From Wickerhamiella versatilis (lineage: Eukaryota): DNA of 64,000 bases. Under the pieces are notes generated by a model, which ran no database searches, was not told the origin of the DNA, and worked only from the letters and a program-made list of their open reading frames with translations. A program made the position numbers and the translations under genes. Shown here in pieces: positions 1 through 64,000 of this stretch (its first letter is position 1; the number at the start of each line of letters is the position of its first letter). The DNA is taken from contig JAQOWU010000008.1 in assembly GCA_030867685.1 (NCBI GenBank), positions 1,674,001 to 1,738,000 on the forward strand. The letters run 5' to 3'.

Positions 1-2
1 AA

Positions 3-857
3 ATATTTAGGCTCCAGGGGATTCCTTCCCGAGAAGCATGCATATATACGTCCTTATGGGTGCTGAATCCTATGGTGTCCGTGATATCTACCAGAGGATC
101 TTCAGAGGGCTTTCTCGGAGCAATCATCATATTCATGTTGTGGGCCACGTATGCCAAAAGATACTGGCTCGCTGGACTAAGCGCTGGGTTCGCTGTTCAC
201 TACAAAATTTATCCCATCATTTACATTCCGACCATCATATGGGCCTTGGGTCCCCTCGATATAAAGAACTTTTTGAATAAAAAGCGTATCCAGTTTGCTG
301 TGGGAGCTCTCGCTTCATTTTCGGTATTGACTGGTGCAATGCTGGCAATATACGGCAATGACTATCTCCAGCATTCCTGGCTCCACCATGTGACTCGGCT
401 GGATCATCGGCACAATTTTAGCGTATACAGCACGATCCTCTACTATGCATCAGCCAATCCTGATCTAGGATGGCATTTTGAGCGATGGGCCTTTTTACCC
501 CAGCTATTCTTGAGCGGGGTCGCTCTGCCTCTGGCGTTTGCGCGTCGAGACATTGCCCGCACGATGTTTATCCAGACCCTCACCTTCGTTACTTTTAACA
601 AGGTCTGTACATCTCAGTACTTCTTGTGGTATTTAGTCCTTCTCCCTTTTGCGGTACCCAAACTGCGAGAAGCTGGGCCGTTAAAATATGCATTTCTTGC
701 CCTCTGGGTTGCGTCTCAAGCAATGTGGCTCCAGCACGCTTACCAGCTCGAATTCCTAGGAGAGTCGACTTTCTTCCCTCACCTATTTTGGGACACTGTG
801 GGATTCTTTCTGGTGAATGTTATGGGTATATGCCTTATGATAGAATGGCTAATGTAG
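3..857 (+). CDS. GPI14: GPI mannosyltransferase I (PIG-M), 5'-partial
   Basis: Motifs LNPMVSVISTRGSSE, VHYKIYPIIY, RLDHRHNFS and FVTFNKVCTSQYFLWY. The frame is open from the window edge, so the start lies upstream. Confidence 0.93.
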   Translation: MFRLQGIPSREACIYTSLWVLNPMVSVISTRGSSEGFLGAIIIFMLWATYAKRYWLAGLSAGFAVHYKIYPIIYIPTIIWALGPLDIKNFLNKKRIQFAVGALASFSVLTGAMLAIYGNDYLQHSWLHHVTRLDHRHNFSVYSTILYYASANPDLGWHFERWAFLPQLFLSGVALPLAFARRDIARTMFIQTLTFVTFNKVCTSQYFLWYLVLLPFAVPKLREAGPLKYAFLALWVASQAMWLQHAYQLEFLGESTFFPHLFWDTVGFFLVNVMGICLMIEWLM

Positions 858-906
858 CAATACGCGACACCCTAGAGTGCACTTGATAGGGATAATAAAG
901 CTTAAA

Positions 907-1761
907 TTAAACTCTATGAGAACCACGTCTCCGCAAGTGCCATTTCCGGATCACAGAGAGCAATTTCAACACTGCTTGGAAAATCTGTTCTTTAAAGAAA
1001 AACAAAAAGGCCATCTGAAGCACACTTTGCGTGACCTTTGCACCAAAGCCACGATATAGGCCCAAAATCCCTTCACCGTTTAATGCACCGCCCTGGTTAT
1101 CTTTTTGCTGGAGTCGGGATTTCAAAGTGATTAAAGGGTATGTTACACAGGTAGCCGCCAGCTTGCCCAGGGCCCCGCAGTAAAATGCATCTGTTGGAGT
1201 AAGATGCCGCGTCCGCTCAATTCGTTGCTTTATTTTCTCCAATATAGTATAGCTTATGACAGGATTCAGCACAAGAAGCATACTTGGTCCTACACCAGCC
1301 ATAAATAGCCGCAGACCACCTTCATTGTAAACTTCCTTAACAACATCCCACGTGGTTCTTTGTGTTCCCGCCTTATGTAGCATCATACGAGTATTCACAA
1401 CCCAAATAGGGTTCGTGAAAAGCGCCGTTCCTGTGCCACTCAAAATACTCGCGCAGAACGCCTGCCGGGAAGTGATCACTGGAGCACCTTCGAGATAAAT
1501 TGCCTTGATACCCTCATAGAAATAATAATAGATAAAATTTGTGAGGGTAATTCCTGTCATTGCAGATTCAATTCCTGCATAAAGGCCCTCAAAGCCCTCC
1601 TTCTTGGTTACTTCGCGTATGGCATCCAAAATCGGCTTGTGCGAGCCGGAGACTTCCGTCTGCGCTCGAGTACTGAGAGTTATCAGTGGGTACGTCACCA
1701 AAGACGACAAGGCACCACCTCCAGCTCCTGAAACTGCGTGAATTAAAGTACCGCTAGCCAT
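907..1761 (-). CDS. PMP47: Peroxisomal carrier of the mitochondrial carrier family (PMP47/PMP34-like)
   Basis: Three carrier repeats: YPLITLSTRAQ, NPIWVVNTRM and YPLITLKSRLQ. These variants are typical of the PMP47/SLC25A17 type. Confidence 0.8.
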   Translation of the reverse strand: MASGTLIHAVSGAGGGALSSLVTYPLITLSTRAQTEVSGSHKPILDAIREVTKKEGFEGLYAGIESAMTGITLTNFIYYYFYEGIKAIYLEGAPVITSRQAFCASILSGTGTALFTNPIWVVNTRMMLHKAGTQRTTWDVVKEVYNEGGLRLFMAGVGPSMLLVLNPVISYTILEKIKQRIERTRHLTPTDAFYCGALGKLAATCVTYPLITLKSRLQQKDNQGGALNGEGILGLYRGFGAKVTQSVLQMAFLFFFKEQIFQAVLKLLSVIRKWHLRRRGSHRV

Positions 1762-1811
1762 GTGGGGTAAAGTGGGGGACGTACTCAGAATTCTGCTTAC
1801 GAAATAGGATC

Positions 1812-2042
1812 ATGACGTCTGAGCAGAACGTGATTCCATCGGGAACAGGACAGGATTACGGGAAAAACGATGATGATGTCCCTCAGCTCTCGTGTGATGA
1901 AGTTGCAGAACTTATTCTCCTCAATAAACCCATTCCCGGAGTCAAAACCATCCCAGACAATCCTCTCGGGTTGGGGCCTGAGCATTCGTCCGAGTCCCAC
2001 TCATCCATTCGCCTAAAACCTTGGGAAACTAAAGATCGATAG
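1812..2042 (+). CDS. PEX39: Small DUF5572/PEX39-like protein, 76 aa
   Basis: LSCDEVAELILLNKPIPGVKTIPD resembles the DUF5572 core, and there is a C-terminal KPWE motif. Confidence 0.7.
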   Translation: MTSEQNVIPSGTGQDYGKNDDDVPQLSCDEVAELILLNKPIPGVKTIPDNPLGLGPEHSSESHSSIRLKPWETKDR

Positions 2043-2580
2043 CTCAGGTGATGATTCAATGATACCTTTTTATCGGTCTGATTTACCATTCTTTGGAATC
2101 ACAGGATTCTAGCTTGTCATTTTCATCCAACGATAGCTCTGGTCCTCTTTCCGCGTTTAGCCTTCCTACGCTCCATGGATTATGGTATTATTCCTTTAAT
2201 GTAAAATTTATCTCTCACTTGTACACTTAAGGGCATGATACTCGATCCTCCATCAACGAACAAATTGTCTGGACATTGCGAGGAATGAGGATCTTGCAAC
2301 GCATATTTTCATCATCTTCCTTTTTTTTCTCGCTCTATATCTAAATATCGCCTGACCTCACGAAAAATGGTAGTCGGAAGCAGACATAGCATAGCTCTGG
2401 TGTGACATATGAAAATAATTTAACAAGACTGCTATACGGGATTTATCCACTGAGGAAATACCGAATTCAACGACTGCGTAGTTGGAATCGCAGTTTTTGT
2501 TTTCCTAAAATGCCTATGAATAGAGTGAGACAGGTTCGAAAGAATAATTCACTGCTGCGCGGCTTAGTAGTCCTTCGTTG

Positions 2581-3867
2581 ATGGGACTTGAGTTTCCAGC
2601 GCCATGGTTAATCCATGAGCTGAGAAAGAAGGGGAAGCTGGGCTATACACTTGATGGCTTTGCGGATATTCTCGCTGCCCGAGTTTCGAGTCCCCGCCCG
2701 TGGGATCCACATGGAGCAGATAGGGAGCTTCTATTCATTCTGCGAGGATATCTCCGCATCGCTCGAACTGAAAAAGATGTGCAGGCACACACAGCTCTTG
2801 AAAAAGTTGCATATGAGCTATGTGTTCATCGAAGAGCTGTTGTGGACTCTCCGGTAGAAACAGTTTGGGATCTTGTTTGTGTATTTGGGCCGAAAAATAG
2901 CACATCCGTCATTGCATACCTGGATTCCCTTCCTAAGCTTTTTTCAAAAAAGCTTGGCCGACTGATTGACAGCTTAGCGCATCAAGATCATGTAGAGGAA
3001 CAGTCCAAGTATGCACTCGCAGTGCTCTTTTCATCGCAACTTGCAGCATCATTTGCCAATCGGGAGTGGCAGAACGATATTAAAAAAATACGGACAGACA
3101 ATTCAAGTCTAATCTTACGAACCTGTGAGCTCTATTTACTGTCGAGCCCTGTTTCTGAACTGAGGCAAGTGTTCCCCCAATTGCCGCGGGTGCGGGCTCG
3201 AGAGCTCCTGCATGGGTACGATAATAATGTTGATGTGACCACTCAATATATATTGGACAATCCTGAGGTTATTGATGAACCTCATAAAAAGCCGCGACTA
3301 GTGCAGCTTGATCGCAACCAGCCGCGGAATACAAGGACGGGAACAGGAAATTCGAATGCGATGTTCGAGAAGACCCTTGAGCTAACCAGTGCCCTTAGCG
3401 ATGAAGATCCTGATGATGAACCAGAAATTGCTAATGAAGGGGAGAAGTCACAGGCAGACAAGGCTGTAGATGCCACTGAAAAGTTGTTATTCGAGACCTC
3501 CATGACAACTCCAGAAGTATTCAACACAGATAAGGCTACGTCCAATGAAAGAAAGATTTTGCGTAAAAAGACTGGATGGACAGACCGCCAATTGGAAGCA
3601 TGGTATCAAGGTATTTGCCATGATATGTTAGAGCAGTCAAAACTCGCTCGACGCTACGGATTTGGCTATGGTGCCGGACGTCAGGCAAACCAAGCAGTTG
3701 CCCCTCCACAATCCACAAAACGCAAGAAAAACATCAAACCTCATCAACAGCAGCAACAGCAGCAACGGCAACAATCAAAACCTTCATCAAGTAAAGCTGC
3801 GGGTGGAAAATCGCGAAACCAAAACTCGAAGCCACTTAGAAAACAAAAGGCTACGAAGCCTACCTAA
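2581..3867 (+). CDS. CUE3: CUE-domain protein, Cue3/Rqt3 (ASCC2-like)
   Basis: CUE-like segment VSELRQVFPQL...LLHGYDNNVDVTTQYILD, late GWTDRQLEAWY and a basic tail. First ATG at 2581. Confidence 0.65.
   Translation: MGLEFPAPWLIHELRKKGKLGYTLDGFADILAARVSSPRPWDPHGADRELLFILRGYLRIARTEKDVQAHTALEKVAYELCVHRRAVVDSPVETVWDLVCVFGPKNSTSVIAYLDSLPKLFSKKLGRLIDSLAHQDHVEEQSKYALAVLFSSQLAASFANREWQNDIKKIRTDNSSLILRTCELYLLSSPVSELRQVFPQLPRVRARELLHGYDNNVDVTTQYILDNPEVIDEPHKKPRLVQLDRNQPRNTRTGTGNSNAMFEKTLELTSALSDEDPDDEPEIANEGEKSQADKAVDATEKLLFETSMTTPEVFNTDKATSNERKILRKKTGWTDRQLEAWYQGICHDMLEQSKLARRYGFGYGAGRQANQAVAPPQSTKRKKNIKPHQQQQQQQRQQSKPSSSKAAGGKSRNQNSKPLRKQKATKPT
3745..3774 (+). repeat. CAA/CAG microsatellite encoding polyQ within CUE3
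   Basis: caacagcagcaacagcagcaacggcaacaa encodes QQQQQQQRQQ. Confidence 0.7.
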
Positions 3868-3895
3868 CTTTTTAATAACAACATGTAGCATTAAA

Positions 3896-5062
3896 CTAAT
3901 CGCTAAAGCCACAGAAATCGTCCGAATCCGCTACATCTGAACGTTCAGACTCAGGTGAATCTGAAACGATCTCTTCGGATGAATCTTCTGGGTCCAGCAT
4001 ATATCGATCGTTTTCGGCATCTATATCTTTCTCTCCAGGAAAGTCGTCCTCTTCGACACGTCTTCGCTTTGAGAGGTTTTTCCACATTGCTTCATCCGCC
4101 TCCAGTGTTTCCTCATTATCATCCTGAATAAAAGCCAATGAGTTAATTTCCTCGCCGAGATAAACTCTTCCTGCAGTTTCACGGAGTTTCATAACAAAAA
4201 CTCTCAGGTATCTATCAAGTCCTCCAGCCGCAATAAACTCATTGTGAATGGCTAAGGCCCTTGTTGAGCCTGTTACCTTTGGGAAATGGCCCAGAAGCTT
4301 CCAAGGCTGAATGCCCCACAACCCAAGTTTGGATTGCGAATCACCAAAAACAATCCATTTTGACTCCAGGCATGCCAAACTCGGCACACGGTATTTGGAC
4401 ACTTGCGTTTGTTCTAATGGGGCACTGCGCGGCTGAGAATTAATATCATACAGACGAAGTTTTCCATGCGCTGTGGATGTTACAATGCTATTCTCATTTG
4501 CAAAGCAAGCACCAATGACGGAGTTTGGTTCTCGCAATCCAAGTCTTGTTTTAGGGGGGTTCTTTGCTTTCCAAATACGAATTGGTGTGCCATGCTTAAT
4601 ATCCAAGTCGAAAACTTGAGGAAGGGTATCCTCGCCAGCAACTAAAAATCGATTTCTGCGCGATTCACAGCTCACTGCAAGATTAAAGGTACCGTCGAGC
4701 TGAAACTCTGTTTTATGATAGGTTTTGAGGTCATATAAAGCTCCTTTACCATCAGCGGTCACGGTGCAAACCACCTTGGGACTTACAAGAAAGAGTCCAA
4801 CAATATTTTCTTGCAGATTACCAAAATCATGAATGAGTTCAAATGTTTCTAGGTCATAGGCACCCACATGCCCCTTTTTGCGAACAACAAACAGAAGCTG
4901 CTTAGATTTCACGGCGAGAAGCCGGATGATAGGGTCTCCTTTAGACGCCAGGTATGTACTAATGACAGGTTTAGGACTCTCCGGATTCCCTGTATCGCAC
5001 TCCCGAACAAATTTGACGCATTTAAGAGAGGCAGAATCTTCTGTTGCTGCCAATATAAGCAT
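3896..5062 (-). CDS. NSA1: 60S ribosome biogenesis WD40 protein Nsa1/WDR74
   Basis: Likely start MLILAATEDSASLK; motifs IWKAKN, TAHGKLRLYD...PR and GGLDRYLRVF; acidic tail. Confidence 0.85.
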   Translation of the reverse strand: MLILAATEDSASLKCVKFVRECDTGNPESPKPVISTYLASKGDPIIRLLAVKSKQLLFVVRKKGHVGAYDLETFELIHDFGNLQENIVGLFLVSPKVVCTVTADGKGALYDLKTYHKTEFQLDGTFNLAVSCESRRNRFLVAGEDTLPQVFDLDIKHGTPIRIWKAKNPPKTRLGLREPNSVIGACFANENSIVTSTAHGKLRLYDINSQPRSAPLEQTQVSKYRVPSLACLESKWIVFGDSQSKLGLWGIQPWKLLGHFPKVTGSTRALAIHNEFIAAGGLDRYLRVFVMKLRETAGRVYLGEEINSLAFIQDDNEETLEADEAMWKNLSKRRRVEEDDFPGEKDIDAENDRYMLDPEDSSEEIVSDSPESERSDVADSDDFCGFSD

Positions 5063-5200
5063 AAAGTCTACAAATCCTCCGGTTACATAATATTTGTACA
5101 TGTACATATATATTCGATTTCGCATAGCTTCAATTCTCTTAAAAAAAAATACACACAACTGTTATATATATTATTGGCTCATGCTTGGAGTGCCTATAAT

Positions 5201-6133
5201 TTATTGCTCGTTTTCTCTTTCATCCGCATTAACAACTGCCATACATTGAAAGGGCCCCGTATAAAGTCGTTTCCAAAATCGTACCTTTGCATCGTCACCT
5301 GCTGATGCCAGGATAGTGCCTGTGGCATTCCACGAAACGCGCCAAACCTCGCCTTCGTGATCAGCAGATTCGTGAACCAAACTTGGTGCTTTGTTTTCTT
5401 CTACGCAGAAGATGCGGACATAGCCATCCTTGCAGGCCGTGGCCACATAGCTGTACGATCTTCCAATAGAAGGACTCCATTTTATGTCTCTTATTAGACC
5501 GCGATGTTGAGCTAATTCACCAGCACGCACATAATTCGTGCCAGTCTCATCGAGCTTAAATATAACCGCATCCTCAAGGACCGATACCACGAAGGCAGTC
5601 CCTTTTCCCGAGGGTGCCCAAGAAAGTGAAAAGGAAGATTGCAATTGACGAGCGACAGGATGGTTCAGTAGGGGAACCTCTGTGACCTGCGTCCAGGAAT
5701 GCAAATTATTCGGGTCCAGTGCTTCATATATCCGAAGTACCCCATCCGCTGCGATTGCAGCCAGTTTCAAGGAGGAAGAGTTTGGCGAGAAATCCACGTC
5801 GTACACCGGGCCTTTAAAATCCGTCATTGTATGACAGGGACGCCAGCGTCGACCTGATCCAGGGGCTTCGTCCACACATTCTTCCCAGATTTTCACCGTA
5901 CAATCATGTGAAGCGCTTGCCAGGAGTTGAAAGAATTGCGGTCGGGCCCAAGACAGCTTCACCACAGCTCCATCATGTGCTCGCCAGGAATCATTCTGTA
6001 TCCATTCACCATCATTTTGACGATCAAAAACCTTGATTGTATGGTCTATGGACGAGGTGGCTAGGCGTGCACCGTAGAAATCATACGCGCAATCTGTTAT
6101 TAGATCCTGATGGCCCGGAACTAGTGCTCGCAT
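5201..6133 (-). CDS. SEH1: Nucleoporin/SEA complex WD40 protein Seh1
   Basis: GHQDLITDCAYDFYGARLAT, SWRAHDG, GRSYSYVATACKDG and VWRVSWNATGTILASAGDD. Confidence 0.93.
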   Translation of the reverse strand: MRALVPGHQDLITDCAYDFYGARLATSSIDHTIKVFDRQNDGEWIQNDSWRAHDGAVVKLSWARPQFFQLLASASHDCTVKIWEECVDEAPGSGRRWRPCHTMTDFKGPVYDVDFSPNSSSLKLAAIAADGVLRIYEALDPNNLHSWTQVTEVPLLNHPVARQLQSSFSLSWAPSGKGTAFVVSVLEDAVIFKLDETGTNYVRAGELAQHRGLIRDIKWSPSIGRSYSYVATACKDGYVRIFCVEENKAPSLVHESADHEGEVWRVSWNATGTILASAGDDAKVRFWKRLYTGPFQCMAVVNADERENEQ

Positions 6134-6446
6134 GTCAGCAACAAGCTAGGTCAGAGATGTCCAGGCTTTGGGCCCAGCGTCAGTACCGTAGAAGTGCGTG
6201 GCAAAAACTGCCAATCAACAGAAATTACAGTTTATATCGATGTATTTAACTTTTTTTGTTTGTATTAAATATTGGATAGATGGTAAACGGCTTATAAAAG
6301 CTATTTATGCGTTGGCACATGAGCGTGGCTTCATTTCAGCATATTTCGAGTAGAAATAGAAATTTTGTATGGTTTCATACCCTTAAGATGTTTGTTTTGC
6401 GGTCCATATGTATGAATAGTCCCCGGTGTCTGATTTAGGTGCTTAC

Positions 6447-9400
6447 ATGCTTCGTCTGCTAGCGCCTCCGCCTCAGAGCGCGGAGGCTGCTATACTTACA
6501 ATATGCGATCGCTTGGAGAACTCAACGATGCTTGAGGATCGGTGTTCAGCTATTCTAGGTCTCCGGGGATTTGCAACGGATCACCGTGAGACGGTCGCGG
6601 CCAACGGCATGCGCGGGCTACTCTCGGCACTTGTTAAGGACACCAAATTTGACCAAGAACTGCGGCGAGCGTGTCTTGAAACCCTGGTGAATTTATTTGG
6701 CACTCCTCGTATTGCCAAGCAGCGAGTAAAGCATAAGCGATACTTATCGCCGCTCCTGACCACCAGACAGGTTGACGATATAAGCAGATGGCTTGCTGAC
6801 CAGAGCTTTCAAAATGAGGATGTGCTTTCAAGTCTGTGTGATATTGCCCGGGATATTGGTGATCCCTATAGTAGCATGTATGCCTTACAGCTCATCTCAG
6901 CCATGGCGGCTGCCCGCCCCGACCGTGCGGCAGAGGCTGTAATTGCTGAGCCCACAGGTGCAGCTACTCTGGTAGGCTCACTTGGATCGGAGTCTGAAAT
7001 GGTAAGGCATGAAGGTGTTGTATTATTGTTGAACTTGACAATAGGCCATTCTGACCTTCAGAAACTAGTGGCTTTCGAGGGAGCATTCGACAAGCTCTGG
7101 GACATAATTGAGAATGAAGGAGGTATATTTGGTGGTGTCATGGTGGAAGAATGCTTGTCATTATTAGCCCGACTTCTTGAATACAATGTCGCCAATCAAG
7201 TGATGTTTGTTGAGAGCGATAGTCCTCGGAAATTGGAAGATTTATTGGCTGATGGTGAGATTGAATACTGGGGGGCCTCTCAGACTGAAACTAATGTGTG
7301 TGCTTCCTTAGAACTACTCTCGCTTTGTGTTACTGGCCCTGATACTCAAAAGCATAATCAAACTAGACTGCGGCCGGCCCTTCTTCCCGCTCTTAAACTG
7401 GCATTTGGATCTAGCACCCCAGTACAGGTTCGCACTACCTCATTGAGAGCTGTTGCTTCATTGATCTACCAGAACCCGGAGTTGCAGTCAGAGGTCCTGG
7501 CCATCGACGTCCCTTGGTATGATCTCACCCTCGCGCGGGTTGCCGGACCACCGCCCGTATTGCCATGCTCACAAGCACTTGCCGGATGGGCTGTGAAACT
7601 TGGCTTAACCCACCTGTTTGAGTTGCGAGCTGCATCCCTGGTGGCCCTTGATGCTGGCATCAACGATTCTCACGACATGCAGTTCATCTCTGAACAAATT
7701 GAAAGTCTCGGTTCCGGGGAAGGAATACTCAGCGTTCTTGCCGATCCGAGCGAGGAGGACGATGCTAGACTAGATCCTTATCGTATATGGTTTGCTGCTG
7801 CGATTGTCATGAATATTATTTCCCGAAACGTTGAAGCTAAGGATCGTTTGACAGAGATCTCTGTGGGTGATGAATCACTTGGCCAAGAACGTCATCTACT
7901 AATCCAGGCTGTAGCAGGACAGCTTCAGTACTACTTGAGTCAACCTGTTAGTGCTGCTCTTATAGGCTACCTACAGCTTTTTACAGTATGGCTATGGGAT
8001 AGTACAAGCGCAGCCTCAGCGTTCGTTGCAGAGTCCTCGACAATTCAAAGCTTGATTGCTTTTGTCGTTGGTGGTGGTGGATCCAATGGCCCAGCTGGAA
8101 GCCTTGCTTCGTCGTTAGCTGCAGTGGTTTTGGGTGTTGCTTATCTCTTTTGCCCACCCGATGCGCCCTTAGCTCGCTCTGAGCTTTGGAAAATACTTAC
8201 CACGGCTCTGGGGCAGGACCAGTATCAATTGCATATTCGGAGGCTTGCGAAAAATCCGGAGTTCCATGATTTCGATGTTGAGGATATGTTTGCACCTCCA
8301 AGAGATGTGGATGATGGGATGCCGCGCATCTTTTTTGAATCAAGTTTCGTTGATCTCATGCAGCAAGAATTGTCACGGGTCCAACGCGCGCTGGAGAAAG
8401 ATCCTACAATAGAGCCTGCTGCAAGAATCTCCTTAGAAGACTTTGACCAGCTCCAAGCGTTGAATTTAGAGCTATCCAACTCAGTCGAAAGTCTTAAGAC
8501 TGAACTTTCTAAGTCTAGAAAACAGTACGAGAGCTTGAATGAACAATTTCAGACTGTAACCAACGAAAAAACTGCCATAGACTCCCTTCGCCCCAAATAC
8601 GACTCGCTAAGAACTGAGACCGACCAATTGAAGGAGAAGTTTGATAAAATTACTCAGGAATTTGAAGAATTGCGAGAGAAGCATAGGGAGCTGCAAGAAT
8701 CGTACGATAAGGCCTCTCATGAGTCTATTTCGGTAACACGAGCAAGAACAAAGGCTGAAGAGGGTGTAAACAAGCTTGCCAGGGAGGTCTTCGAGCTCAC
8801 AAAACAAGAAGAACAGTCTCGGAAACGTTGCGACCAGCTAACTAAATCACTGAAGCAAGTCGAAACCAAACTCGAGAAATCCCAGAATCTCAACGACGCA
8901 CTGAAGTCACAAGTAGAAAAAGCCGTTAAGGAAGCAAAAGATTCGTCAAAAAGCAGGGATGATGCGCTATCAAAAGCTGATACCGCGTTGGCTGAGGCAG
9001 AGACAGCAAAGAAAATGATCGAGCAAGCTTTAGAGGAGCGGCGTCATCTAACAGAATCCATCAAAAAACAGTCCAAACAACTTCAAGACGCTGAATCTCG
9101 CACTGCAAGCATAAATGATTTAGAGAAGAAGTTGGAAAACGCAAAAAAGGAAGCTGCAGAGGCTAAAGCTGCAGCCGCAAAGTCTCAGGATAATGCTGCA
9201 ACAGAAAAAGACGTCGAGAAAGCGAAAAAGATAGCATCTCAAGCATTGGCAGATAAATTAAAATTCAAAGAGGATGTCGATTATTATCGCGAAAAGTCGG
9301 TATCTGCAGAAAAAGCAAAAGCTGAGAAAGAAACAGAGCTTGATGAGCTATTGGTGCTAATAGACGGTCTCACCGAACAAAAAAATCAGTATAAAAATCG

Positions 9401-9455
9401 TCTCAAAAAATATGAGGAGGTATCAGACTCAGAAGATGAAGACGAAGAAGAATGA
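6447..9455 (+). CDS. USO1: ER-Golgi tether Uso1/p115
   Basis: Armadillo head (LENSTMLEDR..AILGL, QKLVAFEGAFDKL), long coiled coil and acidic C-terminus. First ATG at 6447. Confidence 0.9.
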   Translation: MLRLLAPPPQSAEAAILTICDRLENSTMLEDRCSAILGLRGFATDHRETVAANGMRGLLSALVKDTKFDQELRRACLETLVNLFGTPRIAKQRVKHKRYLSPLLTTRQVDDISRWLADQSFQNEDVLSSLCDIARDIGDPYSSMYALQLISAMAAARPDRAAEAVIAEPTGAATLVGSLGSESEMVRHEGVVLLLNLTIGHSDLQKLVAFEGAFDKLWDIIENEGGIFGGVMVEECLSLLARLLEYNVANQVMFVESDSPRKLEDLLADGEIEYWGASQTETNVCASLELLSLCVTGPDTQKHNQTRLRPALLPALKLAFGSSTPVQVRTTSLRAVASLIYQNPELQSEVLAIDVPWYDLTLARVAGPPPVLPCSQALAGWAVKLGLTHLFELRAASLVALDAGINDSHDMQFISEQIESLGSGEGILSVLADPSEEDDARLDPYRIWFAAAIVMNIISRNVEAKDRLTEISVGDESLGQERHLLIQAVAGQLQYYLSQPVSAALIGYLQLFTVWLWDSTSAASAFVAESSTIQSLIAFVVGGGGSNGPAGSLASSLAAVVLGVAYLFCPPDAPLARSELWKILTTALGQDQYQLHIRRLAKNPEFHDFDVEDMFAPPRDVDDGMPRIFFESSFVDLMQQELSRVQRALEKDPTIEPAARISLEDFDQLQALNLELSNSVESLKTELSKSRKQYESLNEQFQTVTNEKTAIDSLRPKYDSLRTETDQLKEKFDKITQEFEELREKHRELQESYDKASHESISVTRARTKAEEGVNKLAREVFELTKQEEQSRKRCDQLTKSLKQVETKLEKSQNLNDALKSQVEKAVKEAKDSSKSRDDALSKADTALAEAETAKKMIEQALEERRHLTESIKKQSKQLQDAESRTASINDLEKKLENAKKEAAEAKAAAAKSQDNAATEKDVEKAKKIASQALADKLKFKEDVDYYREKSVSAEKAKAEKETELDELLVLIDGLTEQKNQYKNRLKKYEEVSDSEDEDEEE

Positions 9456-9527
9456 TTTAGAATTGATAAGCAGGAGCATAATAACTAGTTTTCCTTGTCT
9501 ATTAATATATAAATACATATATGCACG

Positions 9528-12500
9528 TTATTCCTGCCTAGCAGGTTTAAGTCGGTGGAGTTTTACTGTGCTCACAATATCTGATGGTAGAGCCGAAATA
9601 TCAACATCCTGGGGCGTTATGAGAATACATTGCATTTGGTGTTTTTGAATACTAGTAGCTAGTAGATTGAGACTCTTTGAGCGGTTAGCCTTGTCCATAA
9701 AAACATCGTATTCATCCATTGCCACTAAACCGGCCTGCATTACTTCCCAGACAGCCATCAGGAGAGCTATCTGTGTAAAACTCTTCTCACCACCGCTCAG
9801 TGAGGATGTATCACGGATGTCTCCATTGGCTCTATCAGGTTTCACGAAAGATTCAACCTTACCCTTTTCATTGGGTCTGTCTTCAATGAGCAGCTCACCA
9901 ATAAAACCACGTTGAGCCAACATAGTAGCAAAATTTCTTCGAACTTTACTTTTTGACGATTCCCACATACGACGCTGCTGCTCATGTCGTTGCGTCGATC
10001 CATCAGTAATTTTGTCCAGAATCTTTCGAGCGCGATCTGTATTCGCTCGTAGAGTATTAAGCTCTATTTCAGCTGTCCTTCTCTCAGATTCTGCCACTGA
10101 GACTGCATCCTCCGCAAGATTGAACTTTTCCTTTTGGGACTCGAGCTGTGTCAATAATTCAGTTCGCTCCAAATCACTTTTACTAGAAAATCGGCTATAA
10201 GCCTCAGGATCCTCGATTGGGGACTTGACACCTAATTTTGCAAAGTCTTCCTCCGTGTCATCACGAGCCTCTATCAACTGTTGCAACTGTTCCTGTAAAT
10301 TTTCTGTCGCCTCAAAGGCAATTCGGATTTCATCACGACGGTTTGCCCGTATAACATCCATTTGACTACTCTTCCGATTGAGGTCGCTCTGTACACGCAA
10401 TAGTTGCTGCTCCTCAGCTTTGAGACGTTTTACCTCATTCACCCAGTGGTCAAAGGCCCTCTGCCTATTAAGCAGTTCCTCCTGAGACTCAGCAAGATAG
10501 TCTTTATCAGGACGGCTGATCTCTGCTCGCCGCAGTCTATCTTGAGTCCTTCTGATTTCATCATTGAAGTCCTCATTCCTATGAGAGTCGTGTTCCACTA
10601 TCTCTTCTCTAACATTGTCGATGTTTCTTTGAAGGGTTTGACGCTCCTCACCCAAATCTCGAAGCCGACGGCTTGCAGAAGCTTTGCTTTTGTTAATGAT
10701 AAACTGTTCACGATGAATTTCATTAATATATTTTTCAATATCCAGCTTACGTCTCTGACCATCCTCTAATGATTTTTTGAGCTCTTTGACACGATTTTCT
10801 AGAGTCATATTCATGCGTGGTGCAAGTCGCAGCCCATATATAGGAATAGTCTCCTGAGCATCTCTTATCTGAGAGCCAGCCCGTAAGAAATTAGTGCCTT
10901 TCTCCTGACGGGTAAATGCAAATCTGACATTAGGATGCTTGTGAGACGGATCAGTGGCTTCCATGGCACCGTGAACAGAATATGCAATTACATTGTGCTC
11001 AATTCTTAATTGATCAACCCACAACCGCTGAACTGCTGGATCTTTAAACTCAAGAACATCAACGAATCGGGCATATTCATTAGAAGTGGGTGGAAGTGAC
11101 GACTGGAAATCATAAGGGTCATCATCGCGCTTGATGATTTGAAGATCGGGAATCTTACACCTAAAAGCGAGTTTTCGAAGCAGTGCTTCGTCTTTACGGG
11201 TTGTAACCCAGAAAGAAGTGACAAGCCTATTAAAAAGACGCTCAAACAATGGTGAATAGTCTACAAATTGGTCACTTATAGTCACAAACCTACCCAAAGG
11301 ACCCAGTGGGTCACGTTCCCATTCGTGATTTGCGATTTCCATCACAAGCTGACGCACCTCTTTCGAATATCCTTGCAGTCTATCCATATTACCATTGTGG
11401 GCACTTTGCAGCTCTTCTTCGAGACGTCGAATCTCGCTATCGATACTATCCTTTTGGTTTTGCAAAGGTCTCACTCGGTCACTTTGTTCACTGCTGCGGT
11501 TCGACGCCTCATCTCGCTCCGTTGCCGCAACGACAAGTTCTCTCTCTACCTCAGTAAGGCGGGTCTCCATCTTCGCAAGTTGAGATTCTAGCTCAGTTCT
11601 CTTAAGCCGCCGAACTTCAGGATCTGCGTCTTGCTGCCTTTGCCTCGTTTGTTGGTATTCCCGCGAGGCATTGATATATTCTTGTTCTGCTATCTTTGCT
11701 TCCTCTTCCTGGCGTTTAATACGATGCTTCATGCGATCAACTTGCCTTTCGCTTTCCAGGACTTGCCCGTCTGCGTAGCTTATTTTCTCGGCTACCTGCT
11801 CTAAGTCACCCTGGCATCTTGCTTGCGCAAGGGATAATTCAGCCTCCTCTCTCTGAAAAGATTCCACATCTTCAAGTCTACGCAATGCATATTCAGCTTC
11901 TTGAAGGTCCTTCCTACCTTTGGCAACAAGCTTATCTTTTTCACACACAGTGGACCATGACTGAAGAGCTTTGAGAATGAGTATATCATTGTCCCATGTT
12001 TCCGATTCTTCAGCTAGTGAAAGAACCCTCTTTGCCTGTGCAATGGTTTTCTCGAGCTGCCGCTCCTTGATATCCGCACTCTGACTTTCAAGCTTTTGAG
12101 CGGTCACAATATTCATTATCTCACGCTCATGCTGAGCGAGTTGTTGCTGATGAAGTGCTGCTCGTAGACGAGCATATTTCAATTGTGGTGACGCGTTCAC
12201 TAAGAATTCCTTGGCGTTTTCTTGGCTTAGCATTGCAATTTGATTCTCAGGGAAAATTCCAAAGTGAAAGCATAATTCTTTAACATCTTGAACACTTCGA
12301 CCCACTATTTTTCCAGCGTGGTTCTTAATAGTAAATTGACTTTCCTTAGGTTTCAAGCGTCGCTCTATCGTAACCTGAGGTCCATAACGTTCCAGAAAAT
12401 GTAGATTGTCCTCAGAAACATGGAAAGTAAGAGTTATGAATGCTGCTTGCGCTCCAGTTTTTATAAAATCTGCAAGTGACTCCCCACGAGCAGTGGAACT

Positions 12501-12683
12501 GGCCCGACCTCCAAGGCCAACCATTATCGAGGTTAAGACCGAGCTTTTGCCACTACCGTTTTTCCCAATGAGAATATTCAGCCCAGGACTGAGGTCTTGC
12601 ACAAACTTCCGGTGGCACATGAAGTTTTCTAGCTCAATGCGGCTCAAATACGACTTTTTCTCAGTATTTTCATCTTCAGGCAT
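9528..12683 (-). CDS. SMC6: Structural maintenance of chromosomes protein 6
   Basis: LENFMCH, Walker A GKNGSGKSS, coiled coils and hinge, LSGGEKSF signature, Walker B MDEYDVFMD. Confidence 0.92.
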   Translation of the reverse strand: MPEDENTEKKSYLSRIELENFMCHRKFVQDLSPGLNILIGKNGSGKSSVLTSIMVGLGGRASSTARGESLADFIKTGAQAAFITLTFHVSEDNLHFLERYGPQVTIERRLKPKESQFTIKNHAGKIVGRSVQDVKELCFHFGIFPENQIAMLSQENAKEFLVNASPQLKYARLRAALHQQQLAQHEREIMNIVTAQKLESQSADIKERQLEKTIAQAKRVLSLAEESETWDNDILILKALQSWSTVCEKDKLVAKGRKDLQEAEYALRRLEDVESFQREEAELSLAQARCQGDLEQVAEKISYADGQVLESERQVDRMKHRIKRQEEEAKIAEQEYINASREYQQTRQRQQDADPEVRRLKRTELESQLAKMETRLTEVERELVVAATERDEASNRSSEQSDRVRPLQNQKDSIDSEIRRLEEELQSAHNGNMDRLQGYSKEVRQLVMEIANHEWERDPLGPLGRFVTISDQFVDYSPLFERLFNRLVTSFWVTTRKDEALLRKLAFRCKIPDLQIIKRDDDPYDFQSSLPPTSNEYARFVDVLEFKDPAVQRLWVDQLRIEHNVIAYSVHGAMEATDPSHKHPNVRFAFTRQEKGTNFLRAGSQIRDAQETIPIYGLRLAPRMNMTLENRVKELKKSLEDGQRRKLDIEKYINEIHREQFIINKSKASASRRLRDLGEERQTLQRNIDNVREEIVEHDSHRNEDFNDEIRRTQDRLRRAEISRPDKDYLAESQEELLNRQRAFDHWVNEVKRLKAEEQQLLRVQSDLNRKSSQMDVIRANRRDEIRIAFEATENLQEQLQQLIEARDDTEEDFAKLGVKSPIEDPEAYSRFSSKSDLERTELLTQLESQKEKFNLAEDAVSVAESERRTAEIELNTLRANTDRARKILDKITDGSTQRHEQQRRMWESSKSKVRRNFATMLAQRGFIGELLIEDRPNEKGKVESFVKPDRANGDIRDTSSLSGGEKSFTQIALLMAVWEVMQAGLVAMDEYDVFMDKANRSKSLNLLATSIQKHQMQCILITPQDVDISALPSDIVSTVKLHRLKPARQE

Positions 12684-12684
12684 A

Positions 12685-12690
12685 ACGCGT
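12685..12690. promoter_or_regulatory. MCB-like element ACGCGT immediately upstream of SMC6
   Basis: Exact MluI box 1 bp from the ATG. SMC genes are typical G1/S MBF targets. Confidence 0.4.
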
Positions 12691-12749
12691 CGTTCGTGTC
12701 ACCTTGAGATTACTAATTCTCGCATACACTAAATAGATTTAAATAATGT

Positions 12750-14330
12750 TTAGGATAAGCGAGGCTCGTTATCCAGCAGTACCGGCTTAAAGACCTTCGT
12801 ATCCAATTCGCTAAACCAGCGTGAGCCAAGCTTGCTTTGGGGTGTCGAAGAATTGTCAGCCTGCATGCCAGTCATGCCCATTGACGGTGTTGTGCTGCGG
12901 GATGGCACCGGTCTAGTGGGCAATGATGCTTCTATATCAAATTCATCGTCAGAATCGGGTTCTTGAGGTACTCCTGTACGGATACCAAAAACCTCCAACA
13001 TTTGCGCAGTTGTACCACCAAACACAACTACAGTAAGTACAACTACCACGAGAACAGCCGCGCGTAGATCATTCGCATATTCTCCTTCTATTCCCGCCGC
13101 TAATGCAACACCAACTGCACCCCGAAGACCTGCCCAAAAGAGCATAAATTGATATTGTTCGGGAATTTCATCTTCTTCTTGTCCACCAGAACTAAAGTTC
13201 ATCACCTTGTTAATTGCTCTTGAAAGGGGAAAAACTGCGGCATATCGTGAGAGGCAAATGCCAATTGAAGTTACAATGATGAGGAATGGCCGGAATCGTA
13301 GCGAATCCTCTGTGAAAAGCGTGAGCCCTAAGTAAATAAAAATAAAATTTTCACTGAGCTGTGCAAGTAATTGAAAGGTGTACTTGATGGCTATTTGCGT
13401 GCGTCGTGTCATGTTATAATAAGCGTAATGCTTGAGGGTAATTCCGCAGAATAGCAGGGATACTATCCCGGACATATGACATCCATTTGAAAAAAAGTAC
13501 GTACCATATGCAAAAAGTAGCACTAAACATGCTTCAATTTGTGGATAGCGACGCACGCGGGTATGCTTGAGAATGAGAGCGGTGAGAATGCCGATAAGGG
13601 ACCCGATCACCAGAGAAATTGCAAAAGTTATGAGGAAGATGCCAATACCTTTGAAGAGAGAACTCAAGTGCATCGTATCTCCTTTAATCTTTTGAGCAGT
13701 TTCGAAAATAACAATGCATACTGCATCATTGAGAAGTGACTCGCCAAATATAATTGTATAGAGCTTGGGATCCACCTGGTATGTGTTGAATATCGAGAGA
13801 ATAGTTACCGGATCTGTAGCGCTCAATGTTGCTCCCATTGCAATAGCATCAACAAATTGAATATGAATTCCTTCCAGCCCCAACACAGTCCATATATATA
13901 CCAGTATTCCTAATACCATGGTGGCCATGAAGGTGCCAACAAACGCAAATGTCAATATACTAAATATATTGCGGAAAAAGTTTGCCTGGTTCAGCTCATA
14001 TCCTGAATTAAGAATGATGGGCGGAAGCAAAATATTGAAGAAGTAGGAGTGACTGAAGCTTAATTGGGACTGAATAAAATGTCCGGGACTAAGACGAATG
14101 ATTAAACCAACTACCATTCCTGTTCCGATGGACATAACACTTTCATGTACCCCCTGAATGCGCTTTGACTGTAAGTAGTAACTCGTCCATAGAGAGACAA
14201 TCAGAAGAAGAATCACGATAAACAATGCCCAAGACTGGTATATCTCCTCTGTTCCAGGGTCGACTGTACCTTCGCTAGGATTTTGAACATCGGCATCGGT
14301 AGAATCGCGCCTAAACAGCGCTGCTAGCAT
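12750..14330 (-). CDS. NHX1: Endosomal Na+(K+)/H+ antiporter
   Basis: FFNILLPPIILNSGY, LSATDPVTILSIF, IFGESLLNDAV and WAGLRGAVGVALA. Confidence 0.96.
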   Translation of the reverse strand: MLAALFRRDSTDADVQNPSEGTVDPGTEEIYQSWALFIVILLLIVSLWTSYYLQSKRIQGVHESVMSIGTGMVVGLIIRLSPGHFIQSQLSFSHSYFFNILLPPIILNSGYELNQANFFRNIFSILTFAFVGTFMATMVLGILVYIWTVLGLEGIHIQFVDAIAMGATLSATDPVTILSIFNTYQVDPKLYTIIFGESLLNDAVCIVIFETAQKIKGDTMHLSSLFKGIGIFLITFAISLVIGSLIGILTALILKHTRVRRYPQIEACLVLLFAYGTYFFSNGCHMSGIVSLLFCGITLKHYAYYNMTRRTQIAIKYTFQLLAQLSENFIFIYLGLTLFTEDSLRFRPFLIIVTSIGICLSRYAAVFPLSRAINKVMNFSSGGQEEDEIPEQYQFMLFWAGLRGAVGVALAAGIEGEYANDLRAAVLVVVVLTVVVFGGTTAQMLEVFGIRTGVPQEPDSDDEFDIEASLPTRPVPSRSTTPSMGMTGMQADNSSTPQSKLGSRWFSELDTKVFKPVLLDNEPRLS

Positions 14331-14543
14331 GTCTTAGTAATATGGGCTCCGCTACACAAGTTCTAGCTCCGAAACAGCTAAGACTATAATTTATGGAAGT
14401 AAATGCTAGCTAGTTATGATTTGTATTGTTGCCACCTTGTAAGTCCTAAAACTGAAATCAGTTCTTATAATCTTATCGTATCCCTAACTTCAATCAGTCC
14501 TTTGTGTGTCAGCACTAGCTTGTTCTCTATATATTATATATTC

Positions 14544-15851
14544 ATGAGCTGCAACCATGTGGAAAGATCAGATTCAATAAAAGCAGCATTTGCACTGGGA
14601 GTTAAGCTTTCTTTTGCAGTTGAATTGGGAACCACTGACTGGAAACCATCATGTACAGTATGTGGTTCCCCCACCTCCGTCGCCTGCTTGACCTGCGGTT
14701 TTTTGGGTTGTGGTCACCATGGACCAGATCATGAACATGCACTTGGCGTTCGCATAAGTTCACGAGGGGAAGGTTTCTTGTGGTGTTTTCGATGTGGAGA
14801 TATAATTACGGACCCCGAATTCGAAGATATCCGTCTCGAAGTGGTGAGTGAAATACTTAGAGTCAACCGTCCACCACGTTTGAAAAATACACATAAGAAA
14901 CGTCCTCCTTATCATGCGCACACAGGTCTAAGAGGATTTTATAACATGGGTGCGACATGTTACATGAATGTAATTCTGCAAGCCCTTATTCACAACCCGT
15001 TGGTCCGCGCCTTCTTTCTTGGAGGGGGCCATGTTAAGGATGCATGTAGCCGTGGTTGGTGTATTTCATGTTGCGTGGACCGAATCTTCACCGAGTTCTT
15101 CAGTGGTCCCGATGTGTCTGGATATGGAATACCGGACTTACTCCTAACAGCAGCACAGAACAAACCAGATCTAACAGGAAGTACTCAGCAGGATGCTCAT
15201 GAATTTGCCCATTTTCTGTTTGATCAGTTCCATACCGCTCATTTTGCTTGCCCTGAATTTCCGGGCAATTCACCTTCCCAGGCTCAAGGATGTCAGTGTG
15301 TAGTACATAGAAATTTTGCCGGGTCGCTAGAAGTCACGCTGGAATGTGCTTCATGTGGCCGGGCAAAATCAGCGAGAGATCCACTATTAGATGTGAGTCT
15401 TGAAGTGCAGCCATTGCTCCACCAAAGTTTTCAGAAATTTACCAGTAAGGAGAAGCTAGGAAGTTATGCCTGTGAGGATTGTGAGCAGCGTAACACCACA
15501 ACGAGATCTGCACTTTTGAAAAATGTTCCTCCAGTCCTTCTCGTTCAGCTCAAACGCTTCAAACACTTGGGGGTCGGTAATGGCAGGAAAATCGACGAGT
15601 TCGAACAGTTTGATTTGGAAATAGATTTGGCGCCGTATACCATCACAAATGAGAAGCATTTATATTATGAATTATATGGTGTGATCACCCATATTGGATC
15701 AATTGACACTGGGCATTATGTATGTATGATGAAGCATGCAACAGGAACTTGGTATCATTTTGATGATAATATTGTAACACCAGTGAGTGTTGATACCGTA
15801 CTAAAAACCAATGCCTATTTGCTCTTTTATATCAAGAAGTGGGCCCTATAG
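14544..15851 (+). CDS. UBP8: SAGA deubiquitinase Ubp8
   Basis: N-terminal ZnF-UBP (MSCNHV...CLTCG), Cys box GLRGFYNMGATCYMN, QQDAHEF and His box GHY...WYHFDD. Confidence 0.88.
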   Translation: MSCNHVERSDSIKAAFALGVKLSFAVELGTTDWKPSCTVCGSPTSVACLTCGFLGCGHHGPDHEHALGVRISSRGEGFLWCFRCGDIITDPEFEDIRLEVVSEILRVNRPPRLKNTHKKRPPYHAHTGLRGFYNMGATCYMNVILQALIHNPLVRAFFLGGGHVKDACSRGWCISCCVDRIFTEFFSGPDVSGYGIPDLLLTAAQNKPDLTGSTQQDAHEFAHFLFDQFHTAHFACPEFPGNSPSQAQGCQCVVHRNFAGSLEVTLECASCGRAKSARDPLLDVSLEVQPLLHQSFQKFTSKEKLGSYACEDCEQRNTTTRSALLKNVPPVLLVQLKRFKHLGVGNGRKIDEFEQFDLEIDLAPYTITNEKHLYYELYGVITHIGSIDTGHYVCMMKHATGTWYHFDDNIVTPVSVDTVLKTNAYLLFYIKKWAL

Positions 15852-15866
15852 AAATTTCCATTAGTA

Positions 15867-18257
15867 ATGCACCCGCGTGTGCTTGATGCGAAATGGTCTA
15901 AAGTATGGAAATTGCATTCACCACAGAAAGCTCGGGTGCCAGTGGCAGGACCTTGGTACCAGCTTTCTATGTTTCCATATCCCAGCGGTCGGTTGCATAT
16001 TGGACACCTCCGAGTCTACAGTATTAGTGATATTCTAGCACGATTCCGCCGTATGCTTGGATATGATGTTGTACATCCTATGGGATGGGATGCTTTCGGG
16101 CTACCAGCGGAAAATGCAGCTCGTGATCGGCATATAAGTCCATCTAAATGGACTCATGAAAATATTGACACAATGCGATCACAGCTGCAAGCTATGTCCA
16201 CAAGTTTTGACTGGGACAGAGAGGTTATTACTTGCAATACCGACTATTACAAGCACACCCAACTTCTTTTCTTGAAACTTTTGAAAAGAGGTCTTGCCTA
16301 TCGTGCCAAGGCTACTGTAAATTGGGATTCTATAGACAATACTGTTTTGGCTAATGAACAGGTAGATGCCCAAGGTCGTTCTTGGCGATCAGGTGCTATT
16401 GTCGAGCAGAGGGAGCTCGAACAATGGTTCATTAAGACCACGGCGTATGCTTCCGAACTGCTGAGCGGCCTTGATAAACTTGATAACTGGCCTGAGAGCG
16501 TCAAATCACAGCAGCGAAACTGGATAGGAAAATCAGAGGGCTTTGAAGTGAATTTCGGTGAAAACATATGGGTTTATACCACAAGGCCTGAGACGCTGGC
16601 CGGTGTAGAATATTTAGCCGTTGGGTCAGATCATCAAAATCCTGTGCCTGCTACGGTTAGGAATCCGCTTACCGGTAAGGAAATACCTATGGTTACAGCA
16701 GATTATGTCTTGTCAAACCATGGGACTGGTATAGTTATGGGGGTACCGGCACATGACGAGAGAGATTTCGCCTTTTGGAAAGCATATCGGGGCGATGATA
16801 GTGATATTAACAGTGTGTATGAGGGAGTAACTCACTTTCCTTACATTGATAAGGATCTTCCTTTCAACGAATTTTCGTTCTTAAAAGGCTGCACCCTTGA
16901 AGGAGCCCGGGAAAAGCTTATGGATCTACTTGGTCCACATAGAATCCGTAAGTCTGTCGCTTGGCGTCTGCACGACTGGTTGATAAGTCGCCAACGATAC
17001 TGGGGTGCACCCATCCCTGTTGTTCATTGTCGTCAATGTGGCATTGTACCCGTTAATGAATCAGACTTACCAGTGAAGCTTCCGCCTCAAGAAGGTGAGG
17101 CTAAGCCTCTTTCCCATATGAATGAATGGCTACATACGCAGTGTCCATCATGCCATGGACCAGCGAAACGGGATCCGGATACAATGGATACTTTTATGGA
17201 TTCTTCATGGTACTATTTCCGATATCTTGACCCAAAGAACTCTACTGAACCATTCAGTAAGGAGGCAACAAAAGATTTCATGCCAGTACATATGTACGTG
17301 GGTGGTGTGGAGCATGCAATTCTTCATCTTCTTTTTGCTAGATTTATGGCATACTTCTGTCGGAATGAGGGTATGTGGAACCCGTCATCATTGCATGGCG
17401 AACCTTTCGCGCGACTGGTTACACAAGGAATGGTACACGGTCGAACCTTTGTAGATGAAGAAACTGGTAAATTCCTAAAGCCTGAGGAAGTTGATGCAGA
17501 GGGCCGCATTATCGCCACTGGACAGATTGCAAAAATTTCTATGGAAAAGATGTCTAAGTCAAAGCATAACGGGGTCGATCCTGGTAGCATAATTGAAAAG
17601 CATGGTGCAGATGCTACTAGAGCTCTCATCCTCTACTCAGCCCCACCATCGGATGTCCTGGAATGGGATGAACAGAAAATTGTGGGAATGAAGCGCTGGC
17701 TTGGTCGCATTCAGAGTCTTGTAAGCACACTCAACATCTGTTCCACCGAGCGTAAACTTTTGGATACGGAGAAGAGGATTTGGAATGAAAATGTCTTTCC
17801 ACTCTGGAGCCACGTGACGAGTACTCTTTCAGAAGCCACCCTACTGAATACAGTTGTTTCGGACTTAATGAAATTGACTAGAGTTTGTCAATCACTATCG
17901 AATGAATCTAGTATTCTTGCTGTCCCAGCGACAGAGGCCCTTCTCAAAATGCTGGCACCCATAGCTCCTGCAAATGCCGAGGAGGCCTGGCAAAACTTGC
18001 TGAGTAGGCAAAAACGTGATTGGACTTCTGTTTTCGCTGAGAGCTGGCCAAAGCTTCAACTTTTCGACATTAGTTCTCAGGAAAAGAGCGCATTAAAATT
18101 CTCTATTAATGGGCGATTTATAAAGATGATCGATGTCCCGCAAGGTCTTGAAGAGGCTGATGTTCTGCGAATACTCAACGCATCGCAGTACGGGACTTTA
18201 AAAAAGGTTATATATCGACCGGAACGGGGTATTCTATCTCTTGTGGTGGTTAGATAA
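15867..18257 (+). CDS. NAM2: Mitochondrial leucyl-tRNA synthetase
   Basis: MFPYPSGRLHIGH (HIGH), KMSKS, TTRPET and VPAHDERD; HLRVYSISD and SWRSGA are fungal mitochondrial-type variants. Confidence 0.93.
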   Translation: MHPRVLDAKWSKVWKLHSPQKARVPVAGPWYQLSMFPYPSGRLHIGHLRVYSISDILARFRRMLGYDVVHPMGWDAFGLPAENAARDRHISPSKWTHENIDTMRSQLQAMSTSFDWDREVITCNTDYYKHTQLLFLKLLKRGLAYRAKATVNWDSIDNTVLANEQVDAQGRSWRSGAIVEQRELEQWFIKTTAYASELLSGLDKLDNWPESVKSQQRNWIGKSEGFEVNFGENIWVYTTRPETLAGVEYLAVGSDHQNPVPATVRNPLTGKEIPMVTADYVLSNHGTGIVMGVPAHDERDFAFWKAYRGDDSDINSVYEGVTHFPYIDKDLPFNEFSFLKGCTLEGAREKLMDLLGPHRIRKSVAWRLHDWLISRQRYWGAPIPVVHCRQCGIVPVNESDLPVKLPPQEGEAKPLSHMNEWLHTQCPSCHGPAKRDPDTMDTFMDSSWYYFRYLDPKNSTEPFSKEATKDFMPVHMYVGGVEHAILHLLFARFMAYFCRNEGMWNPSSLHGEPFARLVTQGMVHGRTFVDEETGKFLKPEEVDAEGRIIATGQIAKISMEKMSKSKHNGVDPGSIIEKHGADATRALILYSAPPSDVLEWDEQKIVGMKRWLGRIQSLVSTLNICSTERKLLDTEKRIWNENVFPLWSHVTSTLSEATLLNTVVSDLMKLTRVCQSLSNESSILAVPATEALLKMLAPIAPANAEEAWQNLLSRQKRDWTSVFAESWPKLQLFDISSQEKSALKFSINGRFIKMIDVPQGLEEADVLRILNASQYGTLKKVIYRPERGILSLVVVR

Positions 18258-18291
18258 TGTATATAAAAAGCAATCTACTCATTTACCATAT

Positions 18292-19554
18292 CTATGACTT
18301 CTTCAAAATAGGACCAGCCGCACCTCCAGGTTTGAACTCGTCCTTAAACTCTGCCAAGGAACCATCCCGATCGATGATAGTTCGGGACCTTATATAGGGG
18401 TCAATGCGATAATACTGGTCCCGAATCCTTTTGATGACTTTGTTACGCTCTTCACGGTATTTGTCGCGCTCAGACGAGTCGTTGGATGTGATAAGGCTCA
18501 AATTAATTTTATCTGCTTCTTCAAACATTTTCACTTGCTCCTCTATCAGTTTATCACGAACATCATGCTCTTCCAAACGATCATTTTCACCTTGATACGG
18601 TGGTTCCCACTCATATTCCCAAGACCTAGTTCCTCCTAATTCTTTCGCCAGTGAGTCTGAGTTGATAAACTTGAGGAGATCTTTTTCATTTTTGGTGAAA
18701 GATATTTTCGATGCAACCACGGGATCTATCCATCCCTTAATGACATTCCAAATGGTTGAAAACACCCATGGCGCACGATGAATGAACAAATAGCCCAGGC
18801 ATTCCGGGTAGTGCGCTTCAAAGCATTTTATTAGGAACTTTACTACATGATAGTCCATATTTCCGAGTCCGAACCCTGTCATATCGAAAATCACCACCGC
18901 AGTCTCAATATAGTCATTCAAACATAACCGGGCAGTCTCTATAACTAGCACAGTCAATCGCTCCATAGCCTCCTCTGACTGTGCTTTCGGGTCGTGAACC
19001 CTTACTCGAATAGTAACGATGGGTCTTCCCTGCTTGTCCTTGCCATGTAATACGACTTTGCCTCGTTTGAATTGATTAATGAATCCTTCATCCGGTTCAA
19101 CGTCAATGTAATATTGCTCTCCCCTTGACATAATGCTATCGACATCAAACTCCTCGACTCTCCAGACCAATGTTAGGCCTAGCATTTCTGCCGATTTCAC
19201 TGTGTCCCACTTGCGCGCCCTCAGAAATCTCAAAAATAGTTGATCTGGGTGGTCACATTGAATCATCTTTTGCAAAGCCCTTTTCAGTTTATGCGTATCC
19301 CTGCCTGAAAATGTCTCCTTTATCGTTTTGACGACTTCAGAAAGGTTCTCAGTGGCAGATTCGACAACCTTCCGACCACCGAATCCGAGACGGCCACCCG
19401 TCTTTTTCTCGAATTCAGGAGCATTCCCGCCGACTTTTGCATCTGGGGGTGCATCACCAAAATATATCATGAATCCCAGTGTCACTTCTCGCAGCTTGTA
19501 GTCCTCCTCAGGGGTCAATGATCCCAAGTGCCCTGGCATCCTTTGTACAGCCAT
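18292..19554 (-). CDS. CSR1: Sec14-family phosphatidylinositol transfer protein
   Basis: DHPDQLFLRFLRARKWD, FDMTGFGLGNMDY and FEAHYPECLG (CRAL-TRIO domain). Confidence 0.88.
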   Translation of the reverse strand: MAVQRMPGHLGSLTPEEDYKLREVTLGFMIYFGDAPPDAKVGGNAPEFEKKTGGRLGFGGRKVVESATENLSEVVKTIKETFSGRDTHKLKRALQKMIQCDHPDQLFLRFLRARKWDTVKSAEMLGLTLVWRVEEFDVDSIMSRGEQYYIDVEPDEGFINQFKRGKVVLHGKDKQGRPIVTIRVRVHDPKAQSEEAMERLTVLVIETARLCLNDYIETAVVIFDMTGFGLGNMDYHVVKFLIKCFEAHYPECLGYLFIHRAPWVFSTIWNVIKGWIDPVVASKISFTKNEKDLLKFINSDSLAKELGGTRSWEYEWEPPYQGENDRLEEHDVRDKLIEEQVKMFEEADKINLSLITSNDSSERDKYREERNKVIKRIRDQYYRIDPYIRSRTIIDRDGSLAEFKDEFKPGGAAGPILKKS

Positions 19555-19742
19555 GGACCTCGCCTAGCAGGTACACAATTTGTCATCACTGGGAATGCCG
19601 CCATTATATAGTTTTATGTCAGGGAAATTACTGTGAGCGGGTTAAACTGGTATTAGACCGCAATGGACGATTATAGGCAATAATTTAGTTTTACTGATGG
19701 TTTTGGACAGAAAATTCACAAAGTGACGTTTATTCATGAATT

Positions 19743-20654
19743 TTATGACAATTTCGCCGTGTTACGCCTGGCTTGGTTTACCCGGGCATTGACCCGATGC
19801 ACATCTTCATCTAGGTCATCCAGCATCTTATTCTGGCGAACAATCTCCTCGTTAATAACATTACCGAGTTCTCGCTGGCGAGAAACTGTGATTCGGAGCT
19901 GCTCAATTTCAGCATCTTGGTTCTCCATAGTCTGCTGCTGGTGGTCCACTAAGCCGTGGTTATTTAGCCGTTTCGTGGTATCTGACTCCCCAAGAACACG
20001 GCCCTGCCGTGGACCATTTCCCTCACCAAACAGACGAACTCGTTCGTTTGTTTTTAAGGTTTCACTGGAGCCATATGAGCTTCTTTGTCCATCTAATCCA
20101 CTTAGGGTTTGCGTATAGTTATCAATCTGGCGCTGGCGACGAGTCCGCTCACCCTGGCCCAAGTTACGGGAGGAGTTCAATAGCTCTTGGAGCTGAGCAG
20201 TGGCAGAATACGCTCTGATTAACTTTTCACGGGCCTGTGTGCCACTCAATCGTTTGACATCCGCAATAATTCGGGATAAGTCGCTCGTTCTTGAAACCCA
20301 CGATGCCCCATCAGCCGACTTGGTGCTCCGGTGGCGCGAGACATCTAGAAATCGTTGGAGGGCTAGTGAATCTGCAAACAAAGGATCCCGGATTAATGCA
20401 CGCAGCATGACTTCAATTGCCATTCTTCTTTCCTCTAATACCTGTTCAGAAGCCCCGAAAGGAAGCCACCGTTTTTGTGGAGGAGGCACCGGACAGACTT
20501 CTGCAACCTCGTACTGCAATTCAGAAGCCAAATTCAAGACATCATTGAACCTATGCTCTACTTCGTAAACATCACCATCACTCAAAGTAACAACGATAGA
20601 GTATAGTGCCGGCGAACCTTTCCTAACTTCAGGTACCGACACACTTGATATCAT
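19743..20654 (-). CDS. VAM7: Vacuolar PX-domain Qc-SNARE
   Basis: N-terminal PX domain (HRFND...EERR...FL) and C-terminal SNARE (QDAEIEQL...[13 protein letters not shown]); no transmembrane segment. Confidence 0.85.
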
Positions 20655-20662
20655 TAGTCATT

Positions 20663-21232
20663 ATGGTTCGACCGATTGTACTTAGTGGTCCAAGTGGGGC
20701 AGGAAAATCTACCTTGCTTAAAAAGCTCCTGGCTGATTATCCTGGAAAGTTTGGATTTAGTATTTCACATACGACGCGACAGCCTCGTGCAGGTGAATCT
20801 GATGGAGTACAATATCATTTTACCACTATCCCTAAGTTCGAGCAATTGATTGCTGATAAAAAGTTCATCGAATGGGCTAAATTTGGCGGCAACTTCTACG
20901 GGACCACTATTCAGGCTGTCGAAAATGTTTCGAAGGAGGGACAGGTGTGTATTCTGGATATTGATATGCAGGGTGTCAAAAGTGTCAAAAACACCTCTCT
21001 CAACGCTGCCTTCATTTTTGTAGCACCGCCAAGCATGGAAGATTTGCGTAAGCGTCTTGAGGGACGTGGCAGTGAAACACCAGAATCACTGGAGAAGCGA
21101 TTGGCTCATTCTCATGGCGAGATGGCTTATTCCAAAGAGCCTGGTAGCTATGATCTCGTCATTGTCAACGATAATCTTGAGAATGCATATCAACAGCTTA
21201 AAAATTTCCTAGAAAAAATCGATGTGGTATAG
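20663..21232 (+). CDS. GUK1: Guanylate kinase
   Basis: [31 protein letters not shown] and ILDIDMQGV. Confidence 0.96.
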
Positions 21233-21283
21233 ATTGATTTTTTTCTTTTAGTTAGATCGTAAGAATTTAACCCTCACCCAGAC

Positions 21284-22411
21284 ATGGAGTTGGCTCGTCG
21301 GATTGAGGCCATGGATGGCGTCAAAGAGGCACGGGTTCGTAAGGAGCTGGCCAGTGAGCTTCTCAGTAAATATTTTCATGCATGTTTGTCCTCTACAGAA
21401 GTCCCTATAGACATAGTTGATGCGATAGGCTCTTTGGGTAAGAGTGGTGTATTCGACGAGCTCACGACCCTGGAAACAGTGGTAGTAGCGTGCCATTATG
21501 ATCGGAAAGAAGTAGTGATCTCTCTAGTCAAGCAAGTGGCATCACAAATATCAGACATCGCATGCCGAGAGCATATTCGCGAGATGGTTTCAGACGAGGC
21601 GCGTGGGATTTTGGACCTGAATCCCCCAATCCGTCAATTTAAGCCACAAAACCAGATCCAAGTGGATATTATCTCTGCAGCAAAAGAATACCCTCCTAGT
21701 AAGTCGGAAAAACAGTCACTGGAACCTCGACAAGATGTCCCTCATCCACAACAAGAGTCGATATCATCATCGACATCTCAGCATGCCGAGCAGCCTGCCT
21801 TAGACTTGACGGGAAGAGCAGAACTAGAGCAACGCAAAAATATTTATTTGCAATTGAAATCGTCCTTATCTGCAGACGAAATGGCACATCGCTTAATGAG
21901 AACAGTAAGACAAGCTTCATATGAAATTGTTGTGAGTACGTTGATTGAGGCCTGCTACCGGGAAAAGATATACAACCCGATATTTGCCAACACTGCGCAC
22001 CGTCTTTGCAGTTCCAATGCTGGCAATCAATGGGTGGAAAATATTCAGGAAGCTTTTCAGACAATATATGACACGGCCCACGATCTGGAGACTAGCCAAC
22101 TGCGTGCAGCTGGCAGCTTTTTCGGCTTTCTTCTCGCCATAAATTCGATAAATCTCTCAGTTACTCTTAGACGGGTGGAATTGGACCCTGAACAGAGCAC
22201 GCCTTCAAATAGAATTCTTCTGCAGTCTGTATTTCATGAGATGCAACAAGAACTCGGCAAGGAATCACTCATCTCTAAATTACACAAGGCAAATCTACCA
22301 GGACTATTTCCTGATACTGATAATCTGGAATTACTGAGATTCTCCATTAATTTTTTTACGGCGATTGGACTTGGAGGAGCCACCAAGGAAATGCGGAGTC
22401 GTCTCACATAA
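21284..22411 (+). CDS. CWC22: Pre-mRNA splicing factor Cwc22-like, shortened
   Basis: MA3 region RKNIYLQLKSSLSADEMAHRL, TPSNRILLQSVF and RFSINFFTAIGLG. Confidence 0.75.
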   Translation: MELARRIEAMDGVKEARVRKELASELLSKYFHACLSSTEVPIDIVDAIGSLGKSGVFDELTTLETVVVACHYDRKEVVISLVKQVASQISDIACREHIREMVSDEARGILDLNPPIRQFKPQNQIQVDIISAAKEYPPSKSEKQSLEPRQDVPHPQQESISSSTSQHAEQPALDLTGRAELEQRKNIYLQLKSSLSADEMAHRLMRTVRQASYEIVVSTLIEACYREKIYNPIFANTAHRLCSSNAGNQWVENIQEAFQTIYDTAHDLETSQLRAAGSFFGFLLAINSINLSVTLRRVELDPEQSTPSNRILLQSVFHEMQQELGKESLISKLHKANLPGLFPDTDNLELLRFSINFFTAIGLGGATKEMRSRLT

Positions 22412-22560
22412 GTTATATGTTTGCATTACTACCTATGCAAGTTAAATGTGTTGAGATTCTCTCTCAATCAATATTTTAAATTTCAAGAACATTACTTTCA
22501 AGCACGATTCCAGATATACTACTGTTCTTTAATGTTGCACGTCCGATAACACGTTTACTA

Positions 22561-22989
22561 ATGCCTCTACCAACCAGTCACCCTGAGCAGAAGAAGGAGC
22601 CGTTTGGCGAAAAAATAGCCCGCAAAAGTGCCGAGCAGCCTTTGGTGCCAGCATTTGCGGCCTTGACTTGTGGTGCTTTGTATCTTGCGGGAAGGGCATT
22701 GCGCTCAGGAAATGCTAGATTGGCTAACCGTATGTTTTTCTATCGTGTGATGTTTCAGGGAGCTACACTAGTCGCGTTGATAGGTGGTGCCTACTACTAT
22801 GGCGAGAAGTACCAGCGCAGCGAGAAATCCCGCGAAGAGAAACTACGCGAAACTGCAAAGCAACGTGAGCAGCTTTGGGTTGAGGAACTAGAGCGAATCG
22901 AAGCGGAGTCCCAGAAGCAAAAGAAGCAGAAAGAGGATCTTCAAAAGAAATTGAAAGAAATGCAACAGCAGTCGGGGTCTGAGAAGTAG
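22561..22989 (+). CDS. RCF1: Respiratory supercomplex factor 1 (HIG1 domain)
   Basis: EQPLVP...ANRMFFYRVMFQGAT and REQLWVEELER. Confidence 0.88.
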   Translation: MPLPTSHPEQKKEPFGEKIARKSAEQPLVPAFAALTCGALYLAGRALRSGNARLANRMFFYRVMFQGATLVALIGGAYYYGEKYQRSEKSREEKLRETAKQREQLWVEELERIEAESQKQKKQKEDLQKKLKEMQQQSGSEK

Positions 22990-23284
22990 AAATCAAATCG
23001 ATTCATGTTTGATCTATGAGTGTCTCCGGTATCCTGTATATCATACATAGGGAAGAATAACGAGTTAACGTCACAAGAGCATTTGACCGCTTTGTACATA
23101 CATATATATTATCATTACATCTTGTGTATAATAACTCTTGGGAAAAATTCGGACCTTGTTTGCCCCACATGTTAAAGGGATATGTAGTCGGCAAATAGAG
23201 CACACAACCGGAAAGTAAACTAGAATTTGTTTTGTTCGGTTACGAAATTAGGAAATGTTTACAAAAATAAATTAAATGCGATAA

Positions 23285-25372
23285 TCACTGTAGAGGGTTT
23301 TTCAGTCGAGGATATTCTTGTCGAAACAATTCTTCCAAACTTCTGCGATAGTTTTCTGGTTTCTTCCTTATGCTTTGCCATCTGTAACCATGATGCGGGA
23401 ATGCAGCAGCAGCATCTGCAACAATGTTGTTATCAAAATAGCAATACCAAAGCCATACGTCGCCATTATCTTTGTCTAAGCGAACCGCTTTCTCGAACAG
23501 CTCGCGGGCCTGGTCGGATTTTCCCTGAATCCATCGATCTAGCGCTAATAAAACAACGACAAGTGAATTGCCCTTTGACCGTTGAAGTGCCTCTGCCAGT
23601 AGTTTTTTTCTGTGCATACGTGGTGACCTTGTAACAAATAACCACCATAAGTATCCACATTCAGGACAGGATCTCAATGCCTCGTCTAGCATTGATGGGT
23701 CCAAAGCCACTCTTTTTTCCCATAGTATAAAGGATCTAGGATTTTGTTTGATTGCTTCTGTGAGAAGAGCTCTTCTCCGAACAGGTTCACGAATTTTTTC
23801 CGCGGCATAACAATATAATACCGGTGCCAGGGGGTCCCTGGGGTTCAATTTATTGAGAGATTGCGATGGTTCCCATAGACCCAATTGAACACCTTGTATC
23901 TGAAGCTTTGCATTGTCTGGAAAACGCACTATAGATTCTCGCAGTACATCAGAGGCTTTTGCTATATCTTGAGCCCACAATAATGCATGTATTAGTCGAT
24001 ATGCTGACCTCGGAGTTTTGAATCTCGAATAGGCACCCGATAGTACCTCTATTGGGTCTGGCAAAGTATCAGCAACATTGTACCAAGTGGATTCATCATT
24101 AGATTTTTGTAGCACCTCGTTTGCATCACTTTTCATAAAGCGGGTCCAAAATTCAGCAGGGGCCCCTACAGCAATTTCTGGGTTCGATCGAGCAACAGCC
24201 ATAGCTTCATCAGGCGCAATTGTAGCCCAATGCGAAAATTCCTTTGATGATATATTCTTTTTGCAGTGGAAAGCCCACGAAGAACTTGCCGAAACTGTGG
24301 ATAAGTCGAGAACATTGGCAAATGCAGCGGTGATATCCTTCGAAGCAGCAAGCCAGTCATCAGCCGAGAGTTCTTTCAGTTGCTTAATTGCAGTTTCAGG
24401 GTCGCATAAATTATGGGATACCTTTGAAACCCAAATTTTCACTGTACTTGGTGCTTTTTCCAGTGACTGGGGCTTCAGTTCGGCTAACCTTAGCCAAAGA
24501 CTCTCGTCATCCGGTACAAACTCCACAGCTGTCTCGAGTAGCATAAGTGGATCTGCTTCGAGCTCTGAGGCCATAATCCAAAAGTTTGCATGTGTAGGGT
24601 GGTACTCAAGGGCCCTTCTCAGCACAGGAAGGCGCTCTGATTTACCAGTGAGTTCCACCAGCTTGACCCAAAGACTCAATTCTGCCGCACAGGCCCTTAC
24701 AGCCTTTTCAGCAATGGTACGTGCTTCATGACCATCATATACCTTCAGTGCTTCATGCCAAATTGCTGGTTCGTGGGCGCAGAACTCACACCCCCGAGCC
24801 AACGCAGCTTTTGCTTTTTTTTGCCTTCCCGCTTCCATTTCAAGTCGAGACAGCCCAATCCATCCCGAGGAGTTCTGGGGCTCGACCTTGCAAAGACCCT
24901 CGAGTAGACTACGAACCCGGTCGAAATCGCCTATGTTTGAATGACCAGATATACTGTTATCCTGATTGTCAAGATTAAGTGACGGGGCCGAGTAGCTTCT
25001 CATCGACATTAATTCTGTTTGTCGTGTCCTTTTGTTTCGTCGTGTTGCATCCGCGGCATCCGGCAAATTTTCCCATTGTGCAGCTGATATGCTTTCGAGT
25101 CCAGAATTTGCGTTAGTCCGAGGCTTATCTTGCGTGTCTGATGACCTTTCTTGTGCTTTAGATGTCTTACGCCGCTTTCGATTGTCAATCATATCCCAAA
25201 GAGCTTGTGCCTGATTTGCTTCTCGGTGGGATACTACTGTATCTTTTCCACGTTTGCTTGGACGAGCAGACAAGCGCTCAGCCTCTGTCTGAAAGCCTAC
25301 CGCCCCTCTACCTACTCCAGGCTTATAGTTAGGGGGCGGATCCATACTCAAAAAGTCCCGGCCTACGAACAT
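23285..25372 (-). CDS. PRP6: U5 snRNP/tri-snRNP HAT-repeat splicing factor Prp6
   Basis: FLSMDPPPNYKPGVGRGAVGF N-terminus, QWENLPDA, HAT repeats and DNGDVW...HHGYRWQSIRK. Confidence 0.87.
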   Translation of the reverse strand: MFVGRDFLSMDPPPNYKPGVGRGAVGFQTEAERLSARPSKRGKDTVVSHREANQAQALWDMIDNRKRRKTSKAQERSSDTQDKPRTNANSGLESISAAQWENLPDAADATRRNKRTRQTELMSMRSYSAPSLNLDNQDNSISGHSNIGDFDRVRSLLEGLCKVEPQNSSGWIGLSRLEMEAGRQKKAKAALARGCEFCAHEPAIWHEALKVYDGHEARTIAEKAVRACAAELSLWVKLVELTGKSERLPVLRRALEYHPTHANFWIMASELEADPLMLLETAVEFVPDDESLWLRLAELKPQSLEKAPSTVKIWVSKVSHNLCDPETAIKQLKELSADDWLAASKDITAAFANVLDLSTVSASSSWAFHCKKNISSKEFSHWATIAPDEAMAVARSNPEIAVGAPAEFWTRFMKSDANEVLQKSNDESTWYNVADTLPDPIEVLSGAYSRFKTPRSAYRLIHALLWAQDIAKASDVLRESIVRFPDNAKLQIQGVQLGLWEPSQSLNKLNPRDPLAPVLYCYAAEKIREPVRRRALLTEAIKQNPRSFILWEKRVALDPSMLDEALRSCPECGYLWWLFVTRSPRMHRKKLLAEALQRSKGNSLVVVLLALDRWIQGKSDQARELFEKAVRLDKDNGDVWLWYCYFDNNIVADAAAAFPHHGYRWQSIRKKPENYRRSLEELFRQEYPRLKNPLQ

Positions 25373-25408
25373 TGCATGTCATAAGCAAGTCAGTCCTGAG
25401 TATCGTAT

Positions 25409-26623
25409 ATGCACTTGATCATATTAGTGCATGGGATGTTTGGCAAGCCCGCCCACCTTCAATGCATGCATAAGGAGTTTTGCTCTCAGCTTAGAGGGCA
25501 AAATTGTGTGGTTCACCTGGCCACGGCGAATTCTGCACTAGGTACCTTCGATGGTGTGGAGGCATGCGCTAGGCGCACCCTTTCAGAACTCGATGTGCTA
25601 ATGAAGATTTATAGCGACGAGGGTCATTCCATTACCTCCATCAGTATTGTGGGTTACTCGCTTGGAGGGCTCATAGCACGCTTCTTGATAGGACTTCTTG
25701 AAGATAGGAGGTTCTTTGATTCAGTGAAGCCTTTCCTTTTTGCAACCTTTGCTACGCCCCACGTAGGCACTGTTAAGTATCACAATGGGCCCCTCGCGGC
25801 CATTGTTAATGCAATTGGAGCCAACTTGCTTGGACCCTCTGGTCGCGACCTCTTCAACAAAAACGAGACTCTTTGTGAGCTTGCAAATCCTAAAGGAACT
25901 TCAATGAGTGGGTTAAAGAAATTCCCTCATCTATATCTTTTTGCTAATGCTGTTAATGACCGTACAGTGCCGTTCTGGACGGCGTACATCACGGATAAAT
26001 CACCATTCGAGGTGGGATCTGTTGACATTGTATTTTCTAACAAACCAATTATAGACTCCGAAAAGTCGCGGTGGTCGCCAAAAAAGAAACCCAGTGAAAC
26101 CAGTACCAAACGTAGGCTTTTGATTTCCTTGGCTATCTGTGTGTTTGGACCAATACTTCTCTCCGTCATGACCTTTGGAACGTTATTTGCCTACGCGAAG
26201 AAATGGTTAGGACTAGTATCCACTAAGTATGAGCATAAAATACTCACTGAAGACATTATGGCTGCAATATCATCAGCTGTTGAAGAAGTGCTGGAAGAAA
26301 ATACATCCTCTTATAATGTAAATACACAAAATGAGGATAAGGTCTGCACTTCTGGGCTCCCCCAAAAAGACTCCCTTCTCGAAATGCCAGAGTCGATGAT
26401 AGATCTTTGCGATGCGCGCATTCCTGTAACTAGACGGGTCAAACAGCAAATTGATACTTTGAACGAACTTCCTTGGCACAAGTATATGGTTAAGCTTCAG
26501 CGAAGCCATTCACATGCTGAAATAGTCAACAGAAGGAATGCATCTCAGGGTGAAGGTCTTCTAATTATCCGGGCTTTCGCAAAACAGTTCTCGAAGCATG
26601 TACTTGAGCAGGGCGAACTGTAG
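25409..26623 (+). CDS. DUF676 putative serine lipase (paralog 1)
   Basis: HLIILVHGMFG, GYSLGG nucleophile elbow, FATPHVG, NAVNDRTVPF and C-terminal HAEIV. Confidence 0.88.
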   Translation: MHLIILVHGMFGKPAHLQCMHKEFCSQLRGQNCVVHLATANSALGTFDGVEACARRTLSELDVLMKIYSDEGHSITSISIVGYSLGGLIARFLIGLLEDRRFFDSVKPFLFATFATPHVGTVKYHNGPLAAIVNAIGANLLGPSGRDLFNKNETLCELANPKGTSMSGLKKFPHLYLFANAVNDRTVPFWTAYITDKSPFEVGSVDIVFSNKPIIDSEKSRWSPKKKPSETSTKRRLLISLAICVFGPILLSVMTFGTLFAYAKKWLGLVSTKYEHKILTEDIMAAISSAVEEVLEENTSSYNVNTQNEDKVCTSGLPQKDSLLEMPESMIDLCDARIPVTRRVKQQIDTLNELPWHKYMVKLQRSHSHAEIVNRRNASQGEGLLIIRAFAKQFSKHVLEQGEL

Positions 26624-26812
26624 AATGTTTTCTCGATATAATACTACATATATAATAATATTGTACATATTTTGCAGCTTGGAACAAGCTTATGATCAAA
26701 ATTTCGAAGTAAGCGCCATATCAAGGAGAATAAGGTAAACCAGTTGGAACCTACTCGCCGCTCTCCTCAAGCAAAAAAAAAGCATCTACTAAAGTTACAA
26801 ATTGGTTAATGT

Positions 26813-28693
26813 TTATGCTTTGCGGACAAAATTGGACGGGAAAAGGCCCGCTCGTCCATTAAGCTCACCCGACCACCAGTCTTCAGAGGCATATTGAACG
26901 TTAGTGATTTTGTCCCCTTCCTTGAAGGTGAGTTCATCATCTCCCTCAGCATCATACTCATATTCGGCGATTACTACGTCGCCACCACCAGTATTTTTGT
27001 CTGGAAGAGATGGTGCTGCGGGCTCGGAGGGCGCAGGTGTCTCGTGAGTGCCACTACCGGTGCCACTGCCTTTGCCACCGCGAACCTTAACGTATTCTGC
27101 AGGAAAAAGTCCAATTTTACCTTGGGAGTTCATGCCTATCCACCAATTTTCATCAACAGTGTCGATGTTGGTAATGGTCTCTCCAACCCTGAGAGATATC
27201 TCGTTGTCCTCGCTAGGATCTTCTTGGTATTCAACCTCAACGACAGCAGTGAGGCCCTCATCTTCTTCAGGCTCACTAGCCTTGGTATGTTCCGGTTCTT
27301 TCTGGGTTTCCTTCTTTACAGGTGGCGCCGGTGGTGGTGAGGGCGACTTTTCGCGAGTTTCGACGGACGACTTGGGGGGCGCTTCATCGTTGCCATTGGT
27401 ACTCGCAAACCGCTTCGTCAAATCAGCAAAGGAAGGTGCAGGTTTCTCGTCATCTTTATCATTGATGTTGACCTTCTCTACTTGCTCCCTGGGTGTCTCT
27501 TCCTCCTCTACCTTGGTCTCAGCCTGAGGAGTAGACTTTACTGGCTCGGAATTGAATTTACCGTGCTTCTCGGCCCAGAGTTGGGCAGGGGATTTTCCAT
27601 CCTTAAGACCGAAATTCTTAAACTCCGAGGAGGAACCTGCACTGGTATCAGGAATCGATGTATCAACACCAGCTGAGCTGCGACCAAATGTTCGCTTTGC
27701 CGATGCAAATGAGCCACTGGTAGGCTTGTTGGCTTCAAATTCAGGTTTCGCACTACGGACTTGCGAATTAAATGCAGCCATTCTATCCTTTATTGAGCCA
27801 AGCGCTGGTTCCTCTTCCTGCACTGGTGCTCCAGAACGCTTGTCTGAGGTATCGTCGTCCTCCTGCTTCTTCAGCGCAGGGACTGAGGACGTGTTCTTGT
27901 CCTTTATTTCTTGCTCTTTCTTCGCTTGTGCTCTAATAGCCCCAAGATCAACCTTGCCTACCGGCTTATAGGAACTCTCGATCTTTTCAACCCGAGCATC
28001 AGCAAATTTAGAGCCACGACCTTCTCTGCGAATAGCCTCGAGGTCCACTTTACTAGAACCGGAAGCTGGCTTAGAGTCTAGTCCCTGAATTCTCTGTGGC
28101 CGACTTGAAGTACTCACCTCTACCTTTGTAGGTTTGTATGAGGATTTGGACGTGAGATCCAGCTCCTCTCTTTCCTCGACTGGTTTCGCATCACCCCAAT
28201 CGTCCTCGTTTGCACCTTCGGAAGCGGCAATATAGTGCGGCCTTGTTGCTGGAGCAGCAACGTTGTACTTAGATCCCGCAGAACTGTCCACTTTCTTAAG
28301 AATTGAAGCGGGAGTTAGATCATCAGCACTTCTTGCTGTAATCTGGATGTGGTGAGCTGTAAAATAGCGCGCAACTGCGGCGAAATGGTTCGTGAAATTG
28401 CTACGCTGGCGCTCTGGCGCAGCTTCACCAATCCAGCCAACTAAGATTACCTTTGGCGTCGTACCTACATCAACCTGTGCTAGGCCGTACTGAACTTTCG
28501 CTTCATCAAATTCCTCCACGAAGTCACGAAGACCACCACTGCTACCGGATCCTGTTTCCAGCGGGGTCAGTGCTGGCGTGGCACCCTTATATCCGAATAC
28601 TGCCCAGGTCACATCTGGGTCACTGGAGACTACAGCATCGTAAATTTTCTTAATGTCGCTTCCATACGTGCTCAAGTCGACAGATTTCGACAT
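26813..28693 (-). CDS. ABP1: Actin-binding protein 1 (ADF-H domain plus two SH3 domains)
   Basis: ADF-H N-terminus, acidic EDDWGD, YKPVGKVDL repeat, proline-rich segment and two SH3 domains. Confidence 0.92.
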   Translation of the reverse strand: MSKSVDLSTYGSDIKKIYDAVVSSDPDVTWAVFGYKGATPALTPLETGSGSSGGLRDFVEEFDEAKVQYGLAQVDVGTTPKVILVGWIGEAAPERQRSNFTNHFAAVARYFTAHHIQITARSADDLTPASILKKVDSSAGSKYNVAAPATRPHYIAASEGANEDDWGDAKPVEEREELDLTSKSSYKPTKVEVSTSSRPQRIQGLDSKPASGSSKVDLEAIRREGRGSKFADARVEKIESSYKPVGKVDLGAIRAQAKKEQEIKDKNTSSVPALKKQEDDDTSDKRSGAPVQEEEPALGSIKDRMAAFNSQVRSAKPEFEANKPTSGSFASAKRTFGRSSAGVDTSIPDTSAGSSSEFKNFGLKDGKSPAQLWAEKHGKFNSEPVKSTPQAETKVEEEETPREQVEKVNINDKDDEKPAPSFADLTKRFASTNGNDEAPPKSSVETREKSPSPPPAPPVKKETQKEPEHTKASEPEEDEGLTAVVEVEYQEDPSEDNEISLRVGETITNIDTVDENWWIGMNSQGKIGLFPAEYVKVRGGKGSGTGSGTHETPAPSEPAAPSLPDKNTGGGDVVIAEYEYDAEGDDELTFKEGDKITNVQYASEDWWSGELNGRAGLFPSNFVRKA

Positions 28694-29831
28694 TTCCAGT
28701 CCAGTGTGGAGTCGAACTATAGGTTGTTATTAATAAATCGTCTATTACGTAGCTTCCCAGGATCAGTAGATTGCGCTTATGGCTGAATAGAGCTTAGCAC
28801 CAATTTTCTGGCCAAGAACGGTTGAAATATGCCTGCTTGCAAAATTATTAGTGTTTTGTTATTTAGCAACCACTTTTTTTTGCTCTGCAGTTAAAACGAT
28901 TTAAACAACATAACGTGAAAGTAGTCGGTTTCAACTTTTCTCTTCCATTTTTTTTTCATTATACTGCAATATTTTCGCCCATCTTAGCTACCTCCCCTCC
29001 AATGTTTGAGAAGTAGTGTAGAGAGGGCCGAAATCTTATTCTAGCCGAGACATGCTGCACCGAGAAATTTCGCTTCTAGAATATCCATTGTCCAAAATGT
29101 TTAGCCATAAACCTTTTCAGCACTACCCCATTAAATCTAATTGCACTTGCTTCACATAATACTCAACTCAATTCCGAGCTAGCTTTACAAAGAAGGAAAT
29201 ACCCTGTCCTGACTGTGTGACACAAGTACGATTACGAGATCCTCGCGTGCTTCTCAATTCCAACCACTTTTGGCAGGTAAGATTGGCTGAATCAAAGTAG
29301 TTATCTATATAGCTTACTTCTCTTTTAGGATCCGATGAGTATCAATAAATAGTAGCATTGTGGTTAGTTCATAATGAGGCTGGTAAATTTAGAGTCGTTT
29401 AATCATAGCCTAACCCTATCAGGCCCAACTGCACGTCACCTGTAGGCAGGTCTGAACCAATCTACAAAAAAAAATGTAAAAAATTTCATCTAATCTCAAG
29501 CTTTTTCATAACTGAATTTTAATTTATTTCTATCAGTCATCGATGATCATCGAAACCCAAATTAGCTTGTCCGAAAATGGGAAGAGACCGCAGTTTTGGG
29601 GATTACCTCAGCAGGTCCTTCCACTGGTTCCTGTAGCATAGAGGCAGCCACTCTATTCGTCCTGCTGCTGGCGTGGCCCTTGAAAGTCAAAAGGTACAAC
29701 TTTTCTAGTTGTGTCAACTTTCGAGGTCATCTCTCAACCCGTCCCGACGTTTCTGTCGTTGCAACCCAACAGCATCAACTTTAACAAAGACACTCTTTTA
29801 CGATTGATTCAGTTCTAACACTCTCTTTACC

Positions 29832-30827
29832 ATGGAAATAAATCCTGATTTCAGCTTCCCTCTGCCAGCACCCACAAGTGGCCAGGTACCTTCAAGAAGT
29901 CGCAGTTTTGGCTCGCGGCCAGGGCGAGTTCATGCCCATCGACGGTCGGGTGCAGTATCTGAAGATTTTGACGTTCGTACTTCTGTAAAATCTACACTGG
30001 TATGCCCTGCAAGTCCTAGTGCTTTGCATAAGCTTCCACCAAGCACTCCTCGGAGTCCTGAGACCCCCTTTTACGGGCAGTCTCTTCATACGATGAGTGC
30101 TTCCAGTCTTAGCTCTGAGTCTACTGCGGTCAGCGAAGGCTTGAGCCGGCGACTGTCGTTCGTTGGACCCCCAAGCCCGCGCCGCTCCCCTCATTTAAAT
30201 GACATAGGGGAACCCGGACCTACCTCTTCCCATAATGACGCCAGGATAATACCCTCGAAAAAAACGGACAACAAGGAGGATGATGGTGGTAGAAGACACA
30301 AGAAGCATTCAAAAAGAAATTCCTTTGTAAAGCTTTTCAAACGAAAGTCTCCGAGCAAAGGCAATACTACCCCTCCCTCCGCGCAGAAGTCCGATGCCAA
30401 TGCACTAAGAGGATCTCCCTCGCTGGCCCCACCCGCTGCACCCCCCACAGTGCGGTTCTCCCCTCTTGTTACTCCACGTCATTCTTATGAAATGGAGCCG
30501 GAGCCTCCTTCGATTGACCTTAATGAGGCCCTGAGCTCAAGTTTTGCTCATCGTCGTACCCAAAGTCTACCTAGTGGCCTTGAATCACCTTTTTCTAAAG
30601 GTGTGGCGGCGAGCAACATAGGTCCAGTGATGGAGGAGGAGGATGGTGCCGAGGATGATCCTTTTTCCTCGCGCCAGAAACGAACTAGCATAAGTAGCCT
30701 GGGCATAGCTGAACCGCCGTCAATGCCATCAGCGGTCCCAGCTCAAGGTGTAATTAGGAGATCTAGTTCTCCGCGTCGACATAAGAAGAGCCGGAGCGTT
30801 CTGGAGCGTATTTTTGGCCACAAATAG
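29832..30827 (+). CDS. Ser/Pro-rich disordered conserved fungal protein
   Basis: 331-aa ORF with DFSFP, HAHRRSGAVSEDF, IDLNEAL and HRRTQSLP short motifs. A Zrg8-like identity is possible but uncertain. Confidence 0.7.
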   Translation: MEINPDFSFPLPAPTSGQVPSRSRSFGSRPGRVHAHRRSGAVSEDFDVRTSVKSTLVCPASPSALHKLPPSTPRSPETPFYGQSLHTMSASSLSSESTAVSEGLSRRLSFVGPPSPRRSPHLNDIGEPGPTSSHNDARIIPSKKTDNKEDDGGRRHKKHSKRNSFVKLFKRKSPSKGNTTPPSAQKSDANALRGSPSLAPPAAPPTVRFSPLVTPRHSYEMEPEPPSIDLNEALSSSFAHRRTQSLPSGLESPFSKGVAASNIGPVMEEEDGAEDDPFSSRQKRTSISSLGIAEPPSMPSAVPAQGVIRRSSSPRRHKKSRSVLERIFGHK

Positions 30828-31053
30828 CTCACCAACAACGAGCTATCTTTCATTTTTTTAAAATAAACTAAGCTAAATAAACTAACTAAACAACAATTTT
30901 TATTCATTCATACATCCCATGCAACATTGTTCTTGATATCCTAATGAAAAATATCCGCTTGTCTCGTGAGGTGCAGTACCAGTACCCATACAAGAGTGCC
31001 TCCTTCTATCACAGGGTTATCCACATATTAAGGTAAGATCAAATAAATAGTAA

Positions 31054-31740
31054 TTAGTTTAATATACTAAGCAATGCTTCAATTTTTGCCTGAATTACAC
31101 TCGGTTGGAGGTTGTCCGGGTTATTACGTTTTGTCATGTCTGCGGCCTGGATGCACATTTTATATATATCCTTGTACTGTGAATTGTCTCGAGAAATGCC
31201 CTTTTGTTTCATTGTGGACTTAGTTATTTTGTGAACTAGTTTTCCCCAATCATACGCCTCCGTGGATGACGATGCCTCGCTGGGTGTAGGTGTAGGTACC
31301 CGTGCGGGTGTTGACTGTGCACTTGGTGTGCTTGGATTAGAAGCAGGCGAAGGAGCTGGGGAGTTGCTCATCTGTTCCATTATTTTCAACACAAGAGGGC
31401 GTGCATACACATTCTTCTCGCTTGTGTAAATTACAAGATGGTCAATAACCTTCCCTCGCACCCGATGCCGTGACCGTGGCTGAAGACTAAATAATACGGC
31501 CATACCAATAGAATCAAGTTTTCCAAAAAAAGAGATGGTTTCAGTATCCTTGCTGTAGACCCCAAGCTCGGGCCCCCAAACTGCAAAAAGGGGAATTCTA
31601 TCCTGTTGGGTAAAGCCAACAAAGTCTAACGAGGCCTCTGGATAAATGAGCTTATCAGACTGGTCTGGGCCGCGCAGCTCAAAATCTAGCTGCTCAACAC
31701 CCTTAACATTGACTGTGCTGCGGCCCACCCAAACGCGCAT
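31054..31740 (-). CDS. SLD7: Probable Sld7-like replication factor
   Basis: C-terminal MKQKGISR...YKDIYKMCIQAA resembles the Sld7 C-terminal domain. Likely ATG at 31740 (MRVWVG). Confidence 0.5.
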   Translation of the reverse strand: MRVWVGRSTVNVKGVEQLDFELRGPDQSDKLIYPEASLDFVGFTQQDRIPLFAVWGPELGVYSKDTETISFFGKLDSIGMAVLFSLQPRSRHRVRGKVIDHLVIYTSEKNVYARPLVLKIMEQMSNSPAPSPASNPSTPSAQSTPARVPTPTPSEASSSTEAYDWGKLVHKITKSTMKQKGISRDNSQYKDIYKMCIQAADMTKRNNPDNLQPSVIQAKIEALLSILN

Positions 31741-32086
31741 CGTACGCTGATTAACCCGGTGCTTTCGAGATCTATTCAGCAGGGCCGGCAGAAGAACCCA
31801 TACAGGTGACAAACTTGTAGGTATTGAATATGTTGTGGTGGTTTTACACAGAATTGTTAGCCTGATTTTCAGTCTGACTTCTTGCCAACCTAGATTGGGG
31901 AATACTATGGTGTGATGTGTGATAGGTTTGAATATGATATAATAGCAACTAAAGTATAAAGATGGTTTTTTCTGAACTTTTTCACGATTCGAGACTTGTT
32001 GTCTGTAATCAATTTCTCAAAGAACCTATTTTTAAAGGCGCAGACCTGCATTGTATTCGTAAGTGACATAAGCGCTAAATCTCCTT

Positions 32087-33280
32087 ATGGGGGTTCATTT
32101 GATTGTACTTGTTCATGGAATGTGGGGATCACATACTCACTTTGACTATATCTGCGACCAATTGTCATTGAGAGGTGCTCAAGAATATGTAAATGGTAGC
32201 TCCGCTCCCCTCGACAAGGATGTGGTGGTTTATCGAACCAGAGGAAATACTGGGTACCTCACATACGACGGGATAGACATCTGTGGTCATCGAGTTGCAA
32301 AGGAAGTGATTGAAGTTATAAAAGATGTGCATCCCACTGAATTCAGTATGGTTGGCTACTCTATGGGTGGACTCATCTCCCGCTTTGCTGTCGGTATGCT
32401 CTACGCCGAAGGTATTTTCAATGACGTGAAGCCCCGTACGTTCACGTCATTTGCATCACCTCATATTGGTTGCAATGTCCTGGGAACGAGTTTGGGTAAG
32501 CGTCTGTTTAACTTTATTGGTTCCTGGAGCATGGCTCGAACTTCCCGGCAGGCCTTCCTGTGCGACCGTTACACTATTTCAGGGACACCTTTGTTCAAGC
32601 ATATGACTGATGAAGGTACTCTATTTGTAGAGGCATTGAAACTATTTCAAAAGAGAGCACTCTATGCTAACATCCTCAATGATCATAGATGTGATTTTTA
32701 TACTGCGGCATCTGAAACAACGAATCCTTACAATGACATAGCATCTTTCGACTTACAAGGCCATTGGGCTGCTGAGAAATACGCACCTATCATCTTGGAC
32801 CTCTCGAAGCCCCCTAGGAAGGTCGAGTTTCAGCATGTGAGACAGAGTCTCTGGAAAAGATTAGGACGCTCTTTGGATGTGGTGTTTAGAGTTTCCATCG
32901 TATGGCCGCTGTGGTTCGTCGCGTTTTTAATCAATGTTGGGTACCAAGGTGTAGCCTCATGGCTTCGAACCCAAAAATATGTGAAATCGGGAATATTCCT
33001 GCCTAACTACGACGGCACAGAAGAGATGGCTGTTGATATGGTGGAGGATATATATAATACAGTCTCAGACCCGCATCTGCTTCAGTTAACTCCACTCATG
33101 AAGAAGATTGTGAGGCAGTTGAATTCCCTGGGCTGGGAAAAGTATCCAGTTCGAATTACAGCTGATAAAAATACTCATGCAGCAATTATTGTACGCGTTC
33201 CCAGACAAAAATCGTTCTGGGAGGGTAAGGTCGTCGTCAATCATTGGATAACCGAGATTCTTTGTCTCCCTGACAGTTGA
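32087..33280 (+). CDS. DUF676 putative serine lipase (paralog 2)
   Basis: HLIVLVHGMWG, TYDGID, GYSMGG, FASPHIG, YANILND and THAAIIVR. Confidence 0.88.
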   Translation: MGVHLIVLVHGMWGSHTHFDYICDQLSLRGAQEYVNGSSAPLDKDVVVYRTRGNTGYLTYDGIDICGHRVAKEVIEVIKDVHPTEFSMVGYSMGGLISRFAVGMLYAEGIFNDVKPRTFTSFASPHIGCNVLGTSLGKRLFNFIGSWSMARTSRQAFLCDRYTISGTPLFKHMTDEGTLFVEALKLFQKRALYANILNDHRCDFYTAASETTNPYNDIASFDLQGHWAAEKYAPIILDLSKPPRKVEFQHVRQSLWKRLGRSLDVVFRVSIVWPLWFVAFLINVGYQGVASWLRTQKYVKSGIFLPNYDGTEEMAVDMVEDIYNTVSDPHLLQLTPLMKKIVRQLNSLGWEKYPVRITADKNTHAAIIVRVPRQKSFWEGKVVVNHWITEILCLPDS

Positions 33281-33544
33281 GATCATGAATGATATATATT
33301 TACAGATTTAACCCCAGACAATCATACATATTGCCAAAAACGTGGCTACTGGAATAATAGAGTTTAATTATTTCTTGCCGGCCATTCACACCCCACTGGA
33401 GCCTCTCTTTTTAATCTTAACATGTGAACGAAACTCAGTTCCCAATTCGTGTGTTATAACCCTTACCTTGATAACGTTATCAAACTGGGCCGTACAACCA
33501 CCCACCTTTGCCTTTTTCAGTCAGCATACATATTTTATAGCCGA

Positions 33545-34624
33545 ATGGTTGCCATTGAAATCTCATGGGATGATGGAATCAAGCACGATTCTGTGAAATT
33601 GTCTGCGGAGTTCACTAATTGGATACCTACGACACTTCCATACGTAGGTGGAACGCGTTATATGTCGACATTCAAGGCTACCCCTGGCGAGCAGTTTAAA
33701 TACCTCATTGATTCTGAATGGAAACTATCGTCAGTACTACCTGTTTCGACAGACGATATTGGAAACGAGAATCACTACGTGGTAGAGTCCCTTATGGTTC
33801 CCACTCATCGCGGAGAGGCTGCTGCTGCTGCAGGGCCTGCTGTTGCAGCAAATACCGCGTCAGCGCCGGCAGGAGTAGAGAAACCATCAGGAACACAGGA
33901 TGCAAGCAGATCCCTTGTTGATCAGGAGCCTAAGTCTGGGCCAGAAACTACAACAAGCGAGATTAATCCCAGCTCTATAACCGCGACAGAGGCCGGGCTG
34001 GGTTCGCAACCTAAGACAACTACGGAGCCGGAGACTCTATCCAAGGGCACAACTGAGCTAGATTCAGCGACCAAAGGAATCAAAGGTGAAGCGGATCCTG
34101 TGACCAAGGCTAAGACCGAAGGGAAGAGTGGGCTGGAGTCTGCAACAGAAGAGGCCAAAGGTGAAGTCGATCCTGTAAACAAAGCTAAGACTGATATCAA
34201 GTCTAAAGCCGACGAGAAGACTGGACTGGAATCTGAAGCTACAGGTGAAACGGATCCTGTGAGCAAAGCTAAGGCTGACGCCAAGTCTAAGGCCGAAACT
34301 GAGGTCAAGGAGGCGTCTGCAACTGCAGATAAATCACTATCTAAGGCTAACCCGGCAGACACAACCGCTTCTGATGTAAAGCAGAAAGTTGGGTCCACAG
34401 GTCTCGCCGGGGAACATGAGGGGACTGCTAGTACTTCTACACCTGAAGTTTCAGGCACCTCTACCAATGAGAAAGCCAAAGAGGCCCTGCCTGAGAAACC
34501 TTTGGCTAAGGACCTATCAAAGGAAGTGCCGTCTAAAGAGAAGCAGGTAGCCAATGAGAAGCCCTCGCCGAGTGAGGAAAAGGAGACCGGCGGTGGCTTT
34601 TGCAAGTGCTGTATTATCTCTTAA
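33545..34624 (+). CDS. AMPK-beta/CBM48-like domain protein (Mdg1/Crp1-like) with low-complexity stalk and CaaX tail
   Basis: ISW...VKLSAEFTNW...QFKYLIDSEW...DDIGNENH matches the CBM48-like pattern; the protein ends GGGFCKCCIIS. Confidence 0.75.
   Translation: MVAIEISWDDGIKHDSVKLSAEFTNWIPTTLPYVGGTRYMSTFKATPGEQFKYLIDSEWKLSSVLPVSTDDIGNENHYVVESLMVPTHRGEAAAAAGPAVAANTASAPAGVEKPSGTQDASRSLVDQEPKSGPETTTSEINPSSITATEAGLGSQPKTTTEPETLSKGTTELDSATKGIKGEADPVTKAKTEGKSGLESATEEAKGEVDPVNKAKTDIKSKADEKTGLESEATGETDPVSKAKADAKSKAETEVKEASATADKSLSKANPADTTASDVKQKVGSTGLAGEHEGTASTSTPEVSGTSTNEKAKEALPEKPLAKDLSKEVPSKEKQVANEKPSPSEEKETGGGFCKCCIIS
34085..34290 (+). repeat. Three degenerate internal repeats (GExDPVxKAK)
   Basis: ggtgaa-NNN-gatcctgt...aa(g/a)gctaag units start at 34085, 34160 and 34244. 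Confidence 0.75.
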
Positions 34625-35033
34625 ATTCCCTGTTTGTGTCCAAACTTTTGTCTCTAATCCTAGTAACCACCATTTGAGTGTCATCTGATGGAATACCTAG
34701 ACTCCGTCAGACTGGTTTGACATACAGGAATTTTCAGACCATATATCTAATTTTTTTTGTATTAATTAATTTACTTAAACATTATACATGAAGGAGGCTA
34801 GCTACGCTGGACCTGAAGTTAGATTAGACATGCGTCGACGTCGGATTGAAAAGATCTGGGATCAATGTTGCGATGTGTTTTGCGCGTTCTCATTCTAATT
34901 AATTCCTTTAAGCTATACTAATTCATTGAAAGATCTTTGGATCTTTGTACGTTGATGTGCATGTGTACAAATGTGCCATACTCTTCCATATGAGTAAAGC
35001 TTATCATAGCATATCATAAAAAAGTAGGGTGAA

Positions 35034-35690
35034 ATGCGTTGCGCAAGCTTCACTCGAGACACAAATGAAACTAAGATTCGGGTCGCCCTATCGATTGATG
35101 GTGGCGAAGTAGCCCTCCCCGCGTCGCAGTATTTTCCTGATGCGGAGAAGGAAGGCCAGGCCCAAATGACTGGAAATCAAATTATCTTTATCAATACCGG
35201 CATTGGATTCTTGGACCATATGGTACATGCTCTGGCAAAACATGGTGGTTGGAGCCTTCAACTCCAGTGTAAGGGTGACCTTGAGATTGATGATCATCAT
35301 TCGGCTGAGGATTGTGGAATAGCCCTTGGTGAAGCTCTCAAACGGGCCCTAGGATCCCTTAAAGGTGTTAAGCGATTCGGATCCGCATACGTTCCACTTG
35401 ACGAGGCACTCAGCCGCGCCGTTGTCGACCTGTCCAATAGGCCTTACGCAGTTATTGATCTCGGTCTCAAGCGCGAAAAAATAGGCGATCTTTCAACAGA
35501 GATGATACCACACTTTCTAGAGAGTTTTGCCCAAGCAGCGGGTATAACAATCCATATAGATTGTTTGAGAGGCTTCAACGATCACCATAGATCTGAAACT
35601 GCGTTCAAGGCCTTGGCAGTCGCCCTCAGGGAGGCAACCTTCTTGACGGGTCGGGATGAAGTACCTTCGACTAAAGGCGTTTTGCGCTGA
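35034..35690 (+). CDS. HIS3: Imidazoleglycerol-phosphate dehydratase
   Basis: [26 protein letters not shown] and NDHHRSE. Confidence 0.98.
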
Positions 35691-35805
35691 TTCAAAATTA
35701 AAGTGAAAAAAGTAGTGCATAGATATAATAATAAGTCACAACAGTTGAAAATACAAAGAATGCCCTACAGAGTTCTAATGCTACATATGCGGGGGGGTAT
35801 CAATT

Positions 35806-36735
35806 TTAATCGAAGCTGCACTGAAGGTCAAACTTGGGACTGCCATCGCTATTAAGGATACCCCAGTGACGCTCCACGGAAGACTTTCCCTTCTCTTGCG
35901 GCTTATAAGATTCATCGTAAAGCTCAAAGAAGAACACATTCACACCAAGACCACGCATTCCGCAGACAGCCTCCTTCCAGTACTGCTCGGCCGTGTCAAC
36001 ATCAGGCGTCGCGTCTCCGTAGTTTTCGCCCTGAGTGGGCCAACCAGTCTCACCTACCCAGAAGTTGAAGTCATCTGTGCCCTTGACATCCTCGATATGC
36101 TGCAAGGCCTGGGTCACACTGTCGAAGAAAGAGTTCGTCATGTTGTTCGAGCCCTGTCCTTGCCAGTAGGGGAACTCGTTCGCAAAAACGAAGTCCGAGG
36201 CAGAAATTGCATCGTTGGCACTGTCCTGCACCAAAAGATTCCAAGAATCAACAGTACCGACCTGGACACCGTCGTAAGAATCACCATTCTTATCCTTAAT
36301 GTTCTTAATCAAGTCCCGAACATTGTTGATCTCGGAGGCCAGATCGGAAGCCGACAAATCATTGCGGTACAGTGCCTCGGAGCCTACCAAGATACCACCA
36401 ATAGTAGATTTAGAGATACTTGGCAAGTGGCTCTGAAGTGCGGCTTTCTCGGCGTTGAAGTGGTCGTTTGGTGTGGCCCATACACCAAGGTAAACGGTCA
36501 CGCCCTTGTTTTCGGCTGCTGGACCAACATTCTGCAAAGTGTTGCAGTCCGAACTGGCGTATACCCGAGCGGTACTGCTACCAAGCTTTTTCATGGCATC
36601 GAAATCAGACTCCCAGTCGCTCTGCTGCTTGCACTGTCCGTCGCTGTTACGCGAAGCTCCCAAAGCAAAACCTATCTCACCCACAGCCTGAACTGCGGGG
36701 AGCGCGAAAAGAAGAGATGAAAGCATAAATTTCAT
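35806..36735 (-). CDS. BGL2: GH17 beta-1,3-glucanase/glucosyltransferase
   Basis: Signal peptide, VGSEALYR, GTVDSWN, VGETGWPT and VERHWG. Confidence 0.93.
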   Translation of the reverse strand: MKFMLSSLLFALPAVQAVGEIGFALGASRNSDGQCKQQSDWESDFDAMKKLGSSTARVYASSDCNTLQNVGPAAENKGVTVYLGVWATPNDHFNAEKAALQSHLPSISKSTIGGILVGSEALYRNDLSASDLASEINNVRDLIKNIKDKNGDSYDGVQVGTVDSWNLLVQDSANDAISASDFVFANEFPYWQGQGSNNMTNSFFDSVTQALQHIEDVKGTDDFNFWVGETGWPTQGENYGDATPDVDTAEQYWKEAVCGMRGLGVNVFFFELYDESYKPQEKGKSSVERHWGILNSDGSPKFDLQCSFD

Positions 36736-37323
36736 TGTTTTGATTGAGGAACACAGGTACGAACAAATTACTTAAGCATTTTTAGCCCAATTTGTATCTA
36801 TTTTTAGCACTTTCATGGGCCTAATATAATTTTTTGCGACCGAATACCTTTCAGTCCGCAATAGTCATAATATCACACTTTGCTATTTAGTTACTCGCAA
36901 TCCTTTCCATTTTGTCATGCTTTTTCATATGTATGCTCAAATGTGTGACTGTTAATCAAGAACTGCTCGGGTCGGTAATCCTATGTGTCTCCTTAAGGGG
37001 TGAAACAGCCGCCACTGCTATATAATTGTTTCTGTAAACTCCTGCCGTATAATTCTTTGTCTTCTCGGTCAGACAACAGCTCTGTCAGTTTAAAGCGAAC
37101 CTCGGCCGATGTCATCATTATCAGGCAAGGATCTAAGGTGTAGGCAGTAGTTTCAGTATACCTGGGTCTACAAATAGTTTTAAAGTGCTACTAGGAAGGC
37201 CAGTATCCAAATAAGAAATAAGATATAACAAATGGTGATCGTAACAGTGGTTTGTGCTTACTACGTAGATCCACATTTTGCCCCGCAATACCTCTCAGCG
37301 TAAGCACTTGAGTTTGACCGAAA

Positions 37324-38253
37324 ATGAGTGGTGTGAGTGATGGAGATATCGAAGTGATTGACGAAATCGAGAAGCAGGAAAATGCAGGTACAGGTGGTCT
37401 TTGGGGTCAAATCAAGGCGTTCACCGCTGGCGGTGTCGGCGGTGTGGCAGCAGTACTGACCGGTCATCCATTTGACTTGATGAAGGTTCGTCAACAAACA
37501 ACCAGCAATCTCAGCTTAGCTGGGGCTGCCAAGCAGGTTATAGGCCATGATGGACCACTCGGATTCTATCGTGGTGTGGGTGCACCCTTGCTGGGCGTAA
37601 CTCCGATGTTTGCCGTGTCTTTCTGGGGCTACGATGTGGGCCAGAAGCTGGTGAGATCTTGGACAAAAACAGAAGGAACCCTCTCTATCTCGGAAATTTC
37701 ATCTGCGGGTTTCATAAGTGCAGTGCCTATGACGCTGATCACTGCGCCATTTGAGCGTATTAAGGTTGTGCTGCAATTACAAGGCCAGGGAAAACTAAAA
37801 GAAAATGCCAAAGAGTTGAAGGGGCCTTTTGATGCTGCAAGGCATATACTTCAGAACGGAGGCGTGAAGTCTTTATTCAAAGGTTCGCTTGCCACGCTGG
37901 CTCGTGATGGACCGGGCTCTGCATTGTACTTTGCGGCATATGAGTATCTTAAGAGACGTGGTATGGATGAGAATGGGAACATAGATCTCAAAACAATTAC
38001 CTTTGCAGGTGGTATGGCAGGAGTGGCCATGTGGATTCCCGTGTTCCCAATTGATTGTATCAAGACAAATTTGCAGAGTAGTGATACCCCAATGTCAATT
38101 GCTGAAGTCACACGTAAAATTTATGCTCGTGGTGGAATCAGAGGTTTCTTCCCTGGCGTAGGGTCAGCTCTCGCGCGGTCATTCCCCGCGAACGCGGCCA
38201 CATTCCTGGGGGTTGAGTTCGCACACAAAACGTTTCAGGCACTAAATCTATAG
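37324..38253 (+). CDS. CRC1: Mitochondrial carnitine/acylcarnitine carrier
   Basis: GHPFDLMKVR, GVTPMFAVSFWGY, ARDGPGSALYF and RSFPANAATFLG. Confidence 0.93.
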   Translation: MSGVSDGDIEVIDEIEKQENAGTGGLWGQIKAFTAGGVGGVAAVLTGHPFDLMKVRQQTTSNLSLAGAAKQVIGHDGPLGFYRGVGAPLLGVTPMFAVSFWGYDVGQKLVRSWTKTEGTLSISEISSAGFISAVPMTLITAPFERIKVVLQLQGQGKLKENAKELKGPFDAARHILQNGGVKSLFKGSLATLARDGPGSALYFAAYEYLKRRGMDENGNIDLKTITFAGGMAGVAMWIPVFPIDCIKTNLQSSDTPMSIAEVTRKIYARGGIRGFFPGVGSALARSFPANAATFLGVEFAHKTFQALNL

Positions 38254-38344
38254 AAAAGCATAGCATTTTGCTACAGATACTAGTTATAAAATATAACAAA
38301 AAATATCGTATCCCACCCATATCATAAATACAGTTCAATTTACA

Positions 38345-40021
38345 TTAAATCTCCATGTGCATAACCTCATCTGGTGCATGTTCATGCATTTCACTTCCTA
38401 CCATTTCCTCGTCCTCATCTTCGAAATCCACGTCGAAGAAGTCATCATCGCTTCCCACGACAGCCTCATAAAGCTTTCGTGCCTGTTGCACAACACCATC
38501 ATAAGAGATCTCATCCAATTGGAAAGGAGTTGCTAGTAGAGCAGAGCTGCCATTGATATGTTCCGGTTCTTTACGTGATACACCATGGCTGGCTGGCGAT
38601 GTGTAGCAAAGCTTCAGCAGATACTGTAGCTTCTGTCTTGGCACGAAATTCTGTAAACTCTCTCCCAGACGGATACTCGACACAAATGAAGAGCCATTAG
38701 GTCTGCCTGAGAATTCACCGGACTTCAGAGAACTAGCCAGATCAGCCTCTGGTGCCGATTCGCGGAGGATTGAGCTCTCGAGTCGTTCAAGTGCCGTACT
38801 CAAGTCCCGGCGTGCCGCTCGCAGGTCCTGGTTGTGTGAGGTTAAGTACCAGGAAGAATAACCACGAGGTACGAGACCTGAACCAGACCCATAAACGATG
38901 GTATGCACGGCTACTTTGTGTTCTGAGCCGAGGGTCCCTGGTGGGAACACAACGATAGCTGCACTTTCCCCTTCGGCGAACCATTCCCGACACTCATTAG
39001 ATACAATCGCAACCATTCGTGTAACTTTGGAGGGTGGGACTATGCTTTGTCTAATTGGACAAGATTGGGTTGGCGATATGAAACACTTTTCGGTGACTTG
39101 CACCCGAGATCCATCGCTCAGTGTTGCAATGTTTGCTGTATCGTCCCAAGCGACTAATTGAGTTCCAAGTTTATAAGTTGCGCCAGCAACAGCTGCAGAT
39201 CGGCAAAACCCCTGAGCTAGTTCTCCACCACTGCCATACATGGAATACAGAACTGGAAATGCCCCGTAAATGTCCAATGACAGCAGATATCGTCGAATAC
39301 GGGGTAATGCCACCGTGCATAGAACATCCGTACTATCACATAGTCCAATATCCGTAACCAGCTCCGTCACCTGTGGCGGGGCAAGCTTAAACTCCTCGGT
39401 CAGAAACACAGAAACCGGGGTACGAGCTAATTCCCTCCACTTATCTTCGCTGATATCCCAGGCAACGATCCACTTGATGAATTTCATTAAATGGCGTTTT
39501 GTGACAGTAGTAAGTGATTGGTCTGTAAAAATGGCTTCCTTGTTGCCTGCCACCCGCTCAAATGAGTCCTGCTCATAGGTATGAAACTGAGACAATGACT
39601 TGAATTCCAAGTACCTGAACACGCGGGATTTGACAAGAAGCTCAAGTAAATCGCTCTTGGCAAACATTATATGTGGAGCAAGGTCCACCAAATAGCGCTG
39701 TGAGCCCACAGGTCGAGGAGCATAGAGCTGCGCATTCATCGAAGAATCCGGTGCATTGGCAACTTCCTCAATCCAATGACCGAGCTCAGATAGCGAAAGG
39801 CAAGCACTTGAGTCTCCGTAGACATTATTAGCGTCGATGTGCAGCACATTGGTACCTTGCCACGCGAGAGCTGCAGCCAGAATTGACTCACAAAGGCCAG
39901 TGCCGCAAATAAGAACATCGCACTTGTCCGGCAGTGACTCAATTTGAGGTCTTTCGATGCCAGCAAGTGGAGGAACTACCGATCCACGCCTACTAGCGTC
40001 TCGTGCACTGTACGAGCTCAT
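38345..40021 (-). CDS. MRS6: Rab escort protein (Rab geranylgeranyltransferase component A)
   Basis: DVLICGTGLCESILAAALAWQG, GELAQGFCRSAAVAGATYKL and DDDFFDVDFEDEDE. Confidence 0.93.
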   Translation of the reverse strand: MSSYSARDASRRGSVVPPLAGIERPQIESLPDKCDVLICGTGLCESILAAALAWQGTNVLHIDANNVYGDSSACLSLSELGHWIEEVANAPDSSMNAQLYAPRPVGSQRYLVDLAPHIMFAKSDLLELLVKSRVFRYLEFKSLSQFHTYEQDSFERVAGNKEAIFTDQSLTTVTKRHLMKFIKWIVAWDISEDKWRELARTPVSVFLTEEFKLAPPQVTELVTDIGLCDSTDVLCTVALPRIRRYLLSLDIYGAFPVLYSMYGSGGELAQGFCRSAAVAGATYKLGTQLVAWDDTANIATLSDGSRVQVTEKCFISPTQSCPIRQSIVPPSKVTRMVAIVSNECREWFAEGESAAIVVFPPGTLGSEHKVAVHTIVYGSGSGLVPRGYSSWYLTSHNQDLRAARRDLSTALERLESSILRESAPEADLASSLKSGEFSGRPNGSSFVSSIRLGESLQNFVPRQKLQYLLKLCYTSPASHGVSRKEPEHINGSSALLATPFQLDEISYDGVVQQARKLYEAVVGSDDDFFDVDFEDEDEEMVGSEMHEHAPDEVMHMEI

Positions 40022-40563
40022 CTACCGACGCGTGCAGAGTTTTTTCCCGGCACTGACTAAACTTACTCCCCAGACAAACTTATCTTCCCTTACCTTCCTA
40101 TGTCGCAATAAGGCTGGCAGAGAAAAAAAAATCATAAAATCCAAATTTAACATGAGCACAACATTTTACGAAACCTTTGTAAAGCTTTTGAATGTCCTAA
40201 ACTTTTTAGCACTCCCTAGTGAATAAAAACGGTATTCTCCGGTCCGCTGATATGAGTAACCGAGGGATATCAATTGCTCTTAGTCTACCCTATTAACTTT
40301 TCGTCATGAGGACCCATTGAATTCTAGAATATTCACCTCAAGCAAAGTCTTTATTATATTCACGTGGTAGATAAGCTTGCCCTCAGTATAGATCATTTGT
40401 GAAATTGGGTACTACCTAAGCCCACATTTTCGAGGTCTAATCTAATTTCTTTTTTTTCCTCGTGGTTTGTGGTTGTCCCAACAACAATCCTAATGTGCGC
40501 ACGAACATTCCTCACCTAAACCAATTATTACAAATCGGGATAATTCTAATGTCTTTGTCATTA

Positions 40564-40576
40564 TAGGGCTCAGGGC
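40564..40576 (+). promoter_or_regulatory. Tandem TAGGGC (Tbf1-like) element upstream of RPL28
   Basis: TAGGGCTCAGGGC about 65 bp upstream of the ATG; a similar element lies upstream of RPP1. Confidence 0.5.
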
Positions 40577-40640
40577 GTGATTTCGAACACACGCATCGCA
40601 TCCTTAGTTCACTGAACCAGTCTACGGACAGTTCACAAGA

Positions 40641-41090
40641 ATGCCGACCCGTTTCTCAAACACCCGCAAGCATCGCGGACACGTTAGCTCAGGTCACGGT
40701 CGTATCGGCAAGCACCGCAAGAACCCTGGTGGTCGCGGTATGGCTGGTGGCCAGCATCATCACCGTACCAACCTTGACCGATACCACCCAGGTTACTTCG
40801 GTAAGGTCGGTGACCGTCACTTCCACCTCTTGAAGAACCGTGAGTGGCGCCCAGTTCTTAACTTGGACAAGCTCTGGAGTCTCATCCCTGGTGAGGACCG
40901 CGAGAAGTACCTTTCTACTGCTTCTGCCGCTGCGGCTCCAGTGATTGATACTCTGGCTGCCGGCTACGGCAAGGTCCTCGGTAAGGGCCGCATCCCCACT
41001 GTTCCTGTTATTGTCCGTGCCAGATTTGTCAGTGAGAGCGCCGAGAAGAAGATCAAGGCAGTTGGCGGTGCTGTGGAGCTTATTGCCTAA
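40641..41090 (+). CDS. RPL28: 60S ribosomal protein uL15 (L28/L27a, CYH2)
   Basis: [16 protein letters not shown]...[13 protein letters not shown]...[10 protein letters not shown]; strong codon bias; intronless. Confidence 0.98.
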
Positions 41091-41398
41091 GCAGAGCGCC
41101 GGCCGCAAATCTAATCTATCTAAATAAAAATCCTTCAAATTATTTCGGTATGCTAGCAAGCAGTCATTAGGCTTTTTTTCGGCTGATTTATGGGACATGT
41201 GATATATGATTCCCATTCTAATTGGTATTTAGAATGTAAATCCGTATTTCCGCAAGCGCTAATGCGAGTGGCACATCATCCCACAACCTCTAGCTGACGA
41301 GGTAGTGTAAAAGAAGCGCAAGACTCTATCGTCAATTACTTGCATAATGAAATGAAAACAATAAATTAGGGAATATACTGGCTAAAGTGGCGGTTAAG

Positions 41399-42994
41399 TT
41401 AATCAAGAAGTTTCTTCGATAGCCACCGATCAACCCGTGCTGCCGACCGCGCTTTATCTTGATCAGAGCCCCGTAGAAGCATCAGTTCTTTCACGAAGTT
41501 GCCAAAGTCAGAACCTTGGAATGCATGTGTAGGGGAATTCGGAGATTCAATGCCTGTCACCAGGCCATTGCGTGACGTGACGTGAGTACTCCAAGCTGGA
41601 TCTAGTTGTGTTCCAAACACATCCGTCCCGTTAATGGTTTGGCCAGGACCCCAGGTCGCATTCTGCGACACTTGTATACTATTATGGTCAGTCGACACGT
41701 TGTACTCCTGTGCAACAACAACATCAGTATCCTTCAGTACGAGAACCTTCGAATACTCGAATTCCATATCATGAGATGCGTTAGACAAACTAATCTCAGC
41801 CTTTCCAGACATAGACAGCGTATAAAGGTCCTGCGTGGCACGGTGTGTCTGAATATTATCCTGGCTTGAATCCTGCAACCACTCAACCCGATTATATTCC
41901 GTCACATTAGAGTGTATGTTTGTGAAGGCTAGATCGGCTGAACAGTTGAGTTGATGTGCAGCAGTCACAATATGTACCCCTGGTAGTTTAACTTCCACAG
42001 GCGGAGCTCGTTCTATTACTGGAGGATGTGTGGTGCCTGCACCACTAATATTTGCATCCTCCCAAGTCAAGAGACTTGCACTCAATAGCCAGTCATTTTG
42101 ACCGGTATTGACCTCTATACGGAGTGAGCAACTCCCATTCCCCCAAAGAAGAGGTAGGAAAGGTGTCACATCAATAATATTTGCTGGGACATCATAAGCT
42201 CGTATAGGAACTAGTGGTCGCCAAAGTCGCGGCTGGTATGCCCCAGTATAGACAGCCGGGTACGGGCTAATATCTCCAGCAAGAAGATCATCGATATATA
42301 CCGACACGAATCGTGTCGGTTGCTCTTCATCAGCGTACCAGAACTCTTCTGCAGCATTACCGCTAGCCATGATACGAAGCACTGCTCGTGTGGTAGATCG
42401 CGGCAATTGTGGAATTTGCACATCTAATGTTGGAGGGAAATGGACTAAATCCTTGGTCAAAGCCTCAACATTCGTAGGAAGATCCTCGTAATACCATCCG
42501 CCAACCTTATCGGGGGCATAGAAATACTCTGCTCTCAACTTAGCATAAATAGGTCCCGTGAGTCGACCCTGTATCAGATTGTCACATGCCATCACCAATT
42601 TCGATTCTGACTTAAATAGGCCTGCAAACTCACTAACATCGACAGTAAACTCTGAGTAAATCCTATCATTCCCTGGTTCTGGCGTAGAAGGCCTCCAAAT
42701 TTCGACAGAATCCAGATATACATGGGCCAGGCGGTCGTATTGGATTCCTGAGCTTCTCCATTCTACCGTGAGCTTTACATGCGTGAAATTGAGAGTAGGT
42801 GGAGCAAATTCAGTGACTGCAGGATGTCCCCAGGAATCAAATACATAGTCCACTAGTAGCTGGGTGGCTACAGGCAAACCAAAATCCTGGGTAGGAGGTG
42901 CAACCTCATATATTTCGTATTCAGTTTCGTCACCCCCGTTGAGAGCCAGAAATGTTAAAATGTACTGCAGAGATTGCAATAGCACTCCTAGCAT
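41399..42994 (-). CDS. Secreted peptide:N-glycanase A family protein
   Basis: Signal-like N-terminus, FDSWGHP, QYDRLAHVYL...IWRPSTPEP, ASGNAAEEFWY and LWRPLVPIRAYD. Confidence 0.85.
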   Translation of the reverse strand: MLGVLLQSLQYILTFLALNGGDETEYEIYEVAPPTQDFGLPVATQLLVDYVFDSWGHPAVTEFAPPTLNFTHVKLTVEWRSSGIQYDRLAHVYLDSVEIWRPSTPEPGNDRIYSEFTVDVSEFAGLFKSESKLVMACDNLIQGRLTGPIYAKLRAEYFYAPDKVGGWYYEDLPTNVEALTKDLVHFPPTLDVQIPQLPRSTTRAVLRIMASGNAAEEFWYADEEQPTRFVSVYIDDLLAGDISPYPAVYTGAYQPRLWRPLVPIRAYDVPANIIDVTPFLPLLWGNGSCSLRIEVNTGQNDWLLSASLLTWEDANISGAGTTHPPVIERAPPVEVKLPGVHIVTAAHQLNCSADLAFTNIHSNVTEYNRVEWLQDSSQDNIQTHRATQDLYTLSMSGKAEISLSNASHDMEFEYSKVLVLKDTDVVVAQEYNVSTDHNSIQVSQNATWGPGQTINGTDVFGTQLDPAWSTHVTSRNGLVTGIESPNSPTHAFQGSDFGNFVKELMLLRGSDQDKARSAARVDRWLSKKLLD

Positions 42995-43117
42995 GGCTAA
43001 GCTCCCTCAGCCTGCAAAATTATCTAAGCGCAGATGATAAATGCTTTGCTCAAGAAACCCTTGCGTTTTCTTGTAAGCACTGTGATTATTGAATACTCTC
43101 CATTTAAATAAGTTGGT

Positions 43118-43768
43118 TCAATTAATAGCTGAAAGGATCTCTTTCCGCAAAGATGTAAGAAGCTTACCAAAGTTTGGCGATCTGCCGAACTCAGATTGTA
43201 TCTTATCTCGCACTTTTGGGTTGCAATCTGGAGCAACAAGCTGTACTGTGCTAGAAACAGGATTCCACCGTAGCGAAAATTCACCTCCAATACTATTAAA
43301 CTGAATGCGTATACCACCTTCGACAGGATGCGAAATGCTTATGTCAAGCGCCCGGCTATAAAGCGCTAACTTTTTGTTGATAGCCATCAATGCAGGCTCT
43401 ACTTCTGTCCTCTGCTGTGATATGGCAGTTTCCAGAACCGATATTTGTTTTCTAGCTAGTTCAATCTGTTTCGCCGTCTCTTCCGAATCATGCTCATCTT
43501 TTTCCCGTAAAAGTTGTGGTCTTAAGCTCATTTTTGTGAGCTCAATTGCACTGTCAGTCTCGTTCTCAACTTGAGCTTTAGTTTCAGCGCGTAGCCGCGT
43601 CAATTCAGCCTGACGCATCTCCACACCCAATTGAAGATCTGAAAGTTCACGCAAAGACTCATTAAACTGCAACTTTAGGCCTCTCACCTCGTGTTCAGCC
43701 TCAAGAATATTTACGTCGAGCTTTTCGACTGTTCGGCGAACATCATCATACACAACTGACGCGTCCAT
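43118..43768 (-). CDS. SPC25: Probable kinetochore Ndc80-complex subunit Spc25
   Basis: N-terminal coiled coil followed by an RWD-like segment (LYSRALDISI...IRIQF...FGKLLTSLRK). Confidence 0.55.
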   Translation of the reverse strand: MDASVVYDDVRRTVEKLDVNILEAEHEVRGLKLQFNESLRELSDLQLGVEMRQAELTRLRAETKAQVENETDSAIELTKMSLRPQLLREKDEHDSEETAKQIELARKQISVLETAISQQRTEVEPALMAINKKLALYSRALDISISHPVEGGIRIQFNSIGGEFSLRWNPVSSTVQLVAPDCNPKVRDKIQSEFGRSPNFGKLLTSLRKEILSAIN

Positions 43769-43961
43769 TCTGCTGACTCATGAGTATAGTTCGACGGTTA
43801 TATGTCTTCAGGTTTCATCGATTTAATTTTTTTTACGATTATATAGATGCTGCGATAGTCCAAATATTTTGCTCAATCCCGAGTCTGCCTTGACCAGTCT
43901 TTTCTGAACCCAAATTCTTAACGTCAAATGAGAAATTTGTTTATACATTGAGTAAGCAAAC

Positions 43962-44609
43962 ATGTGGACAGCTGAGGAAGCTGTTCCTGTTGATATCAGG
44001 AATCGGCTAGAGGCCTTAGCAAAATCAGATGCTTCTAAGCAGTCCTATATTCCTGCTTTTCTCGAAATCATAAGCCTTCTGAAAAGTCAAAGGCGTACTG
44101 GCTGGATCGATAAGCAGCTCCCCAACCCGGAGTCTATAAGCGACCATATGTATAGAATGGCTATAATCACGATGCTTACGGCCGACAATACTCTTAATAT
44201 TGGACATTGCATGCGTATTGCCCTGTGTCATGATATGGCAGAGGCCCTTGTAGGTGATATCACTCCATACCAGGGAGTATCTAAGGAAGAGAAACATTAT
44301 CGTGAGCAGACTGCCATGGAGTACTTGCGAGATCTTATCAAGAAGTTCAATCCTGATGCTGCAGAGCAAATATATAATGCATGGGTGGAATATGAGACAG
44401 TTAGCTCGCCTGAGGCGAAGCTGGTCAAAGATATTGATAAGTTTGAATTACTGTGTCAGAGTGACGAGTACCAAAGGCAGTACCCAAATCTAGATTTATC
44501 GGATTTTAAAGGAGTACGGGACCTAATCAAACTTCCTGAGGTTCAGGGCTGGGCTGAAGGTCTTTCACAGTACTCACAAATTATCGAGCCCAAAGATAAT
44601 GCGAGCTAG
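43962..44609 (+). CDS. YGK1: HD-domain 5'-deoxynucleotidase (Ygk1/HDDC2-like)
   Basis: LKSQRRTGW, ESISDHMYRM, HDMAEALVGDITP and VKDIDKFE. Confidence 0.88.
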   Translation: MWTAEEAVPVDIRNRLEALAKSDASKQSYIPAFLEIISLLKSQRRTGWIDKQLPNPESISDHMYRMAIITMLTADNTLNIGHCMRIALCHDMAEALVGDITPYQGVSKEEKHYREQTAMEYLRDLIKKFNPDAAEQIYNAWVEYETVSSPEAKLVKDIDKFELLCQSDEYQRQYPNLDLSDFKGVRDLIKLPEVQGWAEGLSQYSQIIEPKDNAS

Positions 44610-45851
44610 CATGTGACGCATAATTAACGCAAAAATGGCCCAAAGTGCTTGTAGAATTAGGAGTCTTGTGGCCAGTTCGTCCTCACGTAGAGGCTTGCTA
44701 TGTACAAGGACCAAAGTAATTAGCGTGAGGTTAGACATCTCAATCTTAGACTCAGATTTCCATAGTTTCAGAAGTCCTAATTTCTCCATCAATTCCAAAA
44801 TTCGAAGCTTCGACTTGGGCAAATCGGTGATATCAGCGCGGGATGGAAGTAATTTCCCTGTCGCAGGATCTAATAGTGGCATTCTATGCCGCGGACAGGG
44901 AACAATATGGAATAACTGCGGTATGGAATAGATAAAATTGGCGACCTGAGGCCCAAAAAGAAATAGCATTGTCTTGCTAAAATGGCCCAATATACCCACC
45001 ACCGCAAACACCATGCCAGATAGGTAGCAGTAAGTGTCACCAACAAACCCTTGTGCTGGATACCAATTATAACGAAGCAATGCCAGTGAGCCACCTAAGA
45101 ATGGCAGTAAGATATAAGAGCTTAGCAAATGAGCGTGGACAGCAGGGGTATCGTTTGGAAGAGCTATCAAATATAGCAAATCGTTCACGAGAACTCCAAC
45201 ACCAACCACAACAGACTGGCCTACTTCAAGGCCATTAACACCAGCGTAAATATTGATGCAGTTGGTGCAGAAAATAGAAAATGCCCCCATGTAGGCGTAA
45301 TAGATCCAACCAAGGTCTACTGCAGGTCCAATGATGGATCCAACCCGAAGAAATGCTGGTATTACAACACGTGTAACGCCAAAATCCACGTAGTAAATAA
45401 CTAGCATTGGGATGGCTGCAATAGCCGGAAGAAAGAATTTATGCCGCCAACGTAAATCGAACAAGTCATCGCAGACACCAAGAACTAGCATCGACTGTAG
45501 GCTTAAGATTCCAGATAAATACTCAGCCAGTTTTGAGTGGGGAAAGTGCCCATCCCCACCGGCGGCTAGATACTTGAAGAACATCGATGGTACGAATGTC
45601 ATAAGACTGAGTATATATATACACCCAACCAGTGCACCAAGCATCTCTGGAAGATCTTTGGAGTTCTTTTTCAGTCTGTCTCGTCCGATGAGCCCTGCCT
45701 TTATCAGAGCAGGTGAAGCACGAGGCAGCATATGCTCAACAACTAGGTAGTTCAAAACAGCCAAACCCAGAGATGAGAATATTGGCTTACCCCATTGATT
45801 GAAAATAAGGGCAAATGCTGCCGTCATTATAGCGGCACGCGCCCAAACCAT
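44574..45851 (-). CDS. ALG7: UDP-GlcNAc:dolichyl-phosphate GlcNAc-1-phosphate transferase
   Basis: DDLFDLRWRHK, FCTNCINIYAGVNGLEVGQ, FVGDTYCY and PCPRHRMP. Confidence 0.95.
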   Translation of the reverse strand: MVWARAAIMTAAFALIFNQWGKPIFSSLGLAVLNYLVVEHMLPRASPALIKAGLIGRDRLKKNSKDLPEMLGALVGCIYILSLMTFVPSMFFKYLAAGGDGHFPHSKLAEYLSGILSLQSMLVLGVCDDLFDLRWRHKFFLPAIAAIPMLVIYYVDFGVTRVVIPAFLRVGSIIGPAVDLGWIYYAYMGAFSIFCTNCINIYAGVNGLEVGQSVVVGVGVLVNDLLYLIALPNDTPAVHAHLLSSYILLPFLGGSLALLRYNWYPAQGFVGDTYCYLSGMVFAVVGILGHFSKTMLFLFGPQVANFIYSIPQLFHIVPCPRHRMPLLDPATGKLLPSRADITDLPKSKLRILELMEKLGLLKLWKSESKIEMSNLTLITLVLVHSKPLREDELATRLLILQALWAIFALIMRHMLARIIFGLDNL

Positions 45852-45880
45852 CGTCACCACAACAGCTTGATTACGTTAGA

Positions 45881-46579
45881 ATGGCTAGGGAAGGGCCGTT
45901 AGATCCTCTTTTCGGCCAACGATCATGCTTTCCTCCTCAAAGCCTTGACTCTGAAATGCAAGAATGGCTCGATAAAGTCAGAAAAGAAGCTTTAGAAATC
46001 CACTTGAAAGACCAGGTGACTCCAGAGAGGCAAGAATCGGTTAGTCGGCGTCCTGCTGCCTCCACTATAAGTCCCCTGATATATGAAAAAGAGACAAAAA
46101 TTGACTTAGAAGCATTACAAAAAATTACATTTGAGAAATATGGCTTTTTTTTGGTACAATGTCGAGACTTAAGCTCTCTCTGGGAGAAGTCCCGAATGCT
46201 ACTCTCACAAACGCCAAAGGCTTCACATCTAAAGGAGGTTTGCGATACTCAAGCTACTTGGAAGGCTTATATAGCGTCGAATTCTCCACCTTCTTTCGAT
46301 GTATCGGTGGATCACGTTACAATCTTCCGACTAATGCGATATCTTTCCCACTGGGGAAAACAAAGAAACATCTCGAATTATGCTCTTTGGGCTTGGTCAT
46401 TGATCCTTAGGTGTCCTGATTTACTTACATCGGATGAGATAGGACTTCTTCGTGACCTATCTAGAGTACTGGAAGGAACCCCAGTTTATGAAAATGACGA
46501 CTACGAATCTCGTGTGGCCTCAACAGCTTTCAAAGAAGTGCTAATTAGGCACTTTGGTCAACTTGATCTTCAATATTAA
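45881..46579 (+). CDS. BRR1: Brr1/Gemin2-like snRNP assembly factor
   Basis: DPLFGQRSCFP, WLDKVRKEA, WAWSLILRCPDLLTSDEIGLLRDL and FGQLDL. Confidence 0.7.
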   Translation: MAREGPLDPLFGQRSCFPPQSLDSEMQEWLDKVRKEALEIHLKDQVTPERQESVSRRPAASTISPLIYEKETKIDLEALQKITFEKYGFFLVQCRDLSSLWEKSRMLLSQTPKASHLKEVCDTQATWKAYIASNSPPSFDVSVDHVTIFRLMRYLSHWGKQRNISNYALWAWSLILRCPDLLTSDEIGLLRDLSRVLEGTPVYENDDYESRVASTAFKEVLIRHFGQLDLQY

Positions 46580-46623
46580 GGTCTTATTTATACAAGTAAT
46601 GCATAGATATTGGTTCTATCTCA

Positions 46624-47529
46624 TTAAACATTTCTCTTACGTTTAGCTTGTCTTTGAAGGTTGGAATACGCCTCTTCATGCACAAGGTTACTCCTCTGTT
46701 CTTCTTCTTCTGATATCCTCTTACGCTCTTCCCAGCGGGGATCAAGGCTATGTACTCGAATGTGCTCTTCGTAAAGGGATGCAGGAACCAATTCCCCCGT
46801 ATAAGGAGACTTCAATTTAGGCTCTTTTTGCACGGCTGATGCTGGTGTGCTCAGGGCCACGTTTTCGGGTGTCAAGGGCGGGATAAAAGTAGAGGTAACG
46901 TCCGTTTTGAGCACCTCAACAGATGCAATCACACGGAACTTTTGCCAATCAATCTCTGAAAATCTGACGGACTCTGCGTGCTTGTCTTCAGAAGATGACG
47001 AAGAATGCTTCATCAACCACCGAGCACGACCTAAAGCTCTTCTCAAGATAGCATCATAGTTTTTACTTTCTTCAATTCGAATGCGATCAACCTGCCTCTT
47101 TTCCATTACAGACTTGTATTGAGTCAAAAAACTTTGGAACAGATTGTAATAAATATTTTCTGGCGCTAAAAACCGAAATCTTTCACTGCTCGGATTGAAT
47201 GCAGGATCTGTAGCCTTTTTCTTTGCTACAAGCTTTATTGTTTCGAGAAGCTTGATACTTATTGTACCTGGGTGATCGTATGCATATACCAGAGGTTCAA
47301 TTGCCATCTCGCTGCTGAGGTCAGTGTCTTCTCTATCACGTTCCTGCCCTTCAGTAGCTTTCCATTGATACCATGCGTGCCATTTGTCAGTGGCATCTAA
47401 GAACCCAAAAAGCTGTGGATTCGACAGTAATAGGCGTCCCGCAGTGGACGATCCGCCTTCCTGAACAAGAGGGATAGTCTTCACAATGACCTCCTGTATT
47501 TCAGGGGGCGGAACTTCCCCTTCAAACAT
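46624..47529 (-). CDS. PRP21: SF3a subunit Prp21/SF3A1 (SWAP/SURP domains)
   Basis: PPPEIQEVIVKT, IKLVAK...FRFL, EIDWQKFRVI and SPYTGELVP...EHIRVHSLDPRW. Confidence 0.8.
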   Translation of the reverse strand: MFEGEVPPPEIQEVIVKTIPLVQEGGSSTAGRLLLSNPQLFGFLDATDKWHAWYQWKATEGQERDREDTDLSSEMAIEPLVYAYDHPGTISIKLLETIKLVAKKKATDPAFNPSSERFRFLAPENIYYNLFQSFLTQYKSVMEKRQVDRIRIEESKNYDAILRRALGRARWLMKHSSSSSEDKHAESVRFSEIDWQKFRVIASVEVLKTDVTSTFIPPLTPENVALSTPASAVQKEPKLKSPYTGELVPASLYEEHIRVHSLDPRWEERKRISEEEEQRSNLVHEEAYSNLQRQAKRKRNV

Positions 47530-47923
47530 TCTCAATAAATCCAAAGGAGAATATTCCAGTCACTTTATCCTAGTCACACACAGGTTGATACAACAACGAC
47601 TCCGTTATGCTTAGTAATGATTGCTTCTATCACTCAGATACGTTCCTGAATATGGCAATTGAGTGAGTGTATGAAACAAGCAATCAACATAGATATCGAG
47701 ATTTTACATTTATCATACTAGGATAGCTGACTGAAAAGGCACCACTTTATCTCTTGCTAAACCTAAGTGAGAATTTTATGTCTGGTTAAGATGCTAACGA
47801 ACAACAAGATACCAATCTAATATTGTCCGTGAATTACTGCTAGGGTGGTGCATTTACCTTTGCTTAGGCGAGTCATTTCATTTAAATTACCACCAGTCTG
47901 TTAATCGCTCCTAAATGGATATG

Positions 47924-47938
47924 TTAGGGCTTAGGGCT
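47924..47938 (+). promoter_or_regulatory. Tandem TTAGGGC (Tbf1-like) element upstream of RPP1
   Basis: TTAGGGCTTAGGGCT about 69 bp upstream of the ATG. Confidence 0.55.
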
Positions 47939-48006
47939 CTTTGTCATCGTGCTCACTCGCAGATGACTCGGAGATTACAGGTACGTGTAGGACAATCGTC
48001 GAGAGC

Positions 48007-48324
48007 ATGTCGAATCTCGCTGTATCGTACGCCGCCGTTATATTGGCAGATGCCGACGTGGAGATCACTGCGGACAAGCTTCTTACATTGACCAAGGAGG
48101 CTAAGGTTGAGGATGTTGAGCCCATCTTCGCCCAGCTCTATGCCAAGGCCCTTGCACAGGCTGACAAGAAGGAGCTTCTAACTGCATTTGGTGCAACTGC
48201 TGCTCCAGCTGCTGGCGGTGAAGCTGCTGGTGATGCTGCAGCTGCTGAGGAGGCACCAAAGGAAGAAGCCAAGAAGGAGGAGTCTGAGTCCGACTCAGAT
48301 ATGGATATGGGCATGCTCTTCTAA
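48007..48324 (+). CDS. RPP1: 60S acidic ribosomal protein P1
   Basis: [19 protein letters not shown], Ala-rich hinge and [15 protein letters not shown] tail. Confidence 0.95.
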
Positions 48325-48408
48325 GTTTAATTTACGCAGTGCGTAGCCGAAAAGTCGTATTATAGTAAGTATTTAGATTTGAGGATACGAAATTCTAGTA
48401 AGCGACGA

Positions 48409-48876
48409 ATGACTCTTATACAGGAGATAGAGCGAAGGCAACGCCGCGCGGAGCGGCGCGACGAAGGCAGCCTCTCACTAGGCAGTACTGAGCAGATCGC
48501 TCTAATGATAGTTGGCCTTTTTGTCGTGCACATTACTCTTGTGCTGCTTGTGAGGTTCCAGTATGGTCAAGACGTGTCTTGTCTACTTGTGATGAAGGAC
48601 TCCGTTATTAGTATTCCAGTCCTAACAATTTTATTGCATAATTTCCATCCCTTAGAGTCCAAGCTCAGCCGTTTAACCGCTTTTTTCCTTGCTGTTGGCA
48701 TAGGGTGCTATCTTGTGTATATTGCTAACGAAGAGGGCTACTATGCGTCTATGTATCGAGCTCCACCACTAGGTACGCTTTGGGTGTGGCTTTTCCTCGA
48801 AAGTGAGTGGTATGTAGGCTTGCTGTGTCTCTTAGCAGTCTCAGCTTATACCTTTATCCGAGGTTATCACCTCTGA
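48409..48876 (+). CDS. Conserved fungal multi-pass membrane protein of unknown function
   Basis: Several hydrophobic segments; VRFQYGQD and GYYASMYRAPPLGTLWVW. Confidence 0.7.
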   Translation: MTLIQEIERRQRRAERRDEGSLSLGSTEQIALMIVGLFVVHITLVLLVRFQYGQDVSCLLVMKDSVISIPVLTILLHNFHPLESKLSRLTAFFLAVGIGCYLVYIANEEGYYASMYRAPPLGTLWVWLFLESEWYVGLLCLLAVSAYTFIRGYHL

Positions 48877-48978
48877 TATATTGTTTACATTATATACTAA
48901 GTTTTAGACTCATACAGAGAAATTATAATTTTTGTACAGGTTATAAATAATAATTGTCGTTCTTTATTGTCATAAAGC

Positions 48979-50787
48979 TCATTCATGACCTGGCACATGC
49001 TCTTGCTTCTCCCCAGGAGCGGAAGTCACTATTGTTGTTGGAGGGCCTAGTAAAGGATGATTCTGCGACTCATCAAATGATGGAGGTTGACCAGAGTCAT
49101 TCTCGGTTTCGTCAAATTCTGCCGTATATAGTGGCAGGCTAAGATTCTCATGATAGCAATGTTTGCTAAGGACCCCAATAGGTGTATCGATTTTCACCTC
49201 AAAGTGTCCTCGGCTCCCATCATCCATCGGCTTCGAAACCCTCAACGAGACAACTAGTCGATGCTTTACTCTCAAATAAGGTCCTTTCACATCAGGTTCA
49301 ATGAACCGCTTCTCACCAAACCGTCCACGACCATACGCCTGAGGGACCACGTCAATGGGTTGATCTGAATTTGTGGAAAGAAGTATCTCAGCTTCTAGCT
49401 CTGTAGGCTCTGTCGGATGCAATATGTTTCCTGTATGCTCCCCGTAGTTATGACCCTCGACATGATACATCAAAAGACGGAGAGAGGTATCTGAAAATCG
49501 AATGCGGCTATCCAACGAATAAAGATAGTTGACAATCTCCACCACATGCATTTTAACTTGATGAACCTGAACCTCTGAACCCGGAATCGCTAACAACTTG
49601 ATAGACGCCTGAGTGGGTATTCCGAGAGTTACATATCGTTGGTCAACCGTTAGGTTGTACACCAATCGGTCATCCCAAACGCGGCTCAACAAAATATTGG
49701 TTGGACCAATGACCTCCGTGTTTTCAAGCGGAGTTCTCACAATCTCCACTTCAGATTTCCCCATCAAATTAGGCGCGAATGGGCCACTACGCACGACACG
49801 CGGAGCCAAAAAAAATTTGACATAGCCATTAGGCGCACGGGCTGTTTCAGGGGTACGCGAATCAATTAATAGGGCGAAGTGATATATATAACTCCCAGGA
49901 GGGAATACTATGCTTTCACTCCCGACCGCCTGGTGACGAAGTTTCCGCGGCTGGTTGACCAGGGGTGAAAAGACCGGGAATTGGCGCGTACCAGAGCCAC
50001 GAAGCCGGCACGCACTGTTGTAAAACGTCCGGGTAAACTCCCTGTGATGGGCATGCTTAGGGTCTGATGCAAAAATTGCAGAATCAGCGCCATATAAATC
50101 TTGACCGATTAATGAAGCACTTTGGTCTACGTTCTTGTCAAATGATGATGCAGCTCCCCCAAATTGTTCAAGAGGAACAAAATCCCAGTGATGTATGCCA
50201 AGATAAGCAATGTCCTCCACCTCAGCACTGGAGGGCAACGGCGAATCTACAAGCACTGTAGGCTGAGGGACCAAATTCCAAGTTGTTCGACTCACACAGT
50301 AAAAGCTGAGACTAACCTCCTTGATACGGGTCGGTTTCTGTAACTTCAACAATACTGAACCTCTCAATGTCGCTCCCGGCTGAGTTTCGTCCGAAGCTGG
50401 CTCCCCGTATGTATTATCACCACCAGCAGCACTCTCCACCAAAACTGTGTTCCCAAACGAGTCTAACGGTGGGGTACCCTCAGTATGTTGTGGATATGAC
50501 GGTGGCTCCAAGGTGTCGTCGCTATCTCTGTTAACCGAGGTAGCTGTCTGAGTCTCATATTGGGTAGCTGGATCTTGTGACTGGTTCGCGTGAGAAGATC
50601 TGTGGCGTGGTCTTGACGGAAGAAACAGTACAGGCTCCTGTACACTCACGCTCAACTCCATATTGCCTGAATGGGTGGTATTAACAATTCGCGGTTCACC
50701 AACACAAAAATTAGCTGGGTCGAGTTCTCCTCTTGTAGCTTGAGCATCATGGGCCGGACGAGAGCCTCCTCGTCGGCCAAAGTTCAT
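48979..50787 (-). CDS. Alpha-arrestin (ART-family Rsp5 adaptor)
   Basis: EPVLFL, LRGSVLLKLQKP, FPPGSYIYHF, FEVKIDTPI and PY-type motifs PPSY and LPLY. Confidence 0.85.
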   Translation of the reverse strand: MNFGRRGGSRPAHDAQATRGELDPANFCVGEPRIVNTTHSGNMELSVSVQEPVLFLPSRPRHRSSHANQSQDPATQYETQTATSVNRDSDDTLEPPSYPQHTEGTPPLDSFGNTVLVESAAGGDNTYGEPASDETQPGATLRGSVLLKLQKPTRIKEVSLSFYCVSRTTWNLVPQPTVLVDSPLPSSAEVEDIAYLGIHHWDFVPLEQFGGAASSFDKNVDQSASLIGQDLYGADSAIFASDPKHAHHREFTRTFYNSACRLRGSGTRQFPVFSPLVNQPRKLRHQAVGSESIVFPPGSYIYHFALLIDSRTPETARAPNGYVKFFLAPRVVRSGPFAPNLMGKSEVEIVRTPLENTEVIGPTNILLSRVWDDRLVYNLTVDQRYVTLGIPTQASIKLLAIPGSEVQVHQVKMHVVEIVNYLYSLDSRIRFSDTSLRLLMYHVEGHNYGEHTGNILHPTEPTELEAEILLSTNSDQPIDVVPQAYGRGRFGEKRFIEPDVKGPYLRVKHRLVVSLRVSKPMDDGSRGHFEVKIDTPIGVLSKHCYHENLSLPLYTAEFDETENDSGQPPSFDESQNHPLLGPPTTIVTSAPGEKQEHVPGHE

Positions 50788-51444
50788 ACCAAAGGTGATA
50801 AACTGTCAATAACGTCCAGGTCTCGCAAGAGAGCTTGTTTTAGTAATGTCAATCTGGCATCTATCGTGAGGAAGCCCTGACCCCTAGTCCTAACCCTTGA
50901 CAGTGGGACTCTCCCACTGCTCCTGTGCAGTACTTATAATTATTACTTGGGCATTATTAGCTACGGCTAGATAGATTATGGTAGATCTATCTTTTTGTTT
51001 GTTTGTTTGTTTTTTCAAGAAGTCGAATTCGCCTGTGATTTCTACAACTTGACTGAGTGGAGAAGAAAGATGTAAGCACGCACACCATTCTCTGAATATT
51101 TGCTGCTGCGTCACATATCATGATAAGTTTTGTTAATTTTGCGGTAATGAAATGCATCCACTATGAAATAATGACCGCTACCTCGCTCCCCACCTTATAC
51201 TTAATGCTAGTGTTGCTACGCTTCGTCTTGATTTAGAAACGTATTAGTTAGAGAAAAGAAGGGAGGGGTCAAGCACGTATCTTGCATTAAACTTTTATGA
51301 ACACACAGTGGCTTTAACTATAGTTCTGCTAATGTTATTCAATTAATTATTTCATATTAAGCTGTTAGGAAAATCCGGGGAAATCTACGTCAGTCCATAT
51401 TTCCCAAAAATCCCTGACAGACACGCGTCGTTACTAAGCGGCTC

Positions 51445-53865
51445 ATGGCGTCCCTTAAGTCGTTCATCAAAAGCGTTCGTGCCGCCAAAACGCTTAGCGA
51501 TGAGCGTAACATCATTCAAAAGGAGAGTGCATCTATTCGTACCAGTTTCAGGGATGAGCGGACGAGCCGTAACCAGCGGCGCCAGAATGTTGCGAAACTC
51601 TTGTACTTGTTCACACTAGGAGAACGAACGCATTTTGGACAGGTGGAATGTTTGAAGCTTCTAGCATCTCCTCATTTCACTGACAAGCGCCTTGGATACC
51701 TGGGTACGATGCTACTTTTGGATGAGAATCAGGAAGTTTTGATGCTTGTAACAAATTCTTTGGATGCGGACCTTGGCCATCCAAATCAGTACGTTGTCTC
51801 ATTAGCTCTCTGCACCTTGGGAAACATTGCCTCCGAAACTATGGCTCGGGATCTCTTCCAGCGAGTGGAGAAGTTGATTACAGCCTCGAATCCGTACCTT
51901 AAGAAAAAGGCAGCCCTCTGTGCCCTTAGAGTGATACGGAGAGTTCCAGAGTATGAGGACATTTTTCTAGAGCATGCTAAGAGCTTATTGACCGAGCAAA
52001 GTCATGGTGTTCTTTTATGTGGAGCCAGTTTGGCAATCGATATGATAGACAACAATCCAACTCTTGTTGATTCCTTCAAGTCTGTGCTTCCTGGTATTAT
52101 CCAGGCTCTTAAGATGCTGGCATCAACTGGATACGCCCCGGAGTACGACGTCGGTGGCATTCCCGACCCATTCCTCCAGACTCGGTTAATCCGGCTACTT
52201 CGCGCTATGGGCCAGGATAATCCTGAAATAAGCGAACAAGTCAGTGATATCCTCGCCACCATAGCAACCAATACTGACCCTTCTAAAAATGTTGGTAACG
52301 CAGTCCTCTACGAGGCTGTGCTTGCAATTTTTGGCATAGCTGCGGACTCGAGCCTTCGAGTGCTAGGAATCAATATATTGGCGAAATTTTTGACCAATCG
52401 TGACAACAACACTCGCTATACAGCTCTTAATACTCTGCTAAAGGTGGTAGAGCTTGAGCCAGCGGCAGTTCAAAGGCATCGATCTACTGTCTTATCTTGT
52501 TTGGATGACTCCGACATCAGCATTAGGAGGCGAGCATTAGAGTTGAGTTACACGCTAATCAATTCTCAGAACATCAGGGTCATGATCAAGGAGCTCCTCG
52601 CTTTCCTTGAGAATTGTGACGCCGAGTTTCGGGGCCCACTTGTTTCCCAAATCGCTCTTAATGCGGAGCGGTTTGCGCCAAGTAAAAGATGGCATGTGGA
52701 TACTTTAATGCGAACTTTTGTATTGGCGGGAAATTATACCAAGGAAAATGTGTTAAGTGCATTTATTCTACTTGTCATTAGTGCTCCGGAGCTCCAATTG
52801 CTAGCAACTCAGAAGCTCTTCGCTGGCCTGAAGCATGATCTCAGTCAGAAAACTCTCACACTGGCTGCCCTGTGGCTCATAGGAGAATACGGTGATTTGC
52901 TCATCAAGTCTGGTAACTTTACCGATGAGGATTCAGGTGAGGCGATCCACATAGGACAGGGGCAACCGGTTGTGGATGTCATTGAAGCGGTACTCGCGAG
53001 CCCTTTCGCGAATGATGTCATTCGGGAATATGCCATCAATTCCTTAATCAAGCTGTCGACCCGCACCACGAGTTCCGTGGTCATTGAATCGATCCGCAAA
53101 GCACTTCAACTTAGTGAGACATCTCTTAATGCAGAGGTTCAGCAACGTGCAGTTGAGTATACAGTACTTCTTGGCCACCCTCATGTTCGTAAAGGTGTCC
53201 TTGCTAAGATGCCGCCACCTGAGTTTGGGGATGATCTCGAAGCGCAGCATGCAAAGGCACTGAGCAAGGCGTTAGTGAAAAGACGCAGAAGGCCACCTGT
53301 GTCAACAGTTTCTGCTAATTTGCCTCCAGCTGATTTACTCGACTTGGGTGATGGTGATGCTGCTCCTGCAGCGTCGGCCTCAGATGTTTTGGATGACTTA
53401 TTCTCATCATCAAAGCCTCGAACCACGGCTGCAGCTGATAAGAGTGGTAGTAAAGAACAATCCGCTAGTTCTGACTTGCTGAATGTATATTCTTCTGAAT
53501 CAGCTCCCGCAACTACATCTCCCCCTGCTACTAACGCTGTTGTTGCTTGGCAGAGTGAGGAACTCAAGCTTTCTTTCTATGGACAGCAAAATAAGCCTGG
53601 TGAAGCCTTTTTAGTGGCTCAATTTGATGCTTCGGCGCCAGTGAATGATCTGAATATGTTAGTTGCCGTGCCCAAATCACAAAGCTTAAATCTGAAGCCA
53701 CTGTCGGACTCCTCAATCACGCCTGGCCATCCAGCAAAGCAAGAAATCGTTGTTGAGGGGAAAAATGGGGCATCTATAAGGCTACGACTGAAAATTTCCT
53801 ACAATAGTGCAGGATCGCAAAAGGAGGCTCAAGTCGATGTAGCAAACCTTCCTCTGAAGCTATAA
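51445..53865 (+). CDS. APL4: AP-1 complex gamma-adaptin
   Basis: MASLKSFIKSVRAAKTL, GERTHFGQVECLKLL, DPFLQ and a C-terminal ear domain (AVPKSQSL). Confidence 0.96.
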   Translation: MASLKSFIKSVRAAKTLSDERNIIQKESASIRTSFRDERTSRNQRRQNVAKLLYLFTLGERTHFGQVECLKLLASPHFTDKRLGYLGTMLLLDENQEVLMLVTNSLDADLGHPNQYVVSLALCTLGNIASETMARDLFQRVEKLITASNPYLKKKAALCALRVIRRVPEYEDIFLEHAKSLLTEQSHGVLLCGASLAIDMIDNNPTLVDSFKSVLPGIIQALKMLASTGYAPEYDVGGIPDPFLQTRLIRLLRAMGQDNPEISEQVSDILATIATNTDPSKNVGNAVLYEAVLAIFGIAADSSLRVLGINILAKFLTNRDNNTRYTALNTLLKVVELEPAAVQRHRSTVLSCLDDSDISIRRRALELSYTLINSQNIRVMIKELLAFLENCDAEFRGPLVSQIALNAERFAPSKRWHVDTLMRTFVLAGNYTKENVLSAFILLVISAPELQLLATQKLFAGLKHDLSQKTLTLAALWLIGEYGDLLIKSGNFTDEDSGEAIHIGQGQPVVDVIEAVLASPFANDVIREYAINSLIKLSTRTTSSVVIESIRKALQLSETSLNAEVQQRAVEYTVLLGHPHVRKGVLAKMPPPEFGDDLEAQHAKALSKALVKRRRRPPVSTVSANLPPADLLDLGDGDAAPAASASDVLDDLFSSSKPRTTAAADKSGSKEQSASSDLLNVYSSESAPATTSPPATNAVVAWQSEELKLSFYGQQNKPGEAFLVAQFDASAPVNDLNMLVAVPKSQSLNLKPLSDSSITPGHPAKQEIVVEGKNGASIRLRLKISYNSAGSQKEAQVDVANLPLKL

Positions 53866-54034
53866 CTAGTACATTTCCACATGAATTACCATACCTAGAG
53901 CATATACATAAAAATTGATTTAATAGGTGTTCTTTCTTTAGTTTTAGAAAACTTCTTTTCAGCACCTAAAAATTCCGATATCAGTGATTAATTAAGCTGC
54001 ATATTATTAGAACAGCTTATAATTTGTTCAATCA

Positions 54035-54415
54035 ATGGAAGCATCATCATTCTCAGATGCATCTGGCTCGCCCTCTTCACCAGATTTACAGGCACAATCG
54101 TTGGTAGACGAACTTTTTGGTGACTCTTCAGTCACTAGTCCTGGCGTTTGGCGGCCTAAATCTAGAGAGCAATGGCGCATTGCATATCTTTCACGTCCTC
54201 GTCGTTGCCCTCATAAAGCATTGATGAACTATTATGATACCTTTGATCTCCAGAAGCCGAAAGAAGTCTCATTGAAACGTCGAAAACTTTCTACTTGGGA
54301 CACCACGGCAGGAGATGCAGATCTCTCTGGTGCAGTCTCTATAATGACAATTGAACGAGATGCTCTTGAGAACTCGATACCAGATGGTCATGATTCTGAT
54401 AGCGTTATTGAGTAG
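54035..54415 (+). CDS. Hypothetical protein, 126 aa
   Basis: ATG-initiated ORF filling the gap between APL4 and STE12, with AT-rich flanks. No family recognised. Confidence 0.5.
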   Translation: MEASSFSDASGSPSSPDLQAQSLVDELFGDSSVTSPGVWRPKSREQWRIAYLSRPRRCPHKALMNYYDTFDLQKPKEVSLKRRKLSTWDTTAGDADLSGAVSIMTIERDALENSIPDGHDSDSVIE

Positions 54416-54517
54416 TTATATTTTAATTCTCCTAAATCTTTTATTTTTCAGGAGGAGCCTCTTTTCGATCGCGAAATTTAAATATGTGACTAGAATATAT
54501 ATATACGTTCTAAGAGC

Positions 54518-55876
54518 TCAAACAGGCAAACGCCAGCCTCCAGTCTTCGCAATTCGTCCACCGTAATTACTTCCGGGAGGAGTGCTTTTATGAGAACGTT
54601 GGCTGCGCACTGGGGTCCCTATGTAGCGTGATAATGATGGAGATCGCGGGGAGGGTATCATGCTATCAGGCCATCGTAATGACTGTCGTGCGGGGGCAAG
54701 TACATCTTCTTGGCTTTGATGCGCCATGTTTACAATTTCGCCTGTAAAAGGCTCCAGCTGAAGTGGGAGCGGAGGCTGGGTTGCCGGTCTATGAAGGTAT
54801 GCGTATTCCCTGTAACGATTATCAAATGATTGATTAAAGTTGAACGCGCTGCGTATATCTTCGCGTACCAAAAACTCCAGGGGAAAGTCATTTTCAATGT
54901 CTGGTAGCACTTCACCAAAGTCCATTGCGGGCTGTGGTGTGATGTAGGCATCAGAAGGGTTATCATTGCTTGAGGGCGTATAATATCCTGCATGCTGATA
55001 AGGCTTCCTCGGTATATCATTAGCACAATTTTCGTACAATTCGTGTGGTGGCTTCATATGTATTGGTGACCCTAGAGAGGGTCCAAAAGAGGGTAGGCCA
55101 GTAGGCATTGTTGTTGTTGCTACATCTGAAGATAGCAACTGGCCTGGGGCATAGACAGCATCCGGAAGCACTAGAGCTTCAACTATGGCTACTAAATTTT
55201 GGGACATTTTCTTTAAAGCATTGGGCAATTGTTCTTCCAAAGACGTTGATGAATCAAACTTAAGTGAAAGAGCTGGTTCTCGAACTGCTACCGTGGATGC
55301 TGCACTGCTTGTTCCGTCAGTTCCATTTAAACCGGCCTCTTTCTTCAGTTCACGTTCCAATGCGTCGAGAAAAAGTCTCTCGTGACGTATAGAATACCAA
55401 AAGAAAACCTTCTGCTTCTTTTTTGTCCGCACACAATGATGCTTGTATAGGAACTCTAGGAGTTCCGATTTAGGATTTTCCAAGGTGGCATCTAAATTAA
55501 TCTTCAAATTTCTCAAGTCAGAAAAGATGCCTTCTTCAAACTTCTTACGATTCACAATATCGCGCCCGAAAGCAGCAAAACGATGAACTAAAGCACGTAC
55601 AATATCTGTGCCTGTCATATAAAAGACATTGTTCCAACGTACGCACGATATTTGCTCTTCACTTGGTAGACGGTACTGCCTTATGATGTCGCTACCACTG
55701 AATTTCACTGGAGCTGCAAGAAGGAATTCCTTCAATTGAGCGACATCTCTCAGCACCTCGTTTACTCGAGAATCCTCCTGTATGTTATCACTAAAATCAG
55801 AGACATGTGTTTCAACGTTTTTACTAGGCTTTTCATCAGTTTCAATGGGGAGAAGGGGATCTGTATCAACTCTCAT
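54518..55876 (-). CDS. STE12: STE-domain transcription factor Ste12
   Basis: LKEFLLAAP, ISCVRWNNVFYMTGTDIVR, KKFEEGIFSDLRNLK and RTKKKQKVFFWYS. Confidence 0.94.
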   Translation of the reverse strand: MRVDTDPLLPIETDEKPSKNVETHVSDFSDNIQEDSRVNEVLRDVAQLKEFLLAAPVKFSGSDIIRQYRLPSEEQISCVRWNNVFYMTGTDIVRALVHRFAAFGRDIVNRKKFEEGIFSDLRNLKINLDATLENPKSELLEFLYKHHCVRTKKKQKVFFWYSIRHERLFLDALERELKKEAGLNGTDGTSSAASTVAVREPALSLKFDSSTSLEEQLPNALKKMSQNLVAIVEALVLPDAVYAPGQLLSSDVATTTMPTGLPSFGPSLGSPIHMKPPHELYENCANDIPRKPYQHAGYYTPSSNDNPSDAYITPQPAMDFGEVLPDIENDFPLEFLVREDIRSAFNFNQSFDNRYREYAYLHRPATQPPLPLQLEPFTGEIVNMAHQSQEDVLAPARQSLRWPDSMIPSPRSPSLSRYIGTPVRSQRSHKSTPPGSNYGGRIAKTGGWRLPV

Positions 55877-56519
55877 TTTTCAAACGGGGGTTTGTTTCAA
55901 TGTGCAAGAGTAAGTATATAACAACGACGGATGACAATGAAGCTCTAGAAGTACGTTAGAGCAATGCACGTTTGGGTATAGTTGAGAGAATGAAACTTTG
56001 GGGGTATTAAGTTCTATTGTTACAACAACAGAAGACATTGGGAGACTCCTAGTATATGTATCATCCAATCTATTCAATTATTACATGTTTAACATGCGTG
56101 TTTCGCATAAAATACTGGTCAAAGTTTCAAAAGTTGAAGCCTAAAGTCCCAATAAGTCATCTGGCAGTGACGCATCACGCATGCTTACGCGCGATGAAGC
56201 TGTAATTAATATTTATAGTATTATATGTATACGCCAAGAATAAATTTCTAGCATAGAAGTTCAAGGATAAGGGAGATAATCATCCTCCCCCACGATGATA
56301 AGGTTAGACTTCAAGTTGTCATATTGTTTCCAATTTCAGAATAAATGATACGCAAGATGCTCACTAGTAAGCTAAGAAGAAGTAATTTATAATTATTAAC
56401 ATGTCTTTTTCCTAGATAATTGCAATTTAGTACCGTATATTCTTGGTTACTTTCAATGAGAGAAGAAAATATGGCCAGAGCACATGATCTCTGCTTTAGT
56501 CACATTCGTAATCATCACT

Positions 56520-56855
56520 ATGTCAGGTTCGGATAAACGAAGAGAAGATCTAATTGTGCCGTACGTTCACAAGCCCGAGGAGAAAGGGAAATCCGGTACT
56601 TCTATGATGTCGCAGTCTATGCCGATGGCTGCTATGTTCATGAAGTCCAAATTGCTTGCATGGTGTGGTCTTCTCTCGAGTATCCAAACTTACTTGAATG
56701 AGCCTGAGTTTCCGGCGTCAGATGCCACGCCAGCTTGGATGGCTGTATCAACTGCTGTTCTTAGTCTTTGCGTCACTTATATGGATTTTGTATTCCACCG
56801 ACCAGTGCCGCCGCGTCCAGGTGGTCAGCCCGCCCCTCAAGCCAGCGCAACATAA
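56520..56855 (+). CDS. PAT complex subunit Asterix-like small ER membrane protein
   Basis: KRREDLIVPY, SMPMAAMFMKSKLLAW and hydrophobic segments. An alternative in-frame ATG exists at 56484. Confidence 0.72.
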   Translation: MSGSDKRREDLIVPYVHKPEEKGKSGTSMMSQSMPMAAMFMKSKLLAWCGLLSSIQTYLNEPEFPASDATPAWMAVSTAVLSLCVTYMDFVFHRPVPPRPGGQPAPQASAT

Positions 56856-57067
56856 AGTTTGAATCCACCTAATATGTGTTTCAGAGTTTAACGTTTAGAT
56901 TTCGAGCAATATGATTCCATATTACAGTACGTTTCTGGAAAATGACGCGAGTCGTTTCAGAATTAATGCCTCTCGATGACAATAAAAAACGCAAAGCATT
57001 TTATAAAATTCTATTTGTCTCAGAAATTAAGAAATAGGATTTTTTTTCTTTGCTATATATATCCTTA

Positions 57068-59653
57068 CTATAGGTTTTCCGCTAATAACTCTGACACTTC
57101 ACTGTTCGTTGAGCGAAGCTGCACTTTACCCGCGACACCAGCACGGTTCGTACGTACAAGCCTAACAATAGCAGCAATGGGCTCCCTCGAAATGGCCGAT
57201 TCTCCATAAAGTTTGAGCGTATGTGTGGTGGCAGACGAGTCAGGTTTTTCTGTCCCATCAAGAGCCACAGCGCCTAGTCTGCTCTCCAGGTGCTTAACTG
57301 CATCACCGATACTCTTGCACTGAGAGAATTGACGCGTTGCAGTAGCCTCCTGGGCAGGACCAAGCTCCTCCCATTTATGGTCAAATGATCCTATAAATGT
57401 GGGACGAACGTAGATAGCTGGCGTAATCTCCAAATCATCCATAGCATATTCTTCTGGTGAGCCTTCATCATCTTCTTCCTCTTTGAACATAAACTGTAGA
57501 CGACTTGTGATAGCTCCCAACCACAATCCTGCGCTGTTACCGAATCCCACATAGGCAGAATCTTGTTCGCCAGTCTTGAGTTGGATAATTGGTTTTCTCC
57601 ACTCTTCTTCAAGTCCTTCCTCATCTGGTTCAGCGATAGCGTCAATTAGGTCGAGAACGCAGTTATAAGTATTCTTGACATCGTACTGGACAACCACATT
57701 TGACTCAAATATATGCACAACTGCCTTGACAACGTATTCCATCTCTTCGTCTGTAAGAGGAATAGGCTGAGATGAATGAAGAAGCTTGCCATAACCTTCA
57801 GTTTCTGGTATCTTCGCTAATTCTTCAGCATACTTTTCAAAGTCAACACTGGGCTCCAGCTGCTGAGGCGTTGCAGTACCACTGTTGGCAACAATTTCAT
57901 CTTGTGCCTCTAATATTTCAATGTTTGGCTTCTTATCACCCGCTTCCACGAGTTGTACTTGCGATGCATCAAAAGGTTGATCAAAAGAACCTGTGGCTAA
58001 GTATGTCTGTAACTGCTGCTCGAGTTGGCCAAGTGCAAACTGTTGTTTTGGCAACCCAATGATAAGCCCATTAAGTGCAAGGGACGCCCTATCACGTACC
58101 TCATCATTCTTATCGGTCACGCATTGTCTCAAAAGCATCCGCACTGGTTTCTCCAGATCACCTTGGGCAAACTTGGATAGTGCCGAGACAGCTGCTGCTC
58201 TCACAACACTGTTTTCCAAAACTACCCGGTTGTAGATGTATCTCACATACTGCGCAGCATCCTCTTGCTGAGGTCCCATCTTTCCAAGCAGATAGAGCAC
58301 ACGGACAGTGACTTGAGGGTACTCACAATCTTCCATACACTCGCAGAGATAAGTGAGAGCTTGACGCGAGGATGCCAGAGATGTTGTTGGCGATCCAATT
58401 ATATCTGAAACAGCTTCCACGATAGCTAGCTTAAGTGGAAGGCCGCCTTCCTGCCGCAACTCATCACCAAAGAATGCAAGCATTCGGTTATGCTTGGTTG
58501 GGAAGCGACGGGCAAGACTTCGAATAGCATCCACAACTATCACTCGGAAGTCATCACCAATATCACCCATGAAGTTTCCGATTTGGTCTATTAGGCGATC
58601 TACGCTTTCCTCTTGCCCAGTCTTCAACAGGGCTGTTACTGCGTATGTCGCGATGCTTCGGTTTGGATCTGCAATAAGGACCTCAAACTCAGCATTACAA
58701 CCGGCTACTGCCTCTGGGTGGACCATGGCAAATCTGTTGAGTGTTCGGATAGCTGCAAAACGGGAAGGAGCTCTTGGAGATCCCAGGTAAGCCTGAAGCC
58801 TTCTAACCGCCACTGAAGACTCCTCAGGGACTTGAAGTGTGCGCAGCTTGAGTATCGTCCTGGCCGCTTCAAACTGAACCATATCGCTACGGTGGGTGAG
58901 CATTTGTTGCAGCAAGCCAAAGAGTTGAGGCCTGAGAGATGCATCTTCATCAACAAGGGGTCCGATGAGCCTTATAAGTAAGACTGCAGCAGGAGAAGAG
59001 CGAAGCGTACCAGACCCAGCCTGTTGAATTAGCTTGAGTAGGGCCATTTTATCATGAGAACGCATGTGGTAGAGAAGCCCCAATGCATGATATTGGCCAA
59101 TACCACTTGCGTTCATCAAAACACCCTGCGTCTCCGTAGCCCATCTCCTCACAGTGTCACGGGACACGTTGAGCAGGTGGTACGCACTTACAAGGGCAGC
59201 GTTAGACACAGCCTGGTCTGAATCTACTATTGCGGCACGCATCAAACGCTCGATGCTCTCGATACTCTGGACATCAAGGATCAGAGCAAGTGCCCGCAGG
59301 GCATTCGGGCGGTATATAGCCGAATGAGCGCTCTGAACGTCACGCATTATAATCGCCATTCCCATGATGGCATTATCTGTTAGCGGGCAAATCTCCTTGA
59401 TAGCAAGGTAAACCATCTGCCTCAAACCAGGGTTTTCCTTTTGAAATAGTTTTGTGATAGTGAAGAACAGTTGAGTTGCATCCTGCTCCGTAAACGACTC
59501 TCCAACGTAAAAGAGACGAACAAGACGCGTCAAAAGCTCCCTGCATTTTTCTGACTCCACAGAACTATCGTTGAAGTTGGATACGCATTGCTGGAACACT
59601 GTCATTTTGTCCAGCCCAGCATCTGCGTCGTCCATCCGTCGATACGTTGACAT
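57068..59653 (-). CDS. SEC21: Coatomer gamma subunit
   Basis: LRQMVYLAIKE, NRSIATYAVTALLKTG, LCECMEDCEY and YIYNRVVLEN. Confidence 0.96.
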   Translation of the reverse strand: MSTYRRMDDADAGLDKMTVFQQCVSNFNDSSVESEKCRELLTRLVRLFYVGESFTEQDATQLFFTITKLFQKENPGLRQMVYLAIKEICPLTDNAIMGMAIIMRDVQSAHSAIYRPNALRALALILDVQSIESIERLMRAAIVDSDQAVSNAALVSAYHLLNVSRDTVRRWATETQGVLMNASGIGQYHALGLLYHMRSHDKMALLKLIQQAGSGTLRSSPAAVLLIRLIGPLVDEDASLRPQLFGLLQQMLTHRSDMVQFEAARTILKLRTLQVPEESSVAVRRLQAYLGSPRAPSRFAAIRTLNRFAMVHPEAVAGCNAEFEVLIADPNRSIATYAVTALLKTGQEESVDRLIDQIGNFMGDIGDDFRVIVVDAIRSLARRFPTKHNRMLAFFGDELRQEGGLPLKLAIVEAVSDIIGSPTTSLASSRQALTYLCECMEDCEYPQVTVRVLYLLGKMGPQQEDAAQYVRYIYNRVVLENSVVRAAAVSALSKFAQGDLEKPVRMLLRQCVTDKNDEVRDRASLALNGLIIGLPKQQFALGQLEQQLQTYLATGSFDQPFDASQVQLVEAGDKKPNIEILEAQDEIVANSGTATPQQLEPSVDFEKYAEELAKIPETEGYGKLLHSSQPIPLTDEEMEYVVKAVVHIFESNVVVQYDVKNTYNCVLDLIDAIAEPDEEGLEEEWRKPIIQLKTGEQDSAYVGFGNSAGLWLGAITSRLQFMFKEEEDDEGSPEEYAMDDLEITPAIYVRPTFIGSFDHKWEELGPAQEATATRQFSQCKSIGDAVKHLESRLGAVALDGTEKPDSSATTHTLKLYGESAISREPIAAIVRLVRTNRAGVAGKVQLRSTNSEVSELLAENL

Positions 59654-59925
59654 GCTGGCGGATGACTAATGTAGTCATCTGGGCAGACATGGATTTATTT
59701 GTTCGAAATCAAGATTTCCTGGTTTAAATTGAGAAGGTAAGTTCTAGTAACACTTGTTAAACTATAAGTACACGTTCCATTCACCGATTTCTACCTATTT
59801 TAGAATACTTTTTTGTGAGTGTAAATTAGGGTATTTAACAAACTAAGCTCGAGATGTTCATAGCAGCTTACAGTCAGGAAGATTAAAACGATAAAACAAA
59901 ACCAAGTTTATTGACTATATGATCT

Positions 59926-61557
59926 TTAATAAATACCATCTTCGAGTATACGACGTGAGTTGGTCGACTCCGTTCCTCCAAGAATCACCCGCATCGTGGG
60001 ATTAGATTTGTTAAATTCGGCAACAATTCTTGCTTCTTCATAGGTGACCCCGCCAAGAATGAATACAATGACATTTTCAGGTGGAACATTTTCTGGAGCC
60101 TGCAGGCCTCCGCTTTGATCTCTAGGCTTCACAACAGGATACTTAGTACGAGGGAGCCTACCTTTTGTCAATTGTCCAAGTAGAGTTTCTAGCAAAGGCT
60201 TGTGTTGGGTGAAAACATTTTCAACTCCTCTAAGCCCTTTAAGACCTTGTTGAGCGCGCAATAGAATCGACCCCTCATTAAATAAATCTTCCTGAGGGGC
60301 CGCCTTCAGGACACCTTCGAGATTGGCACGGAGCTGTGGGTCGGGAGAGGTAGCATCAAGCATCCCAAGTAATGCCTGAATGGCACAGTGCGGATGAGAG
60401 GCATAGTGTAAGCCATATAGTGCCACAAGCCGGTACTTTACTATAGCCGAAAGAGCTTCATTAGCTAACATTTGTTGAAGCTGGCGGAGATCTTCCTGGT
60501 GATTTCCGCTGCAGGCCAAATTTTGTTCAAGCTCACTAACAGCTAGTAGATGTGTTTGATCAACTATGCGACTCAATTCGCCGACAAGAGCAACATGCTT
60601 CGACACATTACCTCCTAATCGGCGGAATTCTGGATAATCCTCAATGAAACGCTTCATATCTGCTACAGTATCAATGTTCCCATTTGTCTTGGATTTTGAC
60701 TGGTAATGTTGGACATACTCTCGTACTGCAGCGCCTAGATCGCCAAAATTAAGATACATGGCTCTGGCGAAAAAGCTGTCTTGATCCTGTGAAAGTACAA
60801 TCTCCTGATGATCCGGGGATATATCTGGAGCACCACTAAGATCAACTCGATTATTGGTGATTCCTATAAGCTCATCAACCATAGCCTGATATGTCCAATG
60901 CGTTAGAAGTGGGGTGAGCGGATCATTCAGGCGGTCAAGAACAAGGAGAAGTGGCGACGTGTCTCTCTTCGGCGCACCGTCAAAGAGACCTGCATTTTCA
61001 CTGAGCAGGTCACTAATTTGCCTGGCAAAACGAGAGCTTCGCGGGCTGTTGGCATCATGGACAATTTCAGGACGAAGTTTCGTACTTAGAAGTGTAGACA
61101 GAAGCGAATCCAGAGCTCGGTCACTGGGTGGTTGAAACGTTCCACTTGTAAAGAAATCACGATTAATTTTGTAAAAGTCACAAAACATCTCTTGTACCCT
61201 TACTACCGCTTCATGGTCGTCCGCCTCAGCAAGCCGCTCGAGTTGGCTGTTACGAACAACATTGCTAAACACTATGGAGTAACTCGCATAACGTGGTATT
61301 CTGAGTTCTTCAACAAGCTGATTGATTGTTTCTGAGCTTGGTCGTACAAATGCAACACACCCCAAGTGTCTCATCTTCTGACGAGCTGGATTGTCAAGCC
61401 TGTCTGTGAGAAAGACGTCATTCTTTAGAAGTGTCGACTGGGTGGCAATCAGGGATAGCATCCCAGTTGTCTCTGCATCAAGCAGCAGAATTTTGGCCTT
61501 CTCGTCGCCCTCCACAAGACGGTCCACATAGCCAGCTGTGATGCGAGAGAGGTCCAT
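59926..61557 (-). CDS. VPS45: Sec1/Munc18-family protein Vps45
   Basis: LERLAEADDHE, DPLTPLLTHWTYQAM, LGGNVSKHVALVGELSR and GVENVFTQH. Confidence 0.95.
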   Translation of the reverse strand: MDLSRITAGYVDRLVEGDEKAKILLLDAETTGMLSLIATQSTLLKNDVFLTDRLDNPARQKMRHLGCVAFVRPSSETINQLVEELRIPRYASYSIVFSNVVRNSQLERLAEADDHEAVVRVQEMFCDFYKINRDFFTSGTFQPPSDRALDSLLSTLLSTKLRPEIVHDANSPRSSRFARQISDLLSENAGLFDGAPKRDTSPLLLVLDRLNDPLTPLLTHWTYQAMVDELIGITNNRVDLSGAPDISPDHQEIVLSQDQDSFFARAMYLNFGDLGAAVREYVQHYQSKSKTNGNIDTVADMKRFIEDYPEFRRLGGNVSKHVALVGELSRIVDQTHLLAVSELEQNLACSGNHQEDLRQLQQMLANEALSAIVKYRLVALYGLHYASHPHCAIQALLGMLDATSPDPQLRANLEGVLKAAPQEDLFNEGSILLRAQQGLKGLRGVENVFTQHKPLLETLLGQLTKGRLPRTKYPVVKPRDQSGGLQAPENVPPENVIVFILGGVTYEEARIVAEFNKSNPTMRVILGGTESTNSRRILEDGIY

Positions 61558-62050
61558 GTAAGCCTTATGTAAAGACGGTCAAGAATATTTACTCCACAAC
61601 TGACCCAGGATCTTTCCGTGTTGACAGCAAGGAGTGGTGCCTGAAAACAAGAATTCCCCTCTATATGCCAATCTGTGGTATCGTGCCGGAAATAAACAGG
61701 GAGGGGGAGATGAACAATTCTTGAGTGGGACACACTGGCGTTCCAATTAGTGCTCTAGCGTTTCACTTGGAATTGTGAATATGCCAAGACAAAGCCAATA
61801 CAGATTCAGTTCAGGGTGTAAAACAAGAACAAAAACAAGACAGGAATATTAAAATGGTCTTTCTGTGATACTATATGATTACATACACCCTCTCTCGTGG
61901 ATGTAATTGCAACAAAATTATTTGAATGGGGTCAGACCATATCATTGAGGGCTGATTCGTTTCTAATTGAAGCAAGCACATGGCTCAAAGAGAGGGTCTC
62001 ATAATGCCAATAGCCAGAAAATGCCTGGCTGAGTAATAGTAAAGTTAGCA

Positions 62051-62653
62051 ATGGCCAACGAGGTAGTCAAGTATAAACTTGTCTTTCTTGGCGACCAGAG
62101 CGTGGGAAAGACGAGCTTGCTGTCGCGCTTCATGTATGACAGCTTTGACACCCAATATAAAGCTACTGTTGGCATTGATTTCATGTCTAAGACCATGTAC
62201 CTTCCTGACCGGACGATTCGGCTTCAATTATGGGATACTGCAGGGCAAGAGCGGTTCAGAACACTCGTTCCAAGCTATATAAGGGATTCTAATGTGGCAG
62301 TGGTGGTATATGACATTACAGATGCGAAGACGTTTGAGGCTGCCTCTAGGTGGATAGAGGACGTGCAAGCGGAGCGACAGGGACAGGCTCTGATCATGCT
62401 GGTTGGAAACAAAACTGATATTGCAAATAAACGCGTTGTATCTGTTCAAGAGGGGGAGGAGAAGGCCAAAGCTGTAGGCGCGCTCTTCATGGAAACCAGT
62501 GCAAAGGCAGGACACAACGTGAAACCGCTGTTCAAGAAGATAGCCACTGAGCTAGCTGGTATGGATGTACCTCAAGCATCTCGGCAAGCCGAGCCAGAGG
62601 TGGTGGATGTGACATTAGATTCGCCGCAAGAGCGGGCCTCCTGCGCGTGCTAG
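62051..62653 (+). CDS. YPT6: Rab6-family GTPase
   Basis: [43 protein letters not shown] and a CAC prenylation tail. Confidence 0.95.
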
Positions 62654-64000
62654 GATTATAGATACATACATATCATGCCAAGAAATTTGTTCGGAGCAAG
62701 ACTGACCGTGTCAAAATAGTGCACCTAACAAGCAGACAAGACTAATTGGTCGAGTGGACGCTGGTGCATAGAGTGTGCTTTACGAGGTCGGTAGTTCGTG
62801 TTTGAAACTATTTCATCACTATTAAGCTACCTGCACCGTGTATTCAAACGAAACAACCCCATTGAAAGGGGACTCCGTATCCTCTCATCGTATAGCAGGG
62901 GGTGCTCTAAACCCGAGTGCAAGACTCCCGGAATTTGGAGGAACCATCCTAAAAAAGGTCACTAATACCAAAATACATCTCAGAGACCGCCAAAGGACCA
63001 CTTAATTTACCTGGTGTCAACGGTGGTGGCTCTTAGTGCTGAAGTGCCTGAAAGGTGCCGCACTGTCCTGGCTGCATGGATGAATTCCCCCTGCATGCCG
63101 ATGCACGATGAGGTAGAGAAGACTATATAATGGATAATTAGTTTCGAAAAAAATAACTACACGTAATAACACGATTGGGCAAACCAGAATACGGCATATA
63201 CCTGTTGCGTTATGCTGGTAACTCCAACCTCTGATCCTTAATTCTCGGCCATCGATACGGGCTACGGTTAGGGGTCGGCGTTTGGTGTTCACGTGTTCAA
63301 GAACAAAGGAAGTCAGGAGGGGCAGACTATCTCAAATTTTAAAGAATATAGAAATATTTAGCAACCGAGTCATAACCTACATATAGTTGCCTAACGGCCG
63401 AAGCTCGGTGGTGCATTTCGATGACTGAAATATAACCCTTGCCCAGTTATTCTGGCCCAAAATAGACTGGAAATTCGCGATCCTAATGTGAGCAGATATG
63501 CAGGGAATTATCGCATATTTCTCACTAAAACCTTTCGGTTATAACGAAAATTGAGTAAATCGGCCTTTTTCAGCCCTTCGCTCCCAGCTTCCAAGTTATT
63601 TGCCGGGACCTGCCGTGCCTGCAGGCGACACACCTTAAGGGTCGATGTACAATATGATGTCATGCAACGGTCAAAGATATTTTGACCATGCCCCCTGTAC
63701 TGACGAAAATAATAGTCGGTATTTACCGAAATCAAAGTGATCAAGGCGAATTTATGAAAAAAGATCGAGTAAGACACCCCTAGTCTATTTTCCGGATAAA
63801 ACAGGTCTCAACATGCATTTGTTAGTAATAAGGTCGTTGATCCCACGCTTTGAAATCGCGAACTCTAACTGAACTGCGTACTGTACCTACCCGTTCTGGG
63901 ATTAAGATTCGTACGTCATGACCGTGGCTCCTGAAGTCGATATTAAAAAAACACCTCGTGCCCGGGGGGCGAAAGTGTTTCGTTGCACAGGATTTGGAAA

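Follow-up and report, generated by a model that had tools for sequence, protein, structure and literature searches.

The DNA analysed here is a single 64-kb stretch of Wickerhamiella versatilis (contig JAQOWU010000008.1), hereafter the window, and the motif under study, TKASTMA, was picked after inspecting this same window. Open reading frames (ORFs) cover 82% of the window and packing is extremely tight, with divergent ATG pairs separated by 8, 29, 36 and 72 bp, in line with the compact genome described by the first-pass annotation. The 8-bp gap, between two verified start codons on opposite strands (20654 minus, 20663 plus), is filled by the motif. Pfam support for true starts came from domains with an onset at residue 2 (guanylate kinase), residue 9 (Ras), and residues 17 and 20 (adaptins). 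A search for related DNA returned metagenome matches that were only 33-63% identical and lay on short contigs, while the domain search of the 64-kb window found no bZIP gene among its ORFs and the tRNA and Rfam searches of the window gave zero matches.

All 14 sites listed in the first-pass annotation were verified in sequence and coordinates, and the ATG positions quoted with them are ORF starts; a further 11 occurrences had been missed, 7 of them in ORFs and 4 in non-coding DNA (Table 1). The gene identities assigned to the carriers were mostly confirmed by Pfam, except that the so-called SPC25 (ORF 43118-43768) has no Pfam match. The families found among the carrier genes are SMC, Na/H exchanger, LeuRS, PX, guanylate kinase, HIG1, IGPD, GDI, HD, arrestin_C, adaptins, Asterix and Ras, and, apart from HIS3, these genes do not make up an evident stress or amino-acid regulon. 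The site at 56496 was left out of the 13 ATG-proximal sites, as it falls within the ORF when this is begun at its first ATG.

Table 1. Sites of the palindromic motif in the window and their gene context
Positions	Sequence	Nearest ATG and gene	Context
12710..12716	TTACTAA, flanks A..T (9-bp palindrome)	27 nt upstream of ATG 12683 (minus), SMC-family ORF (SMC6)	66-bp tandem spacer
14334..14340	TTAGTAA	3 nt from Na/H-exchanger (NHX1) ATG 14330 (minus); 62 nt from UCH ATG 14403 (plus)	72-bp divergent spacer
15861..15867	TTAGTAA, flanks A..T	final A is the A of LeuRS (NAM2) ATG 15867	15-bp tandem spacer
20654..20660	TTAGTCA, flanks A..T	PX-domain (VAM7) ATG 20654 (minus); guanylate kinase (GUK1) ATG 20663 (plus)	fills 8-bp spacer
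22555..22561	TTACTAA	final A is the A of HIG1/RCF1 ATG 22561	
34991..34997	TGAGTAA	36 nt upstream of IGPD (HIS3) ATG 35034	ATG-side end of 409-bp tandem spacer
40054..40060	TGACTAA	32 nt upstream of GDI-family (MRS6) ATG 40021 (minus)	ACGCGT 40028-40033 between site and ATG
43774..43780	TGACTCA	5 nt from ATG 43768 (minus), ORF 43118-43768	TGAGTA comes next, extending it near-palindromically (by eye)
43949..43955	TGAGTAA	6 nt upstream of HD-domain ORF (YGK1) ATG 43962	
50840..50846	TTAGTAA	52 nt upstream of arrestin-like ORF ATG 50787 (minus)	
51431..51437	TTACTAA	7 nt upstream of gamma-adaptin (APL4) ATG 51445	ACGCGT 51423-51428, 2 nt upstream of site
56496..56502	TTAGTCA	Asterix ORF; 17 nt upstream of second in-frame ATG 56520, the start used by the first-pass annotation	inside ORF from ATG 56484
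59663..59669	TGACTAA, flanks A..T	9 nt upstream of gamma-COP (SEC21) ATG 59653 (minus)	one-mismatch GTAGTCA at 59671, 1 nt on
62030..62036	TGAGTAA	14 nt upstream of Rab (YPT6) ATG 62051	one-mismatch ATAGTAA at 62036 overlaps site
40253..40259	TGAGTAA	more than 200 nt from both ATGs; not ATG-proximal	619-bp divergent spacer
47611..47617	TTAGTAA	82 nt from ATG 47529 (minus)	beyond 60-nt zone
63552..63828	TGAGTAA at 63552, TTAGTAA at 63822		non-coding, ORF-poor end of window, no assigned gene

Enrichment next to start codons

Across the window as a whole, TKASTMA was not enriched, with 25 occurrences against 35.7 expected and with 98 of 100 shuffles holding at least 25. In the 2570 bp that lie up to 60 nt ahead of the 43 ATGs, by contrast, we found 13 sites where 1.79 were expected, a count reached by none of 1000 dinucleotide shuffles, which upholds for this motif the earlier claim that it recurs beside ATGs beyond chance. 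Nine sites lay within 30 nt (0.87 expected) and seven within 15 nt (0.34 expected), the latter number being matched by no dinucleotide shuffle. When non-ORF DNA was sorted by its distance from an ATG, it held 8 sites at 0-15 nt (0.58 expected), 2 at 16-30 nt (0.47), 3 at 31-60 nt (0.90) and 2 at 61-1500 nt (6.7), and all non-coding DNA further than 60 nt away from any ATG held 4 where about 8 were expected. Both halves of the window were enriched (5 vs 0.82 and 8 vs 0.92 expected). Comparison with 3' flanks, as the first-pass annotation had suggested and here run in-window, likewise gave an excess on the ATG side and poor distal spacers: the 3' flanks contained no site within 15 nt, 1 within 30 nt and 2 within 60 nt, and no site was exclusive to a 3' flank up to 60 nt or lay in a convergent spacer of the window.

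The carriers amount to 13-14 of the 43 genes, about one in three, and their sites fall into divergent (seven) and tandem (six) spacers, taking up the ATG end where the spacer is long (34991, 40054, 59663, 62030). The distance between motif and ATG spans 0 to 56 nt; 8 of the 13 sites are at most 15 nt away, and three ATGs (15867, 20654, 22561) share their A with the last base of the motif. A second type of box was found in the same places. The MCB box, ACGCGT, an ordinary regulon-specific site, occurs three times just ahead of an ATG, at a distance of 2-22 nt, and once more within codons 2-4, and the palindrome is also present in all four ACGCGT-bearing promoters. Because these boxes come equally near to ATGs, the closeness of the palindrome can stem from promoter compression and need not mean a core-promoter role.

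Sequence form of the sites

Ranked among 576 comparable palindromic patterns of eight variants, TKASTMA came first, and the leading exact 7-mer in the 60-nt zone was TTACTAA/TTAGTAA, with 6 copies vs 0.7 expected. By form, the 13 proximal sites divide into six TTASTAA, six hybrids and one TGASTCA, and pure TGASTCA is mostly found within ORFs, where it makes up five of the eight sites. Of the 26 half-sites, 14 are flanked by A (5') or T (3') (binomial P 0.009), such an A/T flank being a binding preference of bZIP proteins. On the sense strand of the gene, eight sites have a central G and four a central C, and hybrids occur in both directions, so that there is no strand bias and the orientation independence proposed earlier stands as a description of occurrence. 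One-mismatch versions were not enriched within 30 nt of an ATG (13 vs 11.6 expected) and were mildly up within 60 nt (34 vs 23.8 expected, 9 of 500 shuffles). The exact 8-bp form, TKACGTMA, has zero copies anywhere in the window, and no TATA-like element was found at a fixed distance from the window's sites.

Weighing the explanations

One reading of these data is chance combined with post-hoc choice, given that 2-3 kb of promoter-proximal DNA always yields some recurring degenerate word. A free search over 10^7 patterns returned TKASTAA as the best (11 vs 1.05 expected), and 4 of 40 shuffles were equally extreme; with at most three two-fold degenerate positions, 5 of 282 shuffles equalled TKASTAA and 9 of 282 equalled TKASTMA. 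The shuffle-corrected significance in the free pattern search is only about 0.02-0.03, or 0.1 across all 10^7 patterns. In real control regions of equal size, moreover, other patterns gave best P values just as small, from 1e-6 to 1e-11, and the window-wide count of the motif lies under expectation. We nevertheless regard chance as quite unlikely, as the pattern that ranks first de novo is this very palindrome, a known transcription-factor consensus and no arbitrary word, and as independent features agree with one another (the A/T flanks, both halves of the window, the lack of 3'-flank-exclusive sites and the distal depletion), while the top words of the control regions, TAYRTA-like for the 3' flanks and T-runs for the distal spacers, themselves resemble real signals. 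Far less probable still is a device at the level of translation, in which stop codons in several frames and on two strands before the ATG close upstream frames in overlapping transcripts. Each variant does hold at least one stop triplet on at least one strand, and the in-frame stop that delimits the ORF lies within the motif for 6 of 14 gene-site pairs. Yet the 60-nt zone has no surplus of stop triplets (TAA 126 vs 131, TAG 81 vs 89.5, TGA 91 vs 89.5), only TGA[CG]TAA and TAGTAA are enriched among stop-N-stop and stop-stop words, and with the in-frame stop and ATG held fixed, 14 sites were observed vs 2.31 expected (0 of 3000 shuffles). First upstream stops are no nearer than expected (medians 22.5, 35.5 and 35 nt), and motif genes close all three frames no sooner (73.5 vs 66 nt). 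Between them, the triplet counts, the fixed-stop shuffles and the frame-closing distances largely refute such a device here. We give equally little credence to a signal of the neighbouring gene or of RNA processing, be it a 3'-end/poly(A) element, Nrd1-type (GUAA) termination, a branch point (TACTAAC) or a dispersed repeat. TTACTAA is similar to the branch-point box, the zone has an excess of AGTAA (18 vs 7.7 expected), and the tandem spacers that house six sites must also house a terminator. Against such a signal, however, no site reads TACTAAC and both orientations occur, the sites belong to no repeat family and come with no tRNA or Rfam matches, the 3' flanks and convergent spacers have no sites of their own, and seven sites fall in divergent spacers. 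Full sites account for about half of the AGTAA copies in a tally based on word counts, so that little AGTAA excess remains.

The core-promoter or TSS-positioning role put forward in the first-pass annotation, in which an initiator-like palindrome would fix the transcription start in both directions near the ATG and would thereby allow leaders of 0-15 nt and divergent ATGs 8 bp apart, draws on the peak at 0-15 nt, on the A that the motif shares with three ATGs, on the filled spacer between two verified starts and on the lack of a TATA-like box at a fixed distance. Short leaders are weakly favoured by out-of-frame upstream ATGs, which, counted for 42 genes from an older gene list, number 9 vs 13.4 expected within 30 nt and 53 vs 58.2 at 31-148 nt. 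On the other hand, the element is carried by only a third of the genes, its one-mismatch copies show no excess within 30 nt, it keeps no fixed register to the ATG, and it is symmetric, with a palindromic class free of strand bias, whereas known initiators are directional. MCB boxes, furthermore, occupy the same positions, which means that position alone is no indicator of a core element. We consider this role unlikely. The explanation that we favour, with moderate confidence and on the strength of the position of the sites, the rank of the pattern, the A/T flanks, the lack of strand bias and the agreement with published Yap elements, is that the sites are genuine targets of a dimeric Yap/AP-1-type bZIP factor within extremely compressed promoters. 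Their core, T(T/G)A(C/G)TAA, would be the 7-bp form in which the half-sites overlap, A/T being weakly preferred on either side, and the element would be a common component of the tiny promoters in this yeast, present at about one gene in three. A bZIP dimer may occupy the sites and help to open or mark the tiny promoter, and the closeness to the ATG would reflect promoter compression together with very short 5' UTRs rather than a dedicated initiator function, which we do not infer because MCB-type boxes hold the same positions. Where a site lies 3-15 nt from the ATG, the distance is too short for a core promoter and then a 5' UTR to follow it in the classical order, so that the classical Yap/Gcn4 mode cannot apply unchanged.

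Known elements and promoter compaction

Known Yap-family response elements (YREs) serve stress regulons as upstream activating sites; they precede the core promoter and the 5' UTR and, in S. cerevisiae, stand some 100 bp or more away from the ATG. The sites described here differ in that they peak at 0-15 nt, in that one accompanies about 30% of unrelated housekeeping genes, and in that the 8-bp YRE-A form is absent. In sequence, they are the same as the YRE-O elements of S. cerevisiae Yap1/2/5/7 and of Pap1 and Cap1 in other yeasts: Yap1 elements include TGACTAA, TTAGTCA and TTACTAA (PMC6545440), and the Yap element is given as TGA(C/G)TAA (PMC8450079), in agreement with the earlier statement that the consensus covers AP-1/Yap sites. 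Both share 7-bp overlapping half-sites that are palindromic and orientation-independent, which all 25 window matches fit by construction, and the TTA half-site is preferred over TGA, with 12 of the 13 proximal sites carrying at least one TTA/TAA half-site, as is the Yap rather than the Gcn4 type. The resemblance to TGA(C/G)TCA, the Gcn4 element of general amino-acid control, lies in the palindromic bZIP architecture and in the site (34991) that precedes the HIS3 homologue, the optimal Gcn4 site ATGA(C/G)TCAT also having similar A/T flanks; the difference is that pure TGASTCA accounts for one of the 13 proximal sites and that the HIS3 site is the hybrid TGAGTAA.

The general regulatory factors of budding yeasts (Reb1, Abf1, Rap1, Cbf1) and TATA-substitute boxes such as S. 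pombe HomolD are found at many unrelated housekeeping promoters, where they open chromatin, insulate neighbouring transcription units or replace TATA, and the candidate element described here is also spread over unrelated housekeeping promoters. To our knowledge, none of these uses a bZIP AP-1-type site, and their sites lie upstream of the TSS and not against the ATG, whereas the element here is an AP-1-type palindrome whose sites peak next to the ATG. A parallel in position comes from the microsporidian Encephalitozoon cuniculi, for which one report describes CCC-like and AAATTT-like motifs directly upstream of the coding start, 5' UTRs of less than 7 nt and overlapping transcription in a compact genome, with the start motif usable for checking start-codon calls (PMC2803860). 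The genome here is compact too, and the motif lies at most 15 nt upstream of the coding start in eight genes, about a third of genes carrying it at all; the E. cuniculi signal is reported for most genes, has a different sequence and is not a palindromic bZIP site. Microsporidia are, furthermore, obligate intracellular parasites, while the organism here is a free-living budding yeast. It is conceivable, though we think it improbable, that this lineage of budding yeasts has turned a Yap-type bZIP into a general organiser of promoters, with the palindrome opening chromatin and setting bidirectional starts a few bases from the ATG, which would permit microsporidia-like compaction and near-leaderless mRNAs in a free-living yeast.

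In the textbook order of a yeast promoter, the activator site lies upstream of the core promoter, which is followed by a leader of tens of bases. Locally, in the window, activator-type sites (the Yap-like palindrome and the MCB boxes) abut or overlap ATGs. If limited to this window, the arrangement would be an ordinary cluster of bZIP sites. If genome-wide, it would offer a practical signal for start-codon calling in such genomes, as well as a tractable free-living model of how transcription and translation initiation adapt to extreme compaction, which has so far been studied mainly in parasites. The ATG-hugging palindrome thus hints at how promoters may shrink under genome compaction.

Gene density and spacing in the window

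The window, with a G+C content of 45%, is dense, 82% of it lying inside 43 non-overlapping open reading frames (ORFs) of at least 90 aa. Gene models were ORF-based, with the first ATG after a stop taken as the start, and the evidence comes from this one 64-kb window. Pfam revealed ordinary fungal housekeeping genes, encoding PIG-M, mitochondrial carriers, Uso1, an SMC protein, an Na/H exchanger, UCH, LeuRS, a PX protein, guanylate kinase, HIG1, IGPD/HIS3, GH17, GDI, PNGase A, an HD protein, adaptins, a Ste12-like factor, Asterix, Sec1 and Rab, while tRNA and Rfam scans of the window gave no match. Judged by one protein, HIS3, the organism is a Saccharomycotina yeast, since its best named HIS3 relatives are budding-yeast proteins: those of Starmerella bacillaris, Wickerhamiella sorbophila, Sugiyamaella lignohabitans and Clavispora lusitaniae are 71-73% identical, and a protein collection contains closer ones at 84%, 78% and 77% identity as well as near-identical strains.

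Divergent gene pairs show ATG-to-ATG gaps of 8, 29, 36 and 72 bp, and the shortest tandem spacers measure 15 bp. The 8-bp gap is genuine, as the guanylate-kinase Pfam match starts at residue 2 and the PX match at residue 28, which corresponds to profile position 7. For the pairs 8, 29 and 36 bp apart, the promoters or leaders must overlap the coding sequence of the neighbour. At one locus, longest-ORF calling gives the wrong strand, because an antisense ORF is longer than the RPL28-like ORF that it shadows.

Coordinates of boxes, divergent pairs and further features of the window
Feature	Position	Strand	Remark
ACGCGT box	12685-12690		upstream of SMC6-like ATG
ACGCGT box	40028-40033		upstream of MRS6-like ATG
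ACGCGT box	51423-51428		upstream of APL4 ATG
ACGCGT box	43759-43764		codons 2-4 of a fourth gene
Divergent ATG pair, 8 bp apart	20652-20665		PX-domain ORF / guanylate kinase, both with Pfam domain-position support
Divergent ATG pair, 36 bp apart	25373-25408
Divergent ATG pair, 29 bp apart	45852-45880
Frame open upstream of RCF1 ATG	22495-22560		22 codons
ORF, HD domain	43962-44609	+	convergent with next; 36-bp 3'-end overlap, 44574-44609
ORF, glycosyl transferase family 4	44574-45851	-
Intron-less ribosomal protein uL15 (RPL28-like)	40641-41090	+	149 aa, by eye from translation
Antisense ORF	40689-41216	-	175 aa, no Pfam match
ORF with coding repeats	33545-34624		tandem 75-nt repeats at 34041-34303, with 43-nt sub-repeats 77-81% identical; sole Pfam match a weak AMPK glycogen-binding module
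DUF676 (putative serine esterase) paralogues	25409-26623 and 32087-33280		same strand, 5.5 kb between
Stretches of 1.1-1.3 kb each without ORF of at least 90 aa, tRNA or Rfam match	28694-29831 and 62654-64000		unusual in this dense window; the latter contains two non-proximal palindromes
76-aa ORF	1812-2042	+	in 819-bp divergent spacer; possibly a small gene missed by annotation
TGACGTCT	1813-1820		CRE-like with one mismatch, overlaps ATG of the 76-aa ORF

A palindrome concentrated at start codons

The first-pass annotation had listed 14 copies of the palindrome T(T/G)A(C/G)T(A/C)A (TKASTMA) next to start codons and had estimated that only a few should fall there by chance. Every one of the 14 lies at the coordinate it had been assigned. 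Of 1000-2000 dinucleotide shuffles, 0 reached the counts observed in the 60-, 30- and 15-nt zones. Another 11 copies occur in the window, of which 7 fall inside ORFs and 4 in non-coding stretches. Across the whole window the motif is depleted if anything (25 copies versus 35.7 expected), which is unsurprising because every variant contains stop triplets; non-ORF DNA with 6-nt margins holds 17 copies versus 9.4 expected (P 0.0125, dinucleotide shuffles). The signal of the motif is positional, not window-wide.

Motif copies upstream of start codons, by zone and by distance from the motif centre to the nearest downstream ATG in non-ORF DNA of the window
Region	Length (bp)	Sites	Expected
60 nt upstream of 43 ATGs	2570	13	1.79
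30 nt upstream of 43 ATGs	1350	9	0.87
15 nt upstream of 43 ATGs	759	7	0.34
0-15 nt from ATG		8	0.58 (~14-fold)
16-30 nt from ATG		2	0.47
31-60 nt from ATG		3	0.90
61-100 nt from ATG		1	1.06
101-200 nt from ATG		0	2.08
201-1500 nt from ATG		1	3.55

In long spacers it is the ATG end that the motif occupies, as at 34991 (HIS3), 40054 (MRS6), 59663 (SEC21) and 62030 (YPT6), and the excess recurs in each half of the window (5 versus 0.82 expected and 8 versus 0.92). A comparison with shuffled DNA and 3' flanks, proposed for the whole genome as a check on the original observation, upheld it within the window: the upstream excess over shuffles stands beside post-stop zones of 60, 30 and 15 nt that contain 2, 1 and 0 sites, none in the 60-nt zones being exclusive to the 3' side, and convergent spacers of the window carry no copy. 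On these counts, a 3'-end signal is rejected. Zone and distance counts (13, 9 and 7 sites) are identical with the RPL28-like or the antisense ORF in the gene list; the list with the antisense ORF underlies the figures for non-ORF copies with margins, palindrome rank, de novo words, stop and half-site words, fixed-stop shuffles, free search and control regions, flanks, window halves, one-mismatch copies and upstream ATGs.

TKASTMA ranked first among 576 palindromic 8-variant 7-mer patterns at both 30 and 60 nt (Poisson P ~1e-7). De novo, the best exact 7-mer in the zone was TTACTAA/TTAGTAA (6 versus 0.7 expected) and the best 6-mer TAGTAA (9 versus 2.3), and a free search of all 10^7 patterns in which each position is a base or a two-fold code returned the narrower form TKASTAA as best (11 versus 1.05 expected, P 1.7e-8). 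An equally extreme pattern arose in 4 of 40 mono-nucleotide shuffles under this free search; with at most three degenerate positions, TKASTAA was equalled in 5 of 282 shuffles and TKASTMA in 9 of 282. Real control regions of similar size yielded best P values of 1e-6 to 1e-11, and their top words ([AC]TA[CT][AC]TA for 3' flanks, T-runs for distal spacers) have the look of genuine signals or of coding repeats. We read the motif excess near ATGs as real for the window and put the probability that chance lies behind it at roughly one in six. The 3'-flank word was itself the top de novo word of the 60-nt post-stop zones window-wide (20 versus 3.5 expected), and it resembles UAUAUA/UACAUA, the efficiency element of yeast poly(A) signals.

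Sequence class and alternative signals

The ORF rule guarantees an in-frame upstream stop, and this stop lies inside the motif in 6 of the 14 gene-site pairs. ORF-definition bias nevertheless fails to account for the sites, as 14 were observed versus 2.31 expected with the ATG and in-frame stop held fixed (0 of 3000 shuffles). A stop-codon trap is rejected too: stop triplets in the zone are at expectation, with TGA[CG]TAA and TAGTAA the sole stop-N-stop or stop-stop words in excess, and across 42 genes (the first, having no flank, was omitted) first upstream stops are no nearer than in the random model and three-frame closure comes no earlier in motif genes. The reading as a branch point is rejected, given that TACTAAC is read at no site and both orientations are present, and so is an Nrd1-type GUAA signal, the half-site excess being mostly explained by full sites (AGTAA, 18 versus 7.7 expected in the zone, about half of them inside full sites by a tally from word counts). 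One-mismatch copies number 13 versus 11.6 expected within 30 nt and 34 versus 23.8, mildly raised, within 60 nt. No repeat family in the window covers the sites, which excludes a dispersed repeat.

The palindrome's variants coincide with published Yap-family elements, namely TGACTAA, TTAGTCA and TTACTAA (PMC6545440) and TGA(C/G)TAA (PMC8450079). The 13 proximal sites, those within 60 nt upstream of an ATG, comprise 6 TTASTAA copies, 6 TTA/TGA hybrids and 1 Gcn4-type TGASTCA, in contrast to the in-ORF copies, where TGASTCA makes up 5 of 8. The 8-bp YRE-A/CRE form (TTACGTAA/TGACGTCA class) has no exact copy in the window, and its one-mismatch copies number 60 versus 69 expected. Of the 26 bases that border a half-site on the outside, 14 are a 5' A or a 3' T (P 0.009), which makes 9-bp palindromes of four sites; bZIP proteins prefer such flanks. 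The sites lack strand preference relative to the gene, in line with the orientation independence originally suggested. Sequence class, flanks and absence of strand preference together fit a dimeric bZIP protein acting on DNA rather than an RNA-level signal.

ACGCGT boxes, which we take to be the MBF/MCB cell-cycle element, also crowd start codons: 4 of the 10 copies in the window lie within ~25 nt of an ATG, three of them 2-22 nt upstream, indicating that ordinary regulon-type sites are likewise pressed against ATGs. Hence, proximity to the ATG is most plausibly a feature that these compressed promoters share in general. The palindrome is present in all four promoters with an ATG-close ACGCGT, and the two may form a composite element.

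A metagenome scan with the gamma-adaptin protein recovered 11 loci, on contigs measuring 1.2-5.7 kb, that were 33-63% identical and included no close relative; the motif was present in only 3 of the 11, and the closest of these three has none upstream of the gene. At RCF1, a near-identical relative has an ATG in the open upstream frame and encodes a 164-aa RCF1 with a 22-residue N-terminal extension (...ITRLLM), which equals the window's upstream codons and runs through the palindrome; this relative is too close to inform on conservation.

Leaders, mechanism and known systems

With only 0-15 nt between site and verified ATG, the classical order of upstream activating site, core promoter and leader is impossible. 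Transcription might start at the site or a few bases away, giving very short leaders, or it might start upstream, often within the neighbouring gene, in which case the site would lie inside a transcribed leader. Out-of-frame upstream ATGs in 42 genes (9 versus 13.4 expected within 30 nt; 53 versus 58.2 at 31-148 nt) weakly favour leaders of at most 30 nt. TATA-like boxes show no constant spacing from the motif in the window. We favour, at about even probability and from sequence features, genuine Yap-type bZIP sites as a common part of compressed promoters. That the palindrome is a dedicated element positioning the transcription start site (TSS) seems unlikely to us. The two readings are compatible. 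Protein binding, the opening of chromatin and any insulating function at the sites are putative.

As a sequence class, the AP-1/Yap site is already known, and the palindrome shares it. A search of literature titles returned no described use of start-codon-adjacent Yap-type or bZIP sites and nothing on Starmerella promoters or TSSs. The nearest functional analogue is found in microsporidia, whose signals are likewise adjacent to the start codon and whose 5' UTRs are <7 nt (PMC2803860), although the motif is a different one and the organisms are parasitic, unlike this free-living yeast. Should the pattern hold genome-wide, a Yap site set against the ATG of ~30% of unrelated housekeeping genes would be a usage for which we found no precedent in a free-living yeast.
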